Shown here piece by piece: positions 1 to 64,000 of a stretch of DNA of 64,000 nt (its first letter is position 1; each line of letters starts with the position of its first letter). The notes under the pieces were generated by a model. The model was not told where the DNA came from, did not search any database, and saw only the letters and a program-made list of their open reading frames with translations. The stretch covers positions 9,456-73,455 of IMG/VR virus record IMGVR_UViG_3300032326_000853. The stretch is one strand, 5' to 3'. The position numbers were made by a program, and so were the translations under genes. This DNA comes from a virus.

Positions 1-1316
1 GCCCACAAGGCGCACAAGGCGTTGCTGGTCCAGTTGGTCCACAGGGCTTACAAGGACTAGCTGGTGCTACTGGCGCCCAGGGTGTAGCCGGACCAAAGGG
101 TGATACAGGTGAAGTTGGACCGCAAGGCGTAGCTGGTCCACAAGGTTTACAAGGACCCGCTGGCCCTAAAGGTGACACAGGTGCAGACAGTACTGTTCCA
201 GGTCCACAAGGCTTGCAAGGTATTCAGGGTCCTAAGGGCGACAAAGGTGACACAGGTGCAGACAGTACTGTTCCAGGTCCACAAGGTGCAACTGGCCCGC
301 AAGGTTTACAAGGTGTAGCTGGCCCGCAGGGTCCACAAGGTGTTCCGGGTCCAGCAGGCGCAACTGGTACAAGTTACAGCATTAATGGCGTAGCAGATGA
401 AGTTCAAGTTTATGGACTGTCAGCTACCACACAAGCCGGCTATGATCTAGAAGTTGATGTTGCTAATCGTGCAAACAAATTAACAACTGCTCGTAATATT
501 ACTTTAAGTGGTAAAGTAACTGGTTTGACAAGTTTTGACGGCAGTGGTAACGTTAACATGATAACTGCGTTAAACGGTGTAACTACTAGTGAAGTTGCTG
601 AAGGCACAAACAAATATTTCACTGATGCCAGATCACGTGCCGCATTAAGCGCAAGTACAGGTCTAAGCTATAACAGCACAACAGGTGTTATGGCATTAAA
701 TGCCAACAGTGATCAGATCACTGAAGGTTCCAACAACCTATACTTTACCAACAACAGATTTGACAACAGATTAGGTCAAAGTACATTAGCACAGTTTTCT
801 GACGTTTCTAACACAAGCCCAACAACAGGTCAAGCACTTGTATGGAACGGTAGTGCTTGGGCGCCAAGCACTGTAAGCGGTGGCGGAAGTGGTGGCTTAT
901 CAGGTGGTGGAAGTGGCGTATTCAAGGCAACGGCACAAGTTGACTATGATGCAAACGGTAACCTTACTAATGTAAGTATTCTCAACGGTGGCATCAGTGC
1001 AGTTATTACAACTGCTACTTCTACTACTGCCACTGTGACATTTACATTTACAGGTAGCACATGTACTCCATTAGGCATTCAAGTGTATGGTTATCAACGT
1101 GCAAACAACGTGTATGTTACTCGTGCCTTGGCCAGTGACTTCCCAACAAGAACTATTGCTGCCGGCGGCACAAGTGGTAGCCCAACAACATTTAATGCGT
1201 TTGATTCAAGTGCAAACACTATGACTATCAGCTTGACAAAAGCTGTTACGGGTGCCAATGCCGCAATTGGTCAAACAACACATTGCGTATTGCAATTTTT
1301 ATTGAGCTCAATTTAA
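1..1316 (+). CDS. Collagen-like tail fibre protein, 5'-partial. Gly-X-Y repeats run in from before the window, then phage tail-fibre repeats ('GSNNLYFT').
   Basis: Frame 3 translates from base 3 as [15 protein letters not shown]... with no stop, so the gene starts upstream of the window. The ORF-track start at 213 is only an internal TTG. C-terminal part has YFTDARSR...[13 protein letters not shown] fibre repeats. Confidence 0.7.
168..284 (+). repeat. 43/44-bp near-perfect direct repeat within the collagen-like coding region
   Basis: aaggtgacacaggtgcagacagtactgttccaggtccacaagg at 168-211 and 241-284. Confidence 0.8.
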
Positions 1317-1324
1317 GGAATACA

Positions 1325-3310
1325 ATGACAATTCACGCATGGAAAACTAACTTTATTGGCTTAAACAAACCAGCAAAGGTAATGGCAGGAACTGCTAATT
1401 CATTTGTTGGTGTAGACTTATGGCCGTATGCTAATGGCGTGGATGATCCTTATTGGTCTGGTGGCCCTAACCCACAGTTTTATCGCTGGCGTGTTACATT
1501 TACAGTTAACGAGCGCCTACATGGCAGTCACTTGACTCGTACTCCATTTCGCTTTGATGCACAGGATATCGAAGTAGGTGACTTTGTTGCTGGCGCACAA
1601 GACGGCAAAGTATGTCAAATCATGAGTGTTGAGTCTAAGACCAACAGCGAAGTAGTTGCTATTGTAGAAGATAGACTACGTTATAATACATTCCGTGATC
1701 CAGCAGGCTTTGGCTTGTTTGCGGCACCTGGACAAGTTATTTTCTTCCAAATTAACGAACTTGGATATCCAATGTTGGATCCTGTTCCAGGTGAAGCGGC
1801 TGTAGACTTTGCCAGTAACGTGATGAGTCGCTTTCAGTATTTGAATCCGCTTATCAACTATTTGCTGGAAAAAGAAAACAACGGCTTTGAACAAGGCGAT
1901 GCAATTTGTATTGAAGATGAAGAATTTGTTCTAAGTGATGCTGATAACGTTAATAAGTTTATTGGTACAGTGGTACATCCAGGGCCCGGTCCACATCAAT
2001 TTATTCTACGTCCAGCCAACGGTGTTATTGATTTTGTGCCCAACTTACCGGGTATTGTAGGCGATTACATTTATCCAAGCATGGACGGCTCTGGTGATTT
2101 GACAACCAGTGACGCAAGTCGACGTCCAATTTACATGAAGGTTGCAGCCGCAATTACCAGTTCAACAACAGGTACCTCAGTGGACCCGACAGGTAATGAT
2201 GGTGATGTGGTTGAGTTTAATCGTGTACAAATGACCTTGAGCAGTGGCAATGGAACATATGACTTAGATGATGCTATTGCTACATTTAATGCTAACACTA
2301 ATCTACATCACATAACTGCAATTAAAGTTGGCGCAGCCAACATTGTTGAATCTGATGTTGCCGCAATTGGCAGTGCATACGGCATTGTTGCTGGTTACAG
2401 TCCTTTTAGTGCCACTATCAATGGTGAGCTTGTAACATTTACTACAACAACTAGTGGTAGTGTTGCCTACGGCGATCCAGCAATTGCTGATGTAAACGAC
2501 ATGGTAATAGATATTAATCAAGCTGCCATCCCTGATATTGTTGCAAGCGTTTCCAATGGTAGCAACTTGCAATTAACAAATACTGCTGGTCAGAATATTG
2601 TTATTGTTAACGTAACACCTGATGCCAACGGCAACAACTTTGCTGGCCCGGGATCTATATCAAGTTTACCGTTGCTGACTGTAGCAAGTGGTACAACATA
2701 TACTCTAAGACTAGAAAGACAAGATGGCGGTCCAATTACAATACGTGACATTCAAGGATCGTTCCTAAGTGACGTAGGTGTAATGAGCGGGCAAACTGGT
2801 CGTTATGCCTTGGGCTTAAACATTGAACAAGGCTTACGTTCAAGTACAACAACAGTAGTACCTGACCTAGGTGCTCGTGAAGCATTGTACGCACTTGTTG
2901 GCGATCAAGCACATGTGTTAGACGACGGCAATGGTGAATGGGCGTTGTTCTTATTCAACGGCGTTGACTGGATCAAGATTGGCGGGGAACGAAGCGTTGC
3001 TGTTGATGCACGAACAATTGAACGAGCAATTGCATTGCCTAGCACAACCACTACAATTGGCACAGTAAGCGAAGATCGTAGAATCTTAAACGTATCAGTA
3101 ACTGTACTACAAGACTTGGTTGGTGCACCAGACTTTGCTGTCAATGTTGGCAGCAATACTGTTTGGCAGTTCAGTCAGCATGGTTCAAGTAAAGCAGGTA
3201 CATACACAGTAGATACAGATTTAATTACTGCAATTCGAGAAGATGTAGTTGTTAACATACCAAGCAGTACTGCTACAGGCAATATTAGAGTTGAGGTATC
3301 ATACATATAA
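1325..3310 (+). CDS. Hypothetical structural (tail/fibre-associated) protein
   Basis: Long ORF with AAGGAA RBS before the ATG at 1325. Lies between two fibre genes. Ser/Thr/Gly/Asn-rich beta-type composition. No recognisable catalytic motif. Confidence 0.4.
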   Translation: MTIHAWKTNFIGLNKPAKVMAGTANSFVGVDLWPYANGVDDPYWSGGPNPQFYRWRVTFTVNERLHGSHLTRTPFRFDAQDIEVGDFVAGAQDGKVCQIMSVESKTNSEVVAIVEDRLRYNTFRDPAGFGLFAAPGQVIFFQINELGYPMLDPVPGEAAVDFASNVMSRFQYLNPLINYLLEKENNGFEQGDAICIEDEEFVLSDADNVNKFIGTVVHPGPGPHQFILRPANGVIDFVPNLPGIVGDYIYPSMDGSGDLTTSDASRRPIYMKVAAAITSSTTGTSVDPTGNDGDVVEFNRVQMTLSSGNGTYDLDDAIATFNANTNLHHITAIKVGAANIVESDVAAIGSAYGIVAGYSPFSATINGELVTFTTTTSGSVAYGDPAIADVNDMVIDINQAAIPDIVASVSNGSNLQLTNTAGQNIVIVNVTPDANGNNFAGPGSISSLPLLTVASGTTYTLRLERQDGGPITIRDIQGSFLSDVGVMSGQTGRYALGLNIEQGLRSSTTTVVPDLGAREALYALVGDQAHVLDDGNGEWALFLFNGVDWIKIGGERSVAVDARTIERAIALPSTTTTIGTVSEDRRILNVSVTVLQDLVGAPDFAVNVGSNTVWQFSQHGSSKAGTYTVDTDLITAIREDVVVNIPSSTATGNIRVEVSYI

Positions 3311-3687
3311 TGAAAACATATAATAACGCCGCAGGAACTACATCAAGTGATTTTGCATTAGGTCAAGGAACCGGCCACGAAGTTCGTCAGTACACATTGA
3401 GCCGTACTGATGCTGGTATTGCAACAGACAGAACTGGCAGTCAAATTACTATTGCTGGTGTAGAATTTTATGATGCCAAGGTGCTGGCCAAGAGCACAGG
3501 TGGCATTGTCGCGAAACAACTACGCGGCACTGTAAACGGAACAACAGTTACTCGAATTGAGGATGTTTTTCAAGAAGATATTGTGGCAGATGTCAATGTA
3601 ACATCTGATGGCACAACACTAAGCGTAAATTGTACAGGCACAGGAAACTTTACAATTTATATAACACTAACAAGGGTAGCTGAATAA
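3310..3687 (+). CDS. Hypothetical small structural protein
   Basis: ORF overlapping neighbours by ATGA/TAATG. Thr/Gly-rich. Confidence 0.35.
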   Translation: MKTYNNAAGTTSSDFALGQGTGHEVRQYTLSRTDAGIATDRTGSQITIAGVEFYDAKVLAKSTGGIVAKQLRGTVNGTTVTRIEDVFQEDIVADVNVTSDGTTLSVNCTGTGNFTIYITLTRVAE

Positions 3688-5786
3688 TGGCACAAGAATA
3701 TGTTAAAATTTCCGAGCTAGATCCTACAACTAGCTTTGGTACCGCAGATCAATTTGTAATTGTACAAGATGAAGAAACTGTAAAAATTGATGGGGCGTCA
3801 TTGGTTGAAAGCCTGGCTACACTAACAAACTTAGCAACACGTTCATATGTTGATGCAGTTGTTGACTCGGCACCAGGTACACTAGACACATTGCGAGAAT
3901 TGGCAGCGGCATTAAATGATAATGAAAACTTTGGTGCCACCATCACAAACTTGATCAATGAAAAGCTACCTACCAGCAACTTTGGTTTAGAATTTTGGAA
4001 TCAACTTGCAACAGTAAACACCTATCACATTCAAGAGGGCAGTAACTTATACTGGACGCAAGAAAGATTTGATGCGGCATTAGCGTCAAAGAACACATAC
4101 CATCTAGTAGAAGGTAGCAATTTATATTTTACAGAACAGCGTGTTCTTGATGTTGTAACACCGCTTATTCCAAATAGTATTTTTGATTTAGGTGTCCCAG
4201 ACGTTGGTACGCCCGAAAACATTCCTGGATATCTTTATTACAATGGCAACAGCCTAAGTTGGCAACCAGGCGGTAGCTACTCACTGCCAACTGCATCAAC
4301 ATCTGTACTTGGTGGTGTTAAAGTTGATGGCAATACTATTGTAATTGATAGCTATGGTACAATTACTGCTGTAGCTGGTGGCGAGATGAGTCCAGATCCA
4401 GTATTCAACTCAGTAACCGCAACACAATTAAATGTTCAAAATGTAACATTTACAGGCACAGGCGCCGTAAACATTTTTAGTGGCAATGATTTAAACTTGT
4501 CAGCAGTGGGTAATGTTACAGTCAACGGACAGAATTTTGTTGCATTCAGTGGCAACTACAATGATCTAATAGACAAGCCAACAAATCCAACATACAACTC
4601 AGTTATTGTTTCTGGTCCTATAACAAATCCAAGTCACGCAACAACCAAAGCCTATGTTGATTGGAAAGTAAGTTCCATACCTACTCCATCATGGAACAAC
4701 ATAGCCAATATTAGCAATCAATTTGGTCCAACACGAATTGCACTTGGTCGTAATGCAGGTGGCGCTACTGATGCTGATGGTTATGGTGGCTACGGAGCCT
4801 ACGGTGGTGGCAGTAGTCCATACGCCGTTGCTATTGGTAATAGCTCAGGTAAAACAAATCAAGGTGGTGCGGCAGTTGCAGTTGGTGTTGCTACTGGCTA
4901 CACTGACCAAGGAGAAAATGCAGTTGCCATTGGCTTTACAGCTGGTAACGAGTATCAAGGCACTGCGGCAGTTGCAGTTGGTCCAAATGCAGGTAAGATA
5001 TATCAAGGTGTAAATGCTGTGGCAGTTGGTAACCTAGCAGGCTATTCAAGTCAAGGTACAAACGCAATTGCTATTGGTAGCATGGCTGGCAAAACAAATC
5101 AACCAGCTGGCTCCATTGTAATCAACGCAAGCGAAAATGAATTAAATGGTAGTGTTGCTGGATTGTATATTGATCCAATCAGAAGTGCAGATGCAACAGA
5201 TTATGTAGCTTACTACAACCCAACAACAAAAGAAGTAACATACGGACTAGCGCCTACAGGCGGCGGCGCAATGAGCCCAGATCCTATTTTTAATAGTGTA
5301 ACAGCCACAGACTTAAATGTTCAAAATGTAACATTTACCGGAACTGGTGCAGTTACAATTAACAGTAACAATGACTTAAACTTGGTAGCGGCTGGCACAA
5401 TTAAATTTAACGGTAGTGAGATTGTAGAAAAAACTACAGGGTCTTGGACACTGGCAGCTGGTGCTAACACAGTAAGTCTTACAGTACCGGGGCCAGGCAC
5501 TTACTCGATATGGGTCAATGGTAACATTCCTAATGGTATTGTTACATATACAGCCACAGTGGTGGTTACAAATAATAATGTACCAGTAGTTGGTAGCAGT
5601 TATGGATGGTATTATGCGGCAGGCAATGCGCTAGTGCTTACAGCAATACCTAATCAAGTTGTTGGATCTCCAAATACTATTAGTACCGCTGTGGTCTCTA
5701 CTATAACTGCCAATGTGTTTACCTTTGGCATTACCAACAACAGTGGCGCTAGTCAAGTGGTCAACTGGGGTTATAGCAAACTCTAA
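3687..5786 (+). CDS. Tail fibre protein with phage fibre repeats and an internal duplication
   Basis: Repeats 'YHIQEGSNLYWTQERF' and 'YHLVEGSNLYFTEQRV'. About six repeats of 'NAVAIG..AG...QG..AVAVG'. Duplicated segment GG(E/A)MSPDP(V/I)FNSVTAT.LNVQNVTFTGTGAV. Confidence 0.7.
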   Translation: MAQEYVKISELDPTTSFGTADQFVIVQDEETVKIDGASLVESLATLTNLATRSYVDAVVDSAPGTLDTLRELAAALNDNENFGATITNLINEKLPTSNFGLEFWNQLATVNTYHIQEGSNLYWTQERFDAALASKNTYHLVEGSNLYFTEQRVLDVVTPLIPNSIFDLGVPDVGTPENIPGYLYYNGNSLSWQPGGSYSLPTASTSVLGGVKVDGNTIVIDSYGTITAVAGGEMSPDPVFNSVTATQLNVQNVTFTGTGAVNIFSGNDLNLSAVGNVTVNGQNFVAFSGNYNDLIDKPTNPTYNSVIVSGPITNPSHATTKAYVDWKVSSIPTPSWNNIANISNQFGPTRIALGRNAGGATDADGYGGYGAYGGGSSPYAVAIGNSSGKTNQGGAAVAVGVATGYTDQGENAVAIGFTAGNEYQGTAAVAVGPNAGKIYQGVNAVAVGNLAGYSSQGTNAIAIGSMAGKTNQPAGSIVINASENELNGSVAGLYIDPIRSADATDYVAYYNPTTKEVTYGLAPTGGGAMSPDPIFNSVTATDLNVQNVTFTGTGAVTINSNNDLNLVAAGTIKFNGSEIVEKTTGSWTLAAGANTVSLTVPGPGTYSIWVNGNIPNGIVTYTATVVVTNNNVPVVGSSYGWYYAAGNALVLTAIPNQVVGSPNTISTAVVSTITANVFTFGITNNSGASQVVNWGYSKL

Positions 5787-5807
5787 TCTAAAAATAAGGA
5801 ATAACAA

Positions 5808-7328
5808 ATGGAATACATTGTAACAGTTAAAGACCCATTAGTGTGGGATACACTTTGGAGTGAGTTAACAGTCAACGGATTAGGCGACAACTTTATCCCG
5901 GATCGCGCAGTACCTGTAATTAACGAGCGTCCTTTTAATGACTACTCAGCACACTTTGATTTGACCGACGAAGAAGCTGAACAACTGCGCCAGGACTCGC
6001 GTATCGCCGCAGTAGAGCTACAAGCTGATCAACAGCCTGGCGTTGAAAAACGATTCTATGGTCAGCGTCCCGGCAATTACGATCGCAATCCTTATTCAAC
6101 TACAGCGTCAATGAAGAACTGGGGGCTAATGCGTTGCACCCATAGAGACGATCCATATGGTGTCCAAACCAGTCTCAACACCAACTTTAACTACAACTTG
6201 GATGGCACAGGTGTAGATATTATTTTCCTTGATTCAGGAATCGAAGCTGATCATCCAGAGTTTGCTGTTAACCCTGATGGTACAGGCGGTAGCCGTGTAA
6301 TTGATTTTAACTGGCACAGCTTAGGTGTTCCTGGCGTACAACCTTCTTCATATTATGGTGGCTACTTGGGCGACAGCGACGGTCATGGCAGTAACTGTGC
6401 TTCAATTGCCGCAGGAAATACTTGCGGTTGGGCACCAAGCGCCCGCATCTACTCTATTAGAATTTTTGGGGGAAACAGTATTCGTACTGGTCAATATTTG
6501 AACGCTATCCCTTCTGACTTTGCGTTTGATTTAGTTCGTGCATTTCATTTAAAGAAGATTGCCGAAGGCAATACTCGTCCTACAATTTGCTCTAACTCAT
6601 GGGGCTACTATTCTAGCTATTCTGGTATGACGTCAACTACCTATCGTGGACAAACATATCCGACTAGTTCTTTTAACAGCAATTACGGACAAGTAACGTC
6701 TATACATGGTGCTCGAATAACATACGTTGACTCTTCTGTTGAAAACTGTGGGGCCGCCGGTGTTATACTTGTAGGTGCGGCCGGAAACTATCGACACAAA
6801 ATTGATGTACCTGGCGGCATTGACTACAACAACTACTGGTCGGGCTCATGGGGTCAAACTTACTATCACAGGGGCTCAAGTCCAACAGCAACACCTTGCA
6901 TGATCAATGTGGGTGCAACTGACAGCATCTTAACAAATCCACCAATTGAACGTAAGGCTTACTTTAGTGAGACTGGGCCACGAGTTGATGTGTATGCCCC
7001 TGGTACAATGATCATGGGTGCCTATGCCAATAAGCCGTATCAAACCATGGCTGTACCCGATCCACGCAAGGCTGGCTATTACCTTAATAAACTTTCAGGA
7101 ACCAGTATGGCCTGTCCACAGGTGTCAGGCTACATTGCATGTTTGTTACAACTGCGTCCAGGCTCAACAGTCAACAACATCAAGACGTTTATTGCTGAAA
7201 CTAGCAACAAAAACAAATTAGACGAAGGTGCTCTAAGTTGGACTAACTTGTACAGTTTACAAGGTGGTGTTAACAATTACCTTTACACACCGTTTACTAA
7301 TCCAAGTCGTGGTAGCATAACAAGTTAA
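5808..7328 (+). CDS. Subtilisin-like serine protease (peptidase S8)
   Basis: Catalytic triad motifs in order: FLDSGIEADHPEF (Asp), DGHGSNCASIAAG (His), LSGTSMACPQVSGY (Ser). Confidence 0.8.
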   Translation: MEYIVTVKDPLVWDTLWSELTVNGLGDNFIPDRAVPVINERPFNDYSAHFDLTDEEAEQLRQDSRIAAVELQADQQPGVEKRFYGQRPGNYDRNPYSTTASMKNWGLMRCTHRDDPYGVQTSLNTNFNYNLDGTGVDIIFLDSGIEADHPEFAVNPDGTGGSRVIDFNWHSLGVPGVQPSSYYGGYLGDSDGHGSNCASIAAGNTCGWAPSARIYSIRIFGGNSIRTGQYLNAIPSDFAFDLVRAFHLKKIAEGNTRPTICSNSWGYYSSYSGMTSTTYRGQTYPTSSFNSNYGQVTSIHGARITYVDSSVENCGAAGVILVGAAGNYRHKIDVPGGIDYNNYWSGSWGQTYYHRGSSPTATPCMINVGATDSILTNPPIERKAYFSETGPRVDVYAPGTMIMGAYANKPYQTMAVPDPRKAGYYLNKLSGTSMACPQVSGYIACLLQLRPGSTVNNIKTFIAETSNKNKLDEGALSWTNLYSLQGGVNNYLYTPFTNPSRGSITS

Positions 7329-7331
7329 TGT

Positions 7332-8189
7332 TTGCTGGTAAGTACAACGATGACACCTTTGACACCTTACCAGCAACGTTACGGTCTTCCCGTTCCAACT
7401 CCTGAAGCAACAGCCAATGGATTTATAACGAATCTTTTAAAAAGAACTTCGTGTCGTAAGTTCCAGAATAGACCACTTGAACCAGGAGTGCTAGAATTAT
7501 TAATCGCTGCCGCACAAAGCGCACCTACCAGTGGTATGTTGCAAACATGGAGTGTAATTGCATTAACGACTCCCGAAGAAAAAGCCAAGCTGTTCAATTT
7601 TAAGAACAATGATCTAGTCATTGGCAATATTGATAGTCACAACACTGTTGCAATCAATTCATCGTCGGTGACTCTGATCTGGCTTGCTGACTTATCTAGA
7701 TTAGATCTAGTATTAAAAAACGTTGAAGCGTCTGACAAAATAAAAGCACAAGTTACGCGAGCAGAATATCATCTTAAAGCAATAATTGATGCAACTATTG
7801 CGGCACAAACCTTCTTTATGGCTGCAGAGACCATGGGCATCGAAGGTACATACTGTGGAGCAATAAGACAACTTCCAATAGAATTTTTTGAGCGTGAGTT
7901 TAATTTACCAAAGTATACATTTCCAGTATTTGGAACAGTACACGGGTATTCGGATAATGCAAAAACTATTGTTAAACCAAGACTACCATCAGAAATTGTA
8001 CTACATCATGGTACATACAATAAAATGGAAGACCTGAGTCAGCTCGATGAATACAACAAAGTACACACACAGAGATCAAAACCTGATCAAGGCACGTTCG
8101 AAAAGCGAGTAGTTGAAAGATTGAGACCAACTCTAAGTAAAGAAAGTGTAGGTGACGCATTGCGCCACATGGGCTTTGACTTTAAATAA
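7332..8189 (+). CDS. Oxygen-insensitive NADPH nitroreductase, NfsA-like
   Basis: LLKRTSCRKF N-terminal motif. The C-terminal stretch 'LPKYTFPVFGTVHGYSDNAKTIVKPRLPSEIVLHHGTY' aligns with NfsA 'LPQHVLPLFGLCLGWPADNPDLKPRLPASILVHENSY'. Confidence 0.75.
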   Translation: MLVSTTMTPLTPYQQRYGLPVPTPEATANGFITNLLKRTSCRKFQNRPLEPGVLELLIAAAQSAPTSGMLQTWSVIALTTPEEKAKLFNFKNNDLVIGNIDSHNTVAINSSSVTLIWLADLSRLDLVLKNVEASDKIKAQVTRAEYHLKAIIDATIAAQTFFMAAETMGIEGTYCGAIRQLPIEFFEREFNLPKYTFPVFGTVHGYSDNAKTIVKPRLPSEIVLHHGTYNKMEDLSQLDEYNKVHTQRSKPDQGTFEKRVVERLRPTLSKESVGDALRHMGFDFK

Positions 8190-8198
8190 GGAATTATA

Positions 8199-8564
8199 AT
8201 GGAAACGCAAGAACCAAAACACTTCATACGCTTCTGTGTTGAACGAGAATTAACTGATAGCGAATTTGAAGACATGACTGAAATTGTTGACGATGAAATC
8301 GGTGATTTAGTTGCCGCTGACGAAGTATTTGAGCATCCTGGACCAGATGACACAATTTGCTATATGTTTCAATTGACTCGCGACATAGACGTTACAGATG
8401 GTGACATTGTGAGTTATGAAATATCAAACGCCTGGCCCGAATCTTTACAGTGGGAATTGGAAGCAAGTCATTCAGATCTAGACCTAGACGTTGCTGATGA
8501 TGCAACACCCGAGCAGGTTGAAGAAGCTGCCATCAATTACTTTCGCAATATCCTTAAAGGGTAA
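8199..8564 (+). CDS. Hypothetical acidic protein
   Basis: ORF with RBS. Asp/Glu-rich. Confidence 0.35.
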   Translation: METQEPKHFIRFCVERELTDSEFEDMTEIVDDEIGDLVAADEVFEHPGPDDTICYMFQLTRDIDVTDGDIVSYEISNAWPESLQWELEASHSDLDLDVADDATPEQVEEAAINYFRNILKG

Positions 8565-9022
8565 TGAAGTACACGCCTGCATCATTGCGCTTGTTGGGCT
8601 ACACAAGGCGGAGTTCGCACTGGCAAGACTTTGTGACCAAGACCATGGCAACATGGTACAGGTTCAGTCCAGATCACTCTGTTAGCCATTTTGCTTGGGT
8701 CAATAATCCGCACCATAGAAACACACAAGGCACTACCCATGGCGGCGCACTAATGACCTACATGGACTATTGTATGAGCGCACATGTGTGGGACTTGTCA
8801 GGGGGCAAGGCTGCATACACCATGGAGTTAAACAATAGGTTCATTCGTCCTGCACGTATCACACGTTGGCTCTTTGCTGAAGTTCGACACGTTATGGTTG
8901 CAGATGTAATTGAACTAGCAGGCACAGTGAGAGCCAATGATCCAACTGGTATGCTGGTGTTAGAAAGTTTTGGGCGTTTTACTTTGCCAAAAGAGTTAAA
9001 AATCATTGACGACGACGAATAA
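8564..9022 (+). CDS. Hotdog-fold thioesterase (PaaI / 4HBT-like)
   Basis: 'THGGALMTYMDY' matches the HGG motif of PaaI-type thioesterases. Size about 150 aa. Confidence 0.55.
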   Translation: MKYTPASLRLLGYTRRSSHWQDFVTKTMATWYRFSPDHSVSHFAWVNNPHHRNTQGTTHGGALMTYMDYCMSAHVWDLSGGKAAYTMELNNRFIRPARITRWLFAEVRHVMVADVIELAGTVRANDPTGMLVLESFGRFTLPKELKIIDDDE

Positions 9023-9034
9023 GAGTGCTATACT
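9006..9034 (+). promoter_or_regulatory. Sigma70-type promoter TTGACG-17-TATACT (extended TGcTATACT)
   Basis: ttgacg at 9006-9011, 17-bp spacer, tatact at 9029-9034. Upstream of the gene at 9070. Confidence 0.5.
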
Positions 9035-9069
9035 AGTCACATACGCTAACAACAGCAACAAGGAATAAT

Positions 9070-9648
9070 ATGAAAATCAATCTACGCAAGGCCAGTGTGG
9101 TCCAGCAAACAATCTTAGACGAAATCAAGCGCCTAGGTACCGAGAGCAACACTCTCAAAGTGAGTCTATTTGAAACAGACATTGAAGCCAGACTCAACGA
9201 GCAATTGGCTCGGGTCCGTGAGAACCATGGCAAAGCAGGTAGACTGTTGAATGCAAACAAGTTCTTGCGAGCAGTTGTGGCCAAAAAGAACGCCGAAGTT
9301 GGTATCACTGACTACTTGGCTGAAGAAGCAATGTTGGCCAGTGCAGAAGCTCGCTTGAAAGCATTTAGCGAAGCCGAAGTTCGTCCAAACCTAGATGCCT
9401 TAAAGGCCGAAATCGAAAGCCGCAAAGCCAACAGCAACAGCGAACGCATGAGCATTTACGGTCGAGACTACAGCGTTGATGTCAATGTTGTACCTGTAGA
9501 GGCTGTAGAAACAGCCAAGAAAGAGCTCGAAGGCATCCGCAAGCGTCGACGCAAGATCAAGGACGAGATGGTCTCCATCAACGTTCGTACCGAGTTTGAA
9601 GTACCCGAACAGGTAGCACTTGTGCTAACTGAACTTGGGCTAGACTAA
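9070..9648 (+). CDS. Hypothetical coiled-coil protein
   Basis: AAGGAA RBS. Charged alpha-helical composition. Confidence 0.4.
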   Translation: MKINLRKASVVQQTILDEIKRLGTESNTLKVSLFETDIEARLNEQLARVRENHGKAGRLLNANKFLRAVVAKKNAEVGITDYLAEEAMLASAEARLKAFSEAEVRPNLDALKAEIESRKANSNSERMSIYGRDYSVDVNVVPVEAVETAKKELEGIRKRRRKIKDEMVSINVRTEFEVPEQVALVLTELGLD

Positions 9649-9744
9649 GACTGCCACACTTAGTCCAAGGGACCAAGGCGAAAATACATTATCGCGTTTG
9701 CGATAAACAATACTGAATTAGTCTTGAAAACTAACTCAACTAGC

Positions 9745-9797
9745 TTTGCTCAGATATAAAACAATTAAATTGATGTTTGATGATATATCTGAGCAAA
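9745..9797. promoter_or_regulatory. 13-bp perfect inverted repeat (TTTGCTCAGATAT ... ATATCTGAGCAAA) in a 180-bp intergenic region
   Basis: Arms at 9745-9757 and 9785-9797. Also a smaller hairpin TTATCGC/GCGATAA at about 9689-9708. Lies between operons. Confidence 0.5.
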
Positions 9798-9885
9798 AAG
9801 CGTATGTTTGATTTTAGATATTTGACGTTTGCTATTTGACTATTTTCGTTTCCCTTGCTTCGTGGCAATACTAAATATCTGTATG

Positions 9886-11472
9886 GCACAAATTATTATA
9901 TGCGCAGGTATTTCTTTTATAGCAACAATGCGACCCGTGGGTGCGTTTCAAATCGCAGCCGTACTCCGCAAACAAGGATACACTGTACAAGTTATTGACA
10001 ACTGGCCGCACATTGCTAAACGCGGCCCTGAAGTTGTAAAAAAAGTTCTTGATCACTTTACTACAAAAGATACACTATGGATAGGATTCAGTTCCACCTG
10101 GTTTAAAAAACTAGTTGATAGTGAAAAGGGACAACCTTACAGTCTAGCTGGCCAAGCCAGCAGTATGTATAAAAACGTAGACGATTTACTGACCAACACC
10201 TACATCTTTGATGATGCTGAACTAGCAGAGATAAAAGAATCAGTTAGATCTAAAAGTCCCAAGTGCCAATTTGTATTAGGTGGAGGCCGCGCCCCTCTTG
10301 GTAGATTGGTCAGACGACCTGGTTTCATTGACTGCTTTATCGAAGGCTTTGCTGATACCACAGCAGTAGAGTACACAAAATACATTGAGGGCAAGAATCC
10401 GTTTTTGCCCTATGTGAAAAATTCAGACGGCAGTATCAGTATTACACATGACCACAAAGCGTCAAGATTTGATTACAACAATGACAAATTTTCGTGGCAT
10501 GAAAATGATCTAGTGCGTCAGGGCGAAGCACTGCCAATGGAGATTGCACGTGGTTGTATCTTTAACTGTAATTTTTGTGCATATCCCTTAAACGGTCGTA
10601 AGAAGCTGGACTATCTTAAAGACCCTGCAATTATTCGAGCGCAGTTTGAAGAAAACTACGACAGATTCAAAACCACTCACTACTGGCTACTAGACGACAC
10701 ATTCAACGACAGTCCTGAGAAACTTCAAATTTTATATGATGAAGTATTTTCAAAGCTGTCATTTAAAATAAACTTCAATGCATTTATGCGCTTGGACCTT
10801 ATGGCAGCGCATCCGCACACAATTGATCTAATTGCCGCTAGCGGAGCAGGTGGTCTCAGCTTTGGTATTGAAACCTTAAACTACGAAGCAAATAAAAGTA
10901 TTGGTAAGGGTATCACTAAAGAAAAAATTATTGATACACTACACAAGATCAACGCCAAGATGCCGGAAGGATCCTTGATCGATTCTCAATTCATTATTGG
11001 CTTACCTTACGAGACTCCGGACACTGCTAGGGAATGGATCACAGAAGTTACTTCACCTGAGTTCCCTTTAGGCAATGCAAAGATTCATTTGCTTTCAATG
11101 CACCCGTTCAAGGGCCTTGAAAATGTTTGGATCAGTAACTTTGAAAAGTATCCAGAAAAATATGGATACACTTTTCCTAATAAGAATTTCCCATTCTCGT
11201 GGGTCAACAACATGGGATTCTCTGTCAAGCAAGCATTTGACTTGCACACTGAAATGTATGATAAAATCATGTCAAAGGAAATGGATGCATGGTTATCGTA
11301 TGCTGGTTGGCTGAATTTGGGTCTTAGCGAAGAACAGGCCAGAGAGCTGGTTTCTATCAACAAGGCCCGAAGAACCGAAAGCAGTTTGGCGGCCAGCACA
11401 AATGCATTCCATATACACGAAGCTTTTATCGACAACTATATTAATCAATTGTTAAATCTTGATCCTCAATGA
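9886..11472 (+). CDS. B12-binding-domain radical SAM enzyme (paralog of 56501..57991)
   Basis: CxxxCxxC motif 'GCIFNCNFCAYP'. N-terminal region aligns with the paralog (..YTVQVIDNW.. vs ..YNTQVIDHL..). Start chosen at 'MAQIII' by alignment. The ORF track starts earlier, at 9829. Confidence 0.7.
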   Translation, partial: AQIIICAGISFIATMRPVGAFQIAAVLRKQGYTVQVIDNWPHIAKRGPEVVKKVLDHFTTKDTLWIGFSSTWFKKLVDSEKGQPYSLAGQASSMYKNVDDLLTNTYIFDDAELAEIKESVRSKSPKCQFVLGGGRAPLGRLVRRPGFIDCFIEGFADTTAVEYTKYIEGKNPFLPYVKNSDGSISITHDHKASRFDYNNDKFSWHENDLVRQGEALPMEIARGCIFNCNFCAYPLNGRKKLDYLKDPAIIRAQFEENYDRFKTTHYWLLDDTFNDSPEKLQILYDEVFSKLSFKINFNAFMRLDLMAAHPHTIDLIAASGAGGLSFGIETLNYEANKSIGKGITKEKIIDTLHKINAKMPEGSLIDSQFIIGLPYETPDTAREWITEVTSPEFPLGNAKIHLLSMHPFKGLENVWISNFEKYPEKYGYTFPNKNFPFSWVNNMGFSVKQAFDLHTEMYDKIMSKEMDAWLSYAGWLNLGLSEEQARELVSINKARRTESSLAASTNAFHIHEAFIDNYINQLLNLDPQ

Positions 11473-12200
11473 ATGTTTGTTTTGACTTAAACTGTATCAG
11501 CGTTAAATTAACATTACCTGCTGATACTGATTATAAGAATCAACTGTTGATACAAAATGGTTATTTCGGACTATCACAGCACGCCACCAACGATGCCATA
11601 ATCGAAGCAGCCGTTAAAAACTATACCCCAATACTGGAAAGGTCATTAAAATACTTTCCAGACTTGGGTGATGTTACAGTATTAGATATAGGCAGTGGTA
11701 ATTCTATTATAGACCTGGCACTTGCAAAAATCTATCCCAACACTAGATTTATCTTGCTTGACGGCAACGAATGGAATGACAATCCCAATTTGCACAGCAC
11801 ACAGTTTAGACCCTACAACCGTTGGAGTCATGTCAATGACTCTATTAGACTCAATCAATTAGATCCCAGTCGATTTAAATTTGTAGGCTTAGACTATGAT
11901 TTCGGAGATTCAGTGCAGTATGTACTAAGCTATGGTAGTTGCGGATTGCATTATCCAGTCAACACTTATATTAATCAAATTTATAGCGCATTAGATACAA
12001 ACGGAATAATGGCACTTGGACCAATACTCAACGTTGGTTCTCAACTTGAAATCATAAACACCTTGTTTGAACCAATGGAAATTTTAGAAATAAATGGGTT
12101 TGCCAGCAGAGAACGCAATCAAATGTCAATTTGGTCCAAGTATTTCCCCAAAGACTTTGCTGGTCCATTTGCACATGCTGGAGTTTGGCGTAAATTATGA
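11469..12200 (+). CDS. Class I SAM-dependent methyltransferase
   Basis: Motif I 'VLDIGSGNS'. Overlaps the upstream stop (ATGA). Confidence 0.55.
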   Translation: MNVCFDLNCISVKLTLPADTDYKNQLLIQNGYFGLSQHATNDAIIEAAVKNYTPILERSLKYFPDLGDVTVLDIGSGNSIIDLALAKIYPNTRFILLDGNEWNDNPNLHSTQFRPYNRWSHVNDSIRLNQLDPSRFKFVGLDYDFGDSVQYVLSYGSCGLHYPVNTYINQIYSALDTNGIMALGPILNVGSQLEIINTLFEPMEILEINGFASRERNQMSIWSKYFPKDFAGPFAHAGVWRKL

Positions 12201-12363
12201 AAAAGTATTGGAGACTTGTGGCCCTGGCCCTAGGTAAAAAATCTGGCGATTCGGACAAAGAAGCTGACCAAATCGCTTGCATTAGGCTAGCAATTGTGTT
12301 AACATACATTATTACAAACTGTTTCATTGTCGCTGGAGTGATCCGGCATTGGTAGGAGCCAAT

Positions 12364-13377
12364 ATGGGTCGAGTGGGTTTTTGTTGCAAGTGGATAAATG
12401 ATCCTAGTGAAGTAGCTGGCATGAAAGTCAGTGCTGTAGACCGAGATCTAAACGGACGCTCGACTACCATGCGCTGGCTACGTGAGCACAAGGCCGAAGC
12501 CGAACAGCGTCAGTGGGACATTATGAATCACAATGCTCGTGCGGCTCTGCTGTTAGTTGAGCGTGTTGGCACACTACCCGAACATCGTCGTATGGTACGC
12601 CTGGGTTCAGAAATGCTACAAGGCTACACACACGAAGACTGGATTCCGTTTTGGAAGCAACAGGACGTACAAGATCACTGTGCAAAGATCTTTACTCCTG
12701 TAGGTGAAGCCGCACGCCGTTTAGGTGTGCGTTTGAGTTTTCACCCTGGACAGTTTTGTGTACTGGCCAGTGCCAATGAAGGCATTGTAGAGCGCAGTAT
12801 TCTAGAATTTGAATACCATGCTGATCTGGCACGTTGGATGGGCTATGGTAAGAGCTTTCAAGACTTTAAGATCAATGTACACATTTCAGGACAACAAGGA
12901 CCCGAAGGTATTAGGCGAGCATACAATCGGTTGTCACCAGAGGCTCGCAATTGCATAACTATTGAAAATGAAGAAAACTCACACAACCTTGAAACTTGCC
13001 TTGAACTTGCGGACCTTGTTCCAATCGTTCTGGACGTCCATCACCACTGGATCAATTCGGGAGAGTATATCAATCCTGACGATGTACGTGTTCAACGGGT
13101 TATTGACAGTTGGCGTGGTGTCCGCCCTGCTATGCATTACAGTGTTTCTCGCGAAGATGTACTCGTTGATCATGCCCGAGATGCCAGACCAGATATGGCC
13201 AATCTTTTATCGCTAGGCTATAAAAAGCAAAAGCTACGAGCACATTCAGACTTTTACTGGAACACAGCAGTAAATGATTGGGTGGCCACATTTGCTGATA
13301 GCTTTGATATTCAGTGTGAAAGCAAGGGCAAGAATCTTGCCAGTGGTGAATTTGCAAAATTAGTGAGTGGCCACTAA
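12364..13377 (+). CDS. uvdE: UV damage endonuclease UvdE/UVDE family
   Basis: Block matches to Bacillus UvsE: RLSFHPGQF (RTSFHPNQF), INVHISGQQGPEG (INIHIGGAYGNKD), ITIENEE (LENDDKT), VLDVHHHW (VFDFHHFY), AMHYSVS (KVHLSSP). Confidence 0.7.
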   Translation: MGRVGFCCKWINDPSEVAGMKVSAVDRDLNGRSTTMRWLREHKAEAEQRQWDIMNHNARAALLLVERVGTLPEHRRMVRLGSEMLQGYTHEDWIPFWKQQDVQDHCAKIFTPVGEAARRLGVRLSFHPGQFCVLASANEGIVERSILEFEYHADLARWMGYGKSFQDFKINVHISGQQGPEGIRRAYNRLSPEARNCITIENEENSHNLETCLELADLVPIVLDVHHHWINSGEYINPDDVRVQRVIDSWRGVRPAMHYSVSREDVLVDHARDARPDMANLLSLGYKKQKLRAHSDFYWNTAVNDWVATFADSFDIQCESKGKNLASGEFAKLVSGH

Positions 13378-13413
13378 TCTCCTTTAAAACCGTTAAAACG
13401 GGTTACATTGATG

Positions 13414-13442
13414 TTGCACCGCAACATATATAGTGTTATACT
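13414..13442 (+). promoter_or_regulatory. Promoter TTGCAC-17-TATACT with flanking small hairpins
   Basis: ttgcac at 13414-19, tatact at 13437-42. Hairpins gaaacact/agtgtttc and atgttgc/gcaacat nearby. Precedes a strong RBS 'AAAGGAGAAATAAGCATG'. Confidence 0.45.
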
Positions 13443-13528
13443 AGTGAAAACACTGATAGTGTTTCTACTAGTGATAGTGCTCATTAGAGGCTATCAAAAA
13501 CTCGCTTAACATTAAAGGAGAAATAAGC

Positions 13529-13753
13529 ATGTTCACAGAAATCACAAAAACTTTCGAAGCAAACCAAAAACTGGCCAAGGAATTGACCGCACAGTTGACA
13601 ACCGCTTCAACAGAATTCACAAAAACAATCGTAGACGTTAACACACGTTTAGCAGAAACTTTCAAAACACAAGCCGCAGAAGCTTACAAGAACTTAGAAG
13701 CATTTAAAGTTCCTGGTTTTGATGCATACACTGCAAAGTCAAGCAAGAAGTAA
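13529..13753 (+). CDS. Small helical protein (phasin/histone-like composition), probably highly expressed
   Basis: Strong SD AAAGGAG. Ala/Lys/Glu/Thr-rich, 74 aa. Confidence 0.45.
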   Translation: MFTEITKTFEANQKLAKELTAQLTTASTEFTKTIVDVNTRLAETFKTQAAEAYKNLEAFKVPGFDAYTAKSSKK

Positions 13754-14035
13754 TATCATGTGGGCTAGAATCAAAAAATTCTTTGCCTCTATGACTCGCC
13801 AGTCCTCCATGGACTGGTGGGAAGAGCAATACCTAAACGCGGCACAAAATGTCGCTGATTTAGAGTATCGCCAAAGACAACTCTCACAAGGGTTTTCTAG
13901 ATCAAAGGGATATTAAAATGAAAACATTTTTAAATGCAGTATGGGAAGTTTTGACTGAAATTGGTCGTACCAGAGCTGCCATTGCGGCAGCACGAGCCGG
14001 GCAATTTGATATAGCCAAAGCATTAATGAAATAAT

Positions 14036-14584
14036 ATGTCGGCTGTTCGCAAGGTCTTAGTTAGCGAATATCCAAAGTACCGCAAACATTTAAAAGCACT
14101 TGACGCAGAAAGCAAGTATCTGCGTTTTGGGCACCCTATTAGGGACGAAATGATTGATCAATTGTGCGATCAATTTGAAGCAGATGCAGACAAGAACATT
14201 TTATTTTGCGTAGAAAATGACAATTTGGACTTTGTCGCAGTGGGTCACATTGCACTACAAGACGAGATGGAATTGGCTTTTAGTGTATTAAAAGCCTATC
14301 AAGGGCATGGACTGGGCAACCAGCTATTCCGACGTGTTATACAATGGTGCAGGACACACAACCGACTAAAAGGTAACATGGTTTGTTTAAGCACTAATAG
14401 CGTGGTCAAGCATCTTTGTACCAAGTATGGCATACGTATGAAAAACGATGGCGGCGAAACACTTGCTTCAATTGAACTAGATCATCCCGATATCGCTACT
14501 TACTTTACCGAAGCCACTGATAGTAATCTAGCTGTTATGGATTACTTAGGCAAGCGTTTTGTACATAAACTCAAACAACACTAA
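14036..14584 (+). CDS. GNAT-family N-acetyltransferase (putative)
   Basis: 'QGHGLGNQLFRRVIQW' resembles the GNAT motif A (Q/RxxGxG/A). Confidence 0.4.
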   Translation: MSAVRKVLVSEYPKYRKHLKALDAESKYLRFGHPIRDEMIDQLCDQFEADADKNILFCVENDNLDFVAVGHIALQDEMELAFSVLKAYQGHGLGNQLFRRVIQWCRTHNRLKGNMVCLSTNSVVKHLCTKYGIRMKNDGGETLASIELDHPDIATYFTEATDSNLAVMDYLGKRFVHKLKQH

Positions 14585-14619
14585 TCAAAGCCTTCGCTAA
14601 ATACAGTGAGGGCTTTTTC

Positions 14620-14814
14620 ATGAAGATTAGAGAATTAACAGAAGCATCGGGTTATATTGCCAGAAATGCCAAAGAAGCAAAAGATCCGCGCTGGAGTACA
14701 AGTTTAACAGTTGATGTTAAAACTGATACAATGCGTAAGCAATTGTCTGCGTTCTTTCCTACATCTGCACCCGAAGACGGCCAAACACAAATTAAAGAGA
14801 ACAGTTCAAAATGA
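14620..14814 (+). CDS. Small protein with N-terminal MKIRELTE motif
   Basis: RBS present. The N-terminal motif is shared with other proteins in the window. Confidence 0.4.
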   Translation: MKIRELTEASGYIARNAKEAKDPRWSTSLTVDVKTDTMRKQLSAFFPTSAPEDGQTQIKENSSK

Positions 14815-15212
14815 GCAAACAATTAAACGAAGGCTTGGGTAGCCTTAACGTAGAAGAACAATATGACGTTAGTCGTATTCAGCAGTTGGCAGGTATTGCC
14901 AATGCTTCAACTGTAGCAGGTACTCCTGTTGCTGAAGATATCAATGACGATATCAGCAATGAAGAAGCTCGTGAACTTGCTGGTCAATTAGAGACGCTAG
15001 TGCATGCCTTGGACAACGCCTTAGGCGATATTGAACATTTAATTCGTACCAAGCTGCCAAGAGAATATCGTTCATTAGAACACTACACATTAGCACATAT
15101 CAAGGCTGGCATTGGCGGCTATGGCTATGCTGAAAACCGTATGGCAAAATCCTTGCATGGTTTGGTAGAAGATTTAATTGACTACAGCGAAGGCGACGAA
15201 GATACATTATGA
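14811..15212 (+). CDS. Hypothetical acidic protein
   Basis: Overlapping ATGA start. Asp/Glu-rich. Confidence 0.4.
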   Translation: MSKQLNEGLGSLNVEEQYDVSRIQQLAGIANASTVAGTPVAEDINDDISNEEARELAGQLETLVHALDNALGDIEHLIRTKLPREYRSLEHYTLAHIKAGIGGYGYAENRMAKSLHGLVEDLIDYSEGDEDTL

Positions 15213-15496
15213 AACAGTACCGCGTCACTTCTGAAATGATCAACCCCAAGGGCAATGATCCAACAGTGCCTGATGCGTATATAGATCCTGATGAGCTGGC
15301 AAGGATCACGGCCCTGTCAGGTATTCCCAACCTGTGGTCAGCTAATGTTCCCGAATCCTCTAGCCCAGTTGATGGTTCAGTAGGCACTGAAAAAGGCAAG
15401 TATCAACGTGATAACAATATAACACCAGGATCAGCTGCCTGGTTTAGACTTTGGTTTAGTTTACCTTTCTTAACAGGAGAGAAGTCGCGTGAATAA
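15209..15496 (+). CDS. Hypothetical protein
   Basis: Overlapping start (ATGA). Confidence 0.35.
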   Translation: MKQYRVTSEMINPKGNDPTVPDAYIDPDELARITALSGIPNLWSANVPESSSPVDGSVGTEKGKYQRDNNITPGSAAWFRLWFSLPFLTGEKSRE

Positions 15497-15658
15497 ATGT
15501 AAGCCTGGTTGCCCTTGTGGCTGCGAGCTTGATGGCCGCGAATGTAGATGCCACGATGTTGAGCCCTTAAAAGAGCCGGAACCAAATCCCAATCAGTATC
15601 CAGTCTACCCCGAAGATGACGGGTATGATCTTCCTAGAAATCCCTACAGCCAAGTGTA
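15488..15658 (+). CDS. Small Cys-rich peptide (CKPGCPCGCELDGRECRCH), GTG start
   Basis: 56-codon ORF not in the ORF track. GGAGAG lies 7 nt upstream of the GTG. Eight Cys in the first 22 residues. Fills the gap to the next gene exactly. Confidence 0.3.
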
Positions 15659-15661
15659 AAA

Positions 15662-16300
15662 ATGCTCAAGCATTGCAACAGTCAATTTGACAAAAACGGT
15701 TATTGGTGCCAACCCATTGCAAAGCTAACATATTTGCCAACCTTAGAAGACGTTGAGCTGTTTGATCAAAATGGTTATGATTTGACCAGGATTGAACAAC
15801 ACTATGCCAGCAGTAACCAAACAGACTTTGCACATCATAGAAGCCACATTGTGGCACTCAAGAAGCCTTGGTTCAAACACCCAAATGATCCCATTGAAGG
15901 TGCTGTACTAAATCACAGTTTGTTATTTGAACGCAAGGGTTACTCAGGCGAAGCATTACGGCAACTCAGTTACTGGGCTCGCCAGCTTCCTTTGTTACAT
16001 AAAATTATAGCCATGCGTCCCAAATGGGGCTTGGACTTTAGCATGGACTATGTTGACCGCGATGGCAATGCATTTGAAGTCTTACACTGGGAGTGGGACA
16101 GTTTTGACTACGATGAGATCGACGCTGTTCGCAAAATTATAGAGCCTACACTGGGATCCATAGACTGGGATGATGCTGGTAAAGAAATCTTAAAACAAAA
16201 GGACAAATGGCACCACTTGGACTTTTTTGCACAAAGCAATTGGAAGTGCCAGTATTTTGGCATACCTAAAGAACGTTTCAAAATGGTAATTTGGAACTAA
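15662..16300 (+). CDS. Hypothetical protein
   Basis: 212-aa ORF. No recognisable motif. Confidence 0.4.
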   Translation: MLKHCNSQFDKNGYWCQPIAKLTYLPTLEDVELFDQNGYDLTRIEQHYASSNQTDFAHHRSHIVALKKPWFKHPNDPIEGAVLNHSLLFERKGYSGEALRQLSYWARQLPLLHKIIAMRPKWGLDFSMDYVDRDGNAFEVLHWEWDSFDYDEIDAVRKIIEPTLGSIDWDDAGKEILKQKDKWHHLDFFAQSNWKCQYFGIPKERFKMVIWN

Positions 16301-16382
16301 TGATCGTTTGGCAATATTGCCACCTCTAGACACAGCTAACTAATGCACTAGGCTTATTAGAGCCTTTAATTTAGAGGAAAAA

Positions 16383-17294
16383 ATGAAAAAACTCATTTCA
16401 ATCTTTCTTATGGCCTTGGCATTTGGTGCACAGGCTAAAGAAACAATCACTATCGTTTATGCATGGGGTCCAGGTGACTCTGTTGCCAACTACCATCGTA
16501 CTATTGCTAACGAAGCAAACAAGATCCAAGACAAGTACAACTTTATCTTTGATACCAAACCAGGTGCTGGTGGCGCGATTGCCGCTAACCATGTTTTAAA
16601 TACACCAGCAAACATTTTGGCACACAGCACAGCATTCTTTGTTCGTCCTGTTGTATTCCCAAATGAAAGCTATGACTTGACCAAGTACAAAGAGCAGTAT
16701 GTTCACTGTATGGCTCCTATGGCTGTGACATCTACCAAGTACAAGACTGTCAAAGACGTACCTGCCAACGCTTCTGTTGGTATTAGTGGATTGGGTGTTA
16801 CAACTCACTTGGCCGCTATTGAATTACAAAAGCGTTACCCACAGTTGAACATTGTCCCTTTTAAGTCAACAAACGATAGTATGTTGAGCATGGTATCTGG
16901 ACAGACTGATTTGCACATTGGCTTTATTTCAGAAGCCGAACAGTGGAGCAAAGAAAATGCCCGTGCAGAGCGTAAAGTCACTGTACTAGGTATTACAGGT
17001 AACAAAGTTGTTAATGGATATACACCATTGGTACGCCAGGGTTTTGATGCCAGTTTTGCTGACATGAACGTTGGCCATCATATGTTGTTGCCAGTCACAG
17101 TTGACGAAGCCAAGCGCAAAGAATTCCACGAAATCTTTGCTCGTGCAGCCAAGACCGATGCAGTACGTGCGGCCTATGCTGTTGACTATTGCGAGCCACA
17201 AACTATTGCTTATGATGGATTAGACAAGTTCTTTGCTTTCCACACAGCATACTGGAAGAAATTGGCTTCTGCTGTCAAGCTGGATACTAAATAA
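16383..17294 (+). CDS. Periplasmic solute-binding protein, Bug/TctC-like (tripartite tricarboxylate receptor family), with signal peptide
   Basis: Signal peptide MKKLISIFLMALAFGAQA. 'KPGAGGAIAANHV' matches TctC 'MPGGVGAVAYNAI'. About 300 aa. Paralog of the next gene. Confidence 0.45.
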   Translation: MKKLISIFLMALAFGAQAKETITIVYAWGPGDSVANYHRTIANEANKIQDKYNFIFDTKPGAGGAIAANHVLNTPANILAHSTAFFVRPVVFPNESYDLTKYKEQYVHCMAPMAVTSTKYKTVKDVPANASVGISGLGVTTHLAAIELQKRYPQLNIVPFKSTNDSMLSMVSGQTDLHIGFISEAEQWSKENARAERKVTVLGITGNKVVNGYTPLVRQGFDASFADMNVGHHMLLPVTVDEAKRKEFHEIFARAAKTDAVRAAYAVDYCEPQTIAYDGLDKFFAFHTAYWKKLASAVKLDTK

Positions 17295-17491
17295 TTTTAG
17301 TAAAGAACCCACCTTAGGGCCGTTTGTCGCTACGGAAAAAGGCGTCCGCGCAATTGAACTGCACCGCGTAGTGTGCGCCGTATAAAGTAAGCGGCACCTA
17401 CTAAACTACCACTAAAGTGCTATACTAACAAAAAGTATAGTTCATAAATTACTATGAGCAACATTAGTTGCAATTTTAAATTAGGTAATTT

Positions 17492-18412
17492 ATGAAGAAA
17501 ATTATTTCTATGTTGTTGCTTTTGGCTTGCATGTCAAGTGCATGGGCTAAAGAAACAATTACAGTAGTATATGCATTTACTGTAAGTGATACTATGGCAA
17601 ATTATAGCAGAACGCTAATTGAAGAAGCCAACAAAGCACAAGACAAATATGTTTTTGTATTAGAAGCAAAACCAGGCGCTGGTGGTAGTATTGCGTCCCG
17701 ACATGTTGCAAACACACCAAATACTATTTTAGCAACGTCTGGTGCGTTTTTTGTACGCCCAAACTTCTTTCCAAATGAAAGTCACAAATTAGAAGACTTT
17801 AGAGAGTTGTTGGTTCAAAGTTCTGCTCCAATGAGTGCTTCCAGTGTAAAGTACAAGTCGTGGAAAGAAATCCCAGCTGATGCCCCCATTAACATTGGTG
17901 TAAGCGGCCTTGGTGTTGTTAGTCACTTGTCTGCTGTGCAAATTAAAACCAAATTCCCAAATGCAACAATTGTTCCATTTAAATCAACCACAGACGCATT
18001 GTTATCTATGTTAGGCGGCAACTTAGACATTGCAATCGGCTTTATGGGCGAGCAAGAAAAATGGTCTGACCAAAAAACTCCAGATGGTAAGAGTGTGACA
18101 ATTTTAGGTATCACTGGTCCCAAGAGTGTTAACGGTCGCCCAACTTATGTAAGTGCTGGTTTCCCGCAAGTGTTTACTAAAATGAATAACCCTAATCATT
18201 TAGTTGTTCCCAAGACAATGCCAGAAGCACAGTTCAAAGAGTTGCGAGAGATCCTTTACAAAGCTTCTAAGGCTAAAACAGTGACACAATCATATGAAGT
18301 TGACTTTGGATCTGCAGCCGACGTATCAACTGCCAAATTGGACGCTTGGTATGCTGAACAAGCCGAACACTGGGCAAAAGTAAGTGAGGTAGCCAAGGCA
18401 CAAATGAAATAA
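17492..18412 (+). CDS. Second Bug/TctC-like solute-binding protein (tandem paralog)
   Basis: Signal peptide MKKIISMLLLLACMSSAWA. Shared 'KETIT(I/V)VYA', 'KPGAGG(A/S)IA..HV', 'VPFKST.D' with 16383..17294. Confidence 0.45.
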   Translation: MKKIISMLLLLACMSSAWAKETITVVYAFTVSDTMANYSRTLIEEANKAQDKYVFVLEAKPGAGGSIASRHVANTPNTILATSGAFFVRPNFFPNESHKLEDFRELLVQSSAPMSASSVKYKSWKEIPADAPINIGVSGLGVVSHLSAVQIKTKFPNATIVPFKSTTDALLSMLGGNLDIAIGFMGEQEKWSDQKTPDGKSVTILGITGPKSVNGRPTYVSAGFPQVFTKMNNPNHLVVPKTMPEAQFKELREILYKASKAKTVTQSYEVDFGSAADVSTAKLDAWYAEQAEHWAKVSEVAKAQMK

Positions 18413-18562
18413 AATGTGCCCCAATTATACCAGTGTTTTAAACAACATATAAACGGCTAAATATTGGGCAAACTACAGGGAGTTTCTCTGTAGTTAAGCT
18501 AAATATATACGAGCCGAATGCTCACAACTTAGCTGAATGCTAATAAAAAGGAAATTTTTGTC

Positions 18563-19507
18563 ATGACAACAAAATTAACTTGGGTTCTAGCCCACGAGCC
18601 GTACGATCTATTCTTACGTGCCGCTGAAAAATTCTCAAAAGAAGTCAGCGAAAAAACTAACGGTGCTTTCGAAATCGAAATTCTTGGTATCCAAGAATAT
18701 GCTGCCAAGTACAACGGTGGCGTAGCTATTGATAACCGTTTTGGTCTATTAGACCTATTGGAGAGCGGTGCTGTTCAAATGAGCCAAATGTACACAACTA
18801 CATTGGGTCAATTGAGCCAGGACATGTTCGTCCTAGACTTGCCTTTCTTGTTTGAAGGCCACGACCACGCTGAGCGTGTGTTAGACGGTGCAGTTGGTCA
18901 ACAACTATTCGCTAAACTAGCCGAAGAGTCAAATGTTAAGGGCTTGGCCTTTACATACTCTGGTGGTTTCCGTATCATCCCAGCAACAGAAGCAGTTGAG
19001 AACTTAGAGTCTCTACGTGGCATGCGTGTTCGCGTTCCAGCATCTCCAGTTGCCAAGGACACATTCGAAGCTATCGGTGCAGTTCCAGTTGAAATGGCTA
19101 TTGAAGATCTAGCTGGTGCTTTGGCTGCTAAGACAGTTGACGCTGGTGAATCTACATACCCACGTATCTATGGTATGCAACAAGCTCAACACGCTGCCAG
19201 CATCGCTCACAGCGAGCACAGCTTGTTCTTGACATCATTGATCATCAACAAGACATTGTGGAACAGTTTAGACACAGCTACTCAGCAAGTTTTTGCTGAC
19301 GCCGCTTTGGCTGCTGCTCGTATCGAGCGTCAAGAGTCTATCGAAGACATCGCATTGACACAAGCTCGTGCTGTTAACGAAGGTATCAACGTTGTTCACT
19401 TCTCCGCAGAAGACAAGGCAGCTTTCAAAGCCGCTACTGCTCCTTTGCATGTTAAGTACGATAGCGTATTCACTTCTGGCCTAATCGGTCAAATCAAATC
19501 TGCTTAA
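18563..19507 (+). CDS. TRAP-transporter DctP-like solute-binding protein lacking a signal peptide
   Basis: 'KLTWVLAHEPYDLFLRAAEKFSKEVSEKTNGAFEIEI' matches the DctP N-terminal consensus (..LAH..P......AAEKFAELV.EKTNG...I.V). Begins MTTKLTW with no hydrophobic leader. Confidence 0.5.
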   Translation: MTTKLTWVLAHEPYDLFLRAAEKFSKEVSEKTNGAFEIEILGIQEYAAKYNGGVAIDNRFGLLDLLESGAVQMSQMYTTTLGQLSQDMFVLDLPFLFEGHDHAERVLDGAVGQQLFAKLAEESNVKGLAFTYSGGFRIIPATEAVENLESLRGMRVRVPASPVAKDTFEAIGAVPVEMAIEDLAGALAAKTVDAGESTYPRIYGMQQAQHAASIAHSEHSLFLTSLIINKTLWNSLDTATQQVFADAALAAARIERQESIEDIALTQARAVNEGINVVHFSAEDKAAFKAATAPLHVKYDSVFTSGLIGQIKSA

Positions 19508-19523
19508 TTTTTAAGTAAGTTAA

Positions 19524-19552
19524 GGGTACAACTTCGGTTGTACCCTTTTTTC
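19524..19552 (+). terminator. Rho-independent terminator (GGGTACAAC-TTCG-GTTGTACCC-TTTTTT)
   Basis: Perfect 9-bp stem, 4-nt loop, T6 tail directly after the stop at 19507. Confidence 0.8.
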
Positions 19553-19572
19553 TTGGCCGCTTAAATAGGCGT

Positions 19573-19866
19573 ATGAGCACAGAACAATTTAGATGGATTG
19601 ACGATAACCCCGAAACAGACTCATGTGAATACTGTAGTGTATGCATTGTTGGGGATAGGATTGATATCGCATCACAACCAAACGATACCACAATTGGTGT
19701 AGTGGTTGGCGCTTTGGACTTTGATTCAGCTTGGGCCACTGTACAAATAAGCGGCAGGGTTGAAGTCTATAGGTCCAACTTTAAACCCAGGTCCTGGATC
19801 TTATTGCGAGAAAACACAAAAACAGGTCCACATGGTCCAATTGATGAATACTTTATTAGGTCTTGA
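19573..19866 (+). CDS. Hypothetical protein
   Basis: 97-aa ORF. Confidence 0.3.
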   Translation: MSTEQFRWIDDNPETDSCEYCSVCIVGDRIDIASQPNDTTIGVVVGALDFDSAWATVQISGRVEVYRSNFKPRSWILLRENTKTGPHGPIDEYFIRS

Positions 19867-19891
19867 CAAGTGCTCAAAATGGTGCTATACT
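19863..19891 (+). promoter_or_regulatory. Consensus sigma70 promoter TTGACA-17-TATACT (extended -10 TGcTATACT)
   Basis: ttgaca at 19863-68, 17-nt spacer, tatact at 19886-91. The gene with a GAGG RBS follows at 19924. Confidence 0.6.
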
Positions 19892-19923
19892 ATGCTTATC
19901 GTGACTAACATTCGAGGTCCAAG

Positions 19924-20313
19924 ATGAGTATGCATTTAGAAGGTCCATGGCTCAGTACCACTGGCAAGCGCAAAGGCAAGAAAAAGTTTGCAAGTGCAGA
20001 GCAAGCAAGAAAGGCCCGTGAACTAGATGCTGAGTGGCTGGAACTACAAAAGCGTTGGGGAGTAGACGCAGACGATAAAAAGCGCCGACGTGCCCTTGCC
20101 GCAGAGCCGTATATTGCCCCTAAACCCATGCATCGTGGTGCTGAACAGGCTCGTATCCCAAGTTTAAATAGTGGTGCCGGAGTTGCAACAGTGGCGGCTC
20201 CGAAGGTATATACAGGTACAATGGTAAAAGGTATTGCTACAATGCACAAGTCAAATGCTGTTCCTGTTTTCAGTGATGAGCAGGCTGTAGATATTAGCAG
20301 GATGCGTAGATAA
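19924..20313 (+). CDS. Hypothetical basic protein
   Basis: Lys/Arg-rich N-terminus (GKRKGKKKF). Confidence 0.4.
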   Translation: MSMHLEGPWLSTTGKRKGKKKFASAEQARKARELDAEWLELQKRWGVDADDKKRRRALAAEPYIAPKPMHRGAEQARIPSLNSGAGVATVAAPKVYTGTMVKGIATMHKSNAVPVFSDEQAVDISRMRR

Positions 20314-20460
20314 TGAGAGATATGGTAATCAAGGAATGTCATCGTTTAGCGGCATTGTTAGGCGAGGAACTTGATTCTAATTGGAACAATGTAAGCAATC
20401 AAGAGTTGCTGACGATTTATGGTGATTTACGAATTGAACTTGAAACTGAGGAGTATGACG

Positions 20461-20772
20461 ATGAAAACTAAACTTTTAATTGCTGTGGTTGCGCTGTTGG
20501 CCTTGAGTGGATGTGCTACTCGTACAGGCACTGCAATTGTAGCAGGCACTGCTGGCATGGTCATTGGTAACGCAATGGCTCAACCCCGAGCAGTTGTTGT
20601 ACGTGAAGTTCCAGTTGTTGCACCTGAGCGAGTAATTATTGTCAACAATGCATGTGCCCAATACCATACTCACAGCGAGAGAAGTGCGTGTGAACGTGGT
20701 ACTCGTCAACGCTACTACGAAGAACAGCGTCGTCGAGAAAATGAAGCATATAGGCAGGGTTATGGTAGGTAA
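20461..20772 (+). CDS. Small lipoprotein
   Basis: MKTKLLIAVVALLALSGCAT contains a lipobox (LSGC). Confidence 0.5.
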   Translation: MKTKLLIAVVALLALSGCATRTGTAIVAGTAGMVIGNAMAQPRAVVVREVPVVAPERVIIVNNACAQYHTHSERSACERGTRQRYYEEQRRRENEAYRQGYGR

Positions 20773-21592
20773 GAATATTTTTGACACCTGGGGTATTGAA
20801 TACAATATCACCTTTGAGCAATTACTTGCACAAGAAAAAGCCACTTGGCAACGCATTTTAGTTGATCGTGGACTTATTGTGTTCCGCGGCCTTGGTCCCA
20901 ATTTGACCGATGCAGAATATCACTCCATTGGTGAAAAGTTTGGTCGTGTGTGGACTCAAGAAGACTACAAGCGCACCCCTACTGATACCACGATTAAACA
21001 TCGAGACACTACGCCTGTCAGCTATTTTCAAACCAACAACATGTGGGGCGCCAGGGACATGAAGTATCATGCTGACATGGCACATGTTGGAGAGAACAGT
21101 TTTCCGGCCCGAGCACTTTATATGGTGCGTGGCGCACAGAATCGCAGTGGTGAAACTTCTTGGTTAAACTTAGAAGCGGCTTGGGCACAGTTTACTCGTG
21201 AAGAAAAAGAACAGTTTAAAAACCATTTTATTGTACAACAAGACATGTACAAGCCAGGTACCAATTTGGTTAGATATCCTTTTCTAAAAGCCAATCCCAA
21301 AAGCGGAAAGTTTAGTCCGCGAGTCAACTGCTATGTCACACCTGGCAAAAATCAAGTTGCTTGGGTTCACCACGTTGAACACGATGACACGCCCGTAGAG
21401 GATTCGGGTGCATTTATTGAATCTGTGTATCAACTATGCGAAAGCAAACTCAATACTGTATATTCGCACACCTGGGATGATGGCGATTTGATTGTTTATG
21501 ATAATTGGAATTCGGTTCACAAGCGTACTGAAGTTAAACTGGCGCCTGGAGAATCTGATCGCTTGCTTAAACGATTAACTTTCAATATTTAA
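20763..21592 (+). CDS. Fe(II)/2-oxoglutarate dioxygenase, TauD/TfdA family
   Basis: 'YHADMAHVGENSFPARALYMVRGAQNRSGETSWLN' fits the TauD 'WHTD.TF...PP.G.IL.........GG.T.W'. C-terminal 'GDLIVYDNWNSVHKR' fits 'GDLVIWDNR..LH.A'. Start is ambiguous between 20742 and 20763. Confidence 0.65.
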
Positions 21593-21910
21593 AATATCGT
21601 AATCCAGCAAACCAATGGTATTGTGTGTTTCTCGAATACCATTGGCGTTATTGTATGCCATCCTGTCCCGGACATTCATTGATGTTACTGGATTTGAAAG
21701 CCAATTCTGATAATCTTCTATGGTAGGGAAAAGCAGGGTTCTTATTCTAACCAAACCATCTGTGAAGTTTCTTTCGCCAACCACTGCTGGTGGCCCATAA
21801 GTACGCAGAGCATTTTTTACCGATTCGGGCGCGGCATAAAAAGGCACATTGACATTGGGCCTAACTTGCTTGATAATCAATAATTGGCAGGACATTGTGT
21901 ATATATTCAA
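21575..21910 (-). CDS. Hypothetical protein (paralog of 21985..22308)
   Basis: Shares 'L(L/V)IKQ.RP...V.F', 'GERN..(D/G)GL..IRTL.F' and 'NANGI.E.H' with the adjacent minus-strand gene. Confidence 0.45.
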   Translation of the reverse strand: MNIYTMSCQLLIIKQVRPNVNVPFYAAPESVKNALRTYGPPAVVGERNFTDGLVRIRTLLFPTIEDYQNWLSNPVTSMNVRDRMAYNNANGIRETHNTIGLLDYDILNIES

Positions 21911-21935
21911 AATGACATTGTCAGACTAGCCAAAA

Positions 21936-21960
21936 AGAAACCCGGGAATCCCGGGTTTCT
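21936..21960 (-). terminator. Perfect palindromic hairpin AAACCCGGG-AAT-CCCGGGTTT between the two minus-strand paralogs
   Basis: 9-bp arms. A-run on one side and T-run on the other. Potentially a bidirectional terminator. Confidence 0.6.
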
Positions 21961-21984
21961 AATAATCCAAAGTCTATAATTAAA

Positions 21985-22308
21985 TTATAGAACAGGTGCT
22001 TTAAATGGATTGTAGTTTGGCATATCAACAGTGTGAATTTCTTCAACAATGCCATTGGCTGCATTATGTGCATTACGTGCGGCAACGTTAGCTTGAATTG
22101 GTGCAGAAGCTTGCCAATCAATATAAGATTGTGCAGTTGTAAAAAATAATGTACGGATTTTCTTTAATCCGCCATCAATATTGCGCTCACCAGCAACAAT
22201 AGGAATTGGTTCAGCTCGCATTGAAGCCTTGGCTTCTACTGTAGGAGTAAAGAATGCAACATCTAGTGATGGGCGAGTTTGTTTAATAACTAATAATTTT
22301 GCGGCCAT
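21985..22308 (-). CDS. Hypothetical protein (paralog of 21575..21910)
   Basis: See paralog. Confidence 0.45.
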   Translation of the reverse strand: MAAKLLVIKQTRPSLDVAFFTPTVEAKASMRAEPIPIVAGERNIDGGLKKIRTLFFTTAQSYIDWQASAPIQANVAARNAHNAANGIVEEIHTVDMPNYNPFKAPVL

Positions 22309-22379
22309 TTTAGGCTCCTTTAAGTTTTGGCAAAGTCATCTGCCAAGTTTATTTAGTTAAAATAGGGCTTTTAAACTGG

Positions 22380-22517
22380 GTTTTTGTTGCTAAAATGCAA
22401 CAGTCTAAGTGTTGCTAAAATACAACAAAAGTACACAAAAAATAGCCCAAAAACGCCCAAAAATCTGGCCCAAAACACCAAAAAATGGTTGACTTCTGGT
22501 CCAGATCGCAGTATAAT
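22380..22517 (+). promoter_or_regulatory. Promoter-operator cassette, copy A. It has TTGTTGC-N6-GCAACA inverted repeats (x2) and A-rich 'AGCCCAAAA' boxes. It has TTGACT-17-TATAAT with a TCTGGtCCAGA palindrome in the spacer.
   Basis: ttgact at 22489-94 and tataat at 22512-17. Near-identical architecture recurs at 30526..30627. Confidence 0.6.
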
Positions 22518-22523
22518 AATAAC

Positions 22524-22856
22524 ATGAACTGCAAAAACACCCCAACACAACGCAAGCGCCGTACAGATCGTAACCATGCAATTTACGAACTGTTTTGCGA
22601 AGCAACAGGTGAAAGCTACATTGGTATCACTGTAGTTGATGGGACTGCATTGGGTTCTGTTCGTGGACGTTTTAACCGTCACTTGAGCCGTGCTAAGACA
22701 GAAAGCAAGAACTGGAACTTGTGCGAAGCACTTCGTACATATGGCCGTGAAGGCTTTACTCCCTACTTGTTGGAAGTGGTTCGTGGTAAGACAGCGGCTC
22801 ATGCTCGCGAACGTGAATTGATTGCAATTATGCAACCTGCTCTTAACTCTCTTTAA
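22524..22856 (+). CDS. GIY-YIG nuclease-domain protein (homing-endonuclease-like catalytic domain only)
   Basis: 'IYELF...GESYIGIT' (GIY-YIG variant), 'RFNRH', and downstream Glu/Asn residues. The ATG lies 6 nt after the -10, so the mRNA may be leaderless. The ORF-track start at 22485 lies inside the -35. Confidence 0.45.
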   Translation: MNCKNTPTQRKRRTDRNHAIYELFCEATGESYIGITVVDGTALGSVRGRFNRHLSRAKTESKNWNLCEALRTYGREGFTPYLLEVVRGKTAAHARERELIAIMQPALNSL

Positions 22857-22867
22857 AAGGAAACACC

Positions 22868-23077
22868 ATGAGTGATTATGCTATGTTCTCTGATGCTGGC
22901 GATGCCGCAGTTCAAGATATTGTGGGCCTGGCCAAACGTCAAGGCCTGTCTTGGAAAATCACATACAGCCTGCTGATGGCTCTGAGTGAAGACGAGCGTT
23001 TTGGTGAAGCCACTGACACCGCAGTTCGTGAATGCGTTTACAGTGCCTGTGGTTACAATACCCCTTTTTACATTTAA
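22868..23077 (+). CDS. Hypothetical small protein
   Basis: AAAGGAAACACCATG RBS. Confidence 0.4.
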   Translation: MSDYAMFSDAGDAAVQDIVGLAKRQGLSWKITYSLLMALSEDERFGEATDTAVRECVYSACGYNTPFYI

Positions 23078-23086
23078 GGACTCATC

Positions 23087-23329
23087 ATGTTTGAAACAGA
23101 ATACGAAGTGGAATTTAACGGTATCAAGTATGTCCAAAAACACGGCAACCCGTTTGATCGTGGCTCAGCTGACAGTTACTACCATCGTGAAATTAATCCT
23201 CACTACTGGCCCGAAGGCACTGGCCATGGCACAATGGTCGAGGGCAAGGATATGACTCCTGCAGAGATTGTGGCCTACATGGCCGGTTACGAATGGAACG
23301 AAAAGTTCGGCGACAAGAAAGAATGGTAA
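23087..23329 (+). CDS. Hypothetical small protein
   Basis: AGGACTCATCATG RBS. Confidence 0.4.
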   Translation: MFETEYEVEFNGIKYVQKHGNPFDRGSADSYYHREINPHYWPEGTGHGTMVEGKDMTPAEIVAYMAGYEWNEKFGDKKEW

Positions 23330-23528
23330 ATGGTCCGCGAGTATCAAGTTATCAATGCAACATACGATGAATTCCATCGTCGTGTGGCAGAGTTGATTGC
23401 AGAAGGATGGCAACCTCAGGGTGGTGTTGCCATCATTCGAGAATACTTGACAGAGCCAACCACTTATTACTTTCAGGCATTCGTTAGGTAAATCTTACTT
23501 AAATTTGTAAATCTTGTTTACATTTTGC

Positions 23529-23573
23529 TTGACAAAGTTGTAAAAAGACTATACACTTATCTACATTGTATAG
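23529..23573 (+). promoter_or_regulatory. Promoter TTGACA-17-TACACT overlapped by a 7-bp inverted repeat CTATACA-N11-TGTATAG (candidate LuxR-family operator)
   Basis: AT-rich 230-bp intergenic region upstream of two LuxR-type genes. IR arms at 23549-55 and 23567-73. Confidence 0.45.
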
Positions 23574-23708
23574 TAATAAATTTTATAATTTTATAACAAT
23601 GCAATAAAGGGTAGTGGTAAGTGAAAGTCTAATACTGAAGTTGCTTGTAGTACTAGAGCAGGTATATTGATGCGTTCCCCCACTGTAAGTACTATACAGG
23701 GAACAAAT

Positions 23709-24398
23709 ATGAAACGAACAATTTATTTTGATACAGTAAGCAGTCAGTTCAGCGTAGACGCTAAGATTGCAATCAGTGACATTACCAACAGCACCATTGA
23801 CACTGTTGATTCGTGGCCAGCTCTTATGAGCCTGCTTTGCCAAGAATTGTGTCATGGTGAGGCGTCTGAAAATGATATTACATTAGTAATCTTTAATAAA
23901 GATACACTGTCATTTCCGGGTACTACAGTAAATGAAATTGTAGATGCACTAACAACAATTTCAACTATAGCAGGACCAAAAAAAGTAAGTGTAGGAATTT
24001 TAGTAAATGACAAATGCGAACAAAAGTTTATACAAGATTTAAAGAAAAGCAACATAAGCGGCATCGTACCAAACTATAAGAGTTTTGGAGATGCCGATTT
24101 CTTTGACGCCTTGAATACCTTACTGTCTGGAACTACGCACTGGCCCGAAGCATACATTGTGCCTAGAGTAAAGTTATCTACTAGAGCCACAGTGGAATAT
24201 GGTATTAGACTAACTGGGCGCCAAAGAGAAATCTTAGCCTTGGTGGCCAATCGCGGTTTGAGCAACAAAAAGATTGCACAGATTTTAAATATCAGCGAAA
24301 GCACTGTGAAAGTGCATATCAGTTCTATCCTAAAAGCATATGGAGTACGGAATAGGACACAGTTGGCCTTAGCCGGAAACAAAGGATTGCATGCGTGA
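23709..24398 (+). CDS. LuxR/FixJ-family HTH transcriptional regulator with uncharacterised N-terminal domain
   Basis: C-terminal GerE-type HTH 'LTGRQREILALVANRGLSNKKIAQILNISESTVKVHISSILKAYGVRNRTQLA'. The N-terminal 170 aa lack receiver-domain acid-pocket residues. Confidence 0.75.
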   Translation: MKRTIYFDTVSSQFSVDAKIAISDITNSTIDTVDSWPALMSLLCQELCHGEASENDITLVIFNKDTLSFPGTTVNEIVDALTTISTIAGPKKVSVGILVNDKCEQKFIQDLKKSNISGIVPNYKSFGDADFFDALNTLLSGTTHWPEAYIVPRVKLSTRATVEYGIRLTGRQREILALVANRGLSNKKIAQILNISESTVKVHISSILKAYGVRNRTQLALAGNKGLHA

Positions 24399-25101
24399 AA
24401 CACTGTCAGATATAGTTTATTTTTGCCCTTGGGTTTCATCTACAAAAAGTAAAAATTCACAAGCCAACGAGTTAAAGTCAATTGTCAGTGTAGCCGACAA
24501 CTTGAAACAGTTGTCAAATATTGAAGTTACTATTGCCCCAACTTGGGCCGCGCTTATTGAGCTCATGCAAGACAACAACCGAAATAACATGTTGGTGGTA
24601 TTTCGATTGGACTTCTTGGAGCGTGAAAATATGATGCTAGGCGAAGTGCTGACCATGCTGAGTTCACTGACCAAATTTGTATCCACAAAGACCATTAACA
24701 TTGCAGTGGTTGTACCCAGTGCATGTGACGCTGATTTGATTGCACAATTAAAAAGAAATGAAGTACTGGGTATTATTCCGGGCATGCGATTCTTTGATCA
24801 CAGTGACACAGTTGAAGCCTACGAGCGACTGCGTCGTGGACAAAGTCATTGGCCAGCTGTGGCAATTGAAGCACCAATGAAGCGATACGTTCGTAAGAAA
24901 AAAGGTGTAGACTTGACCAAGCGCCAAAGTGAAATCTTTGTTTTAATTGCCAAGCGTGGACTAAGCAATGCCAAGATTGCTGAGATATTGAAAATCAGCG
25001 AGTACACTGTCAAGATTCATGTTAGTGCAATTTTACGAAGGTACGGTGTTAAAAATAGAACACAACTTGCCCTGGCCAACACAACAGGCCCTATAACATA
25101 A
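24391..25101 (+). CDS. Second LuxR-family HTH regulator (tandem paralog)
   Basis: 'LTKRQSEIFVLIAKRGLSNAKIAEILKISEYTVKIHVSAILRRYGVKNRTQLALA'. Same architecture as the upstream gene. Confidence 0.75.
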   Translation: MRETLSDIVYFCPWVSSTKSKNSQANELKSIVSVADNLKQLSNIEVTIAPTWAALIELMQDNNRNNMLVVFRLDFLERENMMLGEVLTMLSSLTKFVSTKTINIAVVVPSACDADLIAQLKRNEVLGIIPGMRFFDHSDTVEAYERLRRGQSHWPAVAIEAPMKRYVRKKKGVDLTKRQSEIFVLIAKRGLSNAKIAEILKISEYTVKIHVSAILRRYGVKNRTQLALANTTGPIT

Positions 25102-25102
25102 A

Positions 25103-25127
25103 ATATCCCGGAAGGGATATTTTTTTG
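25103..25127 (+). terminator. Rho-independent terminator ATATCCC-GGAA-GGGATAT-TTTTTTT
   Basis: 7-bp stem plus T7 immediately after the stop at 25101. Confidence 0.75.
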
Positions 25128-25279
25128 ACTCTAGTACTGACGCACACCCTACTACTTTTGCTACAAGCAAATCGGCACTTTTTCCTTTAACTAATTTTGT
25201 ACAGCGGCAGAATCGAATCTACTGCTTACAATCCTAGGCAAACATACAGCCTAGAATTTTACTTTAAAGGAAAAATAAA

Positions 25280-25834
25280 ATGGCTGATATGCTAACAACC
25301 GATCCCTTCTTCAATTTGACAAACCAGGTGGCTGGTGTCCGTGAAAAGGTTTCTGACTCAATTTTCGAAAACTACAAACTACAAGTTGCTCAAACCAACG
25401 ACATCAACAACCGTGCCATGCAAGTTGCATTACACGACTCTAGCGAACTAGCTAACATCAAGCAAGAAATTGCCAACAGCACACTACAAACAATGTTGGC
25501 CGCTGCTCGTACAGACGCACAGATCGGTGCCACAAGTTCCGCTCAACAACGTTTGGTAATGGAACAAGCAGAAGCTACTCGTCGTTTAATCGTGGACTTG
25601 AACACACAAAACTTGAACACAGCATTGATCAACACAAACACAGCATTGACTGGTTTGGGCGTTCAATTCGGTGGTTTAGGTCTTGCATATGGTGGCGCTG
25701 TTAGTGCTTACCAAAGTGCTAACCAAGTAAGCGCAGTAAACGCATTACAAAGCGCAATCTCTAGCCAAGGTCTAGTTAACACAGGTACTATGACAGGTAC
25801 CACACAAACTTCTACACCTACTAGCATCAATTAA
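25280..25834 (+). CDS. Hypothetical protein (Ala/Gln/Thr-rich; C-terminal motif shared with 26125..26295)
   Basis: AAAGGAAAAATAAAATG RBS. C-terminus 'SAISSQGLVNTGTMTGTTQTSTPTSIN'. Confidence 0.45.
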   Translation: MADMLTTDPFFNLTNQVAGVREKVSDSIFENYKLQVAQTNDINNRAMQVALHDSSELANIKQEIANSTLQTMLAAARTDAQIGATSSAQQRLVMEQAEATRRLIVDLNTQNLNTALINTNTALTGLGVQFGGLGLAYGGAVSAYQSANQVSAVNALQSAISSQGLVNTGTMTGTTQTSTPTSIN

Positions 25835-25849
25835 TAGGAGGACTCTATT

Positions 25850-26071
25850 ATGTATAGATCCGGTATTATTGGTCTTGGATACGGTCGAGGTTACATGGGC
25901 GCAGGTATTGGTTATCCCTACGGCGCTTATGCAGGCATTGGTGGCTTTGGCTACCCAGGCTATGGCTTTGGGGGCATTGGCTTAGGCCTAGGCGGTTATG
26001 GTTATGGCTATGGTTACCCAGGCTATGGCTATGGCGGCTACTACGGTGGTATTTCAGGCGGCTTGTTATAA
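25850..26071 (+). CDS. Gly/Tyr-rich low-complexity structural protein (GYGYGYPGYGYGGYYGG)
   Basis: AGGAGG RBS. 73 aa, more than 45% Gly, about 20% Tyr. Followed by a terminator-like hairpin. Confidence 0.5.
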   Translation: MYRSGIIGLGYGRGYMGAGIGYPYGAYAGIGGFGYPGYGFGGIGLGLGGYGYGYGYPGYGYGGYYGGISGGLL

Positions 26072-26080
26072 AATGAGCAC

Positions 26081-26113
26081 AATGGGTTGGCTCACAAGGT
26101 CGACCCATTTTTT
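26081..26113 (+). terminator. Putative terminator (AATGGGT...ACCCATT + T6)
   Basis: 7-bp stem with a large loop and a TTTTTT tail after the stop at 26071. Confidence 0.4.
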
Positions 26114-26124
26114 AAGGAGTAAAA

Positions 26125-26295
26125 ATGTTTTCAGGTTATTATTATCCATACTATAGAAGTTTTATGTACCCCGTGAATCCATGGAGTTATAACACCAGCA
26201 ATGTTATTGGCAGTGCAATATCCAACCAAGGCTTTGTAAACACAGGTACCGCAGTGGGGGTGAATCAAATTTCAACCCCAACAGTTATATGGTGA
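26125..26295 (+). CDS. Small aromatic-rich protein sharing a C-terminal motif with 25280..25834
   Basis: Not in the ORF track (56 aa). AAGGAG RBS. 'MFSGYYYPYYRSFMYP...SAISNQGFVNTGTAVGVNQISTPTVIW'. Confidence 0.35.
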   Translation: MFSGYYYPYYRSFMYPVNPWSYNTSNVIGSAISNQGFVNTGTAVGVNQISTPTVIW

Positions 26296-26299
26296 TTAG

Positions 26300-26968
26300 A
26301 TGTACACAGTGACACACACTATCACTAAAGAACAATATGTTAATGGCCGATTGGTCAAGCCCATGGCCAGCGAATCTCTGCCAGTGGTGGTCATTAACGA
26401 AAAAACTATGACGTTTCGCATGGACAATCGTACACTATGGACACGTTATAGTTTGGGCATGATTAACTTTTCAGTTGCGCTGTATGGCAATGTGGACAGT
26501 GAAAATGTTCTAGAAAATTTAAAAAAGGCAGCGGCAGCTTGTGGTGAATATTTTGCACCATATTATGGCTTTAATGCTGCCAAAAAGGTCAGCAGTCTCT
26601 TAGCAGTCATTGTGGTCAATGGCAGCAAGGTTGCAGAGGCACTTAAGGCCAAAAGAGACATTGTGGCTTACGAAACAATTTGGGACAAACAAATTGATGA
26701 ACTTGCAAACTATCTCAATGAGCTTAATCCCAATTATTGGCCCAAGGACACACTCAACGAAATGTTCATTAACCTGACAGCACTGTGGACTGATGACTTT
26801 AAGGCCAGGCTGATCAAGGACTTTGTAGCAGATTCAATTGCACTTGATAACATTGTAAAAGTTGCAGTGTCGGGTATTCCCAATCATATCAACAAGGGTT
26901 ATACCAGCATTGCTGATACCATTAGCAAAGGAATTATTGCACAGTCACCATTGGAGTTTACAAACTAA
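26300..26968 (+). CDS. Hypothetical protein (paralog of 29177..29824)
   Basis: Shared N-terminus 'MY..THTI..E' and a shared 'NYW..D' motif with 29177..29824. Confidence 0.45.
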   Translation: MYTVTHTITKEQYVNGRLVKPMASESLPVVVINEKTMTFRMDNRTLWTRYSLGMINFSVALYGNVDSENVLENLKKAAAACGEYFAPYYGFNAAKKVSSLLAVIVVNGSKVAEALKAKRDIVAYETIWDKQIDELANYLNELNPNYWPKDTLNEMFINLTALWTDDFKARLIKDFVADSIALDNIVKVAVSGIPNHINKGYTSIADTISKGIIAQSPLEFTN

Positions 26969-26972
26969 CATC

Positions 26973-27215
26973 ATGGCAGTACTGAGTTCAAATAAAGATA
27001 TAGAATTAACTGACTTAGAAACGCATGTTGCGTTATGTGCTCAACGCCGACGAGCACTTGAACTTCGCTTAGATAATGTAGAGCGCAAGATTTCACAAGC
27101 AGATGAAAGATCAGATCGAATTAAAATCTTGGTACTGGGAGGATTAGTTTCTCTTGCTGTTGGCATAGCCGGAACTATATTTGCAGTGCTATTAAAACAC
27201 GGAGTACTGCAATGA
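26973..27215 (+). CDS. Small membrane-anchored coiled-coil protein
   Basis: C-terminal TM 'ILVLGGLVSLAVGIAGTIFAVLL'. Start inferred at the ATG just after the upstream stop. Confidence 0.35.
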   Translation: MAVLSSNKDIELTDLETHVALCAQRRRALELRLDNVERKISQADERSDRIKILVLGGLVSLAVGIAGTIFAVLLKHGVLQ

Positions 27216-27754
27216 ACAATCAACAACTGGCAGAACAACGCCGCTTAGAAGAAATATTAAAACTTGCTAGAATGCAACTCAATGAAGAGTACATGAAGAA
27301 GCACTCGGCTGCACATACTGCTTGGTTAACTGGTGCAAGAACAGCATGGAACAGCAGTGGGATTCTACTGCCATTTGCCACCAAATTTGTCTACCCGTCT
27401 GAAGAAGAAGTAGTGGCACGTGGAGTTGAGATTTACAATACACTAACACCAAAGACTGCAACAGCGCCTGTAACACCTGCCACAATTATCGAACAGCCGC
27501 AGACTATGGAAGAAGTTGTAATTGAACCCACAGTTGAATTACTGCAAGCAGGCGGGGATTTTGTATTAGCAGAAGTTGTTGAAGAAGAATCGCCGGTGGA
27601 AGAAGTTGTGCCGCTTGCAGTCGAAGAAGATATTACAGACGTTGAAGTAAAAGAAGAAACTCCCAATGTCCCAGAACCAACTGTGACTGATTCTCTAATA
27701 GAGAACCGATTTAAAAGCCTATTCACCAAGTGGGGCGGCCGTGGTAATTTTTAA
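27212..27754 (+). CDS. Hypothetical acidic protein (EEVV repeats)
   Basis: Glu/Val-rich C-terminal half. Confidence 0.4.
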   Translation: MNNQQLAEQRRLEEILKLARMQLNEEYMKKHSAAHTAWLTGARTAWNSSGILLPFATKFVYPSEEEVVARGVEIYNTLTPKTATAPVTPATIIEQPQTMEEVVIEPTVELLQAGGDFVLAEVVEEESPVEEVVPLAVEEDITDVEVKEETPNVPEPTVTDSLIENRFKSLFTKWGGRGNF

Positions 27755-27766
27755 GGAAAACAAAAC

Positions 27767-28252
27767 ATGATGTTTAACAATTTAGGCCTGTATTCGTACT
27801 GGCAGTATCGCAGACGCAGACCCGGACGTAGTAGCCCACGGCCCCTGGCTCGCAGGGGAGGCTTTCCGCTTATTCAACAAATTGGCGGTGCTGGCCAAGA
27901 CTTTTTTATCAATGGCGGCACGGGACCTGCGGGACCGCCTGGCCCTCCGGGACCACCTGGTACTCCTGGCCTGGTGCCTGTGACCATTGTTACAACTACA
28001 CCATTTACGCCCACGCTGACAAATTATCTATTGGATATAAATGTAGCAGGACCTTCCAGTGTGGTGCTTCCTGTAAGCCCAACTGGCACAGTTTTTATTG
28101 TCAAAGACTTTAGCGGTAATGCTTCTACTAATCCCATTACAATAACAGCCGTTGGCGGAACGTTATTTGACGGTAATGCAAATGCCACTATCAATGCGGA
28201 CTACGGTGCTTTGCAATTGGTATTCAATGGAACAGAATGGAGTATAGTGTAA
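27767..28252 (+). CDS. Short collagen-like protein with conserved C-terminal beta domain (family member 1 of 3)
   Basis: 'GPAGPPGPPGPPGTPG', then 'LP.SPTGTVFIVKDFSGNAS.NPITI...GG.L.DGNANATI.A.YGALQLVF.G.EW'. Confidence 0.5.
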   Translation: MMFNNLGLYSYWQYRRRRPGRSSPRPLARRGGFPLIQQIGGAGQDFFINGGTGPAGPPGPPGPPGTPGLVPVTIVTTTPFTPTLTNYLLDINVAGPSSVVLPVSPTGTVFIVKDFSGNASTNPITITAVGGTLFDGNANATINADYGALQLVFNGTEWSIV

Positions 28253-28284
28253 GATACACTATCAATTTTTAAAGGAAGACAACT

Positions 28285-28683
28285 ATGTCATATACAAACA
28301 ATCCAACTTCAATACTTGCAGGAACAGGTATTACAGTTACACCCACAACTGGCACCGGTGCCAACACTATTACTATTGCTGCCACTGGCGTAGTAATCAC
28401 AGCAATTAGAATTGCCATAGCGACCCCCGTAGTAGTAGCACCTACAGATGCAGCCGTTAGTGTACAAGTTCCAGGACCTGTACCTGTGGCTGTTACATTG
28501 CCGATTGGCGTAACTGGCCAAACTTTTATCATCAAAGATGGTCTAGGCTTGGCTAGTGTTGCAACACCTATTACTATTACACCCGCCGCAGGTAGTATTG
28601 ATGGCGCTATCACAGCTACAATTACAGCACCTTATGGTTCATTGACAATGATCTATGACGGTGTACAGTGGTTACTAACTTAA
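28285..28683 (+). CDS. Fibre-like protein sharing the C-terminal domain (family member 2)
   Basis: 'LPIGVTGQTFIIKDGLGLAS..TPITI....GSIDGAITATI.APYGSLTMIYDGVQW'. Confidence 0.5.
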   Translation: MSYTNNPTSILAGTGITVTPTTGTGANTITIAATGVVITAIRIAIATPVVVAPTDAAVSVQVPGPVPVAVTLPIGVTGQTFIIKDGLGLASVATPITITPAAGSIDGAITATITAPYGSLTMIYDGVQWLLT

Positions 28684-28689
28684 TCAATT

Positions 28690-29163
28690 ATGGCCTACAA
28701 TAGACAACCACAAACAGTATTAGCGGGGATGGCGCTAAAGCAAAATCCTCCTCCAACCATCTTACAACCTGCCGGAATTGTTGCAGTGACATTAGATGCT
28801 GACATAGCAACTACCGCCAGCCTGGGCGTAGTCCAAATTGGCAGTGGCTTGTCTATTACTCCCGGCGGTGTATTGTCAGCAACAGGAAGCAGTAGTGGCT
28901 TACTCAACGTAAAATTAACATCCATTGACTATACTGCTACAGTATCTGATTATTACATTGGTGCTACTAAGAAAGACATTGAAATAACTTTACCTTTAGG
29001 AGTAACCGGTAAAGTTTATATTGCCAAAAATCAAGTCAGCGGAAATATCAAGGTTAAAGCATCAGGTGGACAAAAAATAGACACGGCATCTGATGTAAAT
29101 CTGGGCACAAATAACAGCATTGTTGTTGTGTTTGACGGTACACGATGGAACGTCATTGAATAA
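28690..29163 (+). CDS. Fibre-like protein sharing the C-terminal domain (family member 3)
   Basis: 'LPLGVTGKVYIAKNQVSGNIKV.ASGGQKID......LG.N.SIVVVFDGTRW'. Confidence 0.5.
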   Translation: MAYNRQPQTVLAGMALKQNPPPTILQPAGIVAVTLDADIATTASLGVVQIGSGLSITPGGVLSATGSSSGLLNVKLTSIDYTATVSDYYIGATKKDIEITLPLGVTGKVYIAKNQVSGNIKVKASGGQKIDTASDVNLGTNNSIVVVFDGTRWNVIE

Positions 29164-29176
29164 AAGGAAATAAATC

Positions 29177-29824
29177 ATGTATAAAAAAATTACACATACC
29201 ATTGTCGAAGAGCACTTCGATCATCCCATGGGCGTTGGCATTGCAGCCAACGTAGGCCTACCCAAATTGGGGCGCCACACAATTGCCGAAGTTATGTCAA
29301 GTGGTCAATTCAAGACCTACGTTGACAACTATTTTATGGAAACAGAAGACAAGCTGGTTGAATTTGCTAACGCAACATTTGACGAGAATCTTGATTTCCA
29401 GTCTGCTATTGCCAATGCTATGAATTACGAATCTCTAGGCAACACCTTGGGCAAATATTACGATGTTGAATTCCAGGAACGCTTTAATCAGAACATGGGC
29501 ATTTGGATTATGCAATTGTTGTACTACTGGAGAAACTCTATTCGTAAACTTGACAACAAAGAGACCCTAGCAAGACTAAAGACTCAAGCCTGGGCCATGT
29601 CACAAATAATGAATCAGTACAACAACTACTGGGACAGAGATATTCTAAGAGCACTACTAGACGACTTCCTTGGAGAGTTCGTAAACTTAGGCAATGCTAA
29701 ATTGGCAAAAAACAAGGCCAACGAAACTGCTTCCTTGGATCGCATTGCAGCCGCTGGTTCAAAACTATCCAACTATCTTGCCAATGGTGTTATACAACAG
29801 CACCCCGAGTTGTTTAGTGTCTAA
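29177..29824 (+). CDS. Hypothetical protein (paralog of 26300..26968)
   Basis: See 26300..26968. Confidence 0.45.
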   Translation: MYKKITHTIVEEHFDHPMGVGIAANVGLPKLGRHTIAEVMSSGQFKTYVDNYFMETEDKLVEFANATFDENLDFQSAIANAMNYESLGNTLGKYYDVEFQERFNQNMGIWIMQLLYYWRNSIRKLDNKETLARLKTQAWAMSQIMNQYNNYWDRDILRALLDDFLGEFVNLGNAKLAKNKANETASLDRIAAAGSKLSNYLANGVIQQHPELFSV

Positions 29825-30501
29825 TGCCCAAACAAGCAGTTGACCTTAGAGAATGGGCCAGTCCCGTTGAAGAACAATGGCAACTGGGTAGTTGCACTGC
29901 ACAGGCAGTAATCGGTGCTTATGAATTATTGACTAAGATGCACTACCCAGACCAATTTGTTGATCTAAGTAGATTGTTTTTGTACTACAATGCTAGAAAA
30001 ATTGCAGGCGACGTAGAAGAAGATGTTGGGGCGTATGTTTCAACTGCTTTGACGGCAATTGAGTTATACGGACTTTGTAGGGAAGATCTATGGCCATATG
30101 ATGCTGGCCGATTCAAAGTTGAACCTGGATATAAATGCTATCGCGATGCCAAAATGCGATCTATAACCAACGTTCGTGAAGTTACTTCACATGACATGAT
30201 CATTGACATGCTTGATCGTCAGTATCCAGTTGTAGTTGGTGTTGCTGTTTATTCAGGATTTGACTCTATTGACAATCAAACAACAACTTTAAAAATGCCT
30301 ATGACTGCTGAGGAGCCCATTGGTAGTCATGCCATGTGCATTGTTGGATACAATGATGCCCGGCAAGCATTTTTAGTAAGAAACAGCTTTGGTGACGACT
30401 GGGGCGAAGGCGGATATTTTTGGGTTCCCTTTGTGTACGCAGACGAAAATTTTTCAGATATGTGGACTTTTGATGTGAAATTAAACGGTATAAACAGTTA
30501 A
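29824..30501 (+). CDS. Papain-like cysteine protease (peptidase C1 family)
   Basis: 'EEQWQLGSCTAQAV' (the QxxxGSCWA Cys motif). 'GSHAMCIVGYND' (His) and 'FLVRNSFGDDWGEGGYFWV' (the Asn-Ser-Trp-Gly motif). Confidence 0.65.
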   Translation: MPKQAVDLREWASPVEEQWQLGSCTAQAVIGAYELLTKMHYPDQFVDLSRLFLYYNARKIAGDVEEDVGAYVSTALTAIELYGLCREDLWPYDAGRFKVEPGYKCYRDAKMRSITNVREVTSHDMIIDMLDRQYPVVVGVAVYSGFDSIDNQTTTLKMPMTAEEPIGSHAMCIVGYNDARQAFLVRNSFGDDWGEGGYFWVPFVYADENFSDMWTFDVKLNGINS

Positions 30502-30525
30502 AAACAGTTAATACCCAAGTATTAC

Positions 30526-30627
30526 CTTTTTGTTGCTAAAAAACAACACTTTTTGACCAAAAAAAGCTCAAAAAACAGCCCAAAATGCCAGAAAAAGGTT
30601 GACCATCTGGACCAGAACCAGTATAAT
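30526..30627 (+). promoter_or_regulatory. Promoter-operator cassette, copy B: TTGTTGC..CAACA IR, 'CAGCCCAAAATGCC' box. It has TTGACC-17-TATAAT with a TCTGGaCCAGA palindrome in the spacer.
   Basis: ttgacc at 30599-604 and tataat at 30622-27. Gene with AGGAG RBS at 30661. Confidence 0.6.
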
Positions 30628-30660
30628 ACATACATAGCGAAACAAAACAGGAGTTAGAAG

Positions 30661-30888
30661 ATGACAGAATTTGAAAGCAAGTGCTACGGAATGTCCGAAG
30701 CTCAAATCCGCGAAGAGTACATGAACAGCATCACTGCTAAGTTTAGCGGACTTGAAATGGTTGCTATGGGTGTGTTGTCAGACTCCCAAGAATTGCTTGC
30801 AATGGGTCGCAACGAACAAGCCCGTAAACAAATCAACATTGCCAAATTCATCCTGTCAGAAATGATGGATGCACGAGTTTCAGCTTAA
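30661..30888 (+). CDS. Hypothetical small protein
   Basis: AGGAG RBS. Downstream of repeated promoter B. Confidence 0.45.
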   Translation: MTEFESKCYGMSEAQIREEYMNSITAKFSGLEMVAMGVLSDSQELLAMGRNEQARKQINIAKFILSEMMDARVSA

Positions 30889-30903
30889 CTTAAGGAGATC
30901 ACA

Positions 30904-31182
30904 ATGAGCTATGTAATCGTCTCTAAAGGCACTGGCCTTATTGTTACTGATGGTCCTAACAAGACCCGTGCTTACAAAACTTTTGGTGCCGCTAAGGCGA
31001 CCCGTACTCGTCTCTGCAACAAAGCAGGTTGGAGCGAAAACGAATTGCACATTGTTGCTCGCGACACTTACCAGGCTCCCAAGATCACTGTTAAGAATCT
31101 TATGAGCGGCAAGAATGTTGTTATCGATGCAGACACTCCTTGGTGTTGCAACCCTGCCAGCGAAACTTATTGGTCAATGTAA
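30904..31182 (+). CDS. Hypothetical small protein
   Basis: AAGGAGATCACAATG. Confidence 0.45.
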   Translation: MSYVIVSKGTGLIVTDGPNKTRAYKTFGAAKATRTRLCNKAGWSENELHIVARDTYQAPKITVKNLMSGKNVVIDADTPWCCNPASETYWSM

Positions 31183-31197
31183 TAAAGGAATTTAATT

Positions 31198-31422
31198 ATG
31201 AATGCAAATGTAGAAAACCTTATCAACAAATACTCAGAGATTCTGGACCGAAATCCCTTGGATCAAATGGAAGATACTCAAAGTATCTTGACTAAATTTA
31301 CACAGGCCTTGGCCACAGAACTAGGTGAGATTCTAGTAGCAAGTCCTTACAACGAGGGAGTTCAGATGTACTTTGACGAGAAGATTGCTCGCTACGAAGT
31401 TAAAAAAGCTGTTGGACTATAA
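31198..31422 (+). CDS. Hypothetical small protein
   Basis: AAAGGAATTTAATTATG. Confidence 0.45.
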   Translation: MNANVENLINKYSEILDRNPLDQMEDTQSILTKFTQALATELGEILVASPYNEGVQMYFDEKIARYEVKKAVGL

Positions 31423-31425
31423 AAT

Positions 31426-31600
31426 GATTCGAATAATTTTCTTTTGGTTGATCCTATTTGCCCTGTTCTTTTTTGGCATAAAATTTCTTAGAAGTTTGTC
31501 CGGAAGCGAAGCATGGGCATTGACAAAGCTAGTGACCTATGCTATACTTTGCTCACTGCTAACAACAGCATTCTTAATTTTTATTGTCATTCTTTTTTAA
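31426..31600 (+). CDS. Small two-TM membrane protein
   Basis: MIRIIFFWLILFALFFFGIKF ... AILCSLLTTAFLIFIVILF. Confidence 0.35.
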
Positions 31601-31609
31601 AGGTTCACT

Positions 31610-32404
31610 ATGAAACGCATTGCAACTCTTTCCCTTATTGCGGCCGCTGTCTTGGCCACTGGCTGTACTCGAATCGAAACCGGTGAGGTTGGTGTTCGTG
31701 TTGGATTTGACAAGCAGGTTCAGCCTGGCGAATTGCTACCAGGTTCTTTCAATCAAGTCTTGATTGGTGATGTGCTTACATTCCCTATCAAGGATGTCAA
31801 TGTTGCACTTAACGACATGACTCCCGTGGCCGCAGACAACAGCACAATGAAAGACTTTGATGCTGTGGTTGTTTATAACATCAACCCTCAACAGGTAGCA
31901 GAACTGTACAGTACCAAGAACAAGGCATTCCATGCTGAGATGAAGGGTGACACTTATGTAATGTACAACTACATTGTTCAAAATGCTCGTAATGCTATCT
32001 ACAAGGCCGCACGTAAGTATGAAGCCTTGGACATGGCCGACAAGCGAAGCGAAATGGAAAAGTTTATCCAAGATGAAATCGTTCGCAATTTGGCAGAAGA
32101 AAAACTAGACGGTACTATCATGATCAGTCAAGTCTTGATTCGTAATGTTGTGCCAGCAGATTCAGTTGTTGAAAGTGCCAACGCACTGGTCCGTGCCAAG
32201 AACGAACTCAAGCAAAAGGAAGTTGAAGTTAAAACTGCCGAAGCTGAAAGCCGTCGTATGGCCGCATTGGCAAATAACAGTGCCAGCTCAATTGCGTTTA
32301 TGCAAGCACAGGCCATGTTAAATATCTCAGAAGGTATTAAAGCAGGCAAAGTGCAGACTATTGTTGTTCCCAGTAACTTTAACGCACTCATGATGCCCAA
32401 ATAA
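31610..32404 (+). CDS. SPFH/band-7 domain lipoprotein
   Basis: Lipobox 'VLATGCT'. Band-7-like 'EVGVRVGFDKQVQPGEL ... VKTAEAESRRMAALA' C-terminal Ala/Glu-rich helix. Confidence 0.55.
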   Translation: MKRIATLSLIAAAVLATGCTRIETGEVGVRVGFDKQVQPGELLPGSFNQVLIGDVLTFPIKDVNVALNDMTPVAADNSTMKDFDAVVVYNINPQQVAELYSTKNKAFHAEMKGDTYVMYNYIVQNARNAIYKAARKYEALDMADKRSEMEKFIQDEIVRNLAEEKLDGTIMISQVLIRNVVPADSVVESANALVRAKNELKQKEVEVKTAEAESRRMAALANNSASSIAFMQAQAMLNISEGIKAGKVQTIVVPSNFNALMMPK

Positions 32405-32722
32405 ATGGGCAAGATGACACCTGAAGAGTTAGAAGAACTTTGGAAGTTTGTCTTGACACCTAAAATTAAAAAACCTATCAAGAGTGTAGTGCCAACCGAA
32501 CTACACTATGACCTAATGGGGCGGGAGTTCAAAGAAGGCCAGTACGTTGCAGTCAGTGACGGTGGCCTTTATATTGCTCAGGTAAAACGCTTCACTCCTA
32601 AAATGGTCGAAGTAGAAAAGGTTGGTAGCAAGTATCGTAGCAAGCGATTAAAGTACGCAAGCGATATGGTTATTCTTGATGGGCCCGATGTGTTTATGTG
32701 GGTGCTGGCCAATGGACTTTAA
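32405..32722 (+). CDS. Hypothetical protein
   Basis: ATGGGC overlapping the upstream stop. Confidence 0.4.
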   Translation: MGKMTPEELEELWKFVLTPKIKKPIKSVVPTELHYDLMGREFKEGQYVAVSDGGLYIAQVKRFTPKMVEVEKVGSKYRSKRLKYASDMVILDGPDVFMWVLANGL

Positions 32723-32957
32723 AAACAAAGATGACGCACATGACTTCTTGGTAAAAATTGGTGCCATTCGTCCCAATGAGCGTACCTTGCAAGGGCAAGA
32801 AAAAGAAGAGATGATGCTTATCTTAAAGATCCTTACTCCCACACACTCAACAAACAATCAACGGTTCATCAACGAGCACTACAGGTATGGCAATTTTGAA
32901 TATTCAGTTACATTTTTTGATGAATCCGAATACGAAATCATTGAGATTGAATCATAA
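32712..32957 (+). CDS. Hypothetical protein
   Basis: ORF with start near 32712. The ORF track gives 32676. Confidence 0.3.
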   Translation: MDFKNKDDAHDFLVKIGAIRPNERTLQGQEKEEMMLILKILTPTHSTNNQRFINEHYRYGNFEYSVTFFDESEYEIIEIES

Positions 32958-32993
32958 CTCATAATTACATAATAGTTTTAAAGGAAACCAAGA

Positions 32994-33194
32994 ATGGCAG
33001 ATATTATCGATGACGCACAAGAAGCAATGGAAGCGGCCGAAGAACTTCGACGAGCCACTGCAAAGGCATTCAAGCCAATTCGTACGGGCTTTTGCCTTGA
33101 GTGCGAAGAACCAACAGAGTTTACATTCTGTTGTGTAGATTGCAGGGACTCCCACGAAAAACGAGAGAAGATGAAGGCCATCAACGGCAAATGA
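32994..33194 (+). CDS. Small zinc-ribbon protein (CxxC...CxxC)
   Basis: 'CLECEEPTEFTFCCVDC'. AAAGGAAACCAAGAATG RBS. Confidence 0.4.
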   Translation: MADIIDDAQEAMEAAEELRRATAKAFKPIRTGFCLECEEPTEFTFCCVDCRDSHEKREKMKAINGK

Positions 33195-33231
33195 TGTAGT
33201 TACCGTAAAATGCAGTTCAGGTAAATATCTG

Positions 33232-34455
33232 ATGCGTTTACGTGAACTATTATCAGAAGTCAAAATTGACAACAAAGACGGGGCAGGTGCAGTTCCTTTT
33301 AATCAAGACATTGATTACTTTGGACTACGCACCACAATGCGTCCAAGTACATTCTTGCGATTGGCTGCTCCGCTGGGACAAGAACACAGCGCCAAGCTAG
33401 AAAAATACATTGCTGACGGTGGTGCAATTGGCGCCCCATTCTTAGACATTAAAATCCCCCAGGAATGGGACGACGGCGACTTTTCTAAGCCTGCACAAGT
33501 TGCGGGACATGAAGGTCGCAATCGCATGACTGCTATTAAAAAGCTAGAAGGCGATGCGCCTGTTGAAGTACATATTTTACCACGTGGCGGATATCGTGCT
33601 AGAGACATTACTCCAGAATTCAAAGCCGCCCTGGCCAAGAGCTTGTATGCAGAAAAAAGTACATCGTTAGTGACAGGCCCGCTATTTGAAGATGAACTAG
33701 AAGAAGGATGGAAAGACACTATGGCCAACTTGGCCATTGCTGGTGGCATTGCTGCCGGTGGTATAGGAGGCATGGCTGCAAAACAGGCGGCGCAAGATTA
33801 CTTTAAAGAGCCTACTGCGGCAGTAGCTCAGGCAACAACAAAAGCACCAGAAGTTCCAAAGACATTTGCACAAGCCAAATCTGCACCAAGTGCGCCTGCT
33901 GCCGTTAAAGCAGAGCCCAAACCTGAAGTACAGAAAAAACTCAATGTACAACCTATTACTGGCAATCCTTTGGAAGCTACGTTATTAAAAGTTGCCAAAT
34001 CTTCTGGCCTACAAGGTTCCGAACTTGCGGCATTTATGGCTCAATGTGCTCATGAAACCTTGGACTTTAAACGTCTGGTAGAATTTGGCGGTAGCTTAGA
34101 CTTCCGCAAATATGATCCAAAATATGCACCCAAGAAAGCCAAGGCCCTAGGCAACAAGCAAGTGGGAGATGGTGCCAAATACAAAGGTCGTGGCTTTATT
34201 CAAATCACTGGCCGTTACAATTACAAACGTGCAGGGGAAGCACTGGGCTTAGATTTAGTAAATCATCCAGAATTAGCCGAAGATCCAGCAACAGCAGCCA
34301 AGATTGCTGTTTGGTTTTGGAAGCATAGAGTGCAACCCAACGTAGACAACTTTAAAAATACCACTGATGTTACCAAGCAAATTAACCCCGGCATGCGAGG
34401 ATTAGAACAGCGCAAGGATAACTTTGCTGATTACATGCAAGTTGCCATGCGATAA
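33232..34455 (+). CDS. Glycoside hydrolase family 19 (chitinase/lysozyme-like) peptidoglycan hydrolase. It has a 250-aa N-terminal extension and an internal Ala/Gly-rich hydrophobic segment.
   Basis: GH19 motifs 'FMAQCAHETLDF', 'YKGRGFIQITGRYNY', 'AVWFWKHR'. N-terminal MRLRELL motif. Segment 'MANLAIAGGIAAGGIGGMAAKQAA'. Confidence 0.7.
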   Translation: MRLRELLSEVKIDNKDGAGAVPFNQDIDYFGLRTTMRPSTFLRLAAPLGQEHSAKLEKYIADGGAIGAPFLDIKIPQEWDDGDFSKPAQVAGHEGRNRMTAIKKLEGDAPVEVHILPRGGYRARDITPEFKAALAKSLYAEKSTSLVTGPLFEDELEEGWKDTMANLAIAGGIAAGGIGGMAAKQAAQDYFKEPTAAVAQATTKAPEVPKTFAQAKSAPSAPAAVKAEPKPEVQKKLNVQPITGNPLEATLLKVAKSSGLQGSELAAFMAQCAHETLDFKRLVEFGGSLDFRKYDPKYAPKKAKALGNKQVGDGAKYKGRGFIQITGRYNYKRAGEALGLDLVNHPELAEDPATAAKIAVWFWKHRVQPNVDNFKNTTDVTKQINPGMRGLEQRKDNFADYMQVAMR

Positions 34456-34547
34456 CGGTATATTTTGAACTAGCTCAAGTCTAGCCAAAAAACTAAATAT
34501 AATACACGGTTGTAGAAGACCCTACAACTACAATTAAAGGAAAAGAA

Positions 34548-34853
34548 ATGTTATCATTTTTAAAGAAGCTGTTTGGTTTTGGTAGCACACCAGCCTCAGA
34601 AGCACCATACAAGGTTGAAGTTACACAGCAAGGGGTTATTGCCGTAGGCGAGCCGCCAGCAACAGTAGCAATTCCAGTTGCAGGATTAATGTTGCCAGTT
34701 GAAGGTGCAGGCGCAGTTGAAGTTGTACCAGTTGCAGACGCTACAGTTCCAGTTGTTGCTGAAAAGAAGCCACGTGCCAAAAAGCCAGCCGCTGAAAAGA
34801 AACCAGCCGCTGAAAAGAAACCACGTGCCAAGAAAGCTCCCAAGGCTGAATAA
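34548..34853 (+). CDS. Small basic protein with histone-H1-like (KPAAEKK)n C-terminal repeats
   Basis: 'AEKKPRAKKPAAEKKPAAEKKPRAKKAPKAE'. AAAGGAAAAGAAATG RBS. Confidence 0.5.
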   Translation: MLSFLKKLFGFGSTPASEAPYKVEVTQQGVIAVGEPPATVAIPVAGLMLPVEGAGAVEVVPVADATVPVVAEKKPRAKKPAAEKKPAAEKKPRAKKAPKAE

Positions 34854-35668
34854 TGTTTTTGTCTGACATCACTCCACGTGTAACTGTATATGAATCCCTG
34901 CAACAGGTGAATGGCCGCTGGGCCCGCGTCAATACAGAAACAAATACCGTGGTAGAAATGTATCATGGAGCCAAGGATATTATTCTAGAGGGTGGCAATG
35001 TATTCAAAGATGCAGAAGGTAAGGAACTAACACAGCGTATCAATCAAGCTGATGTAGAACCAACTATTCGCTTCTTGGAAAAGATCACTGGTATCCCGCA
35101 TTTTGAACATGCACTAGGTACAACTGGCAAGACTCCCACAAGCGGAGACTTGGATATTGGTATTCCGCCTGGTATCACCAAAGAAGAATTGGTCAACAAA
35201 CTAAGTCAATGGTGCAGTCAACACGGTGAAGATTCCAAGGCCTTTATTAGAAAGTCTGGTATTAGCGTACACTTCAAAGCACCTATTGGTGGCAGTCCTG
35301 AGCGTGGTTATGTACAAACTGACTTTATGTTTGTGCCCAACTTAGACTTTGCAAAGTTTGCTATGGCAGCAGACCCACACAGTAAGTTCCGTGGCGCCCA
35401 TAAACAAATTTTGCTAAGTAGCATTGCTAAAGTAAAAGGCTATACTTGGAATCCAACAACCGGTCTCATTGATCGTGCCACTAAAAAATTAGTAGACAAT
35501 GGAGACAATCCAGATCATGTATCTGAATTGTTGTTTGGTCCAGGATTTGATCGTACTAGTCTGACCAGTGTTGAAGCTGTACTTAAAGCACTGGAAAATA
35601 ATCCCCAGCGTGAAGAGTTATTAGCCGATGCTAGAGAAACATTGGGCCGCGAAGGGGTTGAAATTTAA
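34853..35668 (+). CDS. Hypothetical protein, possible Pol-beta-superfamily nucleotidyltransferase fold
   Basis: 'LGTTGKTPTSGDLDIGI' resembles the hG[GS]x9-13DhDh signature. A possible third carboxylate lies in 'VQTDFMF'. Confidence 0.3.
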   Translation: MFLSDITPRVTVYESLQQVNGRWARVNTETNTVVEMYHGAKDIILEGGNVFKDAEGKELTQRINQADVEPTIRFLEKITGIPHFEHALGTTGKTPTSGDLDIGIPPGITKEELVNKLSQWCSQHGEDSKAFIRKSGISVHFKAPIGGSPERGYVQTDFMFVPNLDFAKFAMAADPHSKFRGAHKQILLSSIAKVKGYTWNPTTGLIDRATKKLVDNGDNPDHVSELLFGPGFDRTSLTSVEAVLKALENNPQREELLADARETLGREGVEI

Positions 35669-35669
35669 A

Positions 35670-37175
35670 ATGTTATTACGTCATATATTTGAAACTAGAA
35701 TTGAAGTACTAATCGAGGGCCGCGGTTTGGCTGCTCGACTACCTGGTGAGCAATTTAAAAATCCACAAGGTGATGTTATCACATTTCAAAGCCTAGACTT
35801 TTTCCCCGAGCGTGGTCAGTTTGCCAGTGCTGAAGAAATGCAAGTAGAAATTGATGCTCAAAAAGCTGGTAAAAATATTCATTGGACCAATAAGCAAAAT
35901 GCAGGTACCTTGGCATTTGCCATTGCTACATTTACAGATGCTGACAAAAAGGCCTATTACCTAGGTCGCTATTACAAAACAATCAGTGCTAACCGTATTC
36001 AAAACGATTGGCAACATACAGATATTCCAGGTGGCTTTAAGTACCAAAGCAAGTTGGGACAAAAAGAAAACACAGGCTACAAGCCAAGTGAGATCTTGAA
36101 ACAGTTCAAAGACAACACAGTAGATACCATTGCTAAACAAATTATCACTAAATTTGGACAAGGCAGTGACGAAGTTGTTGCGCTAAATGCGTTCTTGACT
36201 GCTAATAAGTTTCCTATTACGTTCCCCAAGGGCAACATTAACATGACTGCGTTCCGCGATTACTTCTGCGAAATGCTACAGCCAATGGCCTTGTTAATGG
36301 AAAAGCCTATTAAAGGTAATGCAGGCGAAGCCGCTGATATCTTCTTTGGTAGTGGTGGATACAAAGGCTGTACTGTTAGTTTCAATGCCGCAGTAAGTGG
36401 CGGATTGTACGACAGCTTGCTGGTCAGTCCCGAAGGCAAACAAATTAAGTTATCAAGTAAAGGTGCGTCTGGTGCAAGTGCTTCCGTTGTTAACTTGTTA
36501 AAGAGTATTAACGAATTAAAGGTTGCTCCTAAAGGACAAATCTTACTTGAAAAGCACAAAGTAGTTGTTGAAATCTTAAAAGATATTGACGCTAAAGGTC
36601 ACTTTGGTGCACCGCTAAAGTTAGCAGTAGACTACAAAATGATCACTGCTGATGACGCTACATTTGCAATGACATTAAAGAAGTACGGTCCCGATGATCA
36701 AATTGATTGGGCAGGACACTCTACACTAGAAGCATTGTACAACGGCCGCAAGGCACGTGACATGCGTGTTATTATTCCTATGGAACACATGATCAGTGCT
36801 ATTGCTTATAAAGTTGCTGACTATGTAAATGAAAATACCAATTTTGGTAAAGCGGCTTCTGACATTCTAAACCACTCTGCCTTGGTGCAGATGTACACAA
36901 ATTGTTCCGAAACCAAGGATACAATCAGCATTGATAGCTTTAATGCTGTATACCCAAGTGAAACCGTTACAGGCGTTTTACTTGATGCCAGTAAGGCTTA
37001 CATGAGCACACAGGGTAAAGGCAACTTTACATTCAAGATTCTTAAGAATGGTGCCAAAGAAGTTGATGTACCAGACGAAGCAGAAGAGCCAGTAGCGGCT
37101 CCAAAGCCTAAGAAGATTGCGCCCAAAGACAAGCCTGCTATGACTACTACTAGCACTACTCGCCAGCTAAAATAA
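35670..37175 (+). CDS. Hypothetical protein
   Basis: 515-aa ORF in the track (35628). Start likely at the ATG at 35670 right after the upstream stop. Confidence 0.45.
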   Translation: MLLRHIFETRIEVLIEGRGLAARLPGEQFKNPQGDVITFQSLDFFPERGQFASAEEMQVEIDAQKAGKNIHWTNKQNAGTLAFAIATFTDADKKAYYLGRYYKTISANRIQNDWQHTDIPGGFKYQSKLGQKENTGYKPSEILKQFKDNTVDTIAKQIITKFGQGSDEVVALNAFLTANKFPITFPKGNINMTAFRDYFCEMLQPMALLMEKPIKGNAGEAADIFFGSGGYKGCTVSFNAAVSGGLYDSLLVSPEGKQIKLSSKGASGASASVVNLLKSINELKVAPKGQILLEKHKVVVEILKDIDAKGHFGAPLKLAVDYKMITADDATFAMTLKKYGPDDQIDWAGHSTLEALYNGRKARDMRVIIPMEHMISAIAYKVADYVNENTNFGKAASDILNHSALVQMYTNCSETKDTISIDSFNAVYPSETVTGVLLDASKAYMSTQGKGNFTFKILKNGAKEVDVPDEAEEPVAAPKPKKIAPKDKPAMTTTSTTRQLK

Positions 37176-37251
37176 CATTAAGTAGCACTTTTTTAATTTT
37201 TAAAGAACTTTTAAATACTAAAGTAGAGAATTTGGTCTCTACTTTAGTAAT

Positions 37252-37731
37252 ATGAAAAAGATAACTTTAGCCTTAGCAGTGGTATTAAGTGGAGCCCCGA
37301 ATGCCGCTGAATTACAACACAATTTCAATAGTCCAGCCTTTAGTGGTGTGGGCTATTCGTCACATGTTCTAACTTTAAAACAGTTAGAAGATCAACAAAA
37401 AGACAAAAACAGACAGGCAGCAGAAGCATTAAAAGCTGCCGCTGAACGTGAGGCCGCAAATACGCCGCAAGCACGTTTTAAAGCCAGTATGGAAACTCGC
37501 ATTTATAGTGAGTTAGCCAAACGCATTAGCGATAGTCTATTTGGTTCTAGTCCAAATGCACCAACATGTACTCCAACATCAAGTGGTGGCCCATGTGGCG
37601 ATATTGACATTGGCGGTCAAAATATTACTTGGAGAATCCAAGGTACAAATATCATTGTTAGAATTTCAGAAATTGCAAATCCTAACAACTATACAGAATT
37701 AGTAATGCCTTATGCGGCATTTAACATCTAA
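37252..37731 (+). CDS. csgF: CsgF-like curli assembly protein (secreted)
   Basis: Signal peptide MKKITLALAVVLSGAPNAA. 'ELQHNFNSPAFSGVGYSSHVLTLKQLEDQ' parallels E. coli CsgF '[28 protein letters not shown]'. Size 159 aa. Confidence 0.45.
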   Translation: MKKITLALAVVLSGAPNAAELQHNFNSPAFSGVGYSSHVLTLKQLEDQQKDKNRQAAEALKAAAEREAANTPQARFKASMETRIYSELAKRISDSLFGSSPNAPTCTPTSSGGPCGDIDIGGQNITWRIQGTNIIVRISEIANPNNYTELVMPYAAFNI

Positions 37732-37741
37732 GGAAATAAAC

Positions 37742-38623
37742 ATGAAAAAAACAACATTATCCTTAGCAATATCAGCAGTAATTCTACTGTCAGGTTGTGC
37801 CACAGGTTCTGCTATACGTGAAAAAGCCACTGGCAAACAATTTGATGAGCCAGTAGTTGAGCAAAATGCATTTTTAAAAAATCAATCAGACAAGTTACTA
37901 CCACCTTCAACAGGTCCAATTCCAGTTGCTGTTTATGGATTCCAAGACAAGACTGGTCAGCGTAAGAGTATTCCTAACATTGCCAGCTTATCAAGTGCAG
38001 TTACACAAGGTGCCGAAAGCTACTTGATCAAGGCCTTACAAGACGTTGGTCAAGCCCGTTGGTTTACAGTGCTAGAGCGTGTGGGTCTAGACAACTTGAT
38101 CAAAGAGCGTCAAATGATTCGTCAAGCACGTGAGCAATATCAGGGCAAAGATGCAAAGCCATTGAACCCTATGATGTTTGCTGGCATCATTGTCGAAGGC
38201 GGCATTATTGGTTATGACAGCAATACACTAACAGGCGGATCTGGTGTTCGTTTGTTTGGCATTGGTGCAACTACTCAGTATCAAAGCGACACAGTTACAG
38301 TTAACCTACGTACAGTCAGCGTAAGCACAGGCGAAGTGTTAACCAGCGTAACAGTCACTAAAACAGTATTAAGCTATATGGACAAGTTTGGCGTATTAAA
38401 ATTTGTTGACAGCGGTACACAAAGTGTAGAAGCTGAAACAGGCGCCAGCATTAACGAAAGTATCAATAAGGCGGTAAATTTAGCTGTTCAAGCCGCTGTA
38501 GTAAACACAATTCACGAAGGTGCTCGTAAAGGACACTGGAGTTTTAAAGAAGATAAGCCAGCTAACCCAACTGTAGTAGTTCCAGCAGTTGAAGAGGTCA
38601 AGGGAGGCGCGACTGCACAATAA
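37742..38623 (+). CDS. csgG: CsgG curli secretion channel lipoprotein
   Basis: Lipobox LLSGCAT. 'VAVYGFQDKTGQ', 'VTQGAESYLIKALQDVGQARWFTVLERVGLDNLIKERQMIRQA' and 'IIVEGGIIGYDSNTLTGGSGVRLFGIGATTQYQSDTVTVNLRTVSVSTGEVLTSVTVTKTVLSY' match E. coli CsgG blocks closely. Confidence 0.85.
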   Translation: MKKTTLSLAISAVILLSGCATGSAIREKATGKQFDEPVVEQNAFLKNQSDKLLPPSTGPIPVAVYGFQDKTGQRKSIPNIASLSSAVTQGAESYLIKALQDVGQARWFTVLERVGLDNLIKERQMIRQAREQYQGKDAKPLNPMMFAGIIVEGGIIGYDSNTLTGGSGVRLFGIGATTQYQSDTVTVNLRTVSVSTGEVLTSVTVTKTVLSYMDKFGVLKFVDSGTQSVEAETGASINESINKAVNLAVQAAVVNTIHEGARKGHWSFKEDKPANPTVVVPAVEEVKGGATAQ

Positions 38624-38770
38624 GTTTAAGAAAAACCGTGCATAGATCTTGCTTGTACAGTATGTAGGTCTTGGAAAAACTTACACTCTCTGGCAAGATC
38701 ATAGAGAGTTAATTAACGGGATAAATCCCAAGGAGCTAGGCAGAGAAGAATAATCTGTTTAGGTTTTAAA

Positions 38771-39568
38771 ATGAATAGAAGTATAACAAACGTTTGCTTG
38801 CTGACAGTGGCAATGATGGCAACCAGCACAGCATGGGCGCAGGCTGCAACAGGACCCAACAAGGTCTACATTGAGCAAATTGGTAACAGCAACACAGTTA
38901 CTATTCAACAAGTAGGTGGTACTAACAACGTCGGTGGCGTTGCATTAAGTACACCAACCAGCGTTAGCGCAAGCGGCATTACTACATTTACACCAGCCGC
39001 CCCAAGTTCTTCAAACTATGCCACTATCACTGGTAGCAGTAACACAGTTGCGCTAACACAAACTGGTAACGGCAACAGTGCTCAGTATGACATGCAAGGC
39101 AACAACAACGTTTATACCAGCACTGTAACTGGTCACAGCAACATGACCAGCTTGACAATTGGTGATTCAAACAACGCAAGTAACTTGCGTAACATAGTAA
39201 CAGAAACAATCACTGGTGATACTAACTTGATTATTCAACAGTTAGTTGGTAGCGATATTACAAGTACCACTGCTGTCACAGGTAATTTAAACCAAATCAC
39301 TAAAGAATTAAAAAGCTCAAACGGTACAAGTGACATTGAAATCACTGGCAACAGCAACGTGTTAAACATTCAACAAGTTGATGCCGCAGGTGCTAACGGT
39401 CACTACTTGAAGCAAGTTATTGCTGGTAGCTTTAACAGCATCACAACTCAACAGCAAGGTACTAATGACACCACTGTTGATATCCGTGCAACAGGAAGCA
39501 ACAATACAATCACTGTAAGAACAAGTAGTAGCAGTATTGTAAATCCTGGTACAGCAATTGCGAGATAA
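38771..39568 (+). CDS. Curlin-repeat (CsgA/CsgB-like) secreted amyloid subunit
   Basis: Signal peptide. Imperfect repeats 'N.V.I.Q.G..N...' e.g. 'SNTVALTQTGNGNSAQYDMQGNNN' vs CsgA 'SIDLTQRGFGNSATLDQWNGKNS'. Confidence 0.6.
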   Translation: MNRSITNVCLLTVAMMATSTAWAQAATGPNKVYIEQIGNSNTVTIQQVGGTNNVGGVALSTPTSVSASGITTFTPAAPSSSNYATITGSSNTVALTQTGNGNSAQYDMQGNNNVYTSTVTGHSNMTSLTIGDSNNASNLRNIVTETITGDTNLIIQQLVGSDITSTTAVTGNLNQITKELKSSNGTSDIEITGNSNVLNIQQVDAAGANGHYLKQVIAGSFNSITTQQQGTNDTTVDIRATGSNNTITVRTSSSSIVNPGTAIAR

Positions 39569-39573
39569 AATCA

Positions 39574-40680
39574 ATGTGGCGTGTGCTTTTAGCCACACTT
39601 TTAACGTTAACCAATACTACCATTTTTGCCAGTGGTAGTATTGGCGTTGTGTCCGATAACAAAGGAACACAATGTGAAGTGCAACGTGGCAAGACAAAAA
39701 CCTCAGGCATAAAGGGTGCTAGTATCGAGAGCATGGATACCTACCTAACACAGGCCTGTGCCAGTAATATTACTTTTCGAGACGATACCAAGGTAAAGAT
39801 TACAGAAAATTCAAAGTTGGTCATTGACGACTTTGTGTATGATCCCAAGCAAAGCGATGCAGGTAAATTGGCCATGAAAGTCACAATGGGCACTGTGCGC
39901 TATGCGTCAGGACAGATTGCCAAAAATAATCCACAACAAGTTGCTGTTAAGACACCAACAGCCAACATTGCTGTTCGTGGCACTGACTTTTCAATGACTG
40001 TTGATGAAACAGGGCAAAGCCTTGTTGTTCTACTTCCAAGTTGCAAAGAAGAAAGCGAGCAAAAGAAATACGAGTTAGAAGAAAACCGTTGTAAGGTGGG
40101 ACAGATTGCTGTATCTAATGCCGCTGGTACGGTTGTATTAGATAAGGCATTTGAAGCCACATACATCACCAGCGCAGACATACGACCAACTGTACCAACT
40201 GTTATTAACACAGTTGAAAGCAAAATCAACAACAACCTAATTATTGTGCGCCCACATGAAGTTGAACGTGCTATTCGCGACAACACTGGCCGTACAAAAA
40301 AGGAAGAGCTTGAAGCAGAAATTGAAGCTGAGGCTGCTAGACGTTTAGCGCAACGTGTTCGAGAATCAGGTGAAGAAATTGAACGTGCTAGACTACTGGC
40401 CATGGCTGAGGCTGCTGGTAAAACTGGGTGTAATGCCAGTACAAATATTTGCGTTACATGGGCCAATCCTGACGCACAAGAAATACAAAGTCGTGGTAAA
40501 GGCATAGCATTTAGAAGCAACGAAGATCACTACGCCGAAGTAAAGACACAGGGTTACAGTAGCAACACTGCCATCACAATTGTGCATAACGATGCCAGCG
40601 CCAGCGAGCTAATTGGTGCTGGTGGCGGAGGTGGCAATAGTGTGTATATCAAACAAAACCTTGGAGTACTGCGTAGATGA
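39574..40680 (+). CDS. Secreted FecR-domain protein with C-terminal coiled coil
   Basis: Signal peptide MWRVLLATLLTLTNTTIFA. 'VAVKTPTANIAVRGTDFSMTVDETGQSLVVLLPS' fits the FecR beta-sandwich consensus. Confidence 0.4.
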   Translation: MWRVLLATLLTLTNTTIFASGSIGVVSDNKGTQCEVQRGKTKTSGIKGASIESMDTYLTQACASNITFRDDTKVKITENSKLVIDDFVYDPKQSDAGKLAMKVTMGTVRYASGQIAKNNPQQVAVKTPTANIAVRGTDFSMTVDETGQSLVVLLPSCKEESEQKKYELEENRCKVGQIAVSNAAGTVVLDKAFEATYITSADIRPTVPTVINTVESKINNNLIIVRPHEVERAIRDNTGRTKKEELEAEIEAEAARRLAQRVRESGEEIERARLLAMAEAAGKTGCNASTNICVTWANPDAQEIQSRGKGIAFRSNEDHYAEVKTQGYSSNTAITIVHNDASASELIGAGGGGGNSVYIKQNLGVLRR

Positions 40681-42590
40681 AAAAGTTTTTACTGCCCTTA
40701 TTGTTATTGTGTTCAACTGCATTTGCACAGACAAACTATAACTCTATTGCCACTGCTTACGTTACTACCACTATCAGTCAAAACGTAGTGTTCAATAGTG
40801 CTATGCAACAGGGTGGAACATTTACTTTTAGTGCATTGGCACACAATGGTGGTGGCCGTGCTGGACAAGCAGACACAGCCAACGTAAAGATACAATTCTA
40901 TGCGGCCAACGGTTCGTTGATATCCACAGTAAACTCAAATTACTCTAGTAATTTACCAAACCCAAATCAGGCTCCTGGTAATCCCTGGGCAGATCCCAGT
41001 GTACCTTGGACAGTATTAACAGTTAGTTCAACCAACTGCGGCGGAAGTTGTGCCAACGTTGCGTATGCCACAGTCAGTATGTATGGTATTGATGGCAGTT
41101 ACTGGGCTGGCGACTACGGCCCTTGGTATCGTGCTCCTACACTACAACTTAACGGTGGCGGCAACTTATTATATAACCCAGAGTTCGGTCCTGCTTATGG
41201 ATACAATGCTCAAGGATGGACAACAAACCCAGGCATGGGTGCTTGCCAAGGAGCGTGGGGTGGTAGTAATCCATGTATTGTAAACAGTTCAGGTACACCC
41301 GGTTCAAGTACAGCAGGCCTTGTTGCCAACGAGAACGGTGGTGGTCCCAGCACAACTGGTGGTACTACTAGCGGTCAAGCTGGTGGATACAACAGCACCA
41401 TGAGTGTGACCAATGCAGGGCCCGGAACAGGAACACCACAGACTCCTCCTGGACCTCCACCACCTGCTCCTACAGCAATTTACATGGATAACTCCACAGT
41501 AAAGATTATACGAGCAATACCAACCACTAACAACAGTCCTGGTGGTGAGGGTCCTAACAATGCGTTTGATAATAACCCAAATACAAAATATCTAAACTTT
41601 GATAAGAAGAACGCCGGCGTTACTGTTCAATTAAACACAGGTAAGGTTGTTACAGGATTTACTGTTACAACTGCAAATGACTTCAGTGGTCGCGATCCAA
41701 CAAGTTATAAACTGTATGGCAGTAACGATGGTTCAACATGGACTTTGATTAAACAAGATACCATTTCACTAAGTGAAAATCGTTTTACAACATCATCGAC
41801 TATTAGTGTTGCAAACACAACAGCGTATGCCTATTACTTTATGTTGTTCCCAACAACCAAAGCTGGAGATGGCTGCGGCTTAAACTGCGATAGTATGCAG
41901 GTTGCTGAAATTACATATTACTACGATGCAAATAGTACAACAACATCAACTGCCTCAAGCAACACCATTGTTGACCCTGTAACGGCTGCCAATAACACAC
42001 TATGCTGTGGAGGCAGTGCGGCTGCATTCAATGCTGATACTACCAATGCCGCAAAGGTATCAGCGTTTGTGTCCCGTACTACAAACGACAGTCGTGTTTA
42101 TATAGAACAAATTGGCAACATGAATACTATCACTGTTAACCAGTCTGGTACTAGACAAAACTATGCAGGATATACCGGCAACGGCTCTTCAAATGACATT
42201 GAAATTGTACAAAGTGGTACAGCATCTACGCAAGTAAATTATGCAAACGTTAATGTAACAGGTAACAGTAACACAGTTAATGTCACTCAACAAAGCACAG
42301 GTGGTGCAAAAGGTGCATTTGTTAATATTCAAAACAACAACAATTCTGTCATAATCCAACAAAAAGATTCAGGCAGTCACTGGGCTGATGTTACAGTAAG
42401 CGGCGGTAATAAAAACGTTGACGTGCTTCAACAAGGCAGTGCTAGCCACATGGCTCGTATTAACCTAAGTGGCTTGCCACAGGATTTAAGTTTAACACAA
42501 AGCGGTAGTACACAACAATACTACTCAATCACCAGCAATTGTGCCACAGCAGGCGGTTGCGCCAAGATCACTGTCAATCAAGGACAGTAG
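40677..42590 (+). CDS. Large secreted protein: N-terminal beta domain, F5/8-type C (discoidin) domain, C-terminal curlin repeats
   Basis: Signal peptide MKKFLLPLLLLCSTAFA. Discoidin block 'NAFDNNPNTKYLNF...VTVQLNTGKVVTGFTVTTANDFSGRDPTSYKLYGSNDGSTWTLI'. C-terminal 'RVYIEQIGNMNTITVNQSG...NSNTVNVTQQSTGG...NSVIIQQKDSG' repeats like 38771..39568. Confidence 0.6.
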   Translation: MKKFLLPLLLLCSTAFAQTNYNSIATAYVTTTISQNVVFNSAMQQGGTFTFSALAHNGGGRAGQADTANVKIQFYAANGSLISTVNSNYSSNLPNPNQAPGNPWADPSVPWTVLTVSSTNCGGSCANVAYATVSMYGIDGSYWAGDYGPWYRAPTLQLNGGGNLLYNPEFGPAYGYNAQGWTTNPGMGACQGAWGGSNPCIVNSSGTPGSSTAGLVANENGGGPSTTGGTTSGQAGGYNSTMSVTNAGPGTGTPQTPPGPPPPAPTAIYMDNSTVKIIRAIPTTNNSPGGEGPNNAFDNNPNTKYLNFDKKNAGVTVQLNTGKVVTGFTVTTANDFSGRDPTSYKLYGSNDGSTWTLIKQDTISLSENRFTTSSTISVANTTAYAYYFMLFPTTKAGDGCGLNCDSMQVAEITYYYDANSTTTSTASSNTIVDPVTAANNTLCCGGSAAAFNADTTNAAKVSAFVSRTTNDSRVYIEQIGNMNTITVNQSGTRQNYAGYTGNGSSNDIEIVQSGTASTQVNYANVNVTGNSNTVNVTQQSTGGAKGAFVNIQNNNNSVIIQQKDSGSHWADVTVSGGNKNVDVLQQGSASHMARINLSGLPQDLSLTQSGSTQQYYSITSNCATAGGCAKITVNQGQ

Positions 42591-42617
42591 TTCTAGCTAT
42601 CGTATAAATACGTTACT

Positions 42618-44612
42618 ATGAAATTACGTGACGTTAGCCCCCAAATAACCCTATTAGCTGAGCAACAGCTAGACGAAATTAACATGAGCCCGTCAAGCCT
42701 AAAGCAATTGGCTTCGAGAATCAATGCCCGTGCTGGTATGGAATTTGAAATGATTGTACCGGGCGTAAGTGAGGAAGATGGTGATTTAGAACCCAACTAC
42801 GGCGACGATCAACGCACACGTAGCTTTAGTGATATCGAAGACTTCTTTAACGATGGTGACTACAATAGCCGTAACGATGTTCAACGCTTGATCCAAAAAC
42901 TACAAGAAGCGTATTGGGAATGGGAAATGGAAAAGATCGATAACGATTGGAGCAATGACGGCGAAGATTACATTCGAGACTACATTAACAACAATGAGTG
43001 GAACCAAGACGACAAAATTCGCGAACACTTAGAAGCCATGGGCTTAGATGAAGATGCCATTGAAGCCGCAATTGAAGCTGGCAACAACGCACCAATTTAC
43101 ACAAAGTCTAGCGATCTTAAAGCCGCTCGTGAAGCAGACGAAAACTACAACAATTGGGTAGAAGCAGACCGTGCGGCTGATGATGAACTTGATGAATTAG
43201 TGTCAGAAACATGGAGCGAACAAAGCGGTGTTTATGAAGAAGCATTGGACCAGTATCGTGAAGAAAATGCAGGCACACACGATGAAGATGACTTCTTAGA
43301 AGACAATGGCCTACGTTACATGAGCGATATTTCAAATGAATATGACATCAGCTGGCCTTACTGGAGTAGTCCCGGTGGCGGTGAAGTCAATGCAGAAAGT
43401 GTTGCCGAAGACTTTGCCCAAGCAGTTGGTCGTACAGTAAAAGCCAGTGGCTCTTACCATTCGGGCAGTGTAGCTCGTCCTGACGCCAGTAACTCACACT
43501 ATGTTGTAGAACCTGACGGTAGCTTGGACCCGGACGACAGCAATGACGGTGGCTTAGAGTTTGTAAGCCCAGCATTGCCCATTGGCGAACTGCTAAGTGA
43601 CTTAGACAAAGTTGCCAAGTGGGCCGGCACGTATGGTTGCTACACTAATGAGTCAACTGGCTTGCACATCAACGTCAGCGTTGAAGGTTGGAGCGGTGAC
43701 ATGGGCAAGTTAGATTATGTCAAGTTGGCATTATTAATGGGTGACAACTATATCCTAGACAAGTTTGGTCGTGCTGGCAATACCTATTGCAAAAGTGCAA
43801 TGAACGAAATTAAAAATCGTGTAACACAACGTCCAGAAGATGCAGCCGCACTGCTAGAGAAAATGAAGTCTGGCCTAGACAGTCTTGCAAGTAAAGCAAT
43901 TCACTCGGGCGTTACCAACAAGTACACCAGTATCAATACCAAGAGTGGTTATATTGAATTCCGCTCACCTGGTGGCGACTGGTTAGGCGAGTATGCAGCC
44001 GATCCAGGATCAATTACCAATACCCTGTTGCGATTTGTTGTAGCATTAGATGCCGCAGTAGACGCAGAAAAATACAAACAAGAATACTTGAAAAAGTTGT
44101 ATGCAATCTTACAACCTAAAACTCACAACGACACTATGGCTTACTTTGCACAGTATGCCGCAGGTCAAATGCCCAAGGCCGCACTAAAGAGTTTTATTCG
44201 TCAGGCACAATTAGAGCGTCAAGGTAAGAAACCGCCGCCAGAACAAAAAGAACCAAATTGGTATATCTCAGACAAAAACACTGGACAAATAATTCAGAAG
44301 TACTATGCTGACAATGCCAGTGATGCTTATGAATACCTACAGCGTTGGAAGGCACAAAACGGCGGTGGTGATCACTTACAGTATGGTAAGATAATGCCGG
44401 GACAAGAACCTGGACAAACAGCCACGCAACGAACAGGTGGTAACGAGTGGACTGGACAATGGCTAATTAAAGACGGCAGTGGTCGAGTACTACATAGTTT
44501 TGGCGGTATAGGAAACAGCCAAAGCGATGCAAATCGTTTTGCAACTCGCTGGTTAGCACAACAAGGTTACAGTTATGGAACTGAAATTGAAGTAGTTCCA
44601 GAAATGAGATAA
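42618..44612 (+). CDS. Acidic N-terminal domain fused to an amidoligase-like domain (Amidoligase_2, GS-like fold; tentative)
   Basis: 'GGLEFVSPALPIGEL...GCYTNESTGLHINVSV' resembles the E-x-VSP and tGlHVHv signature blocks of phage amidoligases. N-terminus MKLRDV. Confidence 0.4.
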   Translation: MKLRDVSPQITLLAEQQLDEINMSPSSLKQLASRINARAGMEFEMIVPGVSEEDGDLEPNYGDDQRTRSFSDIEDFFNDGDYNSRNDVQRLIQKLQEAYWEWEMEKIDNDWSNDGEDYIRDYINNNEWNQDDKIREHLEAMGLDEDAIEAAIEAGNNAPIYTKSSDLKAAREADENYNNWVEADRAADDELDELVSETWSEQSGVYEEALDQYREENAGTHDEDDFLEDNGLRYMSDISNEYDISWPYWSSPGGGEVNAESVAEDFAQAVGRTVKASGSYHSGSVARPDASNSHYVVEPDGSLDPDDSNDGGLEFVSPALPIGELLSDLDKVAKWAGTYGCYTNESTGLHINVSVEGWSGDMGKLDYVKLALLMGDNYILDKFGRAGNTYCKSAMNEIKNRVTQRPEDAAALLEKMKSGLDSLASKAIHSGVTNKYTSINTKSGYIEFRSPGGDWLGEYAADPGSITNTLLRFVVALDAAVDAEKYKQEYLKKLYAILQPKTHNDTMAYFAQYAAGQMPKAALKSFIRQAQLERQGKKPPPEQKEPNWYISDKNTGQIIQKYYADNASDAYEYLQRWKAQNGGGDHLQYGKIMPGQEPGQTATQRTGGNEWTGQWLIKDGSGRVLHSFGGIGNSQSDANRFATRWLAQQGYSYGTEIEVVPEMR

Positions 44613-44613
44613 T

Positions 44614-45876
44614 ATGAAAATACAAGATTTAATTGAAGGTTGCAAACACGGAGAATACTATTGCTCCACAGACAAAAAGTGGAAGTGCCGTACTGGTCCT
44701 AAGCAAAGTAGAAAAGTATCCGAAGGTGACTTAAACGAATTTGCACCTGGTGCCGGCGATGGTGATGGCGACGAAGATCCATACCGATATCCCAAGCCAG
44801 AGTCGTATCGTCGTAGTATAGATTTCTTTGGAAAGTTTGAAGCTGATCATTTTGATCGAGAAGATATGAATGACGCCACTGGTGAATTCAAAGGCTATTG
44901 GGGCAAAACACAAATTGCCTATTTCAAGTTTGATAATCCAGCAAAGACTGGCAGTGATGATCCAGGCATGGGCTGGTACTATGAGCCCAACGACATCAGT
45001 GACGACGACAGTGACACTGGTGCAACACCTGCTGTTGATACATCTGCACAACGCAAGCAACAAGAATTAGGCATGATTGATGCGTTTTTAAAGTCAGGGA
45101 AAAAGCCTAATCCGGGCAGTCCAATACATGCCCTAATGAAGAAACATGGTCTGGCAGAAGGCAGTTTAGAAGAAATAGACCGTAGAGGATTCTTAAAAGG
45201 CCTTGGTGCGGCAGTGGCGGGTGCAGCCGGAGTCAGCAACGCCAAAGCGTCTGAAAAGAAGTTTTCAGACTTTATTACCGATCCTGCCGATAAAGAAAAA
45301 TATATAGAGTTAAGAAAAAAAGCCGATCGTATTTTGGCAATATCTATGGTAAATTCATCACTTAAAGTGGCCGCCTATGCCGAAATGGCCAAACTAAAGG
45401 ATTTTAAGAAAGAACTGGCCAAGAAATATAATATTGACATCAATCTTAAAGAAGAAGATATGGCGGAAGCACATCCTAACAGCAAAATCTACGACAAGTG
45501 CTGGGATGGTTATAAGAAAGTCCCGGGCAAAAAGCGTGGTGAAAAAGGCTCATGTGTAGAAGAAACTTATGATGGTGATGAGTTCTTTGAAGCCTACGGT
45601 GTATTATGGTTCAACGAAGATGAGCAGTTAGACGAAGCCGAATACCAAGGACGTAGTGTTCCACTAGGTAAGCCCATGCAAGGCGATGTTAAAAAGTTCA
45701 AAGTATATGTAAAAGATCCTTCAACTGGCAATGTTAAAAAAGTAAACTTTGGCGATCCAGACATGAAGATCAGAAAGTCTAACCCTGCGGCTCGTCGTAG
45801 CTTCCGTGCTAGACACAACTGTGACAACCCAGGTCCAAGAACCAAAGCACGTTACTGGTCCTGCCGTAAGTGGTGA
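44614..45876 (+). CDS. Hypothetical protein with 'LNEFAPGAGDGDGDED' motif and an internal twin-arginine-like signal (RRGFLKGLGAAVAGAAGVSNAKA)
   Basis: Internal Met 'MKKHGLAEGSLEEIDRRGFLKG...' would give a canonical Tat signal peptide. C-terminal Lys-rich region. Confidence 0.45.
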   Translation: MKIQDLIEGCKHGEYYCSTDKKWKCRTGPKQSRKVSEGDLNEFAPGAGDGDGDEDPYRYPKPESYRRSIDFFGKFEADHFDREDMNDATGEFKGYWGKTQIAYFKFDNPAKTGSDDPGMGWYYEPNDISDDDSDTGATPAVDTSAQRKQQELGMIDAFLKSGKKPNPGSPIHALMKKHGLAEGSLEEIDRRGFLKGLGAAVAGAAGVSNAKASEKKFSDFITDPADKEKYIELRKKADRILAISMVNSSLKVAAYAEMAKLKDFKKELAKKYNIDINLKEEDMAEAHPNSKIYDKCWDGYKKVPGKKRGEKGSCVEETYDGDEFFEAYGVLWFNEDEQLDEAEYQGRSVPLGKPMQGDVKKFKVYVKDPSTGNVKKVNFGDPDMKIRKSNPAARRSFRARHNCDNPGPRTKARYWSCRKW

Positions 45877-45895
45877 TCTAATCCATATTATGGAC

Positions 45896-45929
45896 TTGAC
45901 ACAGCCGTTAAAATGTGTTAAATTATAGT
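45896..45929 (+). promoter_or_regulatory. Promoter TTGACA-17-TAAATT(ATAGT) abutting the cyclase start codon
   Basis: ttgaca at 45896-901. ATG at 45930 with no SD, which suggests a short-leader or leaderless transcript. Confidence 0.45.
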
Positions 45930-47966
45930 ATGAAAAACTTTATTCCCGGACCATGGAGTATTGCATGGGTGGCTGTTACAGCCGTTGTACTTGTTGCACT
46001 TAAAATCTCCAACCCCTCACCTGTTGAAAGCATTCAACTAAAAGGCTTTGATGCCTTGCTGGCCACTGACACACCTGTTGATTCCGATCGTGTTGTCATT
46101 GTTGACATTGGCGAGCCCTCCATTGAACGACTAGGGCAGTGGCCTTGGCCTCGCAAGGATCTTGCTCGTGCAATTGATCGTATTCAAGAACTAGGGGCAT
46201 CAGCTATTGTAGTTCCCGTTATCATGAGCGAAGCAGATCGCCTGGGTGGTGATCGAGACTTAGTCAATACACTGAATCATACCAACAGTGTTATTACACA
46301 AGCGCCTACTACACAAAACAAACGTCCCGATGCTGTTCGTCGTGGTGTTGCTGTAATTGGTGGCGACCCGCTTGAGTGGACATTTACTTGGCCCGGTGCG
46401 CTGAGTCCATACAAGCCCTTGGCTGATGCGGCCTCTGGTGTTGGTACCAGTGTAGTTGCTCCTGAGGTAGACGGTGTTGTTCGCCGCATGCCCTTGATTG
46501 TTGCAGTGGGAGATCAAATTTACCCCAGCTTGCCCATTGAAGCACTTCGTGTTGCTACGGGACAAAAGAGTTATCAAGTCAAAATGAGTTCAGCAGGTAT
46601 TGAAAAAGTTCGTATTGCTGGACAACCAGTTGTTACCACAGACGAACATGCTAGAATTTGGCTACGCTGGAACAAGAACTTTGCACGTTACGAGCTATCA
46701 GAGATATCAAAGAAAAAAGTAGACCTTAAGGGCAAAGTTGTAGTACTGGGTCTTGGTGTAGAAGGCTTGGGCAGTATCATTGCCACACCACAAGGCGAAC
46801 GTTGGGCACATGACATCCAAGCACAAACTGTACAAACATTATTAGACGGTGACAGCCCAGTACGTCCTGCATTCGCCCGTAGTGTCGAGCTATTAGCAAT
46901 TGTACTGATAGCGTTTGTACTAATTTTCGTTATGCCACGCTTGCCATTCTGGGCAGTGGGGGCGGCCCTATTTGTCACTGTAGGCGCTGTCATTGGTGGT
47001 AGCTTTTATGCATGGCAACAGTACAGTCAGTTATGGGACATTTACTTGTTGACCTTTGCGGCTGTGGTGTTATATGGACATGCATTGTTTGCCCGCTTTG
47101 TAATTGAATTCAAACAAAAGCAACAGATCAAGAAACAGTTTGGCACATACTTGAGCCCTGCATTGGTAGCCAAGCTACAAAAGAATCCAGAAATGTTACA
47201 GCTGGGCGGTGACGAACGTGAACTATCAATTATGTTTACAGACGTTCGTGGCTTTACTACTATTAGTGAACACTATGGTAAGGACGTACAAGGACTTACC
47301 AAGATCATGAATCGTTACATGACTGCAATGACCAAGAAGATCATTGACAATAACGGCACACTTGACAAGTATATTGGCGATGCACAAATGGCATTCTGGA
47401 ATGCTCCAGTTGACGAAGCACGTCACGCACATATGGCTGTCAAGACAGCACTTGAAATGATGGGAAGTTTAGATGCATTTAATGCGGAAATTACAGCAGA
47501 AGGCGTTCCTCCCTTTGGTATGGGCCTGGGAATTAATACTGCCGCCGTTGTGGTGGGCAATATGGGCAGTGATCAACGGTTTGACTATACTTGTCTTGGC
47601 GACGGTGTTAATTTGGCGAGCCGACTCGAGGGCCAGTCTAAGCCGTATGGTGTCAAGATTGTTTTAGGACAACGTACAGCAGAATTGGTTCGAGACGAAT
47701 ACTCTGTAGTAGAGTTAGACTGTATTGCAGTTAAGGGTAAAACACAAGGCGTTAAGATTTATACGCTAGGTGAAACCAATACAACATTGCATGACACGTA
47801 CTTGACTGCATACTATCGCGGCGACTGGACTAGAGCCATCAAACAGTGCGAAAAGCTAATTGCCTTGGACAATGAACTCAAAGCATATTATGAAGCTATG
47901 TTAGAGCGCATGAACGAAGGGTTACCTCCAAATTGGGATGGTACCTATCGTGCCACAAGTAAATGA
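45930..47966 (+). CDS. Class III adenylate/guanylate cyclase with N-terminal membrane-anchored CHASE2 sensor domain
   Basis: 'LSIMFTDVRGFTTISE', 'KYIGDAQMAFWNAP', 'GLGINTAAVVVGNMGSDQRFDYTCLGDGVNLASRLEG' are cyclase catalytic blocks. N-terminal TM, about 300-aa extracytoplasmic domain, then two TMs (CHASE2 layout). Confidence 0.8.
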   Translation: MKNFIPGPWSIAWVAVTAVVLVALKISNPSPVESIQLKGFDALLATDTPVDSDRVVIVDIGEPSIERLGQWPWPRKDLARAIDRIQELGASAIVVPVIMSEADRLGGDRDLVNTLNHTNSVITQAPTTQNKRPDAVRRGVAVIGGDPLEWTFTWPGALSPYKPLADAASGVGTSVVAPEVDGVVRRMPLIVAVGDQIYPSLPIEALRVATGQKSYQVKMSSAGIEKVRIAGQPVVTTDEHARIWLRWNKNFARYELSEISKKKVDLKGKVVVLGLGVEGLGSIIATPQGERWAHDIQAQTVQTLLDGDSPVRPAFARSVELLAIVLIAFVLIFVMPRLPFWAVGAALFVTVGAVIGGSFYAWQQYSQLWDIYLLTFAAVVLYGHALFARFVIEFKQKQQIKKQFGTYLSPALVAKLQKNPEMLQLGGDERELSIMFTDVRGFTTISEHYGKDVQGLTKIMNRYMTAMTKKIIDNNGTLDKYIGDAQMAFWNAPVDEARHAHMAVKTALEMMGSLDAFNAEITAEGVPPFGMGLGINTAAVVVGNMGSDQRFDYTCLGDGVNLASRLEGQSKPYGVKIVLGQRTAELVRDEYSVVELDCIAVKGKTQGVKIYTLGETNTTLHDTYLTAYYRGDWTRAIKQCEKLIALDNELKAYYEAMLERMNEGLPPNWDGTYRATSK

Positions 47967-48622
47967 CGTATTTTTATCCCTTGGCATTGACAATTGATTC
48001 TGCAGAAAAAGAATCATTTGTCAAGAATCAATTGCCAGGCCTAAAAAACAAGTACAGTGGCACTGGGCATGGACTTGTTAATGTAGGAACTGTTACAGAG
48101 TTGTTCCCCCGCACCATTGCTCAAACTAATCAAGTGGTTGAGTCATTGGGCTTGCGTACCAGGGCAGTTACACTGTTTGCAGGTGATGCAGATTCAACAT
48201 CATATGCTATCCATGCTGACGGTGTTTATTATAATCGCAAGCCTGCATTATTAGAAGCACGACTAAGCTATTACGAATTAGCAGATGCTCCGGGTACATT
48301 GTGTTGGTGGGATCAACAAGACTTGCCCATGACCATGCAGGAATATCCAGCAACAGAATACTCACAGGCCCGCATTAACGTAATGGCCAACTGTGTAGAA
48401 GATCTACAAGCAGGTAGATTACAGTGGCACGACTTACCAGCGCCTGTATTTGAAACCGAGTCCGCAGTGCCCAGTGCTATACTTAGAACTGATCAGCCTC
48501 ATACAGTAATACAAGGTTCGGGATTTAGAATCACCATCAGTTGCCAACTGGTGTTTGCTGATGGCAACCCTCAAGGTGTGTGGCAACACATCGAAAACAA
48601 TATCAATAAATTAGGAGTTTAA
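47963..48622 (+). CDS. Hypothetical protein, possible 2OG/Fe(II) oxygenase-like (HxD...H)
   Basis: 'AIHADG' and 'QPHTVIQGSGFRITIS' are weak. Overlapping ATGA start. Confidence 0.25.
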   Translation: MTYFYPLALTIDSAEKESFVKNQLPGLKNKYSGTGHGLVNVGTVTELFPRTIAQTNQVVESLGLRTRAVTLFAGDADSTSYAIHADGVYYNRKPALLEARLSYYELADAPGTLCWWDQQDLPMTMQEYPATEYSQARINVMANCVEDLQAGRLQWHDLPAPVFETESAVPSAILRTDQPHTVIQGSGFRITISCQLVFADGNPQGVWQHIENNINKLGV

Positions 48623-48623
48623 A

Positions 48624-49034
48624 GTGTTATATTTTGCATATGGTATGAATACCAATAGTAGCGTTATGAGCAAGACCAGCCGCAGACTAGGTCCAGCAAC
48701 CTTATTGGGTTATAAATGGGAAATGCTACAGTTTGCCAATGTGTTTGAATCTAAAGGCTGCACTGCCGTAGGCATATTATGGGACATTGATGAGACGGAG
48801 TTGCAGGACTTGGATTATCGCGAAGGCTATCCTTCATTTTACGATCGCGTTAGTGCCACAGTGGAACACCAAGGTGAACAAAAGAAAGCCTGGGTATACT
48901 ACATGACTCCGCACTATAGAACCAAGCTGTCTGATTGTGAGCCAAGCCCACATTATGCTCAAATGGTCACTGAGGGCTTTGCTCAGGATGGTTTAAGTGT
49001 TGCTAATCTTACTGCACACAAGAGTTTGATATAA
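48624..49034 (+). CDS. Gamma-glutamyl cyclotransferase-like (GGCT/AIG2 fold) protein
   Basis: N-terminal 'LYFAYGMNT' (YFAYGSNL hallmark), 'GILWDIDETELQDLDYREG', 'AWVYY'. Confidence 0.6.
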   Translation: MLYFAYGMNTNSSVMSKTSRRLGPATLLGYKWEMLQFANVFESKGCTAVGILWDIDETELQDLDYREGYPSFYDRVSATVEHQGEQKKAWVYYMTPHYRTKLSDCEPSPHYAQMVTEGFAQDGLSVANLTAHKSLI

Positions 49035-49690
49035 AGCCAGCCTATATCAAATTCAAACCAACGACGACTTAGTCGAGGGTTAGCAGGATCCAAATGATGG
49101 TTATTATGAAGGCATTCGCCACCAATAATAATACCCCAAGGACTAATGTTTCTACTGTTATCTTTAGTTTGGCCATTACGATATCCCCACCAGTGACCCA
49201 AGCCGTTGATGACTCCAGCGGCCCAGAATGGTATCCATATCATTTGAATACCCCATATTAATAAGCCCGGCAAGCCAAACACCACCAGGTCTATCAATAA
49301 CATAAGCATAATACCCAAGCGGCTGTGTCGAGTATATAAATTTTGTTCAATCCAGTCGTTTGGAGTACCAACGCCGTATTGTGCAACCATCTCTGCATCT
49401 TTACTGGCACTGTGATATAGTCCTGCTCCACGAAGTAGCACACGTTTTAATCCGTATACCTGTGGACTGTGTGGGTCTCCGGGTTGTTCTGTAAATCTAT
49501 GATGCTTGCGGTGTATGGCTACCCATTGCCGAGTGACCATGCCTGTTGTTAACCATAACCAAAAGCGCATGAAGTGTGCCACAACAGGATTAAATGTGAC
49601 GCCTCTGTGCGCTTGACTGCGGTGTAGATAAAGTGTAACACACGCAATGGTAATGTGTGTTAGTATAAGAGTTGCTATTAATGTTGTCAT
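48983..49690 (-). CDS. Delta-9 acyl-lipid/acyl-CoA fatty acid desaturase
   Basis: Three His boxes: 'LHRSQAH', 'WVAIHRKHHRFTEQPGDPHSP' (cf. DesC 'WVGLHRIHHKFSDTPHDPH'), 'HNNHHLDP'. Confidence 0.75.
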   Translation of the reverse strand: MTTLIATLILTHITIACVTLYLHRSQAHRGVTFNPVVAHFMRFWLWLTTGMVTRQWVAIHRKHHRFTEQPGDPHSPQVYGLKRVLLRGAGLYHSASKDAEMVAQYGVGTPNDWIEQNLYTRHSRLGIMLMLLIDLVVFGLPGLLIWGIQMIWIPFWAAGVINGLGHWWGYRNGQTKDNSRNISPWGIIIGGECLHNNHHLDPANPRLSRRWFEFDIGWLYIKLLCAVRLATLKPS

Positions 49691-49705
49691 TAAGTAGTTA
49701 TACTC

Positions 49706-50044
49706 TTAACTTTTACTATTCTTAGCAGGTTTATCAAGGTTAACGGCATCGCGAAACTTTTCATCTGCTTCGCGGTCTACTTTTTGCTGTTCTACCACAC
49801 GCTCACCATCAATGATCTTGCCACGTAAATGTAGTACAACATCTACCTTTTGATTCAAACGAATCAAATCGTTGTCTAACATACGCACACGATCAATCAA
49901 GGCAATAAGTGTAGTAGATGCGGCACCTAATACTGGTTTAATATCTTGTGTTGCCCATTGCCATACATAGAATATCAAGTATCCCATGCCGCCAGCGGCC
50001 ACAATCGGGAAGCCGTATTTGTTAATTAAATTCGCTATATCCAT
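49706..50044 (-). CDS. Small membrane protein (paralog of 50782..51063)
   Basis: Shared 'GFPI.AA...GY..F' TM plus 'AL(I)D.RV..M..D.IR' helix. Confidence 0.45.
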   Translation of the reverse strand: MDIANLINKYGFPIVAAGGMGYLIFYVWQWATQDIKPVLGAASTTLIALIDRVRMLDNDLIRLNQKVDVVLHLRGKIIDGERVVEQQKVDREADEKFRDAVNLDKPAKNSKS

Positions 50045-50255
50045 AAGTTCGTTGTCCTGTTACTAAATCTTCATCATCATACACTGGTGTGCATACATGA
50101 CCCCATGTTTGTAAAAATTGCGCATGTTCTTCGCCTTCACTGACCCAAAATCTTGTGCGGTTTAAGTGTGCTTCAAATTTGATACGCTGAGCTCGAATCC
50201 ATTGAATAACATTCAAAAATTCTGGGTCGCGAGTGTAAATGCAATAGTGTATCAT
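50022..50255 (-). CDS. Hypothetical protein
   Basis: ORF in the minus-strand island. Confidence 0.3.
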   Translation of the reverse strand: MIHYCIYTRDPEFLNVIQWIRAQRIKFEAHLNRTRFWVSEGEEHAQFLQTWGHVCTPVYDDEDLVTGQRTYGYSEFN

Positions 50256-50369
50256 GCCAAGTATCCAATTATAAAGCCCAAGGCTGCTGACGCCGCAGCC
50301 ACAAGTGCTAGATCTCGATCAGTCCATAGCATCTTGTCTCTGTTTTTTTGCAAGTAGAAATCATATTTT

Positions 50370-50600
50370 TTAAAAATCATCTTTAAGATCCTCACCAATT
50401 TCACGAATTAATTTAATCAATGGATCTATCTTGACCAACATTGCACGACCGTTTACATTTTTAATTTGAAAACAGTCACCAGCGACCCAGCCCAATTTAT
50501 CAATATTAAGCTCGGGATCAAGTATGATTCCGTTTGGACTTAAATCCCAATCATAATCAAAATAACGCATTAATTCTTCCCAGGCCAACCTGCTGGCCAT
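50370..50600 (-). CDS. Hypothetical protein
   Basis: ORF in the minus-strand island. Confidence 0.35.
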   Translation of the reverse strand: MASRLAWEELMRYFDYDWDLSPNGIILDPELNIDKLGWVAGDCFQIKNVNGRAMLVKIDPLIKLIREIGEDLKDDF

Positions 50601-50782
50601 TTTGGATTATTATTCTTTTTTTGTTCGGCCAGCATGCGAAACCATTCTTTTTTCATTTCCACATTGTGGCGAAGATGTGTCAAGCGGTCATCCCCGTCAT
50701 CTTTGATGTAAACGTACATCAGTACAGCAAATACAGCTATACACAATACAACATACAAATTAATTGTTAATGTGTATTCCAT
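50570..50782 (-). CDS. Small membrane protein
   Basis: TM 'LYVVLCIAVFAVLMYVYI'. Confidence 0.35.
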   Translation of the reverse strand: MEYTLTINLYVVLCIAVFAVLMYVYIKDDGDDRLTHLRHNVEMKKEWFRMLAEQKKNNNPKWPAGWPGKN

Positions 50783-51063
50783 TAGTCACGTCTCGCATCG
50801 TTTTTGCCGTCGGCCCGTGCAATACGACTGGTGTCGGGCTTTAGACCTAGTGCATTTGAAACAATAGTGTCAATGCGTATAACGTCATGGTTCATTGTTT
50901 TAACACGGTTGTCAAGTGCTTCAATGATACCTTTTAAACCATTGACACTGGATGTAACACCTGCTAAAATAAACTTCAACGTTAGAAATACAAAGTACCC
51001 TGCGGCTATTGCGGCTGCAATTGGAAAGCCAACTTCGGCTACTAATTTGAAAAACTCACCCAT
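50782..51063 (-). CDS. Small membrane protein (paralog of 49706..50044)
   Basis: See paralog. Confidence 0.45.
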   Translation of the reverse strand: MGEFFKLVAEVGFPIAAAIAAGYFVFLTLKFILAGVTSSVNGLKGIIEALDNRVKTMNHDVIRIDTIVSNALGLKPDTSRIARADGKNDARRD

Positions 51064-51176
51064 CTTGGCAATCCTTTAAGTTATAGTGCTATTTATTAGA
51101 ATGACCAGAAAAGTGGTCCTATTATACTAGCGGTAAATAGAGTGAAGGTTAATGTGCAAAAACAATAAATATATCT

Positions 51177-52241
51177 ATGAAACTACGTGAATTAATTATG
51201 ATGGAAGACGGCGAAGCCGCGGTGGCAACCACGTCTAGCGACATCGCTACAGTAGCTTATCCTCTATTTGTACGTGGTCGAAACAATAAAGAAAAACGCA
51301 AAAACGCACGTGCCGCAGTTGGTCAAAAATATGTACCTGGCCCCAAGGGAATTGGCCAGGGTGTGTTTGAAAATGAGTTAACGGAAAGAGCCAGTCAGTT
51401 GCTGTCTGCACAAGACAGAAATGGTGTCATTACAGTTGTTGTACAAGCACCCGACGGTACCAAACGTTCGCTAGCAGATGAAAATCCTCGCTATATTAAC
51501 CAATGGTTAATGAAGTATGACCTAAGCCTACCAAGAAGCATTACTAGTAAATTTGTAGGTGTAGGCGAAGCACATGTACTAAATCACGATAATGTTATCT
51601 ATAGACTAGATCGTGAGAATCCCATGAGCGATACAGAAGTTGCAGTACTAGGTGGTGCAGGCCGTTATAGCTTAAAGGCATTGCGTGATAAAGCTCGCAA
51701 AGAAGCCGCCGAGTTGGCACAAGACCTAAGCATTGAGCATGGAGGCGCATTTAGACGCAGTGCCGAAAACATCAAACAGTTAACAAACACAATCAATACA
51801 ATCGTTGCTGCCTACAATGAACTGGCAAGATTAAGACGCAAAGGTGGCCGCGGTAGCCGTGGTATCACAGACGAAGACACAAACTTTATTCGCGAATGTA
51901 TTCGTGTAGTAGAACAAGCCACGCAGAATTATAGATTAATGGAAGCTCGTGCAGTGGAGCCTGATGCACAAGGTTATGCCCAGGACAGTTTAACTAGTCC
52001 CCAATACACAGTGGTAGTAAATACACCAGGTGACTTGGATTGGTACAAAATTGGCATGTACTGGCATGATAAAATAGTTGATCCCCATGAATTTGGGCAA
52101 GACGACAGTGACACTGTAATGGTGGCACAGGGACCAGAAGAATACAAAGAAATGATGGCCAAGATTAAACGAATGGGCCTAACATATAAAGAAATTGGCG
52201 GTACGACTGATCAGCCAGAAATTCACAGTAAAACTTATTAA
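51177..52241 (+). CDS. Hypothetical protein with N-terminal MKLRELIMME motif
   Basis: 354-aa ORF. N-terminal motif shared with 33232, 14620 and 42618. Confidence 0.5.
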   Translation: MKLRELIMMEDGEAAVATTSSDIATVAYPLFVRGRNNKEKRKNARAAVGQKYVPGPKGIGQGVFENELTERASQLLSAQDRNGVITVVVQAPDGTKRSLADENPRYINQWLMKYDLSLPRSITSKFVGVGEAHVLNHDNVIYRLDRENPMSDTEVAVLGGAGRYSLKALRDKARKEAAELAQDLSIEHGGAFRRSAENIKQLTNTINTIVAAYNELARLRRKGGRGSRGITDEDTNFIRECIRVVEQATQNYRLMEARAVEPDAQGYAQDSLTSPQYTVVVNTPGDLDWYKIGMYWHDKIVDPHEFGQDDSDTVMVAQGPEEYKEMMAKIKRMGLTYKEIGGTTDQPEIHSKTY

Positions 52242-52250
52242 GGGATAAAA

Positions 52251-55200
52251 ATGATTCGCATTAGACTAATCAACGAAGGTAAAGTTGTCAAGCAAATTAC
52301 CAGCCGCATACACGAAGGTGTTGTACTTGAACAAATTAAAAATTACAAGGATCCGTACGACACTATTCAAGTTGTCGAAGGTGAATTGTCAGAGGATGCC
52401 AAGAGCATGTTACAGCATGTTGCTCGTAAAATTGTACCAGCAGCCATGGCAGCAGGTGTTGCACTAAGTGGTGCAGGCAATGCTCAAGCACAAGGTAGTG
52501 CCAATCCCAACTACCCAGGTCTAAATCACTCAGTTGGTCAGCACATGGTTGACATTTTCAGTCCTAATTACAAAGAGATGATGCGTCAACGCGAACATCG
52601 TCGTAATACAGAACGTCAAGTTTGGAATGCTGAACAAGATGAAATTCGCAAGCAACGTGTGGCTGATGCTCGTGCTAGAGTAAGACCAGCACCGGGGCAA
52701 CAGCATGTGGTTTATGATCAAAGTCGTATCAGTCAAGACGGTAAGTCTTACATCATCTACGGCATGGACAACAAGGTTCGTCGTATTCCAGTAAACGGTA
52801 CAGAATATATGCCAGGTGATAGTCAACGCTTACCGCACTATATTACCAGTGGGGGCGGTGTATTTTATGTACGCCACCCACACATGAACGAAAGCATTAG
52901 AGAGTCCGCAGAGAACAAAGCCGAGCATGATAAAGGTTATAGTGATGCTAGCCAAGGTAAATCAAAGAACCCTTACAATCCTGGTAGTCCAGCGGCAGCC
53001 GCTTACGATGCGGGTCAACAAGCATACAGGCGTCACTTTTCAGAAGCACATCAGATTCCAGGCAAAGACGAACACTATGCATTGCGTAATAACATCTGGA
53101 CCTTGTATGACGGTGATGAAATAGTACATGAATACAGACCCGAGCGTGGCGAAGTTGTTGGTGCTAAAAAGTTATTGGCTCGATTCGACGATGAAGGTTA
53201 TGATGTTACTCACGTTGTAAGCCCAATGGGTGTTGCCACTTACTTGTACGGCAAACCAGAAGAAGACATGGACGAAGGCTACACAGTCACACGTGGCATT
53301 GATCGAGAGCGTTATCAAGAGCGCCCAGGTTTAGAAGGCCCATTCTCTACTCGCAGTGGTAAGGTTGTGTATTACGATCCAAAAGAAGGCAAGTATTACG
53401 ATCCCGAAACTGACTTTTACATTGGCCACGAAGACTATGCCAAAATGGACGAAGAAGCGACACCAGGTGTAGTCAAAGCAGCCGCTGGTTTAACCCTGGG
53501 TGGAATAGCAGCCGCAGGTGCTCCGGCTCTTATTGGCATATTAGGCCCAGTAGTTGGTATCCCATTTGCCGCATACGCCGCTTATAGTGCCGCCAAATTG
53601 GGCATGAAGGGTGTAGAAAAGCTATGGGACATGGCCTCTGAAAAGTTGGGTGGCGATGATAAAGTTGCACAATACGCCAACGCTAAGTTAGCTAAATTAC
53701 CGCCTGATCAGGCCAGGGCAGCCGCGGCAGTAGTTAAACAAATTGGTGAGAGCAAGCAAAGTGTAGCCGAAGGCGATCCAAATGCCACTGTGGGCACTAT
53801 TTCAAGTACAGGTACCAGTGGTGGTACAGGTCGTACACAGTTTGCACCAACAGGCAAAACAACCAACGCCAAGTTCAACAAGAACGGTCAAATTGAATTA
53901 GACACCGAACAAGAAGATGATGGTTCTGTGAACTTAGATGCTGATGCTGTTAAGCAACTACAACAAGCCGGCGTTAAAATTAAAGAAAGCGAAGACAGTC
54001 CAGTGGCCAGTGCCATTGCTCGTCGTATCATGAGCCAACGTTTAGATTTGCTACAAAATCACGGACCACAAAAAGTTATGGCTGCAATTGATGATGTTGC
54101 TGACTTTGTTGGTGACACCGAAGAAATTGGTTCTAGTGATGTAAGTGCTTGGGTAAAACAAGTTGAACAAACATTAGCTGGCATGGGCGAGTCTGTAAAC
54201 GAAGGTACTGATACCCTGGAAGGTATTCTAAGCAAGTTCAGCGCAGACTATGCCAAGTTCAAAGCAGGTGGTGACATTGATGAGAACCAAGACTTCTTTG
54301 ATGCCTTATATGAGTACTTCTTTGACGAAATGCCATATGGTGTTAAGAAAGCCCGCGATGGCGATCCTTACGAGTGGATTACTGATCGTTTAGATCAAGA
54401 GTCAGGCATTGCGCCAGTTGCAGAAGCTGAAGAAGATGAAGCTACTCCTGGTGATCAAGCTGCCGCAGATCAAAACATTATCATGCAAATTCGTAAAGCA
54501 AGTGACTATGAAAAGCCAACTAAGATTAAACTAGCAGATGGCAGTGAAAATGTTATTGCTCCAAACATTGCCAAGTTAATCCTTGCCAAGTTTGACAAAA
54601 TGAAACCAGAAAGCAAGGCCCTGCTACAAGATACACTAAACACTGAAGAAGGCTTCAAAGAAATTTTGGCTTATTTTGGTGGTGGTGTACGTGAACAAGC
54701 AGTTGCTCGTGCAAGTAAAGTCATGGCACACGCATTAGAAGAAGCTGGCTTAGCTGATATACGAGCAAGAATGGATGCAAGACGCGACCATCCCGAAAAG
54801 CAGTCCCCTAATCCAACTACTCCAATGCCTCCAGTGCCTCCATATGTTGCACCAGCAAAGCAACAGGAACTAAAGGCCGGAGACATCATTGGTTACAGAC
54901 CCAAGAATGCTAAAATGGTACCAATCAAGGCCAAGGTATTAAAGTTGCTAAGTGGCGACAGAGCCATGGTCAGTGTATCAAGCCCAACTATGATTGCTCG
55001 CAACAATGATAGCCCTGTTATTACCATTGGCCCATTGAGCGATCTTGATATTCAAAATCCATACAAAGCAATAGCGAGAGAGTCTGTTGTAAATGAAGCC
55101 GCTGCGGATTGGTTGCCAGCATATAATGGATTATTAAAAGGTGACGGCGAGCCAGCAAGGGGTGGGAGCAGCCAAAATCTTAATTGGAAAAAATCAATGG

Positions 55201-56429
55201 CCTTAGTTGCCAAAGATACTGGCATCACTGACTGGAACCAGTTGATGAATTTTGTACAACAGTATGCCTCAAATAGCCATAATAAAGCCAGCAGAGAGAA
55301 TTTGGAGAGATGGCAACAGCTTACTAATGAAATTGCTTCATTAATGAAGCAGGCTCCTACCATGGATGAAATGCGAGCCGCAATAAAGCAACAAGATGCT
55401 GACAAACATCAACAGAACTTGACTGCTATTCAACAGCAGTTAGATTTAGAAAATGCTCCGCTACAACACGAAATGTCTGTGCAGGCCCTAATAAACAAGG
55501 CTGAATTAGATAAAGCTGACCAGAAGGAGTTGTTAGAACTTGACATGGAAGCACGCCTGGCCATTATGAAAATCAAGCAGGACATGGAACTTGATGCCAA
55601 GGAACGCTTGACTCAAATTGAACGCGAAATTGAAGATCGTAAAGAACGTGAAGATGTTCGCAAGCATGAGTTGGAAATGGCACAAGCTGGCTACAAGCAT
55701 GAGCTTGCTGTTATCAATGCCTCAGCTGAAGGTGAATATAAGAAAGCTAAACTAGAAGCTGATTATCAAATTCAAATCAAACAGCTAGACAACATTGACA
55801 ATGCAGGCGAGCGTCAAAACAGACTAGATCAAATCAACACTGAAAAAGCAAAACAACTTGAAATCATTGATGCTGAAACAAAAGCTCGAGTTGAAGTAAT
55901 GCAAAAAGAAGTTGATGTTGAAAAACAACAAAGTGACATCAAGATCAACCAAGCATTCATGATGACGTTAAACCCAATTTGGGGTGCGGCATTGACTGCG
56001 GCACATGCGGCAGGTTCTACATGGAAAGCAGGTATTAACAATTTAAATAAGGCGTTAGCAATGCTATCGAAACCAGTTATGCCAACAGCACAGAAAGAAA
56101 GTCGTTATGATCGACGCGATGCTTATCAACGTGATTATGATTCAAGTGTAGCAGGTATGGGCAAGCGTCAAAGTCTAGCTTATCAACTTGACGGTGGTGC
56201 CAATGACGAAGGTTGGGATCAACCTGAACGTTCGTATCAAGTACCACAACAAACATACTATATTCGCTTCAAGGATTCTGGCAAGGTATACAAACAAAAA
56301 GGTGTACCCAAGAGCTTTGCCAACAAAGCAGCCGCGAATGCCTATGCGCTGGCCATGATCAAGAATAATCCTGCACATCAGGACAACATATTGTTGACAG
56401 TGTCCAGTGAAGACAAACCCTCAGCATAA
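52251..56429 (+). CDS. Giant (1392-aa) protein with several features. It has an N-terminal signal-like Ala/Gly segment and a central multi-pass hydrophobic block. It has a long C-terminal coiled coil. It is a candidate virion ejection or tape-measure-like protein.
   Basis: 'RKIVPAAMAAGVALSGAGNAQAQG', 'AAAGLTLGGIAAAGAPALIGILGPVVGIPFAAYAAYSAA', then a Glu/Lys/Gln-rich heptad region (aa 1050-1250). Confidence 0.45.
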   Translation: MIRIRLINEGKVVKQITSRIHEGVVLEQIKNYKDPYDTIQVVEGELSEDAKSMLQHVARKIVPAAMAAGVALSGAGNAQAQGSANPNYPGLNHSVGQHMVDIFSPNYKEMMRQREHRRNTERQVWNAEQDEIRKQRVADARARVRPAPGQQHVVYDQSRISQDGKSYIIYGMDNKVRRIPVNGTEYMPGDSQRLPHYITSGGGVFYVRHPHMNESIRESAENKAEHDKGYSDASQGKSKNPYNPGSPAAAAYDAGQQAYRRHFSEAHQIPGKDEHYALRNNIWTLYDGDEIVHEYRPERGEVVGAKKLLARFDDEGYDVTHVVSPMGVATYLYGKPEEDMDEGYTVTRGIDRERYQERPGLEGPFSTRSGKVVYYDPKEGKYYDPETDFYIGHEDYAKMDEEATPGVVKAAAGLTLGGIAAAGAPALIGILGPVVGIPFAAYAAYSAAKLGMKGVEKLWDMASEKLGGDDKVAQYANAKLAKLPPDQARAAAAVVKQIGESKQSVAEGDPNATVGTISSTGTSGGTGRTQFAPTGKTTNAKFNKNGQIELDTEQEDDGSVNLDADAVKQLQQAGVKIKESEDSPVASAIARRIMSQRLDLLQNHGPQKVMAAIDDVADFVGDTEEIGSSDVSAWVKQVEQTLAGMGESVNEGTDTLEGILSKFSADYAKFKAGGDIDENQDFFDALYEYFFDEMPYGVKKARDGDPYEWITDRLDQESGIAPVAEAEEDEATPGDQAAADQNIIMQIRKASDYEKPTKIKLADGSENVIAPNIAKLILAKFDKMKPESKALLQDTLNTEEGFKEILAYFGGGVREQAVARASKVMAHALEEAGLADIRARMDARRDHPEKQSPNPTTPMPPVPPYVAPAKQQELKAGDIIGYRPKNAKMVPIKAKVLKLLSGDRAMVSVSSPTMIARNNDSPVITIGPLSDLDIQNPYKAIARESVVNEAAADWLPAYNGLLKGDGEPARGGSSQNLNWKKSMALVAKDTGITDWNQLMNFVQQYASNSHNKASRENLERWQQLTNEIASLMKQAPTMDEMRAAIKQQDADKHQQNLTAIQQQLDLENAPLQHEMSVQALINKAELDKADQKELLELDMEARLAIMKIKQDMELDAKERLTQIEREIEDRKEREDVRKHELEMAQAGYKHELAVINASAEGEYKKAKLEADYQIQIKQLDNIDNAGERQNRLDQINTEKAKQLEIIDAETKARVEVMQKEVDVEKQQSDIKINQAFMMTLNPIWGAALTAAHAAGSTWKAGINNLNKALAMLSKPVMPTAQKESRYDRRDAYQRDYDSSVAGMGKRQSLAYQLDGGANDEGWDQPERSYQVPQQTYYIRFKDSGKVYKQKGVPKSFANKAAANAYALAMIKNNPAHQDNILLTVSSEDKPSA

Positions 56430-56447
56430 CATATAATATGCAATAAG

Positions 56448-56475
56448 AATTGCCGCGTAATGCGGCAATTTCTTT
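56448..56475 (+). terminator. Terminator hairpin AATTGCCGC-GTAAT-GCGGCAATT followed by TCTTT
   Basis: 9-bp perfect stem after the stop of the giant gene. Confidence 0.6.
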
Positions 56476-56500
56476 GACTACAGCTTGTATAAGTACACGC

Positions 56501-57991
56501 ATGGATGTAATACTTTTAAACAGTGGGCCCGAAGATCTTGGTCGAATTTCGCCTTATAGAACCTTGGGCGCATATAAAATTGCACACTACACAAGGTCTG
56601 CAGGCTACAATACTCAGGTAATAGATCATTTGATGTTCTTATCCGAGGACCAGCTGCGTGCCTGTTTGCTAAAATTTGTTACTAATGAAACCTTGGTAAT
56701 TGGCGTTAGCACAACTTTCATGAGAGACCCTTCCCGTCCCTTTAATGAACCCTCGCTGCCTGCACATGTTATTACTGTATTAAACGAAATCACTGATCAA
56801 TTTCCCAATATCAAATTGGTTTTTGGCGGTTACGGTACGTATTTGGTCACAAGTACAAGAAGCACTGACTTTATAAAGAATCCATATGCTGTTGTTCAGG
56901 AGTACGGCGAAGATACTTTTGTTGATATCCTGAATCATTTAAGCGGCACAGGTGATGAGCCTCCTTGGGTCATTGCCAAAGTAACACCCGGTGGTCCTTA
57001 TAAAAAGATGATCAAGCAATACACAGGTCCTGTTGCTGTGAGATTTAATATTGAAACTGATGCATTTCAATTTACTGCACAAGATGCAGTTATGCCCAAC
57101 GAAACTTTACCAATTGAAATCAGCAGAGGTTGTATCTTTAAATGCAAATTTTGCAACCATTTATTGTTGGGACGAGGCAAACTTGACTACCTAAGAGATT
57201 TTGAATTGGTGCGCAACGAATTGATCAACAATTACGAACGCTGGGGCACTACCAATTACTATGTCATATGTGACACATTCAATGACACAGAATATAAAAT
57301 GAAAGAATGGCACAAAATGGTCACAGCATTGCCATTCAAGATAAATTGGACTTCGTATTTGCGAGCTGACTTATTGAATAGATTTGAAGACGTACCTTAT
57401 ATGCTGGCCGAGACTGGGTTATTTTCATGCTTTCACGGCATTGAAAGTTTCGGCGAAAAAGCATCTGTTACAATTGGCAAAGGCTGGAGTGGCAAAAGCG
57501 CCCGAGAATTCCTACCAAAATTGTATCACGACATTTGGAAAAAAGAAGTATTTCAGACCTTGAGTTTTATTGTGGGCTTGCCAGGGGACACGGCCGAAAG
57601 CATACTTGACACTGGTAGATGGTTCAACAGTAATAAAATGTACAACATTGCTTGGCATACCCTGGGTATCATGCCCAACAGTCCTAGACATGCCAGCGAA
57701 TTTGAGCGCAACGCTGAAAGCTATGGCTACACATTTACTGAAAACAATAAATGGAAAAATGAACACTGGACCATGGACACGGCTGCAGAGTTTGTTAAGA
57801 CAAAATTAGGCCCGTTAAACGGTCCCAATAATGCCAAGCACGGCAGCTGGAAAATCATGCAGTTGAAGCAATTTGGGTACACACGATCTAATTTTCAAAA
57901 GGAAAACAACATATTTTGGAACATAGCCGACCAATATCAGCGGGGACAAGTGTTTATTGATCAATACGTGACTAAATTACTTGCACTTTAA
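56501..57991 (+). CDS. B12-binding-domain radical SAM enzyme (paralog of 9886..11472)
   Basis: 'GCIFKCKFCNH' CxxxCxxC. Collinear similarity with 9886..11472 throughout, e.g. 'YYVICDTFND' vs 'YWLLDDTFND' and 'SFIVGLPGDT' vs 'QFIIGLPYET'. Confidence 0.7.
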   Translation: MDVILLNSGPEDLGRISPYRTLGAYKIAHYTRSAGYNTQVIDHLMFLSEDQLRACLLKFVTNETLVIGVSTTFMRDPSRPFNEPSLPAHVITVLNEITDQFPNIKLVFGGYGTYLVTSTRSTDFIKNPYAVVQEYGEDTFVDILNHLSGTGDEPPWVIAKVTPGGPYKKMIKQYTGPVAVRFNIETDAFQFTAQDAVMPNETLPIEISRGCIFKCKFCNHLLLGRGKLDYLRDFELVRNELINNYERWGTTNYYVICDTFNDTEYKMKEWHKMVTALPFKINWTSYLRADLLNRFEDVPYMLAETGLFSCFHGIESFGEKASVTIGKGWSGKSAREFLPKLYHDIWKKEVFQTLSFIVGLPGDTAESILDTGRWFNSNKMYNIAWHTLGIMPNSPRHASEFERNAESYGYTFTENNKWKNEHWTMDTAAEFVKTKLGPLNGPNNAKHGSWKIMQLKQFGYTRSNFQKENNIFWNIADQYQRGQVFIDQYVTKLLAL

Positions 57992-58018
57992 TAAATACAT
58001 TCGATAAGGATTCATAAT

Positions 58019-59464
58019 ATGAAATTTACAGACCTAGGGGACAAGGGCCCAAATATTAAACTGGCTTTTGTTAAAGAAGCCAAGTTAAATGAATTTGCAC
58101 CTGGTGGCGGGGATGACCGCGAGCCCAATGAAGAAGAAATCTTGCGTCAATTGGCCGCACAATGGTGGAATGGCACAGAACAACAAATGGCCAAAGCACA
58201 ACGTACATTAGAAACAATGGGTTGGGAAATTGGACAAGATGAATCCGGTGATGACGATGCAGGTGTATTCTTAATACGCCCAGGTGATGTAAATGGTGAC
58301 ACATACATTGCATTTAACCACAGTGATTTAGATTTAAACGAAGGCTGGAAAGATAAGTTGGCAGCGGCTGCGTTAGCTGGAACAATGGCCCTAGGTGCCG
58401 CAGGCGCACAAGCCAGAGTTTCACCTGGTGACGATCCCAGTATCAATCGTTTAAATGGCAAACCTGTTGCTACACAAGTTGCGCCGGCTGCATCACAGGC
58501 TGTGCAACCTGGTGCTTCATTACCAGGTAAAAATCTACAAGCAGTTGATAACATAGAAGGAAACAAGGCCAATGGTTATACCATCACACAAGATGGCAAT
58601 TCCTATGATGTTAAGGTAGTGCCAAAAGGTTCTCCTACTCCCAGGGGCGGCAAAATGATGAAGGTAACTCAAGCACAAGTTGGCGAGCGCGGCATTGGAA
58701 ATTATGTAGTATATTTGCTAAACAATGGGACTGCATATCTTTATATGGGCGAAAGCGTAAATGAAGCTTCACCGCGAGTTGATTCGCTTGTAACCGACGC
58801 ACTAAAAATAATGCAGGGTTCAAGTGTAAATGATGCTGTGGCCGCACTAAAGACTGTGCTGGGCAATAGAGAATACAACAGCCGTCGTGGACATTATAAT
58901 TTCTATGTCAAGCAATTGGTTGATATGTCAGGACAGCAAGGCATGGCGGAAGCACGTGACGGCGAGGACTTTGAGCCAGCATTGTCGGGCTTGAAAAAAG
59001 AGTTTGACAAGTTCGCAAACAGTGATCGCGCAAATCGAGATGTCGCTGACAGTGACATTGACGATGAGGATGTTGCTAACGACATGGGTCAAGACAGCGG
59101 CGATGACTTAGATGAAGCAACATTGGCACAAATGCGTGACTACTTTAATCAACCAGACGACTCGATGAAAGTAAACCGTGCGCCAGGCGCACCGGGAAAG
59201 CCTGCCGCAGGTATCCCACACGAAATACAAGCCTTGGTCAACAAGATGTATCATTCAGGAAAAGTTACACCGCAAGAGTTTGAAATTTTAAGAAAGTTTC
59301 AACAGAAAACAAAAATCAATGTGGGCATTAAAGAAGCTGATAAAAATCCCTATGCCATAGGTATGGCACAGGCCATGAAAAGCACAGGCGATAAACCGCC
59401 ATTAAAGAAAAGCACTATCAACAAGGCGCATGAAATCGCCCGTGCTGTTAAAAAAGGTGAATAA
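58019..59464 (+). CDS. Hypothetical protein with 'KLNEFAPGGGDD' motif and internal Ala/Gly-rich signal-like segment
   Basis: 'KLAAAALAGTMALGAAGAQARVSPGDD'. Acidic C-terminal region. Confidence 0.5.
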   Translation: MKFTDLGDKGPNIKLAFVKEAKLNEFAPGGGDDREPNEEEILRQLAAQWWNGTEQQMAKAQRTLETMGWEIGQDESGDDDAGVFLIRPGDVNGDTYIAFNHSDLDLNEGWKDKLAAAALAGTMALGAAGAQARVSPGDDPSINRLNGKPVATQVAPAASQAVQPGASLPGKNLQAVDNIEGNKANGYTITQDGNSYDVKVVPKGSPTPRGGKMMKVTQAQVGERGIGNYVVYLLNNGTAYLYMGESVNEASPRVDSLVTDALKIMQGSSVNDAVAALKTVLGNREYNSRRGHYNFYVKQLVDMSGQQGMAEARDGEDFEPALSGLKKEFDKFANSDRANRDVADSDIDDEDVANDMGQDSGDDLDEATLAQMRDYFNQPDDSMKVNRAPGAPGKPAAGIPHEIQALVNKMYHSGKVTPQEFEILRKFQQKTKINVGIKEADKNPYAIGMAQAMKSTGDKPPLKKSTINKAHEIARAVKKGE

Positions 59465-59476
59465 CAGGAGATTACC

Positions 59477-60124
59477 GTGATTAAATTAACGCTTGAACAC
59501 TTACAGGCATGCTTGCCCGAAGCAAAAAAAGCAAACTTAGAAAAGTTTGTAGAAGGTTTAAATGAAACATTTGAGCACTTTGAAATTGACACGCCTAAAC
59601 GCATGGCCATGTTTATTGCACAAACTGCTCATGAGTCTGGCAACTTTGCAGCCACACAAGAAAACTTAAACTATTCAGCCAAGGGCTTGAGTGGTACATT
59701 TAAAAAGTATTTCCCCACAGAAGAGTCTGCTACTGCTTATGCACGTAAGCCAGAAAAGATTGCCAACAAGGTTTATGGTTCACGCATGGGCAATGGAGCC
59801 GAATCATCTGGTGATGGTTACAAGTATCGTGGTCGCGGTGTTATTCAATTAACTGGCAAAGACAACTACACTGCTTGCGGCAAGGCTCTAGGCATGGATT
59901 TATTAGCAGATCCCGATTCCGTAGCAGAAAATCCAGTTGCAGTACTAAGTGCTGGTTGGTTCTGGAACACACGTAGACTAAATGACTGGGCCGACAAAGG
60001 TGACGTATTAACTGTTACTAAAAAAATCAACGGTGGTACAATTGGTCTAGCTGATCGCAAAAAGCACTACGAGCACATTTTAGAAGTGCTTGAAGATATT
60101 GAGGGCGAAAGCGAAAGCGAATAA
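59477..60124 (+). CDS. GH19-family endolysin (lysozyme/chitinase-like), compact form
   Basis: 'MFIAQTAHESGNF', 'YRGRGVIQLTGKDNY', 'GWFWNTRRLNDWAD'. Confidence 0.75.
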   Translation: MIKLTLEHLQACLPEAKKANLEKFVEGLNETFEHFEIDTPKRMAMFIAQTAHESGNFAATQENLNYSAKGLSGTFKKYFPTEESATAYARKPEKIANKVYGSRMGNGAESSGDGYKYRGRGVIQLTGKDNYTACGKALGMDLLADPDSVAENPVAVLSAGWFWNTRRLNDWADKGDVLTVTKKINGGTIGLADRKKHYEHILEVLEDIEGESESE

Positions 60125-60221
60125 AACTAACTCAACACGGCCCCGATCGTTTGCTTAACAGGAACGCTTCGGGGTTTTTCTTGACTGCGATTTCTTTAAC
60201 TACACACATAATAAATAAAGC

Positions 60222-61496
60222 ATGAAAGAAATGATCTGGTACTGTGACCACAAGAATGATAATCCATTTGAATTACACAGCTACCTGCAACAATTTATTA
60301 CTAACGACACTGACAATATAGATCATTTTACAGTTCAGCCCTCTATTGATTTGACTATACTGCCTGAATTTGCTTCAAAAATCACAGTTCGAACATTTCC
60401 CGACTACAAAAACAATTCCAATGGTGCTGTTGTAATTGGACTACACGGTGGATGGGATCCGGTTAAACTTAAATTAATCACTGAGTGGTTTACATCAGAT
60501 CGACACAGGCTTCGTGCCTGGCAGGATCATACTTGTCGCATTGTACTTGACTACAGCATGGAAGGCTTTGGCGAAGAAGCATTTGGCGACTTGTACAATT
60601 GGAGTTGTACTCATGGCCTGCAAGATAGGCTTGTTTATGTAAGCGGGGACTTGAACATCAAAGACAACTATTGGGCATGGTGTGCTCAACATCGTGTTGG
60701 GCCTGCAATGACTGTGACCTATTATGGGTACTTTGCAGTATGGGCCAGCAGACAATTAAGAGTCACAGCACAAACCACAAGACGTCGTCGTTACATGAGT
60801 TTGAATCGTCGGCCACATTATCATCGCATCATGATGATGACCATATTAGAACGCAGAGGCTTGATCGAACATGGCACTATCAGTATGCCACGTGATTTTG
60901 TGGAACCTGACATTGGGTGGGCCGCAGATCAATGGGACCTGCGTAGATTATGGGACGAGTTAAAAGACCTGCAGGTGGGCTTTTTGGATCGTTACGAATC
61001 AGCATTTCAATCCTTGCACAGCAAACTACCGCTAATAGCCGACAGAACAGACTTTGAAACCAATCATGCACTAGACTTTAATACGGACCTATACCGCGAA
61101 CATCCTATTAACTTAGTCACAGAAACCCTGTGCTTTACCACTAGTGCATTTGCGTCGGAAAAGATCTGGAAGCCCATGGCTGCGGGACAAATATTTTTAG
61201 TACTCAGTGGCCCTTATTACTTACGTGGTTTAAAGCGCATTGGTTTCCGCACATTTGCCCCATATATAAATGAAGAATACGATGAAGAAACAGAACCAAT
61301 TGCTCGGGCTAATTTGGTAGCTCGTGAATTAAAACGTCTGATAAGTATCACAGACGAGGAATTTGAAGCAGTCTTGGCTCAATGTCAAGAAGTGATTAGA
61401 CATAATCAACAGTTGGTTACAGATCAAAATCAAATCAAAGCAACAGTTGCTCGTGACTTAGTACGCACATTAGAAGGTAAACGTGGAACCAATTAA
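60222..61496 (+). CDS. Putative glycosyltransferase, GT10 (alpha-1,3-fucosyltransferase)-like C-terminal motif
   Basis: 'LCFTTSAFASEKIWKPMAAGQIFLVLSGP' parallels GT10 'FYLAFENS...ITEKLW..A..AGSVPVVLGP'. Confidence 0.35.
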   Translation: MKEMIWYCDHKNDNPFELHSYLQQFITNDTDNIDHFTVQPSIDLTILPEFASKITVRTFPDYKNNSNGAVVIGLHGGWDPVKLKLITEWFTSDRHRLRAWQDHTCRIVLDYSMEGFGEEAFGDLYNWSCTHGLQDRLVYVSGDLNIKDNYWAWCAQHRVGPAMTVTYYGYFAVWASRQLRVTAQTTRRRRYMSLNRRPHYHRIMMMTILERRGLIEHGTISMPRDFVEPDIGWAADQWDLRRLWDELKDLQVGFLDRYESAFQSLHSKLPLIADRTDFETNHALDFNTDLYREHPINLVTETLCFTTSAFASEKIWKPMAAGQIFLVLSGPYYLRGLKRIGFRTFAPYINEEYDEETEPIARANLVARELKRLISITDEEFEAVLAQCQEVIRHNQQLVTDQNQIKATVARDLVRTLEGKRGTN

Positions 61497-62943
61497 AATT
61501 CATTTAAACAGAGTCAAACAACAACTGGATGAGGTCAGCGGCTCATACTGTGTGGCCAAATGGCAGCAAGTAACAATCCATCTTGCAACAGGCCAAACTC
61601 ACAGTTGCCATCACCCAGCCACACATCGTATTCCTTTAGAAGAGATTGCTGTCAATCCTACTGCGTTACACAATACCAAATTCAAGAAAGAACAGCGTCG
61701 AAAGATGTTGGCTGGTGAGCGTCCACCTGAATGTGATTACTGCTGGAAGGCTGAAGACTCGCCTGGACATCACTACAGCGACCGTGTGCATAAAAGTGCA
61801 GATCCTGTGTGGGGACAGCCATACTTGAAAGAGTCAGCACGGATGCCCTGGGACGCTGATGTTACACCTGCTTATGTAGAAGTATCATTCAGCAATGTGT
61901 GCAACTTTGGTTGTGCATATTGCAGTCCAGATATCAGTAGTACTATCATGCAAGAAGCCAAACGCTTTGGCCCCGTTAAACTAGACGGTGGTCGTTTTGA
62001 TCGTGACATTATCAAGTTGGAGCAACAGGGCCGCATGCCTATTCCCAACAGAGAACAAAATCCCTATATTGATGCATTTTGGGCCTGGTGGCCTACCCTG
62101 TACCCCAAGTTAAAAGTATTCCGCATCACTGGTGGCGAACCCCTGTTGGCCAAGGACACATTCAAGGTATTAGATTGGATCATTGCTCATCCCAACCCCG
62201 AACTGGATCTTGCTATCAATTCAAACTTGGGAGTAGATGAAAAACTACTAGACGAGTTTTTGGAAAAAGCCAACTACATTCAAGAAAACAATTTAGTAAA
62301 AAGCCTAAAGATCTTTACCAGCTGTGACACATGGGGCAAGCAAGCAGAATATATTCGCACTGGTTTAAATTATAATCAATGGTATCGCACACTATGGGAT
62401 ATTACACTACGTTATCCTGCGTTGAGTATCAGTGTCATGGTCACATTTAATTTGTTGAGCATTCCACGTTTTGAATCATTCCTACGTGACATGTTGACAA
62501 TACGTCAATCGCCTTCAGTGGTAGTTAACAATTCTGGCATGCGTGGAGTTGGCTTAGACTTTCCGTATCTGCGTCATCCGCGTTATTTGAGTACCTTGAT
62601 TGCTGATCCCTATATGATGGTATTGCTTGATCGTTCCATTCAGTTCATGCGTCGGAATACAGCTACCTTTCAACAAGTGGATTATCATGACGGTTTTTAT
62701 CCACACGAAATAGAAAACTTACAGCGTGTGTACAACATTGCGTCAGCTGAATGGCAAGGCAGTTTACAAAGTCAGATAAGTAGACGTGACTTTTATTTGT
62801 ACATCACTGAACATGATCGACGAAATGAAACTGACTTTAAAACAGTGTTTCCGGAAATTGGTTATTTTTACGATCAGTGTCGACGAGAATATGAAGAATC
62901 ACAGGCTGCTAGAGAAGCGGCTGAAAATAAAGACAAAGAATAA
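61483..62943 (+). CDS. Radical SAM domain protein (third in window)
   Basis: 'SNVCNFGCAYCSP' CxxxCxxC. About 480 aa. Confidence 0.55.
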   Translation: MEPIKIHLNRVKQQLDEVSGSYCVAKWQQVTIHLATGQTHSCHHPATHRIPLEEIAVNPTALHNTKFKKEQRRKMLAGERPPECDYCWKAEDSPGHHYSDRVHKSADPVWGQPYLKESARMPWDADVTPAYVEVSFSNVCNFGCAYCSPDISSTIMQEAKRFGPVKLDGGRFDRDIIKLEQQGRMPIPNREQNPYIDAFWAWWPTLYPKLKVFRITGGEPLLAKDTFKVLDWIIAHPNPELDLAINSNLGVDEKLLDEFLEKANYIQENNLVKSLKIFTSCDTWGKQAEYIRTGLNYNQWYRTLWDITLRYPALSISVMVTFNLLSIPRFESFLRDMLTIRQSPSVVVNNSGMRGVGLDFPYLRHPRYLSTLIADPYMMVLLDRSIQFMRRNTATFQQVDYHDGFYPHEIENLQRVYNIASAEWQGSLQSQISRRDFYLYITEHDRRNETDFKTVFPEIGYFYDQCRREYEESQAAREAAENKDKE

Positions 62944-62945
62944 TT

Positions 62946-64000
62946 ATGAAACGTGTAGCAATGATTGGATTAGGCAAGCTGGGCTTGCCGTGTGCAGAAG
63001 TAATGGCCGAGCATTACGATGTTTGCGGATATGATATTAACACAGTAGACCCAACACAAACTGTTGTTATCAAAGACTCTATTGCAGAAGCTGTCAAAGG
63101 CGCTGACATTATCTTTGTTGCAGTTCCTACACCCCACAATCCACAATACGGCGGTGAAACTCCTATCTCTAATATGGCTCCGTGTAACTTTGATTACACG
63201 CCAGTCATTAATGTCTTTGAACAAATTAATCCGCATGTGACACAGGATCAATTGGTAGTGTTGATCTCTACTGTATTGCCTGGCACTGTTCGAGAAGTTT
63301 TAATTCACTATTTGACTCGAGCAAGATTTATTTACAATCCATATCTCATTGCCATGGGTTCAGTAAAATGGGACATGGTCAATCCTGAGTGCTTGATTAT
63401 TGGCACAGAAGACGGTTCAACAACAGGCGATGCACAAGAGCTTATTGAATTCTACAAGCCATTGATGAAAAATGAACCACGTGTTAACGTGGGTACATGG
63501 GACGAAGCAGAAGCTATTAAGATTTTCTACAATACGTTTATTAGTGCCAAGATTGGTCTTGTGAACATGATTCAAGACGTTGCAGAAAAGAACGGCAACA
63601 TCAACGTTGACGTAGTAACAGATGCACTCAAAGCCGCAACACAGCGTATTACAGGACCACGTTACCTAACAGCAGGTTTAGGTGACGCAGGTGCATGCCA
63701 TCCACGTGACAACATTGCTTTACGTTGGCTAAGTGGCAAGTTAGATCTAGGTTACGATATGTTCCATGCTATCATGAGTGCCCGCGATAGTCAAGCTCAA
63801 GCCATGGCCAGTAAGCTAGTAAAACTTGCACAAGAAAACAATCTTCCTGTTGTGATTCATGGTAAAGCATACAAACCATATGTGCCTTACACCATTGGTA
63901 GTTATAGCTTACTAGTAGGACATTTTGTAGAACATGCTGGAGTAGAGTTACACTATGTAGATCCTCTAACAGGCGACACTGAAGCACCTGCTGGACCAGC
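62946..64000 (+). CDS. ugd: UDP-glucose/GDP-mannose 6-dehydrogenase family protein (3'-partial)
   Basis: Not in the ORF track because it runs off the window. N-terminal Rossmann 'VAMIGLGKLGLPCAEV' and catalytic Cys motif 'GLGDAGACHPRD' (cf. GFGGSCFPKD). Confidence 0.65.
   Translation, partial: MKRVAMIGLGKLGLPCAEVMAEHYDVCGYDINTVDPTQTVVIKDSIAEAVKGADIIFVAVPTPHNPQYGGETPISNMAPCNFDYTPVINVFEQINPHVTQDQLVVLISTVLPGTVREVLIHYLTRARFIYNPYLIAMGSVKWDMVNPECLIIGTEDGSTTGDAQELIEFYKPLMKNEPRVNVGTWDEAEAIKIFYNTFISAKIGLVNMIQDVAEKNGNINVDVVTDALKAATQRITGPRYLTAGLGDAGACHPRDNIALRWLSGKLDLGYDMFHAIMSARDSQAQAMASKLVKLAQENNLPVVIHGKAYKPYVPYTIGSYSLLVGHFVEHAGVELHYVDPLTGDTEAPAGP

Follow-up and report, generated by a model that had tools for sequence, protein, structure and literature searches.

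Separately exchanged radical SAM genes, a backbone UvdE gene and a sugar-type gene block in a probable hypervariable region of a large aquatic phage

Introduction

Marine myophages have previously been described to carry radical SAM (rSAM) cassettes and LPS genes in hypervariable regions linked to their tail fibres (PMC7029224, PMC5332604). The rSAM cassettes of pelagimyophages and cyanomyophages belong to "host recognition clusters" that are hypervariable (PMC7029224); up to 12 rSAM genes are present in marine T4-like genomes (PMC5332604). The locus analysed here, a 64,000 nucleotide stretch of the IMG/VR virus record IMGVR_UViG_3300032326_000853 (hereafter the window), has the same setting, a tail-fibre-linked variable region with LPS/UDP-glucose dehydrogenase, curli and solute-binding genes, and its rSAM genes likewise differ among otherwise similar genomes. 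Its lineage appears to be larger than those marine myophages, with contigs of 320–367 kb. The published reports only mention the genes; new here are where the cassettes begin and end, the class-B fold, the size of the family and two separate neighbour sets.

The closest known enzymes to the first two rSAM proteins of the window are cobalamin-dependent class B enzymes, which give full-length fold matches (E 1e-15 to 1e-14) and also the best HMM matches. TsrM (6wte), MgmA (9ccb), OxsB (5ul4) and the PhpK family (TIGR04479) are built in the same way, with the CxxxCxxC core preceded by an N-terminal Rossmann/B12-binding-like domain. However, the window proteins are only 12–14% identical to any solved enzyme, their HMM scores lie 5–10 fold under every family cutoff, their C-terminal domain is distinct and their clade is mostly viral. 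The third rSAM protein passes the cutoff of the NF033640 twitch rSAMs, an apparently uncharacterised family with distant MoaA-like similarity, and has the N-terminal cysteines and rSAM motif in common with them; in phages it is tightly linked to a UDP-sugar dehydrogenase and to two protein families that lack an assignment. The UV-damage endonucleases (UVDE) of Thermus (2j6v) and Sulfolobus (3tc3) share a TIM-barrel family and aligned metal ligands with the UvdE of the window, and UvdE has already been described from jumbo phages (PMC7824862).

Results

Taken as one joint reading, independent cassettes, a backbone UvdE gene and a separate sugar module form our best explanation of the locus, which we hold with better than even confidence. 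The window is itself probably a piece of a hypervariable, accessory-gene-rich region in a large aquatic tailed phage. rSAM1, rSAM2 and the methyltransferase are each gained and lost as one gene, independently among close relatives, and do not appear to constitute a joint pathway; presence and absence were scored on loci of up to ~20 kb, and a cassette could lie elsewhere in the relatives' genomes. Within the window, resemblance to a sugar pathway is confined to a distinct set of genes at the 3' end.

Across the whole window, three ORF products and no others contain the CxxxCxxC motif (9883–11472, 56501–57991 and 61483–62943), and all match Pfam Radical_SAM (E 4e-14, 8e-8 and 5e-4, respectively), in agreement with the count given by a sequence-only reading of this DNA. 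That reading had suggested classifying them by HMM; class B families were the best matches, under cutoff, of the first two, and the third is of the N-terminal-twitch type (NF033640). rSAM1 (9883..11472, + strand, 529 aa; the ATG lies at 9883, not 9886 as first assigned) consists of an N-terminal Rossmann/B12-binding-like domain and an rSAM core. Cys225, Cys229 and Cys232 are invariant across 25 homologs, with no further invariant cysteine. A structure search with its AF2 model (pLDDT 87) returned TsrM, MgmA, OxsB and AprD4 as top PDB folds, TsrM with an E value of 1e-15 and a TM score of 0.55–0.61; good matches were thus also obtained with AprD4, whose N-terminal domain is similar although it is a non-B12 enzyme, and further with MiaB. 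rSAM2 (56501..57991, + strand, 496 aa), also class-B-like, is a distant paralog, 29% identical to rSAM1 over ~450 residues (E 8e-49, 163 bits), and scores higher with the copies of other phages (39%, 281 bits with L065; 34%, 287 bits with L087). The two had been read as B12-domain paralogs: their homology, their class-B-like architecture and the start at 56501 stand, while the Pfam B12-binding match of rSAM1 (5e-4, 20 bits) falls under the threshold of 32. The three-Cys motif is intact in both, and the pair, with all NCBIfam scores 5–10 fold under the family cutoffs, belongs to no characterised family; the two outcomes that the sequence-only reading had named as counting against it were thus not observed.

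We counted 591 protein clusters for the B12-type family, which occurs at more than 351 IMG/VR loci and has zero homologs among 50,697 cultured phage records. The clade combines the N-terminal Rossmann/B12-binding-like domain with a CxxxCxxC [4Fe-4S]/SAM core that is without auxiliary-cluster cysteines, and about a dozen members pass the PF02310 threshold. rSAM1 and rSAM2 are two separately acquired members of this large, virus-dominated, class-B-like clade.

Downstream of rSAM1 lies a gene encoding a class I SAM-dependent methyltransferase-fold protein (MTase; 11469..12200, + strand, 243 aa), and the fold, which had been proposed for the neighbour of the first rSAM, was confirmed by AF2 (pLDDT 79.5) and Foldseek: of 619 PDB matches at E<=1e-3, the 50 that were listed all have the class I methyltransferase fold. 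None of the HMM libraries searched (Pfam, NCBIfam, PHROGs) detects it. The family is small (12 clusters), and the motif I LDIGxGNS and Asp98 are invariant in 12 homologs. A 52-aa ORF (12197..12355, + strand), for which the family search gave no match, follows as a backbone gene before UvdE; it is kept in L009 (83%) and L011 (73%) and is called upstream of UvdE in L092–L094.

Ahead of the 52-aa gene and UvdE lies a slot that is occupied by rSAM1 plus MTase in the window, by rSAM1 only in L009 and by MTase only in L092–L095. The upstream sequence is common to these variants and every gene junction is an exact ATGA overlap, including that between the 52-aa ORF and its preceding gene. A non-coding region (9649..9882, + strand) precedes whichever gene is first in the relatives' slot and aligns with L009, L092 and L094 at 70–78% identity, the alignment stopping ~10–13 nt short of the first ATG; promoter calling on its + strand gave no consensus sigma-70 site. 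Thus, as the slot variants display, rSAM1 behaves as a single-gene cassette and the MTase as an independent one. The proposal that rSAM1, the methyltransferase and UvdE act as a unit does not hold for the near relatives, in which the slot content varies and neither the 52-aa gene nor UvdE is ever missing. A third arrangement, in L011, again places an rSAM1 homolog next to UvdE. The four genes rSAM1, MTase, 52-aa ORF and UvdE are probably co-expressed, and because of the start-to-stop overlaps and the L011 adjacency a loose functional tie among them is possible.

The UvdE-family UV-damage endonuclease (12364..13377, + strand, 337 aa), a predicted TIM barrel and a backbone gene, had been recognised from the sequence, and the call is upheld by Pfam UvdE (5e-30, 105 bits; cutoff 24) and by the solved UVDE structures 3tc3 and 2j6v (1e-16), to which its H/H/E/D/H/H ligand positions align. 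It also matches phrog_8420 (4e-73). It differs from known UVDE in its NCBIfam equivalog score of 96.7, under the cutoff of 124.45, and in an alanine at the position of the Thermus carboxylated lysine. Its supposed rarity in viruses was mistaken, given the published jumbo-phage UvdE and the tblastn homologs of 118 cultured phage records, the majority from Erwinia, Aeromonas, Vibrio and Dickeya phages; among the matches listed these are 44–46% identical and come from genomes of 254–267 kb. UvdE, like the 52-aa gene, belongs to the backbone, and enzymes of its family repair UV and other lesions as endonucleases.

rSAM2 was originally placed within a 3' sugar cluster, from which the comparison of relatives detaches it. 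It is present in L179 (87%) and absent from L177, L178, L230 and L180, where its flanking genes abut, and all four retain homologs of the twitch rSAM, the dehydrogenase and the cupin-cytidylyltransferase. L177, L178 and L230 additionally have the GT-like gene at full length, along with homologs of the remaining block; in L180 the GT-like match is only weak and short. rSAM2 therefore behaves as a single-gene cassette as well.

The 3' block itself contains a GT-like protein (60222..61496, + strand, 424 aa), a twitch rSAM (61483..62943, + strand) and the N-terminal part of a UDP-glucose/GDP-mannose dehydrogenase fusion (62946..64000, + strand) that runs past the window end. The GT-like protein belongs to a large uncharacterised family (5895 representatives at E<=1e-3) and was named a fucosyltransferase-like glycosyltransferase, a call for which Pfam, NCBIfam, PHROGs and the PDB sequences gave no match, neither with the single protein nor with a family of 38 members. 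The dehydrogenase fusion has a C-terminal domain that is a paralog of the C-terminal half of the GT-like protein (E 4e-15), and we putatively consider the GT-like protein a nucleotide-sugar transferase. The twitch rSAM has an N-terminal twitch domain, scores 300 bits with NF033640 (cutoff 170), has invariant Cys84/Cys87 and Cys140/Cys144/Cys147 and at least 497 relatives in IMG/VR. The full fusion, read from the identical contig L008, is a 783-aa protein with dehydrogenase and GT-like C-terminal domains (UDPG_MGDP_dh_N 4e-17, central domain 3e-15), which bears out the predicted dehydrogenase. A search beyond 64 kb for nucleotide-sugar genes, which had been recommended, located cytidylyltransferase-cupin and Methyltransf_24 proteins just past the window end. 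In a set of 80 viral loci selected by their twitch rSAM, the dehydrogenase occurs at 41, the GT-like gene at 38 and a B12-type rSAM at two, both weak matches. GT-like protein, twitch rSAM and dehydrogenase fusion thus form a distinct, widely recurring module that is independent of the B12-type enzymes.

The neighbours of the B12-type rSAMs make up a different set. In 80 B12-rSAM loci we found FA_desaturase-like genes at 21, Asp_Arg_Hydrox-like genes at 26 and a PP-loop-motif family with no Pfam match at 17, compared with 1, 1 and 0 of the 80 twitch-anchored loci; further PP-loop-motif families, PhyH, TauD and 2OG oxygenases also recur, and no family is universal. The window has one FA-desaturase-like membrane di-iron protein (48983..49690, − strand; Pfam 2.5e-17), 7 kb from rSAM2; L177, L178 and L230 gave no homolog of this protein.

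Discussion

Our data point to cassettes that would each act alone or with host factors rather than as steps of a local pathway. The B12-type enzymes would bind cobalamin and may use a 5'-deoxyadenosyl radical and methylcobalamin to methylate an unactivated carbon, or catalyse a related radical reaction, on a component of the host cell or virion. Their desaturase-like, Asp/Asn beta-hydroxylase-like, PhyH/TauD and PP-loop-motif neighbours suggest that the target is a membrane lipid or a protein or peptide residue and not DNA or a nucleotide sugar. The cytidylyltransferase-cupin and methyltransferase encoded downstream probably join the 3' module in making or modifying a glycan that contains uronic acid.

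The sequence-only reading instead joined the B12-type rSAMs, MTase, twitch rSAM, GT-like protein and dehydrogenase into one pathway whose product, a hypermodified base or a sugar that is uronic or C-methylated, would be placed on DNA, virions or the host envelope, a model that we regard as quite unlikely. It is true that nucleotide-sugar genes exist at the 3' end, that class-B/B12-like rSAMs such as GenK and Fom3 act on sugars in known pathways, that AprD4 is a fold match to rSAM1, and that 6/80 B12-rSAM loci have a cytidylyltransferase-cupin homolog, which in L073 and L034 lies directly upstream, and 6/80 have the dehydrogenase. But the cassettes come and go separately, the sugar block stays largely intact in the four relatives without rSAM2, twitch loci rarely have even a weak B12-rSAM match while the dehydrogenase and GT-like genes are frequent there, and rSAM1 is optional and 45 kb away from the sugar genes. 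No DNA-modification gene was seen in the window, nor does anything else there indicate hypermodified DNA. Very unlikely, in our judgement, is a DNA operon of rSAM1, MTase, the 52-aa gene and UvdE, for example for base modification with a nuclease that recognises modified or unmodified DNA. The genes lie on the same strand with ATGA overlaps, an rSAM1 homolog adjoins UvdE in differing orders in the window, L009 and L011, and UvdE is 4–7 kb from the rSAM in L032, L033, L040 and L050; yet L092–L095 have UvdE without rSAM1, the cultured phage records include 118 with UvdE and none with an rSAM homolog, ~72/80 rSAM loci lack UvdE inside 10 kb, and the canonical UVDE metal-ligand positions are kept, which fits ordinary repair.

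Two further proposals concern the target of the B12-type enzymes. That they remodel host-membrane lipids, methylating, cyclising or desaturating acyl or isoprenoid chains with the flanking desaturase-like and LpxO-like hydroxylases of other phages, is a tentative idea that we place on the unlikely side. The FA_desaturase-like gene is the commonest immediate upstream neighbour at the family level, with 12 directly adjoining same-strand copies, and the pairing recurs in Bdellovibrionota MAG loci (L101, L116, L119). The ladderane lipid B12-rSAM is the second-best NCBIfam match of both proteins, HpnJ and HpnR match too, and archaeal B12-rSAM lipid methylases and desaturases offer a precedent (bioRxiv 10.1101/2025.10.20.683597). 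The lipid-family scores are nevertheless all far under cutoff, the desaturase-like gene adjoins neither rSAM in the window, and in L183, L195, L197, L198, L208 and L212 the desaturase occurs at a locus where no rSAM was detected. It is unlikely that they C-methylate protein or peptide residues, of nearby collagen-like or tail-fibre proteins or of a RiPP-like product, with Asp/Asn beta-hydroxylase-like, 2OG-oxygenase and AsnB-like/PP-loop-motif proteins. The best PDB sequence-profile match, which also ranks fifth among the fold matches, is MgmA, an enzyme that C-methylates a glutamine of methyl-coenzyme M reductase; the islands adjoin tail-fibre and collagen genes (cf. PMC7029224), Asp_Arg_Hydrox-like genes are frequent neighbours and a homolog in Enhygromyxa salina adjoins asparagine-synthase-like and DUF3050 genes. 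Against this, neither a precursor peptide nor a conserved target was identified, scores for the NCBIfam RiPP rSAM models are very low, and the fibre genes are conserved where the cassette is optional.

The window opens with collagen-like and tail-fibre-like genes. Between rSAM2 and the GT-like gene are a low-complexity backbone protein (58019..59464, + strand, 481 aa), with no family match in Pfam, NCBIfam or PHROGs and relatives at 54 IMG/VR loci on contigs of up to 360 kb, and a GH19 protein of the chitinase class I/lysozyme-like type (59477..60124, + strand; Pfam Glyco_hydro_19, 2e-15) that is probably a lysin.

Identity of the three radical SAM proteins

Nearly all genes of the window lie on the plus strand, its G+C content is about 0.43, and several metagenome assemblies hold exact copies of the region. 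The CxxxCxxC motif is found in only three ORF products across the window, as the reading made from the sequence alone had counted: rSAM1 (529 residues, 9883–11472), rSAM2 (56501–57991) and a third enzyme, the twitch rSAM (61483–62943), all on the plus strand. The gene calls of this sequence-only reading were largely correct at the gene level; for rSAM1 the gene stands and the start, placed at 9886, does not, as the ATG sits 3 nt upstream, at 9883. The motifs read CIFNCNFC in rSAM1, CIFKCKFC in rSAM2 and CNFGCAYC in the twitch rSAM. The three motif cysteines are invariant in the families of rSAM1 and of the twitch rSAM, so the cluster on which the radical SAM assignment had been staked is retained on alignment. 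The third enzyme is an N-terminal-twitch radical SAM protein, with a score of 300.2 bits to NCBIfam NF033640 (curated cutoff 170) over profile positions 3–397 of 398.

rSAM1 and rSAM2 are homologous (29% identity, E 8e-49) and both exceed the cutoff of Pfam PF04055, with 53.5 and 33.1 bits, respectively. They had been described as B12-binding-domain paralogs. The homology holds and a class-B-like fold is supported, but the Pfam B12-binding domain (PF02310) stays below its cutoff of 32.1 in rSAM1 (20.3 bits, E 5e-4) and is not detected in rSAM2; it passes in about 12 of the 120 family members listed. The best NCBIfam matches of the two proteins are all cobalamin-type radical SAM enzymes, namely PhpK, the ladderane lipid radical SAM, BzaD, HpnJ, HpnR and BchE. 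Neither protein reaches a curated NCBIfam cutoff, those of the RiPP C-methyltransferases included: scores are 5–10 fold under every cutoff, and the top match, TIGR04479, gives 62.8 bits for rSAM1 and 77.8 bits for rSAM2 against a cutoff of 600. Classification by HMM thus places them in no characterised B12-type family, and the earlier concern that they might fall into one with a mundane substrate is not realised.

The AF2 model of rSAM1 (pLDDT 87, pTM 0.88) has a five-stranded α/β N-terminal domain, and its best full-length fold matches are TsrM (E 1e-15, TM 0.55–0.61), MgmA and OxsB; AprD4 and MiaB (non-B12) and CysS also match. These fold matches raised the alternative of a methylthiotransferase of the MiaB/RimO type. 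In an alignment of 25 sequences, C225, C229 and C232 are the sole invariant cysteines and no other cysteine is even nearly invariant, which argues against a MiaB-type auxiliary cluster, and this identity was rejected. Taken together, the cobalamin-type NCBIfam matches, the sub-threshold B12-binding match and the fold matches to TsrM, MgmA and OxsB support a class-B fold and architecture with an intact radical SAM motif for rSAM1 and rSAM2, for which cobalamin binding is predicted.

rSAM1 and the methyltransferase occupy a variable slot beside UvdE

On the plus strand, rSAM1 is followed by a 243-aa protein (11469–12200), a 52-aa ORF (12197–12355) and a 337-aa UvdE-like protein (12364–13377), with ATGA start/stop overlaps at each of the first three junctions of the 9883–13377 run. 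The backbone order in close relatives is S8 peptidase, nitroreductase, 121-aa protein, 4HBT thioesterase, 191/192-aa protein, a variable slot, the 52-aa gene, UvdE and a GNAT acetyltransferase. In the window this slot contains both rSAM1 and the methyltransferase; the related locus L009 has rSAM1 alone (the two rSAM1 copies are 76% identical), and two pairs of loci (L092/L093 and L094/L095) have only the methyltransferase. Gene boundaries are the exact breakpoints of nucleotide alignments between these variants, the sequence ahead of the first slot gene is shared whichever gene that is, and ATGA overlaps occur at all junctions. An rSAM1 homolog lies on the opposite side of UvdE in a further locus (L011). 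By gene content, rSAM1 and the methyltransferase behave as independent single-gene cassettes. The single pathway proposed for this 5' cluster is unsupported, since the slot contains both genes or either one beside a constant UvdE. Genes that lie side by side in a hypervariable phage region, even where start and stop codons overlap, are not thereby shown to share a pathway. Such natural isogenic variants, one exact gene apart, permit comparative experiments.

A consensus promoter scan gave no excess over the shuffled expectation. For the 192-aa backbone protein encoded directly before the slot (9070–9648), PADLOC gives a weak match (17.9 bits, E 3e-4) to the TIR-type model 'Effector', which probably means little.

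The 243-aa protein has no significant match in the HMM libraries searched (Pfam, NCBIfam and PHROGs). Its model (pLDDT 79.5) gives 619 Foldseek matches in the PDB (E ≤ 1e-3), every one of the 50 listed having a class I methyltransferase fold; among 12 family members the LDIGxGNS motif I and an acidic D98 at the end of β2 are invariant. Fold and motif thus bear out the class I SAM-dependent methyltransferase named beside rSAM1, the activity being a prediction.

The UvdE-like protein scores 105 bits to Pfam PF03851 (cutoff 24), matches phrog_8420 (4e-73), and aligns with solved UVDE structures at 1e-16 with the metal-ligand positions in register. The Thermus UVDE positions, which we take to be H101, H143, E175, D200, H203 and H231, are identical in the window's protein. 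It scores 96.7 to the NCBIfam equivalog TIGR00629, under the cutoff of 124.45. A TIM-barrel UvdE domain with its His/Glu/Asp ligands places the protein in the UvdE family, as had been called. The accompanying view that UvdE is uncommon in viruses did not survive: homologs occur in 118 cultured phage records, mostly of Erwinia, Aeromonas, Vibrio and Dickeya phages, the matches listed being in genomes of 254–267 kb at 44–46% identity, and UvdE has already been described in jumbo phages (PMC7824862). Because slot contents vary beside a constant UvdE, and because the cultured phage collection contains no homolog of rSAM1, UvdE is, judged from its genomic context, a backbone repair gene that adjoins a hot spot for gain and loss of single genes.

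The sugar module of the 3' block

Relatives of the 3' block were found via the 481-aa low-complexity backbone protein (58019–59464). In the window its gene stands between rSAM2 and the genes for a GH19 protein (59477–60124), the 424-aa GT-like protein (60222–61496), the twitch rSAM and a UDP-glucose/GDP-mannose dehydrogenase (62946 onward; a 783-aa protein in a contig identical to the window), all on the plus strand. Past the window, the identical contig encodes a 370-aa protein, a Methyltransf_24-like protein, a member of the NMO family (opposite strand) and a protein that combines cytidylyltransferase with mannose-6-phosphate-isomerase/cupin; the suggestion to look for nucleotide-sugar genes beyond 64 kb was therefore fruitful.

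One relative (L179) has the layout of the window, including rSAM2 at 87% identity. rSAM2 is missing in the relatives L177, L178, L230 and L180. In L177 the homolog of a 1392-aa protein is directly followed by those of the 481-aa protein, GH19, the GT-like protein, the twitch rSAM, the dehydrogenase fusion, the 370-aa and Methyltransf_24 proteins, NMO and the cupin protein, and L180 has an unfused dehydrogenase and, for the GT-like gene, no more than a short, weak match. Gene content across these loci marks rSAM2 as an independent single-gene cassette and the sugar module as independent of the B12-type enzymes. The pathway proposed for the 3' cluster is accordingly retained for the other genes, but not for rSAM2, which these four relatives lack.

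The backbone genes of this block show large in-frame length variation: the 1392-aa coiled-coil, low-complexity protein (52251–56429) has only 919 residues in L177 (7017–9776), where the 481-aa protein is cut down to a 204-aa homolog of its C-terminus.

The UDP-glucose dehydrogenase assignment is supported in part by N-terminal (62.7 bits) and central (56.3 bits) domains that both pass Pfam cutoffs; there is no C-terminal PF03720 match, and a GT-like domain forms the C-terminus. The 424-aa protein belongs to a family of 5895 representatives. Together with 38 family members it has no match in Pfam, NCBIfam or PDB sequences, it finds nothing in PHROGs or PADLOC, and a profile of the family retrieves nothing from PDB sequences. 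The earlier fucosyltransferase-like label, which would imply a GT10/GT11-type enzyme, thus has no detectable glycosyltransferase homology behind it in these collections. The C-terminal half of the 424-aa protein is paralogous to the domain fused to the dehydrogenase (E 4e-15). From this fusion of a paralogous domain to a UDP-sugar dehydrogenase, and from co-occurrence in 38 of 80 twitch rSAM loci, we infer a nucleotide-sugar-related role for the 424-aa protein.

Two separate gene neighbourhoods

We compared the neighbours in 80 IMG/VR loci selected by their twitch rSAM with those in 80 selected by a B12-type rSAM. An unassigned family, c7, occurs in 57 of the twitch loci and 12 of the B12-type loci, the UDP-sugar dehydrogenase in 41 and 6, the 424-aa family in 38 and 3, and a dTDP-glucose-dehydratase-like protein in 16 and 8, respectively. 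B12-type rSAMs, the anchor of the second set (80/80), appear in two twitch loci, as weak matches. Around the B12-type enzymes we find instead Asp/Asn β-hydroxylase-like proteins (26/80, against 1/80 in the twitch set), fatty-acid-desaturase-like proteins (21/80 against 1/80) and the PP-loop-motif family c4, which has no Pfam match (17/80 against 0/80). Twelve desaturase-like copies in this set directly adjoin the rSAM. Further PP-loop-motif families (with a Pfam match, QueC, in c11 only), PhyH, TauD and other 2OG oxygenases, and more rSAMs also recur there; twitch-like rSAMs are present in 29 of these 80 loci, many only about 18% identical to that of the window. Because neighbour counts differ in this way between the two locus sets, the comparison points to two distinct recurring neighbourhoods, pieces of both of which are held by the window. 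These neighbourhoods, an oxidative tailoring island and a nucleotide-sugar module, supply concrete partner sets for experiments. Family c7 is not encoded in the window, and its profile retrieved nothing from PDB sequences. The twitch rSAM family comprises at least 497 IMG/VR loci.

The window has a desaturase-like gene of its own (48983–49690, minus strand), 7 kb from rSAM2. Homologs 72–79% identical are present in six related loci and were not found in L177, L178 and L230, where the flanking genes are conserved; from this distribution it may be another optional single gene. A tblastn search with its product against 50,697 cultured phage records returned no homolog.

Distribution of the B12-type family

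The protein collection yields at least 591 clusters of the B12-type family at E ≤ 1e-5, and IMG/VR more than 351 relatives. In UniProt, the homologs carry no protein name and come from 'uncultured Caudovirales phage', and one NCBI record labels a homolog 'BchE'. No homolog of rSAM1 was found by tblastn among the 50,697 cultured phage records, window positions 9000–14000 had no megablast match there, and PHROGs contained nothing for rSAM1 or rSAM2. A defence or anti-defence role was considered for the rSAMs and set aside, as PADLOC returned only weak generic radical SAM similarity (PDC-M51A, 33 bits; pVip, 19 bits). Also rejected was a conserved methyltransferase–rSAM pair in LR797824.1, since tblastn shows no homology between the gene immediately upstream of its rSAM homolog and the window's methyltransferase-fold protein; that both are 243 aa long is coincidental.

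Cellular homologs, none more than about 33% identical, include those of many Bdellovibrionota MAGs, of Halomonas sulfidaeris and of Enhygromyxa salina. The gene context in H. sulfidaeris was uninformative. In E. salina SWB007 (locus L121, 7659–12142) the homolog (27% identity) adjoins DUF3050/haem-oxygenase-like di-iron and asparagine-synthase-family proteins, a context suggestive of a loose parallel to the way in which the viral enzymes pair with di-iron and PP-loop-motif proteins. Two GTDB contigs, JBDNIA010000282.1 ('Crocinitomicaceae' MAG) and PBPT01000016.1 ('Neomarinimicrobiota' MAG, 335 kb), carry some genes 100% identical to IMG/VR phage loci and, on account of these, are very likely phage contigs mis-binned into bacterial MAGs.

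rSAM2 scores higher against copies from other phages (281 bits at 39% identity to L065; 287 bits at 34% to L087) than against rSAM1 (163 bits), so the two genes were probably acquired separately. Elsewhere, one viral contig (L029, 4545–13000) carries four B12-type paralogs within about 9 kb, and other loci have tandem pairs of desaturase-like or PP-loop-motif genes. The arrangement of these copies indicates that the rSAM, desaturase-like and PP-loop-motif families have expanded via local duplication.

Possible functions and genomic setting

Each B12-type enzyme would bind cobalamin and methylate an unactivated carbon or carry out related radical chemistry, on a component of the host or the virion. 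Judged from the family's neighbours, the presumed target is more likely a lipid or a residue of a protein than DNA or a nucleotide sugar. The GT-like protein, the twitch rSAM and the dehydrogenase, with the downstream cytidylyltransferase–cupin protein and methyltransferase, probably build or decorate a glycan containing uronic acid. A fuller proposal, which we put forward tentatively and regard as rather doubtful, is that the B12-type islands, with their desaturase-like, Asp/Asn β-hydroxylase-like, PP-loop-motif and 2OG-oxygenase proteins, form a viral radical and oxidative toolkit that would, for example, C-methylate unactivated carbons of host membrane lipids or of virion or host proteins during infection, and that, independently, a uronic-acid nucleotide sugar would be the substrate for radical chemistry by the twitch rSAM, the UDP-sugar dehydrogenase and two unassigned families, with a phage-specified glycan as the result. 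Either the toolkit or the glycan module, if real, would represent phage auxiliary metabolism of a new type.

rSAM cassettes differ between similar pelagimyophages, and tail-fibre-linked hypervariable regions carry LPS genes, including UDP-glucose 6-dehydrogenase, plus curli genes (PMC7029224); marine T4-like genomes carry up to 12 rSAM genes (PMC5332604). Neither study assigns the cassettes a function. This kind of phage accessory gene is thus already known and uncharacterised, and the genes described here open a way into two very large enzyme families, both unstudied, that aquatic phages carry and that are absent or nearly absent in cultured phages. With collagen-like and tail-fibre-like genes upstream, a curli CsgG-like gene and solute-binding proteins, the window fits the published picture of tail-fibre-linked hypervariable regions. 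In the curli-assembly-like genes (37252–38623), a 303-aa product (37712–38623) matches phrog_20175 (2e-77); its counterparts in Pelagibacter phage HTVC008M and in the Methylophilales phages of the Melnitz type, 45–49% identical, bear the annotation 'curli production assembly/transport component'.

A TauD-family dioxygenase gene lies at 16383–21592 with three genes for proteins like periplasmic solute-binding proteins, one of them DctP and the other two TctC-like by weak matches; DctP shares 99% identity with its L009 counterpart, compared to about 80% for its neighbours. A 678-aa protein (45930–47966) combines a CHASE2 sensor domain (2e-41) with an adenylate/guanylate cyclase domain (1e-19), is 90–92% conserved in L177, L178 and L230, and appears from its domains to be a signalling nucleotide cyclase of the phage. 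Unusual accessory genes follow one another at 39574–44612 and encode FecR-domain (39574–40680), F5/8 type C (discoidin) domain (40677–42590) and Amidoligase_2 (42618–44612) proteins. GH19 (chitinase class I/lysozyme-like) proteins are encoded at two separate places, 33232–34455 and 59477–60124, one as the C-terminal domain of a 407-aa protein. Finally, two adjacent proteins of about 240 aa (23670–25101) have sigma-70 region 4/GerE-type helix-turn-helix domains and are possibly phage sigma-like or transcription factors.

What the first reader, a model, noticed from the sequence alone, without database searches (positions are those of the whole stretch)
14620..59464. Family of proteins sharing an N-terminal M-K-[LI]-R-[ED]-L motif and an 'LNEFAPGxGD' box: candidate capsid-targeting or prohead-protease processing signals
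Unrelated proteins start MKIRELTE (14620), MRLRELLSE (33232), MKLRDVSP (42618), MKIQDLIEG (44614) and MKLRELIMME (51177). Two of them (44614 aa 39-55; 58019 aa 22-40) contain almost identical 'DLNEFAPGAGDGDGDED' and 'KLNEFAPGGGDDREPNEE'. The [LI]-x-E pattern ('IRE|L', 'LRE|L', 'LNE|F') matches the cleavage specificity of T4-type prohead proteases. In those phages short N-terminal targeting sequences load internal proteins into capsids and are then removed. The carriers here include a peptidoglycan hydrolase, a giant coiled-coil protein's neighbours and an amidoligase-like protein. That would be a set of ejected effector or virion proteins.
Basis: inference. Interest (0 to 1): 0.7.

Follow-up and report, generated by a model that had tools for sequence, protein, structure and literature searches.

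The report
Capsid-targeting tags on phage cargo proteins
A giant T4-related phage puts the same short N-terminal tag, copied from its own capsid proteins, on many unrelated proteins, probably to load them into the phage head and trim them there, though no virion data yet confirm this.

Summary
Six window proteins, not five, start with M-[KR]-Φ-x-[DE]-Φ, usually followed by Φ-x-E at residues 8-10. LNEFAPG occurs exactly twice.

The N-terminal motif is far beyond chance and locked to Met1. Across the window and 134 related loci it occurs 76 times against 5 expected, with 6 internal copies in 584,000 residues.

It closely resembles proven T4 prohead propeptides: gp24 MAKINELLRE|S, internal proteins MKTYQEFIAE|A, Alt MELITE|L. 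It also resembles the N-termini of capsid, protease and post-portal core proteins of Rak2/Atu_ph07-type jumbo phages. By DNA polymerase and gene order, that is the group this phage belongs to.

A subfamily that includes 51177 carries a near-copy of the capsid protein's own junction segment, L-x-E|SATAGATSAGNIAT.

LNEFAPG is not an N-terminal signal. It is a portable junction box (Φ-[NK]-E-F-A-P plus a Gly/Asp/Glu-rich stretch) found at residues 8-968 in over a thousand mosaic proteins. A second box, Φ-x-E-G-W-K plus an Ala/Gly-rich signal-peptide-like segment, behaves the same way.

No prohead protease lies on the roughly 80-kb source contig. Its existence is inferred from relatives.

The likely cut is after the second Φ-x-E, not after 'IRE'. 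This is a new variant of a known mechanism, and no virion data confirm it.

The parts
14620..14814 (+). 64-aa tagged protein. The tag MKIRELTE covers aa 1-8 (nt 14620-14643), with candidate cleavage LTE|A.
   Evidence: Translation. Register-A motif with Φ-x-E ending at residue 8. TAAATA at 14598-14603, followed by GAGGG.
33232..34455 (+). 407-aa tagged protein. Tag MRLRELLSE covers aa 1-9 (LSE|V). An N-terminal module of unknown function spans aa ~10-154. The LEEGWKD box plus Ala/Gly-rich segment spans aa 156-190 (nt 33697-33801). A GH19 muramidase/chitinase domain spans aa 263-406.
   Evidence: (PF00182, E 1.9e-16). TAAATA lies 4 nt before the ATG with no Shine-Dalgarno sequence (SD, ribosome-binding site).
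42618..44612 (+). 664-aa tagged protein starting MKLRDV. There is no Glu at residues 8-10; the nearest Φ-x-E sites are LAE15 and LDE21. Amidoligase_2 domain at aa 257-452.
   Evidence: PF12224, E 8e-11. TATAAATA at 42603-42610, 7 nt before the ATG. Orthologues in L056, L059 and L060 keep MKLRD.
44614..45876 (+). 420-aa mosaic protein. Tag MKIQDLIE covers aa 1-8 (LIE|G). The LNEFAPG box plus Gly/Asp-rich stretch spans aa 40-55 (nt 44731-44778). A Tat-like RRGFLKGLGAAVAGAAG segment spans aa 187-205 (nt 45172-45228). A widespread C-terminal module spans aa ~315-420.
   Evidence: TAT_signal 22.4 bits against a cut-off of 22.7; phrog_7595. Its start is coupled to the stop of 42618.
51177..52241 (+). 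354-aa tagged protein. Tag MKLRELIMME covers aa 1-10. It is followed by a degenerate copy of the capsid-protein junction motif (DGEAAVATTSSDIATVAYP, aa 11-29, nt 51207-51263).
   Evidence: AATAAATA ends 5 nt before the ATG with no SD. In L060 this same N-terminal part is fused through LNEFAPG to the 44614-type module.
58019..59464 (+). 481-aa mosaic protein. Tag variant MKFTDLGD covers aa 1-8. The LNEFAPG box plus acidic stretch spans aa 23-40 (nt 58085-58138). Folded module 1 spans aa 38-104. The LNEGWKD box plus Ala/Gly-rich 'AQA|R' segment spans aa 106-133 (nt 58334-58417). Further modules lie at aa 245-311 and 365-481.
   Evidence: (the structure model shows the boxes in low-confidence linkers). 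AATAAATA at 57990-57997.
52251..56429 (+). 1,392-aa neighbour that shares the 'MGESVNE...' module with 58019. Its N-terminus is MIRIRLINE|G, and it has a hydrophobic segment at aa 419-448. It may belong to the same cargo set.
59477..60124 (+). Untagged GH19 paralogue of 215 aa, the ordinary endolysin. It is the contrast to the tagged GH19 protein at 33232.
   Evidence: 36% identity to 33232 aa 265-404; PF00182.

Best explanation
**Proposed mechanism**
- The N-terminal motif M-[KR]-Φ-x-[DE]-Φ-(x)-x-E is a T4-type prohead-targeting propeptide.
- It imitates the N-terminal propeptide of the phage's own capsid-family and prohead-core proteins.
- During late infection it would bring otherwise unrelated proteins into the assembling prohead core. 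Candidate cargo includes a GH19 wall hydrolase, an amidoligase and several mosaic proteins.
- A gp21-type prohead protease would then cut after the Φ-x-E at residues 8-10. The mature proteins would stay in the head and be ejected with the DNA.
- The LNEFAPG box and the Φ-x-E-G-W-K box are portable junctions between modules of mosaic proteins. Each carries the same Φ-x-E core in a disordered linker.
- These boxes most likely serve as internal cutting sites for the same protease. Each mosaic protein would then act as a small polyprotein.

**Shown**
- The motifs, their position-specificity and their protein-level conservation.
- Their modular mobility.
- Their similarity to proven T4 propeptides and to head proteins of the related jumbo-phage group.
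- Their association with late-promoter-like elements.

**Inferred**
- The presence of the protease in this genome.
- Packaging, cleavage and ejection.
For: **1. The motif is locked to Met1 and far above chance.** 49 of 61 unique tags (80%) have [LIVMF]-x-E ending at residues 8-11, against 26% of untagged N-termini.

**2. It matches T4 precedents read from the T4 records.**
- IPII and IPIII: MKTYQEFIAE.
- Alt: MELITE|LFDE, with the mature peptide annotated after residue 6.
- gp24 MAKINELLRE, gp22 MLKEQLIAE, gp21 MNEPQLLIE, gp23 ...FLTE65|A.
- Published function: PMC8442874, PMC9026906, PMC5694885.

**3. The lineage belongs to a group with a gp21-type protease.**
- The DNA polymerase of close relatives of the window is 42-48% identical to those of Phosso, Atu_ph07, GAP32 and CBB.
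- The order DnaJ, ClpA-like, tail fibre ... DNA polymerase is shared with Atu_ph07.
- This group has gp20, gp21 and gp23 orthologues and a gp55-type late sigma factor (PMC7824862).
- Atu_ph07 gp204 is 44.5% identical to a cyanophage gp21-type protease.
- That protease sits next to the capsid gene in all 36 long head-module loci.

**4. Head proteins of that group carry the same N-termini.**
- Capsid protein: MKMSELLES.
- Post-portal small protein: MILRELFY, MLLREF, or MKLTELF in Atu_ph07 gp199.
- Protease..YLRE...

**5. Some tagged proteins copy the capsid protein's junction segment.**
- Capsid proteins have L-x-E followed by SATAGATSAGN[IV]AT in 17 of 17 unique sequences.
- Small tagged proteins and 10 internal copies carry Φ-x-E followed by xA[ST]AGATSxGx[IV]A[ST]V.
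- 51177 carries a degenerate copy.

**6. Tagged genes look like late genes.**
- TAAATA is depleted in the window: 25 copies against 52.5 ± 6.9 expected.
- ATAAATA occurs 5 times against 13.9 expected, and every copy lies just upstream of a gene start on the correct strand. These include the starts at 42618, 51177 and 58019.

**7. The boxes have the right features for accessible cutting sites.**
- P3 is aliphatic in 86 of 88 EF[AS]P contexts and in 141 of 141 EGWK contexts.
- Both boxes fall in low-confidence linkers of the 58019 model.
- They precede many different modules, at positions from residue 8 to 968.
Against: - No head gene or gp21-type protease lies in the window or in the roughly 15 kb of flanks that complete the 79.7-kb contig.
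- No virion proteomics exists for any carrier. No cultured phage encodes these mosaic proteins beyond isolated modules.
- 42618 and 58019 lack a Glu at residues 8-10.
- About 10% of unique N-termini in the (selected) loci fit the loose motif. These include nucleotidyltransferase-like and 5'-nucleotidase-like enzymes, which is a lot of cargo for one head.
- Conservation of E-F-A-P-G goes beyond what T4 gp21 is known to need. This points to an added or different role for that box.
- Some proteins have cytoplasm-type enzyme domains on both sides of the EGWK hydrophobic segment, so its role is unclear.
- Φ-x-E is a short pattern that is common by chance.
Confidence: 0.6

Rival explanations
1. The boxes (LNEFAPG with its Gly/Asp-rich stretch, and Φ-x-E-G-W-K with its Ala/Gly-rich segment) are only flexible connectors or recombination joints. 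They would allow modules to be shuffled between mosaic proteins and would not be cut. The N-terminal tag could still be a targeting signal.
For: - The boxes sit at module borders and precede at least 8 different modules.
- They lie in low-confidence linkers of the structure model.
- The two window copies share 20 of 21 nucleotides. Six identical codons have P≈0.003 given codon usage, which hints at DNA-level exchange.
- E-F-A-P-G is conserved beyond what a gp21-type site needs.
Against: - Across loci the codons vary synonymously while the peptide is kept, so selection acts on the protein.
- The near-invariant aliphatic P3 and Glu P1 in both boxes are not needed for a mere spacer.
Confidence: 0.3
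2. The carriers are envelope-targeted late proteins, not head cargo. The Ala/Gly-rich segment after EGWK, and the RRGFLK segment in 44614, would act as internal signal-anchor, Sec or Tat signals. These would place the C-terminal parts (GH19, LysM) in the periplasm. The N-terminal tag would serve some cytoplasmic role.
For: - The segment looks like a signal peptide: a Lys-rich start, about 16 hydrophobic residues, then AQA|R.
- It is truly N-terminal in some proteins, for example MDEGWKS....
- It is followed by LysM or GH19 domains in several proteins.
- 44614 has a borderline TAT_signal match.
Against: - The segment is internal in 89% of cases, with a median position of residue 241.
- Some proteins have nucleotidyltransferase and HD domains on either side of it.
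- Its hydropathy is below the usual transmembrane threshold.
- This reading does not explain why the tag resembles capsid and core propeptides.
Confidence: 0.15
3. The N-terminal motif is a recognition tag for another machine, such as the phage-encoded ClpA/B-type AAA+ protein with DnaJ. It would mediate timed unfolding or degradation rather than head targeting.
For: A Clp_N/AAA+ protein, DnaJ and peptide deformylase are encoded just left of the window and in related contigs. Clp-family genes are typical of this phage group (PMC6102473).
Against: No known Clp N-degron matches the motif; this point rests on my own knowledge and was not tested. The motif is shared with the capsid protein, protease and post-portal core protein and with T4 propeptides.
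Confidence: 0.07
4. The motif reflects an mRNA-level or translation-start requirement of leaderless late transcripts, not a protein signal.
For: TAAATA lies 4-7 nt before the ATG, with no Shine-Dalgarno sequence, at 33232, 42618 and 51177. Promoter-adjacent starts are enriched among tagged genes: 23 of 76 against 157 of 2,413, Fisher p 9e-10.
Against: - 53 of 76 tagged genes lack the adjacent promoter, and many have SD sequences.
- 157 promoter-adjacent genes have unrelated N-termini.
- Arg is encoded by CGT or AGA and Leu by CTA or TTA, so conservation is at the amino-acid level.
- Blocks of about 30 early-type small ORFs in the same lineage have no tags.
Confidence: 0.04

Closest known systems
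[quoted passage not shown]
   Same: - A short peptide (6-10 aa) locked to the N-terminus on otherwise unrelated cargo.
- It ends in [L/I]-x-E, which gp21 cuts: MKTYQEFIAE|A and MELITE|L.
- The genes sit behind late promoters.
- Cargo includes enzymes that are injected with the DNA.
   Different: - The register and residues differ: M-K-Φ-R-[DE]-Φ-x-E against M-K-T-Y-Q-E-F-I-A-E.
- Many more carriers per genome region.
- The carriers are large mosaic proteins with extra internal junction boxes.
- Packaging and cleavage are not shown here.
Propeptides of T4 gp24 and gp23 and of the capsid protein of Rak2/Atu_ph07-type (group 2.2) jumbo phages
   Same: - The sequences are nearly the same: T4 gp24 MAKINELLRE|S and group-2.2 capsid protein MKMSELLES against window 33232 MRLRELLSE.
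- The capsid segment L-x-E followed by SATAGATSAGNIAT is copied into the small tagged proteins and, in degenerate form, into 51177.
   Different: The carriers here are not capsid-shell proteins. The exact cleavage site of the group-2.2 capsid protein has not been mapped. RaK2 offers only gel-mobility evidence (PMC3622015).
Processed inner-body and ejection proteins of phiKZ, 201phi2-1 and SPN3US
   Same: Many head-internal proteins are processed after Glu by a gp21-related protease. Paralogues share identical N-terminal stretches, and several sites occur per protein.
   Different: Those proteases prefer S/A/G-x-E or A-x-E, and the propeptides are often over 100 residues long. They belong to a different jumbo-phage group (group 1).
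Polyvalent proteins of phages and conjugative elements (Iyer et al. 2017, cited in PMC7824862)
   Same: Large multi-domain, shuffled proteins that are thought to be delivered with the DNA.
   Different: The domain repertoire is different. The conserved junction boxes and the N-terminal tag are not part of that definition.

Membership tests
T4-type capsid-targeting / prohead-protease propeptide | A short peptide fixed at the extreme N-terminus | tested here: met
   76 N-terminal against 6 internal occurrences. Shifted registers are not enriched.
T4-type capsid-targeting / prohead-protease propeptide | Ends in an aliphatic-x-Glu site within about 6-20 residues | tested here: met
   49 of 61 unique tags have it ending at residues 8-11. 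In the window it is met by 14620, 33232, 44614 and 51177, and not by 42618 or 58019.
T4-type capsid-targeting / prohead-protease propeptide | Carried by proteins that are otherwise unrelated | tested here: met
   GH19, Amidoligase_2 and unknown modules. All-against-all BLAST finds no similarity beyond the short boxes.
T4-type capsid-targeting / prohead-protease propeptide | The genome encodes a gp21-type prohead protease and a gp23-type capsid protein | tested here: inconclusive
   Neither is on the roughly 79.7-kb contig. Both are inferred from the closest cultured group.
T4-type capsid-targeting / prohead-protease propeptide | Late expression | tested here: inconclusive
   T4-late-promoter-like TAAATA or TATAAATA lies just upstream of 14620, 33232, 42618, 51177 and 58019. 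The motif is otherwise depleted. No transcript data exist.
T4-type capsid-targeting / prohead-protease propeptide | Resembles the propeptides of the phage group's own head proteins | tested here: met
   Capsid protein MKMSELLES; post-portal protein MILRELFY; the capsid junction segment copied into tagged proteins.
T4-type capsid-targeting / prohead-protease propeptide | The tag is needed for packaging and is removed in the head | not testable with these tools
   This needs virion proteomics or reporter packaging experiments.
Sec/Tat signal peptide (for the EGWK Ala/Gly-rich segment and RRGFLK) | Located at the N-terminus of the translated protein | tested here: not met
   The median position is residue 241, and only 11% lie within the first 40 residues. 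P3 codons are not start codons.
Sec/Tat signal peptide (for the EGWK Ala/Gly-rich segment and RRGFLK) | A charged start, a hydrophobic core and an A-x-A end | tested here: met
   GWKDK, then LAAAALAGTMALGAAG, then AQA|R. TAT_signal scores 22.4 bits against a cut-off of 22.7 in 44614.
Polyvalent proteins | Very large proteins with several enzymatic conflict domains, linked to DNA delivery | tested here: inconclusive
   The mosaic proteins combine CTP_transf_like, HD_4, GP88, DUF6321, GH19 and LysM modules. Most window members have 400-700 residues, and delivery has not been shown.

The most novel reading that the evidence does not exclude
The mosaic proteins may be head-packaged polyproteins that the prohead protease cuts at the Φ-x-E junction boxes. 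Cutting at Φ-x-E|G-W-K would expose a Sec- or Tat-type signal peptide that is hidden and non-functional in the precursor. Ready-made fragments, for example those with GH19 or LysM domains, would be injected with the DNA. The new host would then re-export them to the periplasm before any phage gene is expressed.
Probability: 0.1. Interest if true: 0.85.

Novelty: new variant of a known kind. Interest (0 to 1): 0.6.

Why it matters
If the tags work as in T4, they give a sequence-only way to list the injected "first-strike" proteins of a large, uncultured branch of T4-related jumbo phages. These phages are common in fresh and marine waters.

The results also suggest that these phages enlarge their cargo by copying the capsid protein's own propeptide onto new genes, and by stringing modules together with cleavable joints.

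The tag and the boxes could also serve as tools for loading foreign proteins into large phage heads.

Tried and rejected
**Searches that found nothing useful**
- Nucleotide search of cultured phages found nothing.
- Protein searches found only isolated small modules in cyanophages and pelagiphages. The small tagged protein found none.
- The supplementary file held for the Atu_ph07 virion proteome paper had no entry for gp199, gp204 or gp215.
- A fold search of the 58019 model against viral structures gave only uncharacterised proteins.
- Four literature searches (of six run in all) found no description of such tags outside T4 and the phiKZ-like phages.

**Looking for the protease**
- Walking outward from the window is limited to window proteins. 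The flanks L136 and L137 complete the contig and hold no head genes.
- PHROGs scans of 40 window proteins and Pfam scans of 9 found no prohead protease. The only peptidases are an S8 subtilisin and a phrog_16701 peptidase.
- The Atu_ph07 region syntenic with the window has no tagged genes.

**Explanations rejected**
- Internal translation starts at the EGWK box: P3 codons are TTA, CTA, GTA and ATT, which are not start codons.
- Leaderless translation as the cause of the motif.
- Radical SAM peptide modification of the boxes: the window's enzymes look like B12-dependent methyltransferases and a twitch-domain enzyme, with no peptide-maturase signature.
- The LNEFAPG box in head-module loci: absent from all 80.

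Full report
**1. What is in the window**

The window is almost all + strand, about 43% G+C, and belongs to a phage. Collagen-like tail-fibre genes lie at 213-5786 and a GH19 endolysin at 59477-60124. It has no close match among cultured phages.

Domain searches confirm Glyco_hydro_19 in the 33232 protein and Amidoligase_2 in the 42618 protein. The other carriers have no known domain, apart from a borderline Tat-signal match inside the 44614 protein.

**2. Is the N-terminal motif more than chance?**

Yes. I pulled in 134 loci from viral contigs that encode relatives of the 58019 and 44614 proteins and made crude gene calls.

- The strict motif M[KR][LIVM][RQKT][DE][LIVMF] sits at 76 of 2,489 gene starts. 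Position frequencies predict 5.2.
- It occurs only 6 times inside proteins across 584,018 residues.
- A looser form, M[KRN]-Φ-x-[DE]-Φ, is present at 190 of about 1,985 unique N-termini against 28 expected.
- The same pattern shifted by one or two residues is not enriched.
- In 49 of 61 unique tags, an aliphatic-x-Glu triplet ends at residues 8-11. Only 26% of other N-termini have this.

The full signal is therefore M-K-Φ-R-[DE]-Φ-(x)-x-E. The 58019 protein starts MKFTDLGD, a very common variant, so six window proteins carry the tag.

Tagged genes cluster together. L006 and L089 are examples. Blocks of about 30 small early-type genes in the same lineage have none.

**3. What the tag resembles**

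I read the T4 sequences from the T4 records.

- IPII and IPIII start MKTYQEFIAE.
- Alt starts MELITELFDE. Its mature peptide is annotated after residue 6, and a TATAAATA late promoter lies upstream.
- gp24 starts MAKINELLRE, gp22 MLKEQLIAE and gp21 MNEPQLLIE. gp23 has FLTE65|A.

The literature states the following.

- The 10-residue IP peptide is the capsid targeting sequence and is cut off by gp21. Residues 4 and 7 serve targeting; residues 8 and 10 serve processing (PMC8442874; PMC9026906).
- All T4 internal head proteins use such a peptide. Alt is cut at ITE-6 and LTE-619 (PMC5694885).

The window's MRLRELLSE is one substitution pattern away from gp24's INELLRE.

A T4-like cyanophage, S-RIM8, has a gene starting MKSYNEFISE. 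It lies next to a mosaic protein that shares modules with the 58019 protein, inside the structural operon.

**4. Which phage group is this?**

- The source contig is about 79.7 kb. The window plus the flanks L136 and L137 cover it, and no head gene or prohead protease is present.
- Close relatives of the window (76-95% protein identity) carry a T4-type DNA polymerase a few kilobases to the right.
- That polymerase is 42-48% identical to those of Sinorhizobium phage Phosso, Agrobacterium phage Atu_ph07, GAP32, CBB and other Rak2-like jumbo phages.
- Atu_ph07 shares the gene order DnaJ, ClpA-like, tail fibre ... DNA polymerase.
- This group (group 2.2) has T4 gp20, gp21 and gp23 orthologues and a gp55-type late sigma factor (PMC7824862; PMC6102473).
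- Atu_ph07 gp204 is 44.5% identical to the cyanophage gp21-type protease.
- In 80 uncultured head-module loci of this group, the protease lies beside the capsid gene in every case.

A gp21-type protease in the window's genome is therefore a reasonable inference, but I did not observe one.

**5. Head proteins of that group carry the tag**

- Some capsid proteins start MKMSELLES.
- The small gene just after the portal, at the position of T4 gp67, starts MILRELFY, MLLREF or MLLNEF. In Atu_ph07 gp199 it starts MKLTELFNPLTE.
- The proteases start with ..YLRE...
- In 17 of 17 unique capsid sequences, the segment before the conserved RR-x-x-P reads L-x-E followed by SATAGATSAGN[IV]AT.

The same 14-residue string, again preceded by aliphatic-x-Glu, follows the tag directly in a family of 60-76-residue proteins. 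An example is MRIRDIISE-VASAGATSSGSIATV. It also occurs at 10 internal positions in larger proteins. The window's 51177 protein has a degenerate copy, MKLRELIMME-DGEAAVATTSSDIATV.

So these proteins imitate this N-terminal segment of the capsid protein, where the L-x-E is a candidate maturation site. This is the strongest argument that the tag is a prohead signal and that the cut falls after the second Φ-x-E. The exact cleavage site in the group-2.2 capsid protein has not been mapped. RaK2 offers only gel evidence of processing (PMC3622015).

**6. Late promoters**

- TAAATA is strongly depleted in the window: 25 copies against 52.5 ± 6.9 expected.
- ATAAATA occurs 5 times against 13.9 expected. 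All five lie just upstream of a gene start on the correct strand, including the starts at 42618, 51177 and 58019.
- At 33232, 42618 and 51177 the element ends 4-7 nt before the ATG, with no Shine-Dalgarno sequence. These messages may be leaderless.

This arrangement is enriched among tagged genes (Fisher p 9e-10) but does not explain the tag. 53 of 76 tagged genes lack it, and 157 genes that have it start with unrelated residues. Codons for the conserved residues also vary.

**7. The LNEFAPG box**

In relatives the box is internal: residue 676 of 1,248 in L007, 981 of 1,480 in L073, and 583 of 801 in L061. In L060 it joins the N-terminal part of a 51177-like protein to the 44614-type module.

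- A database search found 1,301 relatives of the 58019 protein. The listed ones are mosaic, with the box at residues 13-539 and sometimes present twice.
- Over 88 unique contexts, P3 is L, I, V or M in 86, and P2 is mostly N or K.
- The nine residues after the box are 69% G, D or E.
- Codons vary synonymously between loci, so the peptide itself is under selection.
- The box precedes at least eight different modules. It is absent from head-module loci.

**8. The EGWK box**

The 33232 and 58019 proteins share L-x-E-G-W-K-D followed by an Ala/Gly-rich segment that ends AQA|R.

- A profile of this roughly 40-residue unit finds 393 clusters among 1.84 billion representative proteins. The median position is residue 241, and 11% of copies are near the N-terminus.
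- The residue two before the Glu is aliphatic in 141 of 141 cases. Its codons are not start codons.
- In about ten clusters the tag runs straight into this box, for example MKINEIITESTE-LEEGWKSKLGAAALAG. A few proteins simply start MDEGWKS..., like an ordinary signal peptide.
- LysM or GH19 domains follow it in some proteins. Others have nucleotidyltransferase and HD domains on either side of it.

Its role is unresolved.

In the structure model of the 58019 protein (mean pLDDT 58), both boxes lie in low-confidence linkers between better-defined modules.

**9. Verdict**

- The N-terminal motif is best read as a variant of the T4 capsid-targeting propeptide, modelled on the capsid protein's own N-terminus.
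- The boxes are portable junctions that share its Φ-x-E core and may be internal cutting sites.
- This is a new variant of a known mechanism in an uncultured branch of T4-related jumbo phages.
- The protease in this genome, packaging and cleavage are all inferred.
- I put confidence at about 0.6 for the whole model. It is higher for the tag and lower for the boxes as cleavage sites.

Noticed in passing
window 45915-47966: A phage-encoded membrane protein with a CHASE2 sensor domain (E 2e-41) fused to an adenylate/guanylate cyclase domain (E 1e-19). It lies directly after the tagged 44614 gene.
   Followed up: no
window 9883-11472, 56501-57991, 61483-62943: Three radical SAM enzymes. Two are paralogues (28% identity) resembling B12-binding methyltransferases, and one is a twitch-domain radical SAM enzyme (NF033640, 300 bits). 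Two of them flank the 58019 gene.
   Followed up: partly
window 9872-9877, 19562-19567, 33222-33227, 42605-42610, 51166-51171, 60212-60217: Six genes have TAAATA ending only 4-7 nt before the ATG, with no Shine-Dalgarno sequence. This suggests leaderless or near-leaderless late messages. The same layout is very common in related contigs, at 180 of 2,489 gene starts.
   Followed up: partly
window 23670-24398 and 24391-25101: Two adjacent paralogous proteins (36% identity) whose C-termini match sigma-factor region-4-like helix-turn-helix families.
   Followed up: no
window 37252-42590: A run of five genes for proteins with signal-peptide or lipoprotein-like starts. Two of them (38771 and 40677) share internal repeats. 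Two others match PHROG families of unknown function with E-values of 1e-71 to 1e-77.
   Followed up: no
window 5808-9022: Directly after the tail-fibre genes lie a subtilisin-like S8 peptidase, a nitroreductase and a 4HBT thioesterase. This is an unusual set for a tail module.
   Followed up: no
window 54186-54203 and 58748-58765: The giant 52251 protein and the 58019 protein share the 7-mer MGESVNE at the start of a common module. This may be another junction carrying V-N-E.
   Followed up: partly
L147 12800-14100: At least five consecutive small ORFs are each preceded by nearly the same 20-nt sequence, TTTATATTGA(C/G)(C/G)TGGTC, right before the ATG. It looks like a repeated early-gene cassette signal.
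   Followed up: no
L200 (T4) gene 68: The T4 prohead core protein gp68 contains P-L-N-E-F-I-V. This is the same L-N-E-F core as the LNEFAPG box. I did not check whether gp21 cuts there.
   Followed up: no
L137 746-4281 (left flank of the window): DnaJ, peptide deformylase and a ClpA/B-type double-AAA+ protein lie just upstream of the tail fibres. The same trio occurs in L089, and DnaJ plus ClpA occur in Atu_ph07.
   Followed up: partly

Follow-up and report, generated by a model that had tools for sequence, protein, structure and literature searches.

Three solute-receptor genes of a phage (P1, P2 and P3; Table 1) may be functional auxiliary genes that belong to a recurrent viral module for carboxylate uptake and capture, in which two secreted receptors would use the TctBA membrane components of the host and a cytoplasmic DctP-type protein would capture the carboxylate once it has been imported. 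Judged from sequences, structural models and analogy with a known phage receptor, we consider this reading to be about evenly poised between right and wrong. We analyzed the 64-kb stretch of viral DNA that contains the three genes (hereafter the window). An earlier note on this DNA had located the three ORFs, all of which we confirmed at the same positions, and had spoken of a mobile element as their carrier; the carrier is instead a lytic-type myophage whose relatives include Pelagibacter phage HTVC008M and Methylophilales phage Melnitz. The source of the phage is aquatic.

The note had also remarked that no TctA/B or DctQ/M genes lie nearby, and this holds across the 64 kb. A hydropathy scan of all ORFs revealed no TctA, TctB, DctQ or DctM anywhere in the window, and when the full 64 kb was scanned with HMMs in six frames, P1, P2 and P3 were the sole matches, with no membrane subunit. 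Two small membrane ORFs on the minus strand were considered as TctB or DctQ and rejected, one (22371-22835) matching no Pfam family and the other (48983-49690) being a fatty-acid desaturase. In the precomputed Pfam annotations of contigs that are identical or nearly so (spanning approximately 7.5-28, 31-50 and 51-63 kb), no transporter membrane subunit is listed, and no transporter was found on the contig of the right-end protein, which apparently diverges after position 62943. That the element supplies binding proteins only is thus true of this genome segment but fails for the lineage, because related phages encode membrane subunits, in the form of tctCBA, tctA or dctQM.

Table 1 Coordinates of the receptor genes and associated features in the window.
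Feature	Coordinates	Strand	Basis
P1, divergent TctC/Bug-family (TTT) solute receptor, predicted secreted, 303 aa	16383..17294	+	Pfam, family profile, leader
P1 predicted Sec-type signal peptide MKKLISIFLMALAFGAQA, predicted cleavage before KE	16383..16436	+	Sequence; homolog n-h-c architecture
Conserved intergenic element between P1 and P2	17306..17397		DNA alignment of the window with L010 and L008
P2, divergent TctC/Bug-family receptor, predicted secreted, 306 aa, paralog of P1	17492..18412	+	Pfam, phmmer, family profile
P2 predicted Sec-type signal peptide MKKIISMLLLLACMSSAWA, predicted cleavage before KE	17492..17548	+	Sequence; homolog comparison
P3 translation-start region: in-frame TAG (18530-18532), AAGGA Shine-Dalgarno (18548-18552)	18530..18562	+	Sequence
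P3, leaderless (predicted cytoplasmic) DctP-type protein of TRAP-receptor fold, 314 aa, clamp arginine R137	18563..19507	+	PF03480, AF2, homologs
Intrinsic-terminator-like hairpin (11-bp stem and T-run) closing the P3 transcription unit	19522..19547	+	Consensus scan only
Empty site: 37-bp spacer from a 66-aa zinc-finger-like gene to a GH19-domain gene	33195..33231		blastn/blastp against L120, L121, L124 and L136

Two predicted secreted receptors of the TctC/Bug family

Judged by sequence, P1 and P2 appear to be divergent TTT receptors of the TctC/Bug family, with predicted export through Sec, in agreement with their earlier description as TctC/Bug-like tandem paralogs with Sec signal peptides. 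The two proteins are 47% identical to each other (E 5e-102). Their matches to the Pfam TctC family (PF03401) are weak and lie under the 27-bit cut-off (20.2 bits for P1 and 24.5 bits for P2); the same family is matched at E<=0.01 by 27 of 27 tested members of the P1/P2 family, the best at 4.7e-11. A profile of the P1/P2 family aligned over its full length with the solved TTT receptors AdpC (7ndr; E 1.7e-20), TBP (approximately 3e-17), BugD (5e-12) and Bug27, and phmmer with P2 matched AdpC (1.4e-7) and also BugD. P1 and P2 resemble these receptors in their length of approximately 300 aa, in having a signal peptide and in full-length profile similarity. They differ from them in falling below the Pfam cut-off, in being virus-encoded and in their surroundings, 56% of such loci being linked to a DctP without a leader (41 of 73 TctC-anchored loci have one no more than 5 kb away).

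The leaders of both proteins have a K-K n-region, a hydrophobic core and an AxA site followed by KE, and this n-h-c architecture with its AxA-KE motif is common to 115 of 120 homologs, as called by a heuristic of hydrophobicity and AxA, not by SignalP. P2 was also considered as a lipoprotein, which we rejected; because its LLAC (L-L-A-C) sequence is not a canonical lipobox, we infer that cleavage by signal peptidase I between AWA and K is preferred. Estimates of dN/dS were 0.07-0.10 for P1 and 0.05 for P2.

The leaderless DctP-type protein

According to its AF2 model (pLDDT 94.9, pTM 0.91), P3 has the complete fold of a DctP-type TRAP receptor, with the carboxylate-clamping arginine still in place. 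P3 matches the DctP family PF03480 with 182.6 bits (cut-off 23.4) and NF037995 with 145 bits (cut-off 50), and scores 147 bits against the narrower TIGR00787, under the cut-off of 175. The modeled fold is that of a two-lobe type II binding protein with a long spanning helix, and Foldseek placed it closest to DctPAm, SiaP and EFI TRAP receptors (TM 0.83-0.87 over approximately 312-316 columns). In the DctP family the clamp arginine serves as the selectivity filter for the substrate carboxylate; the corresponding residue of P3, R137 in the motif T-Y-S-G-G-F-R, is invariant across 29 members of the clade and aligns with the G-F-R or G-S-R arginine of 4p47, 4pdd and 4xfe. P3 thus shares with SiaP, DctPAm and the EFI sugar-acid binders a strong HMM match, a two-lobe fold (TM 0.87) and the arginine clamp, whereas its clade is set apart by the missing signal peptide and an N-terminal strand motif, W-V-L-A-H-E-P, and no DctQM adjoins P3 in the window. 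The best solved relative scores approximately 130 bits, as against more than 180 bits inside the subfamily.

The earlier note had described this ORF as similar to DctP and devoid of a leader. Indeed, the PF03480 match opens at residue 18 of P3 and profile position 12, so that the protein begins at the mature domain. The ATG is preceded at 10 nt by the AAGGA Shine-Dalgarno sequence and at 33 nt by an in-frame stop, and neither a hydrophobic leader nor an upstream start was found in any upstream frame; an upstream start or a frameshifted leader was therefore rejected. The start region is conserved in L008 and L010, as seen by DNA alignment, and P3 forms a single-gene unit with its own Shine-Dalgarno sequence and terminator. 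Since it has no export signal, P3 would stay in the cytoplasm. The extracytoplasmic location of DctP receptors is consequently not seen for P3, and linkage to DctQ/DctM, which is missing from the window, is present in some relatives (L065, L066, L072, L081, L083, L084 and L085).

Leaderlessness is, as far as sequences tell, a conserved trait of a large and mainly viral DctP branch. None of the 120 closest homologs of P3 has a leader, their maximal N-terminal hydropathy being well under the leader range, and P3 sits in a purely leaderless clade of 20 representative clusters; in the wider DctP subfamily, 62 of 131 full-length representatives are leaderless. The dN/dS of P3 is 0.08-0.15 and that of the leaderless branch approximately 0.1. 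Because so large a clade keeps its leaderlessness under purifying selection, the cytoplasmic role that the note had envisaged for this protein is strongly supported. Among 185,579 species genomes the clade has 15 MAG loci. MAG relatives labeled Bdellovibrionota, in which the N-terminal motif is identical or nearly so, have retained a Sec leader, and the viral leaderless state is therefore a derived loss. Leaderless copies also occur among these MAG loci, in L088-L090 and L100, and may belong to prophages or to mis-binned phages.

A recurrent and variable viral module

The trio represents one arrangement of a viral module that recurs, and is no isolated oddity. Alignment-based searches recovered at least 103 viral loci of the TctC-like family of P1 and P2 in IMG/VR and at least 193 of the leaderless DctP clade (single-sequence scans recovered near-identical contigs only). 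The leaderless DctP is the constant part of the module and the TctC pair a dispensable indel: near-identical relatives of this phage carry P3 and lack the TctC genes, and in two relatives of this kind (L010 and L008) the element found here between P1 and P2 lies directly 3' of a 212-aa gene. Alternative neighbors of the leaderless DctP are secreted TctC-like receptors, a PP-loop enzyme and DUF2061. After deduplication into 46 groups, a TctC-like gene directly adjoins DctP in 13, a PP-loop gene in 17 and a DUF2061 gene in 8; within 10 kb, TctC-like genes occur in 18 groups, PP-loop genes in 27 and TctA in 4. Two or three TctC-like copies are present in 23 of the 73 TctC-anchored loci.

Some phages carry a complete tctCBA, or dctQM together with a separate leader-bearing DctP, near the leaderless DctP. 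Specifically, TctA adjoins U410 and DctP in L023, L026 and L033, and TctB-TctA-TctC is present in L048. Sibling phages (80-90% nucleotide identity), L121 among them, have a 2.85-kb tctC-tctB-tctA cassette where the window has the empty site; the cassette genes match the Pfam families TctC, TctB and TctA with 27.7, 48.5 and 502 bits, respectively. The TctC of these cassettes belongs to a subfamily other than that of P1 and P2, to which it is merely approximately 25% identical.

The PP-loop partner appears from its modeled structure to be an uncharacterized enzyme resembling the synthetase domain of asparagine synthetase. It carries the SGGxDS PP-loop motif, and QueC is its sole sequence match below E 0.001. 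The structures closest to its AF2 model (pLDDT 89.4) are those of carboxylate-adenylating enzymes, namely TsnB9, carbapenam synthetase, beta-lactam synthetase, AsnB and LarE; the match is remote (Foldseek E approximately 2e-4, TM 0.3-0.4). The six-frame HMM scan found no PP-loop gene in the window.

A candidate uptake-and-capture route, its alternatives and its precedents

Sequence, fold and gene neighborhood suggest the following course of events. During infection P1 and P2 would build up in the periplasm of the host and dock on TctBA-type membrane components that we assume the host to have, thereby adding or retuning high-affinity uptake of one or two putative carboxylates, much as cyanophage PstS does with host PstCA. 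Inside the cell P3 would bind the imported carboxylate or a related one and, as a sink or carrier, could withhold the compound from efflux or from the metabolism of the host. Where a phage also encodes the PP-loop enzyme, DctP might pass the compound on for ATP-dependent activation of its carboxylate. Such a hand-off cannot be the only role of DctP, because the window has no PP-loop gene and, in 11 of the 46 deduplicated groups, no member of the four partner families lies within 10 kb of the DctP gene.

A bolder version, which we offer only tentatively, is that a TRAP-type receptor has been co-opted as an intracellular ligand carrier. In aquatic phages a complete relay would then run from the secreted receptor through a viral or host channel to the cytoplasmic DctP and on to a stand-alone enzyme, similar to the synthetase domain of asparagine synthetase, that activates the carboxylate with ATP; its product would be a compound needed by the phage. 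If true, this relay would give the DctP family its first role in the cytoplasm and in partnership with an enzyme, and would form a new class of metabolic module in viruses.

It is unlikely, though the least so of the alternatives, that P3 has nothing to do with transport and works in the cytoplasm as a sponge, decoy or regulator, one that would sequester a host metabolite or a carboxylate signal (for example, a defense signal) or modulate a host regulator. A highly conserved cytoplasmic protein with the predicted high-affinity Venus-flytrap fold would suit such a role, as would the single-gene organization of P3 with its own Shine-Dalgarno sequence and terminator, its presence in near-identical relatives without the TctC genes, and the 11 groups without a partner family. 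Against this, the leaderless DctP recurrently adjoins secreted receptors, TctA, DctQM and the PP-loop enzyme across distant phage lineages, a pattern that a stand-alone sponge would hardly account for, and no known defense or anti-defense gene was seen adjoining P3. The earlier suggestion of a sponge or regulator therefore finds no specific support, since the linked genes encode transport components and an enzyme of carboxylate-adenylating type, which favors capture or hand-off.

For P1 and P2, the most economical reading by analogy is that they would plug into host transporters. None of the 73 viral loci of their subfamily has a TctA within 5 kb, and the TctC of the sibling cassettes is distant, so that docking of this subfamily to any TctA is conjectural. 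This same absence of TctA, the marked divergence of P1 and P2 from canonical TctC (under the Pfam cut-off) and their dispensability in near-identical phages would fit another function: they might be periplasmic sensors that act through a host two-component kinase, as certain Bug-family receptors pass signals to sensor kinases, or ligand traps or blockers that starve competitors or exclude superinfecting phage. We regard this as rather improbable. Bug/TctC receptors typically occur as orphans apart from tctAB and share a few TctAB systems among them; moreover, acquisitions of TctBA and TctA recur in the lineage of this phage, which reveals selection for TTT transport itself, and PstS provides a precedent for a phage receptor that works with host components.

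The complete receptor fold and arginine clamp of the P3 model, and the DctQM genes near leaderless DctP on some viral contigs, would also be compatible with a P3 that still reaches the periplasm by non-classical or hitch-hiking export and serves host DctQM. This is very unlikely given that a hydrophobic N-terminal segment is found in 0 of 120 homologs and that the leader kept by the MAG relatives marks its loss as specific and maintained. In L085, a full DctQ-DctM pair is followed directly by a leader-bearing DctP and two leaderless DctPs flank the set, and the leaderless DctP is therefore not the periplasmic receptor of that DctQM system. Finally, bacterial contamination, misassembly or decaying, functionless passengers, which the typically bacterial families and the absence of these genes from INPHARED cultured phages might suggest, can be dismissed as next to impossible and were rejected: the genes lie within a phage gene order that is conserved on numerous independent contigs of different samples, all three evolve under purifying selection (dN/dS 0.05-0.15), their GC content of 0.40-0.46 fits the phage (0.43 for the window), and the ORFs, Shine-Dalgarno sequence and terminator are intact.

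Returning to the uptake-and-capture reading, the trio may be regarded, partly by inference and by analogy, as a variation on the type of phage-encoded receptor exemplified by PstS of cyanophages, which binds phosphate and cooperates with the PstCA of the host (bioRxiv 10.1101/2021.07.20.453049). In both cases a T4-like myophage hyperplastic region supplies a high-affinity periplasmic receptor only and would draw on the membrane channel of the host; P1 and P2 are likewise secreted receptors, by the heuristic leader call, without membrane subunits in the 64 kb. The PstS case involves an ABC system and phosphate, whereas here the systems are secondary (TTT/TRAP), the ligands are presumed organic carboxylates, there are two receptor paralogs, and the cytoplasmic receptor-fold protein has no counterpart. 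The tctA auxiliary gene of SUP05 viral contigs, whose role was declared unknown there (PMC4164917; listed in the review PMC6359870), is similar in being a TTT component on viral contigs but differs in being a membrane subunit, seen as a domain hit only, with no receptors, leaderless DctP or module described.

Searches of known phages and of the literature point to a nutrient-capture module that is undescribed so far in viruses. Megablast of the 6-kb region against cultured phages gave no match, and a translated search against them returned nothing for P1 and for P3 only matches of 22-36% to short unannotated fragments and to one Salmonella contig filed among phages. PHROGs gave no match for P1, P2 or the partner families; its sole match to P3 was a family of unknown function, the profile of which could accommodate a leader. 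We found nothing relevant in the literature on viral DctP/TctC receptors or cytoplasmic TRAP receptors.

Phage nutrient receptors have so far been documented essentially for phosphate (PstS). Receptors of the TTT and TRAP families, too, are widely encoded by viruses, with at least 103 IMG/VR loci for the former and at least 193 for the latter; collections of cultured phages lack them, and publications on this phage lineage do not mention them. The large leaderless DctP branch contradicts the periplasmic property by which TRAP receptors are defined, and offers a testable case of a binding protein repurposed intracellularly. The identity of the ligand would reveal the organic acid for which these abundant aquatic myophages compete during infection, and would also give a function to a sizeable family of uncharacterized PP-loop enzymes.

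A leaderless DctP-type protein and its clade

P3 matches the DctP family (PF03480, 182.6 bits; NF037995, 145 bits), and the alignment starts at the mature domain. An AlphaFold2 model of P3 built on 29 clade members (pLDDT 94.9) superposes along its entire chain on the TRAP receptors DctPAm, SiaP and those of the EFI set, with TM-scores of 0.83–0.87. R137, in the motif T-Y-S-G-G-F-R, does not vary within the clade and lines up with the G-F-R arginine of solved DctPs; in this family, an arginine of this type acts as the carboxylate selectivity filter. The earlier note had described this open reading frame (ORF) as DctP-like and devoid of a leader, and both parts of that description hold. An in-frame start further upstream is not the source of a missed leader: an in-frame TAG lies 33 nt away, an AAGGA Shine-Dalgarno sequence sits 10 nt ahead of the ATG, and no leader is encoded upstream in any of the three frames. 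A strong terminator-like hairpin follows the gene on its 3′ side, and dN/dS against relatives is 0.08–0.15.

None of the best 120 database homologs of P3 (55–97% identity) has a leader; the N-terminal strand W-V-L-A-H-E-P-Y-D-L-F-L-R-A-A is common to them, and the few longer gene calls add hydrophilic residues only. When a profile was searched exhaustively against 1.84 billion representatives, 527 clusters reached E≤1e-30; among the best 150, the representative is full-length and leaderless in 62, has a leader or anchor in 69 and is a fragment in 19. On a crude neighbour-joining tree of 129 tips, P3 groups with leaderless proteins only, in a clade of 20 representative clusters, and this rough analysis calls for at least 7 gains or losses of the leader. 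The clade is mainly viral, with at least 193 IMG/VR stretches and, in a pattern-limited scan of one genome per species across 185,579 species, only 15 loci, all in MAGs, and it is linked to transport genes and a PP-loop enzyme. Five of the 15 MAG loci, labelled Bdellovibrionota, have a clear Sec leader; where the motif behind it is readable, it is identical or nearly so. Because these relatives keep the leader, the leaderless state of the viral protein is therefore a maintained loss.

TctC/Bug-family receptors and transporter membrane subunits

P1, P2 and P3 were confirmed as ORFs, all within a densely plus-stranded stretch. P1 and P2 share 47% identity; their Pfam TctC scores (20.2 and 24.5 bits) are both under the curated cut-off of 27, and NCBIfam has no model for either. 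A profile of 27 members of their family nevertheless aligns over its full length with AdpC (7ndr, E 1.7e-20), and likewise with the terephthalate-binding protein, BugD and Bug27, and PF03401 is matched by all 27 members. Because the alignment to these tripartite tricarboxylate transporter (TTT) receptors is full-length and the PF03401 match is common to all 27 members, P1 and P2 appear, at the level of sequence, to be divergent yet genuine members of the TctC/Bug superfamily. Each has a predicted leader with a Lys-Lys n-region, a hydrophobic core and an A-x-A/K-E site, an architecture shared by 115 of 120 homologs, so that tandem TctC/Bug-like paralogs with good Sec signal peptides, as first proposed, are borne out. 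Their dN/dS against relatives is 0.05–0.10.

Features of the window.
Feature	Position	Strand	Length	Description
Metabolic genes around P3	7332-15500 and 20639-21592			Nitroreductase, 4HBT thioesterase, B12-binding radical SAM enzyme, UvdE-type endonuclease, GNAT acetyltransferase, TauD-family Fe(II)/2OG dioxygenase
P1	16383-17294	+	303 aa	Divergent TctC/Bug receptor (putative)
Intergenic element	17306-17397			Separates P1 from P2
P2	17492-18412	+	306 aa	Divergent TctC/Bug receptor (putative)
P3	18563-19507	+	314 aa	DctP-type protein, no leader
PHROG 27048 protein	19924-20313		129 aa	
Two neighbouring genes	23667-25101			Sigma-70 region 4 / GerE-type HTH domains (Pfam, identical contig)
Empty tctCBA site	33195-33231		37 bp	Spacer
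CsgF-like and CsgG genes	37252-38623			CsgF-like: weak Pfam match
Amidoligase_2	42618-44612			
CHASE2-cyclase protein	45915-47966		683 aa	TM segments
GGACT	48624-49034			Gamma-glutamyl cyclotransferase-like
Fatty-acid desaturase	48983-49690	-		

That no TctA/B or DctQ/M genes lie nearby, a further claim of the earlier note, was upheld by three approaches. By hydropathy, no ORF of the window encodes a polytopic protein with the size of TctA or DctM; a six-frame HMM scan of the complete 64 kb recovered P1, P2 and P3 alone, with no match to TctA, the PP-loop family or DUF2061; and the precomputed Pfam labels of identical or near-identical contigs (~7.5–28, 31–50 and 51–63 kb) include no transporter membrane component. 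Two small multi-TM ORFs were rejected as candidate subunits, one being without a family match and the other a fatty-acid desaturase.

Membrane subunits do occur in relatives. In four loci (L023, L026, L033 and L034) TctA (PF01970, 222 bits) adjoins the PP-loop cluster U410 and leaderless DctP, followed by a small leader-bearing protein, and in L048, with DctP synteny like that of the window, TctB-TctA-TctC lies ~6 kb downstream. Locus L083 has the order DUF2061-DctP-PP352 (the last a PP-loop cluster), with DctM and a TAXI-type receptor on the opposite strand. The 244-kb viral contig IMGVR_UViG_3300017786_003484 (L085, cluster at 5257-12418) encodes, in order, a leaderless DctP paralog, a 72-aa ORF, DctQ (73 bits), DctM (204 bits), a leader-bearing DctP (113 bits) and a leaderless DctP. 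Since a separate exported DctP directly follows DctQM, the leaderless protein is not the periplasmic receptor of that system, and it is nonetheless retained beside it. The 72-aa ORF is CspA-like by eye, and the locus also has a Rieske-type ring-hydroxylating oxygenase alpha-like gene.

Four sibling phages (L120, L121, L124 and L136), 80–90% identical in nucleotide sequence to window 31.4–39.2 kb, have a compact tctC-tctB-tctA cassette (27.7, 48.5 and 502 bits; L121 2472-5298), flanked by genes for a 66-aa zinc-finger-like protein and a GH19-domain protein, at a site that is empty in the window. Contigs from the samples that yielded the TctC-less contigs with a DctP identical to P3 have this cassette. 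This comparison suggests alternative phage configurations, with either their own tctCBA or an orphan TctC pair.

Gene neighbourhood and the PP-loop enzyme

ORFs were called, clustered and HMM-searched in 101 related loci plus the window, with DctPs collapsed at 90% identity into 46 groups. A gene directly adjacent to DctP (within 300 bp) was TctC-like in 13 groups, belonged to the PP-loop family in 17 and encoded a two-TM DUF2061 protein in 8. Widening the distance to 10 kb gave 18 groups with a TctC-like gene, 27 with a PP-loop gene and 4 with TctA, and 35 of the 46 groups had one or more of the four families in that range. A scan in the other direction, starting from the TctC-like family, gave 103 viral loci, and the PP-loop family was present in 50 of the 77 that were fetched. 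A TctC-like gene was confirmed in 73 loci; leaderless DctP lies within 5 kb in 41 of them and TctA in none, and 2–3 TctC-like copies are present in 23, so that orphan TctC paralogs with leaderless DctP are a recurrent viral configuration.

Three relatives with a DctP 99–100% identical to P3 (L007, L008 and L010) are without P1 and P2, and there a 212-aa gene directly precedes DctP; the region upstream of DctP is common to them and the window. Because the element between P1 and P2 also directly follows the 212-aa gene in TctC-less relatives (L010, L008 ~9760-9900), each of P1 and P2 behaves like a cassette of its own, bordered by reused intergenic elements. Such reuse resembles the promoter/stem-loop-mediated modular shuffling of T4-type phages.

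Other genes recur near leaderless DctP: a TauD-family gene in 15 related loci and, 1–4 genes downstream in 19, the gene for the PHROG 27048 protein, which is common to Delftia phage PhiW-14, Acidovorax phage ACP17 and a Synechococcus phage. The Amidoligase_2, GGACT and fatty-acid desaturase genes of the window add to its metabolic genes. MAG contigs L088, L089, L090 and L100 (three labelled Bdellovibrionota) and viral loci L036, L049, L052 and L055 have leaderless DctP in an operon-like cluster with the PP-loop enzyme, a BKACE beta-keto-acid cleavage enzyme, a short-chain dehydrogenase, an AMP-binding acyl-CoA-synthetase-like enzyme and a fatty-acid desaturase; these contigs could be cellular or from large phages.

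The PP-loop family consists of three related clusters (U410, PP352 and PP291) with the motif S-G-G-x-D-S; it has no Pfam or PHROG model, and every database homolog is annotated ‘hypothetical’. Against solved structures its profile matches in the PP-loop only (QueC, E 4e-4; LarE and nitrile synthetase weaker). The AlphaFold2 model of member P0412 (pLDDT 89.4), identical to the gene directly 3′ of DctP in L083, has remote nearest folds (E ~2e-4 to 1e-3, TM 0.3–0.4) in TsnB9, carbapenam synthetase, human and E. coli asparagine synthetase, beta-lactam synthetase and LarE. Enzymes of this kind work by adenylating the carboxylate of their substrate, and such a reaction by the modelled enzyme would fit a carboxylate-clamping DctP neighbour, which is a lead rather than proof.

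The carrier phage and possible roles of the receptors

The window encodes tail-fibre proteins and is from a phage, with Pelagibacter phage HTVC008M and Methylophilales phage Melnitz as named relatives of its lineage. GC is even along it and is matched by P1, P2 and P3; INPHARED cultured phages include no real homolog of P1 or P3. The CHASE2 and guanylate/adenylate-cyclase protein, 41% identical to its HTVC008M and Melnitz homologs, is a phage-encoded membrane sensor-cyclase, and the sigma-70 region 4/GerE-type genes possibly encode phage sigma or transcription factors. The DctP clade also occurs on MAG contigs labelled Polynucleobacter and Burkholderiales; these labels and the gene common to Delftia and Acidovorax phages hint weakly at a betaproteobacterial-type host.

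CsgG and CsgF form the curli outer-membrane pore. Their genes are typical of the pelagimyophage/Melnitz lineage (PMC7029224, PMC9004378), and enhanced uptake of larger molecules has been put forward as one speculation on their role (PMC7029224). A predicted outer-membrane pore and periplasmic receptors in one phage are a suggestive combination and may be connected.

This myophage encodes two exported, putative TTT-family receptors and one cytoplasmic DctP-fold protein with a carboxylate clamp, and purifying selection acts on the genes of all three. P1 and P2 may use host TctBA, much as the phage-encoded receptor PstS of cyanophages works with the host channel PstCA; alternatively, they could be sensors or blockers. 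P3 would bind a carboxylate in the cytoplasm, serving as its sink or carrier, and would pass it to the PP-loop enzyme in those phages that have one, the window being without the gene. Alternatively, P3 could be a sponge or regulator, or could be exported by a non-classical route.

Neither viral receptors of the TctC or DctP type nor a clade of leaderless DctPs came up in the literature we searched, and TRAP, TTT and DctP are absent from the text of the lineage papers (PMC7029224, PMC9004378). Viral tctA has been noted once, with its role unassigned (PMC4164917), as a domain match alone, whereas here there are receptors and a leaderless DctP. Phage-encoded transporter receptors are a kind of system already known; new here is that they belong to the TTT and TRAP families and include a paralog pair and, most notably, that the DctP is cytoplasmic.
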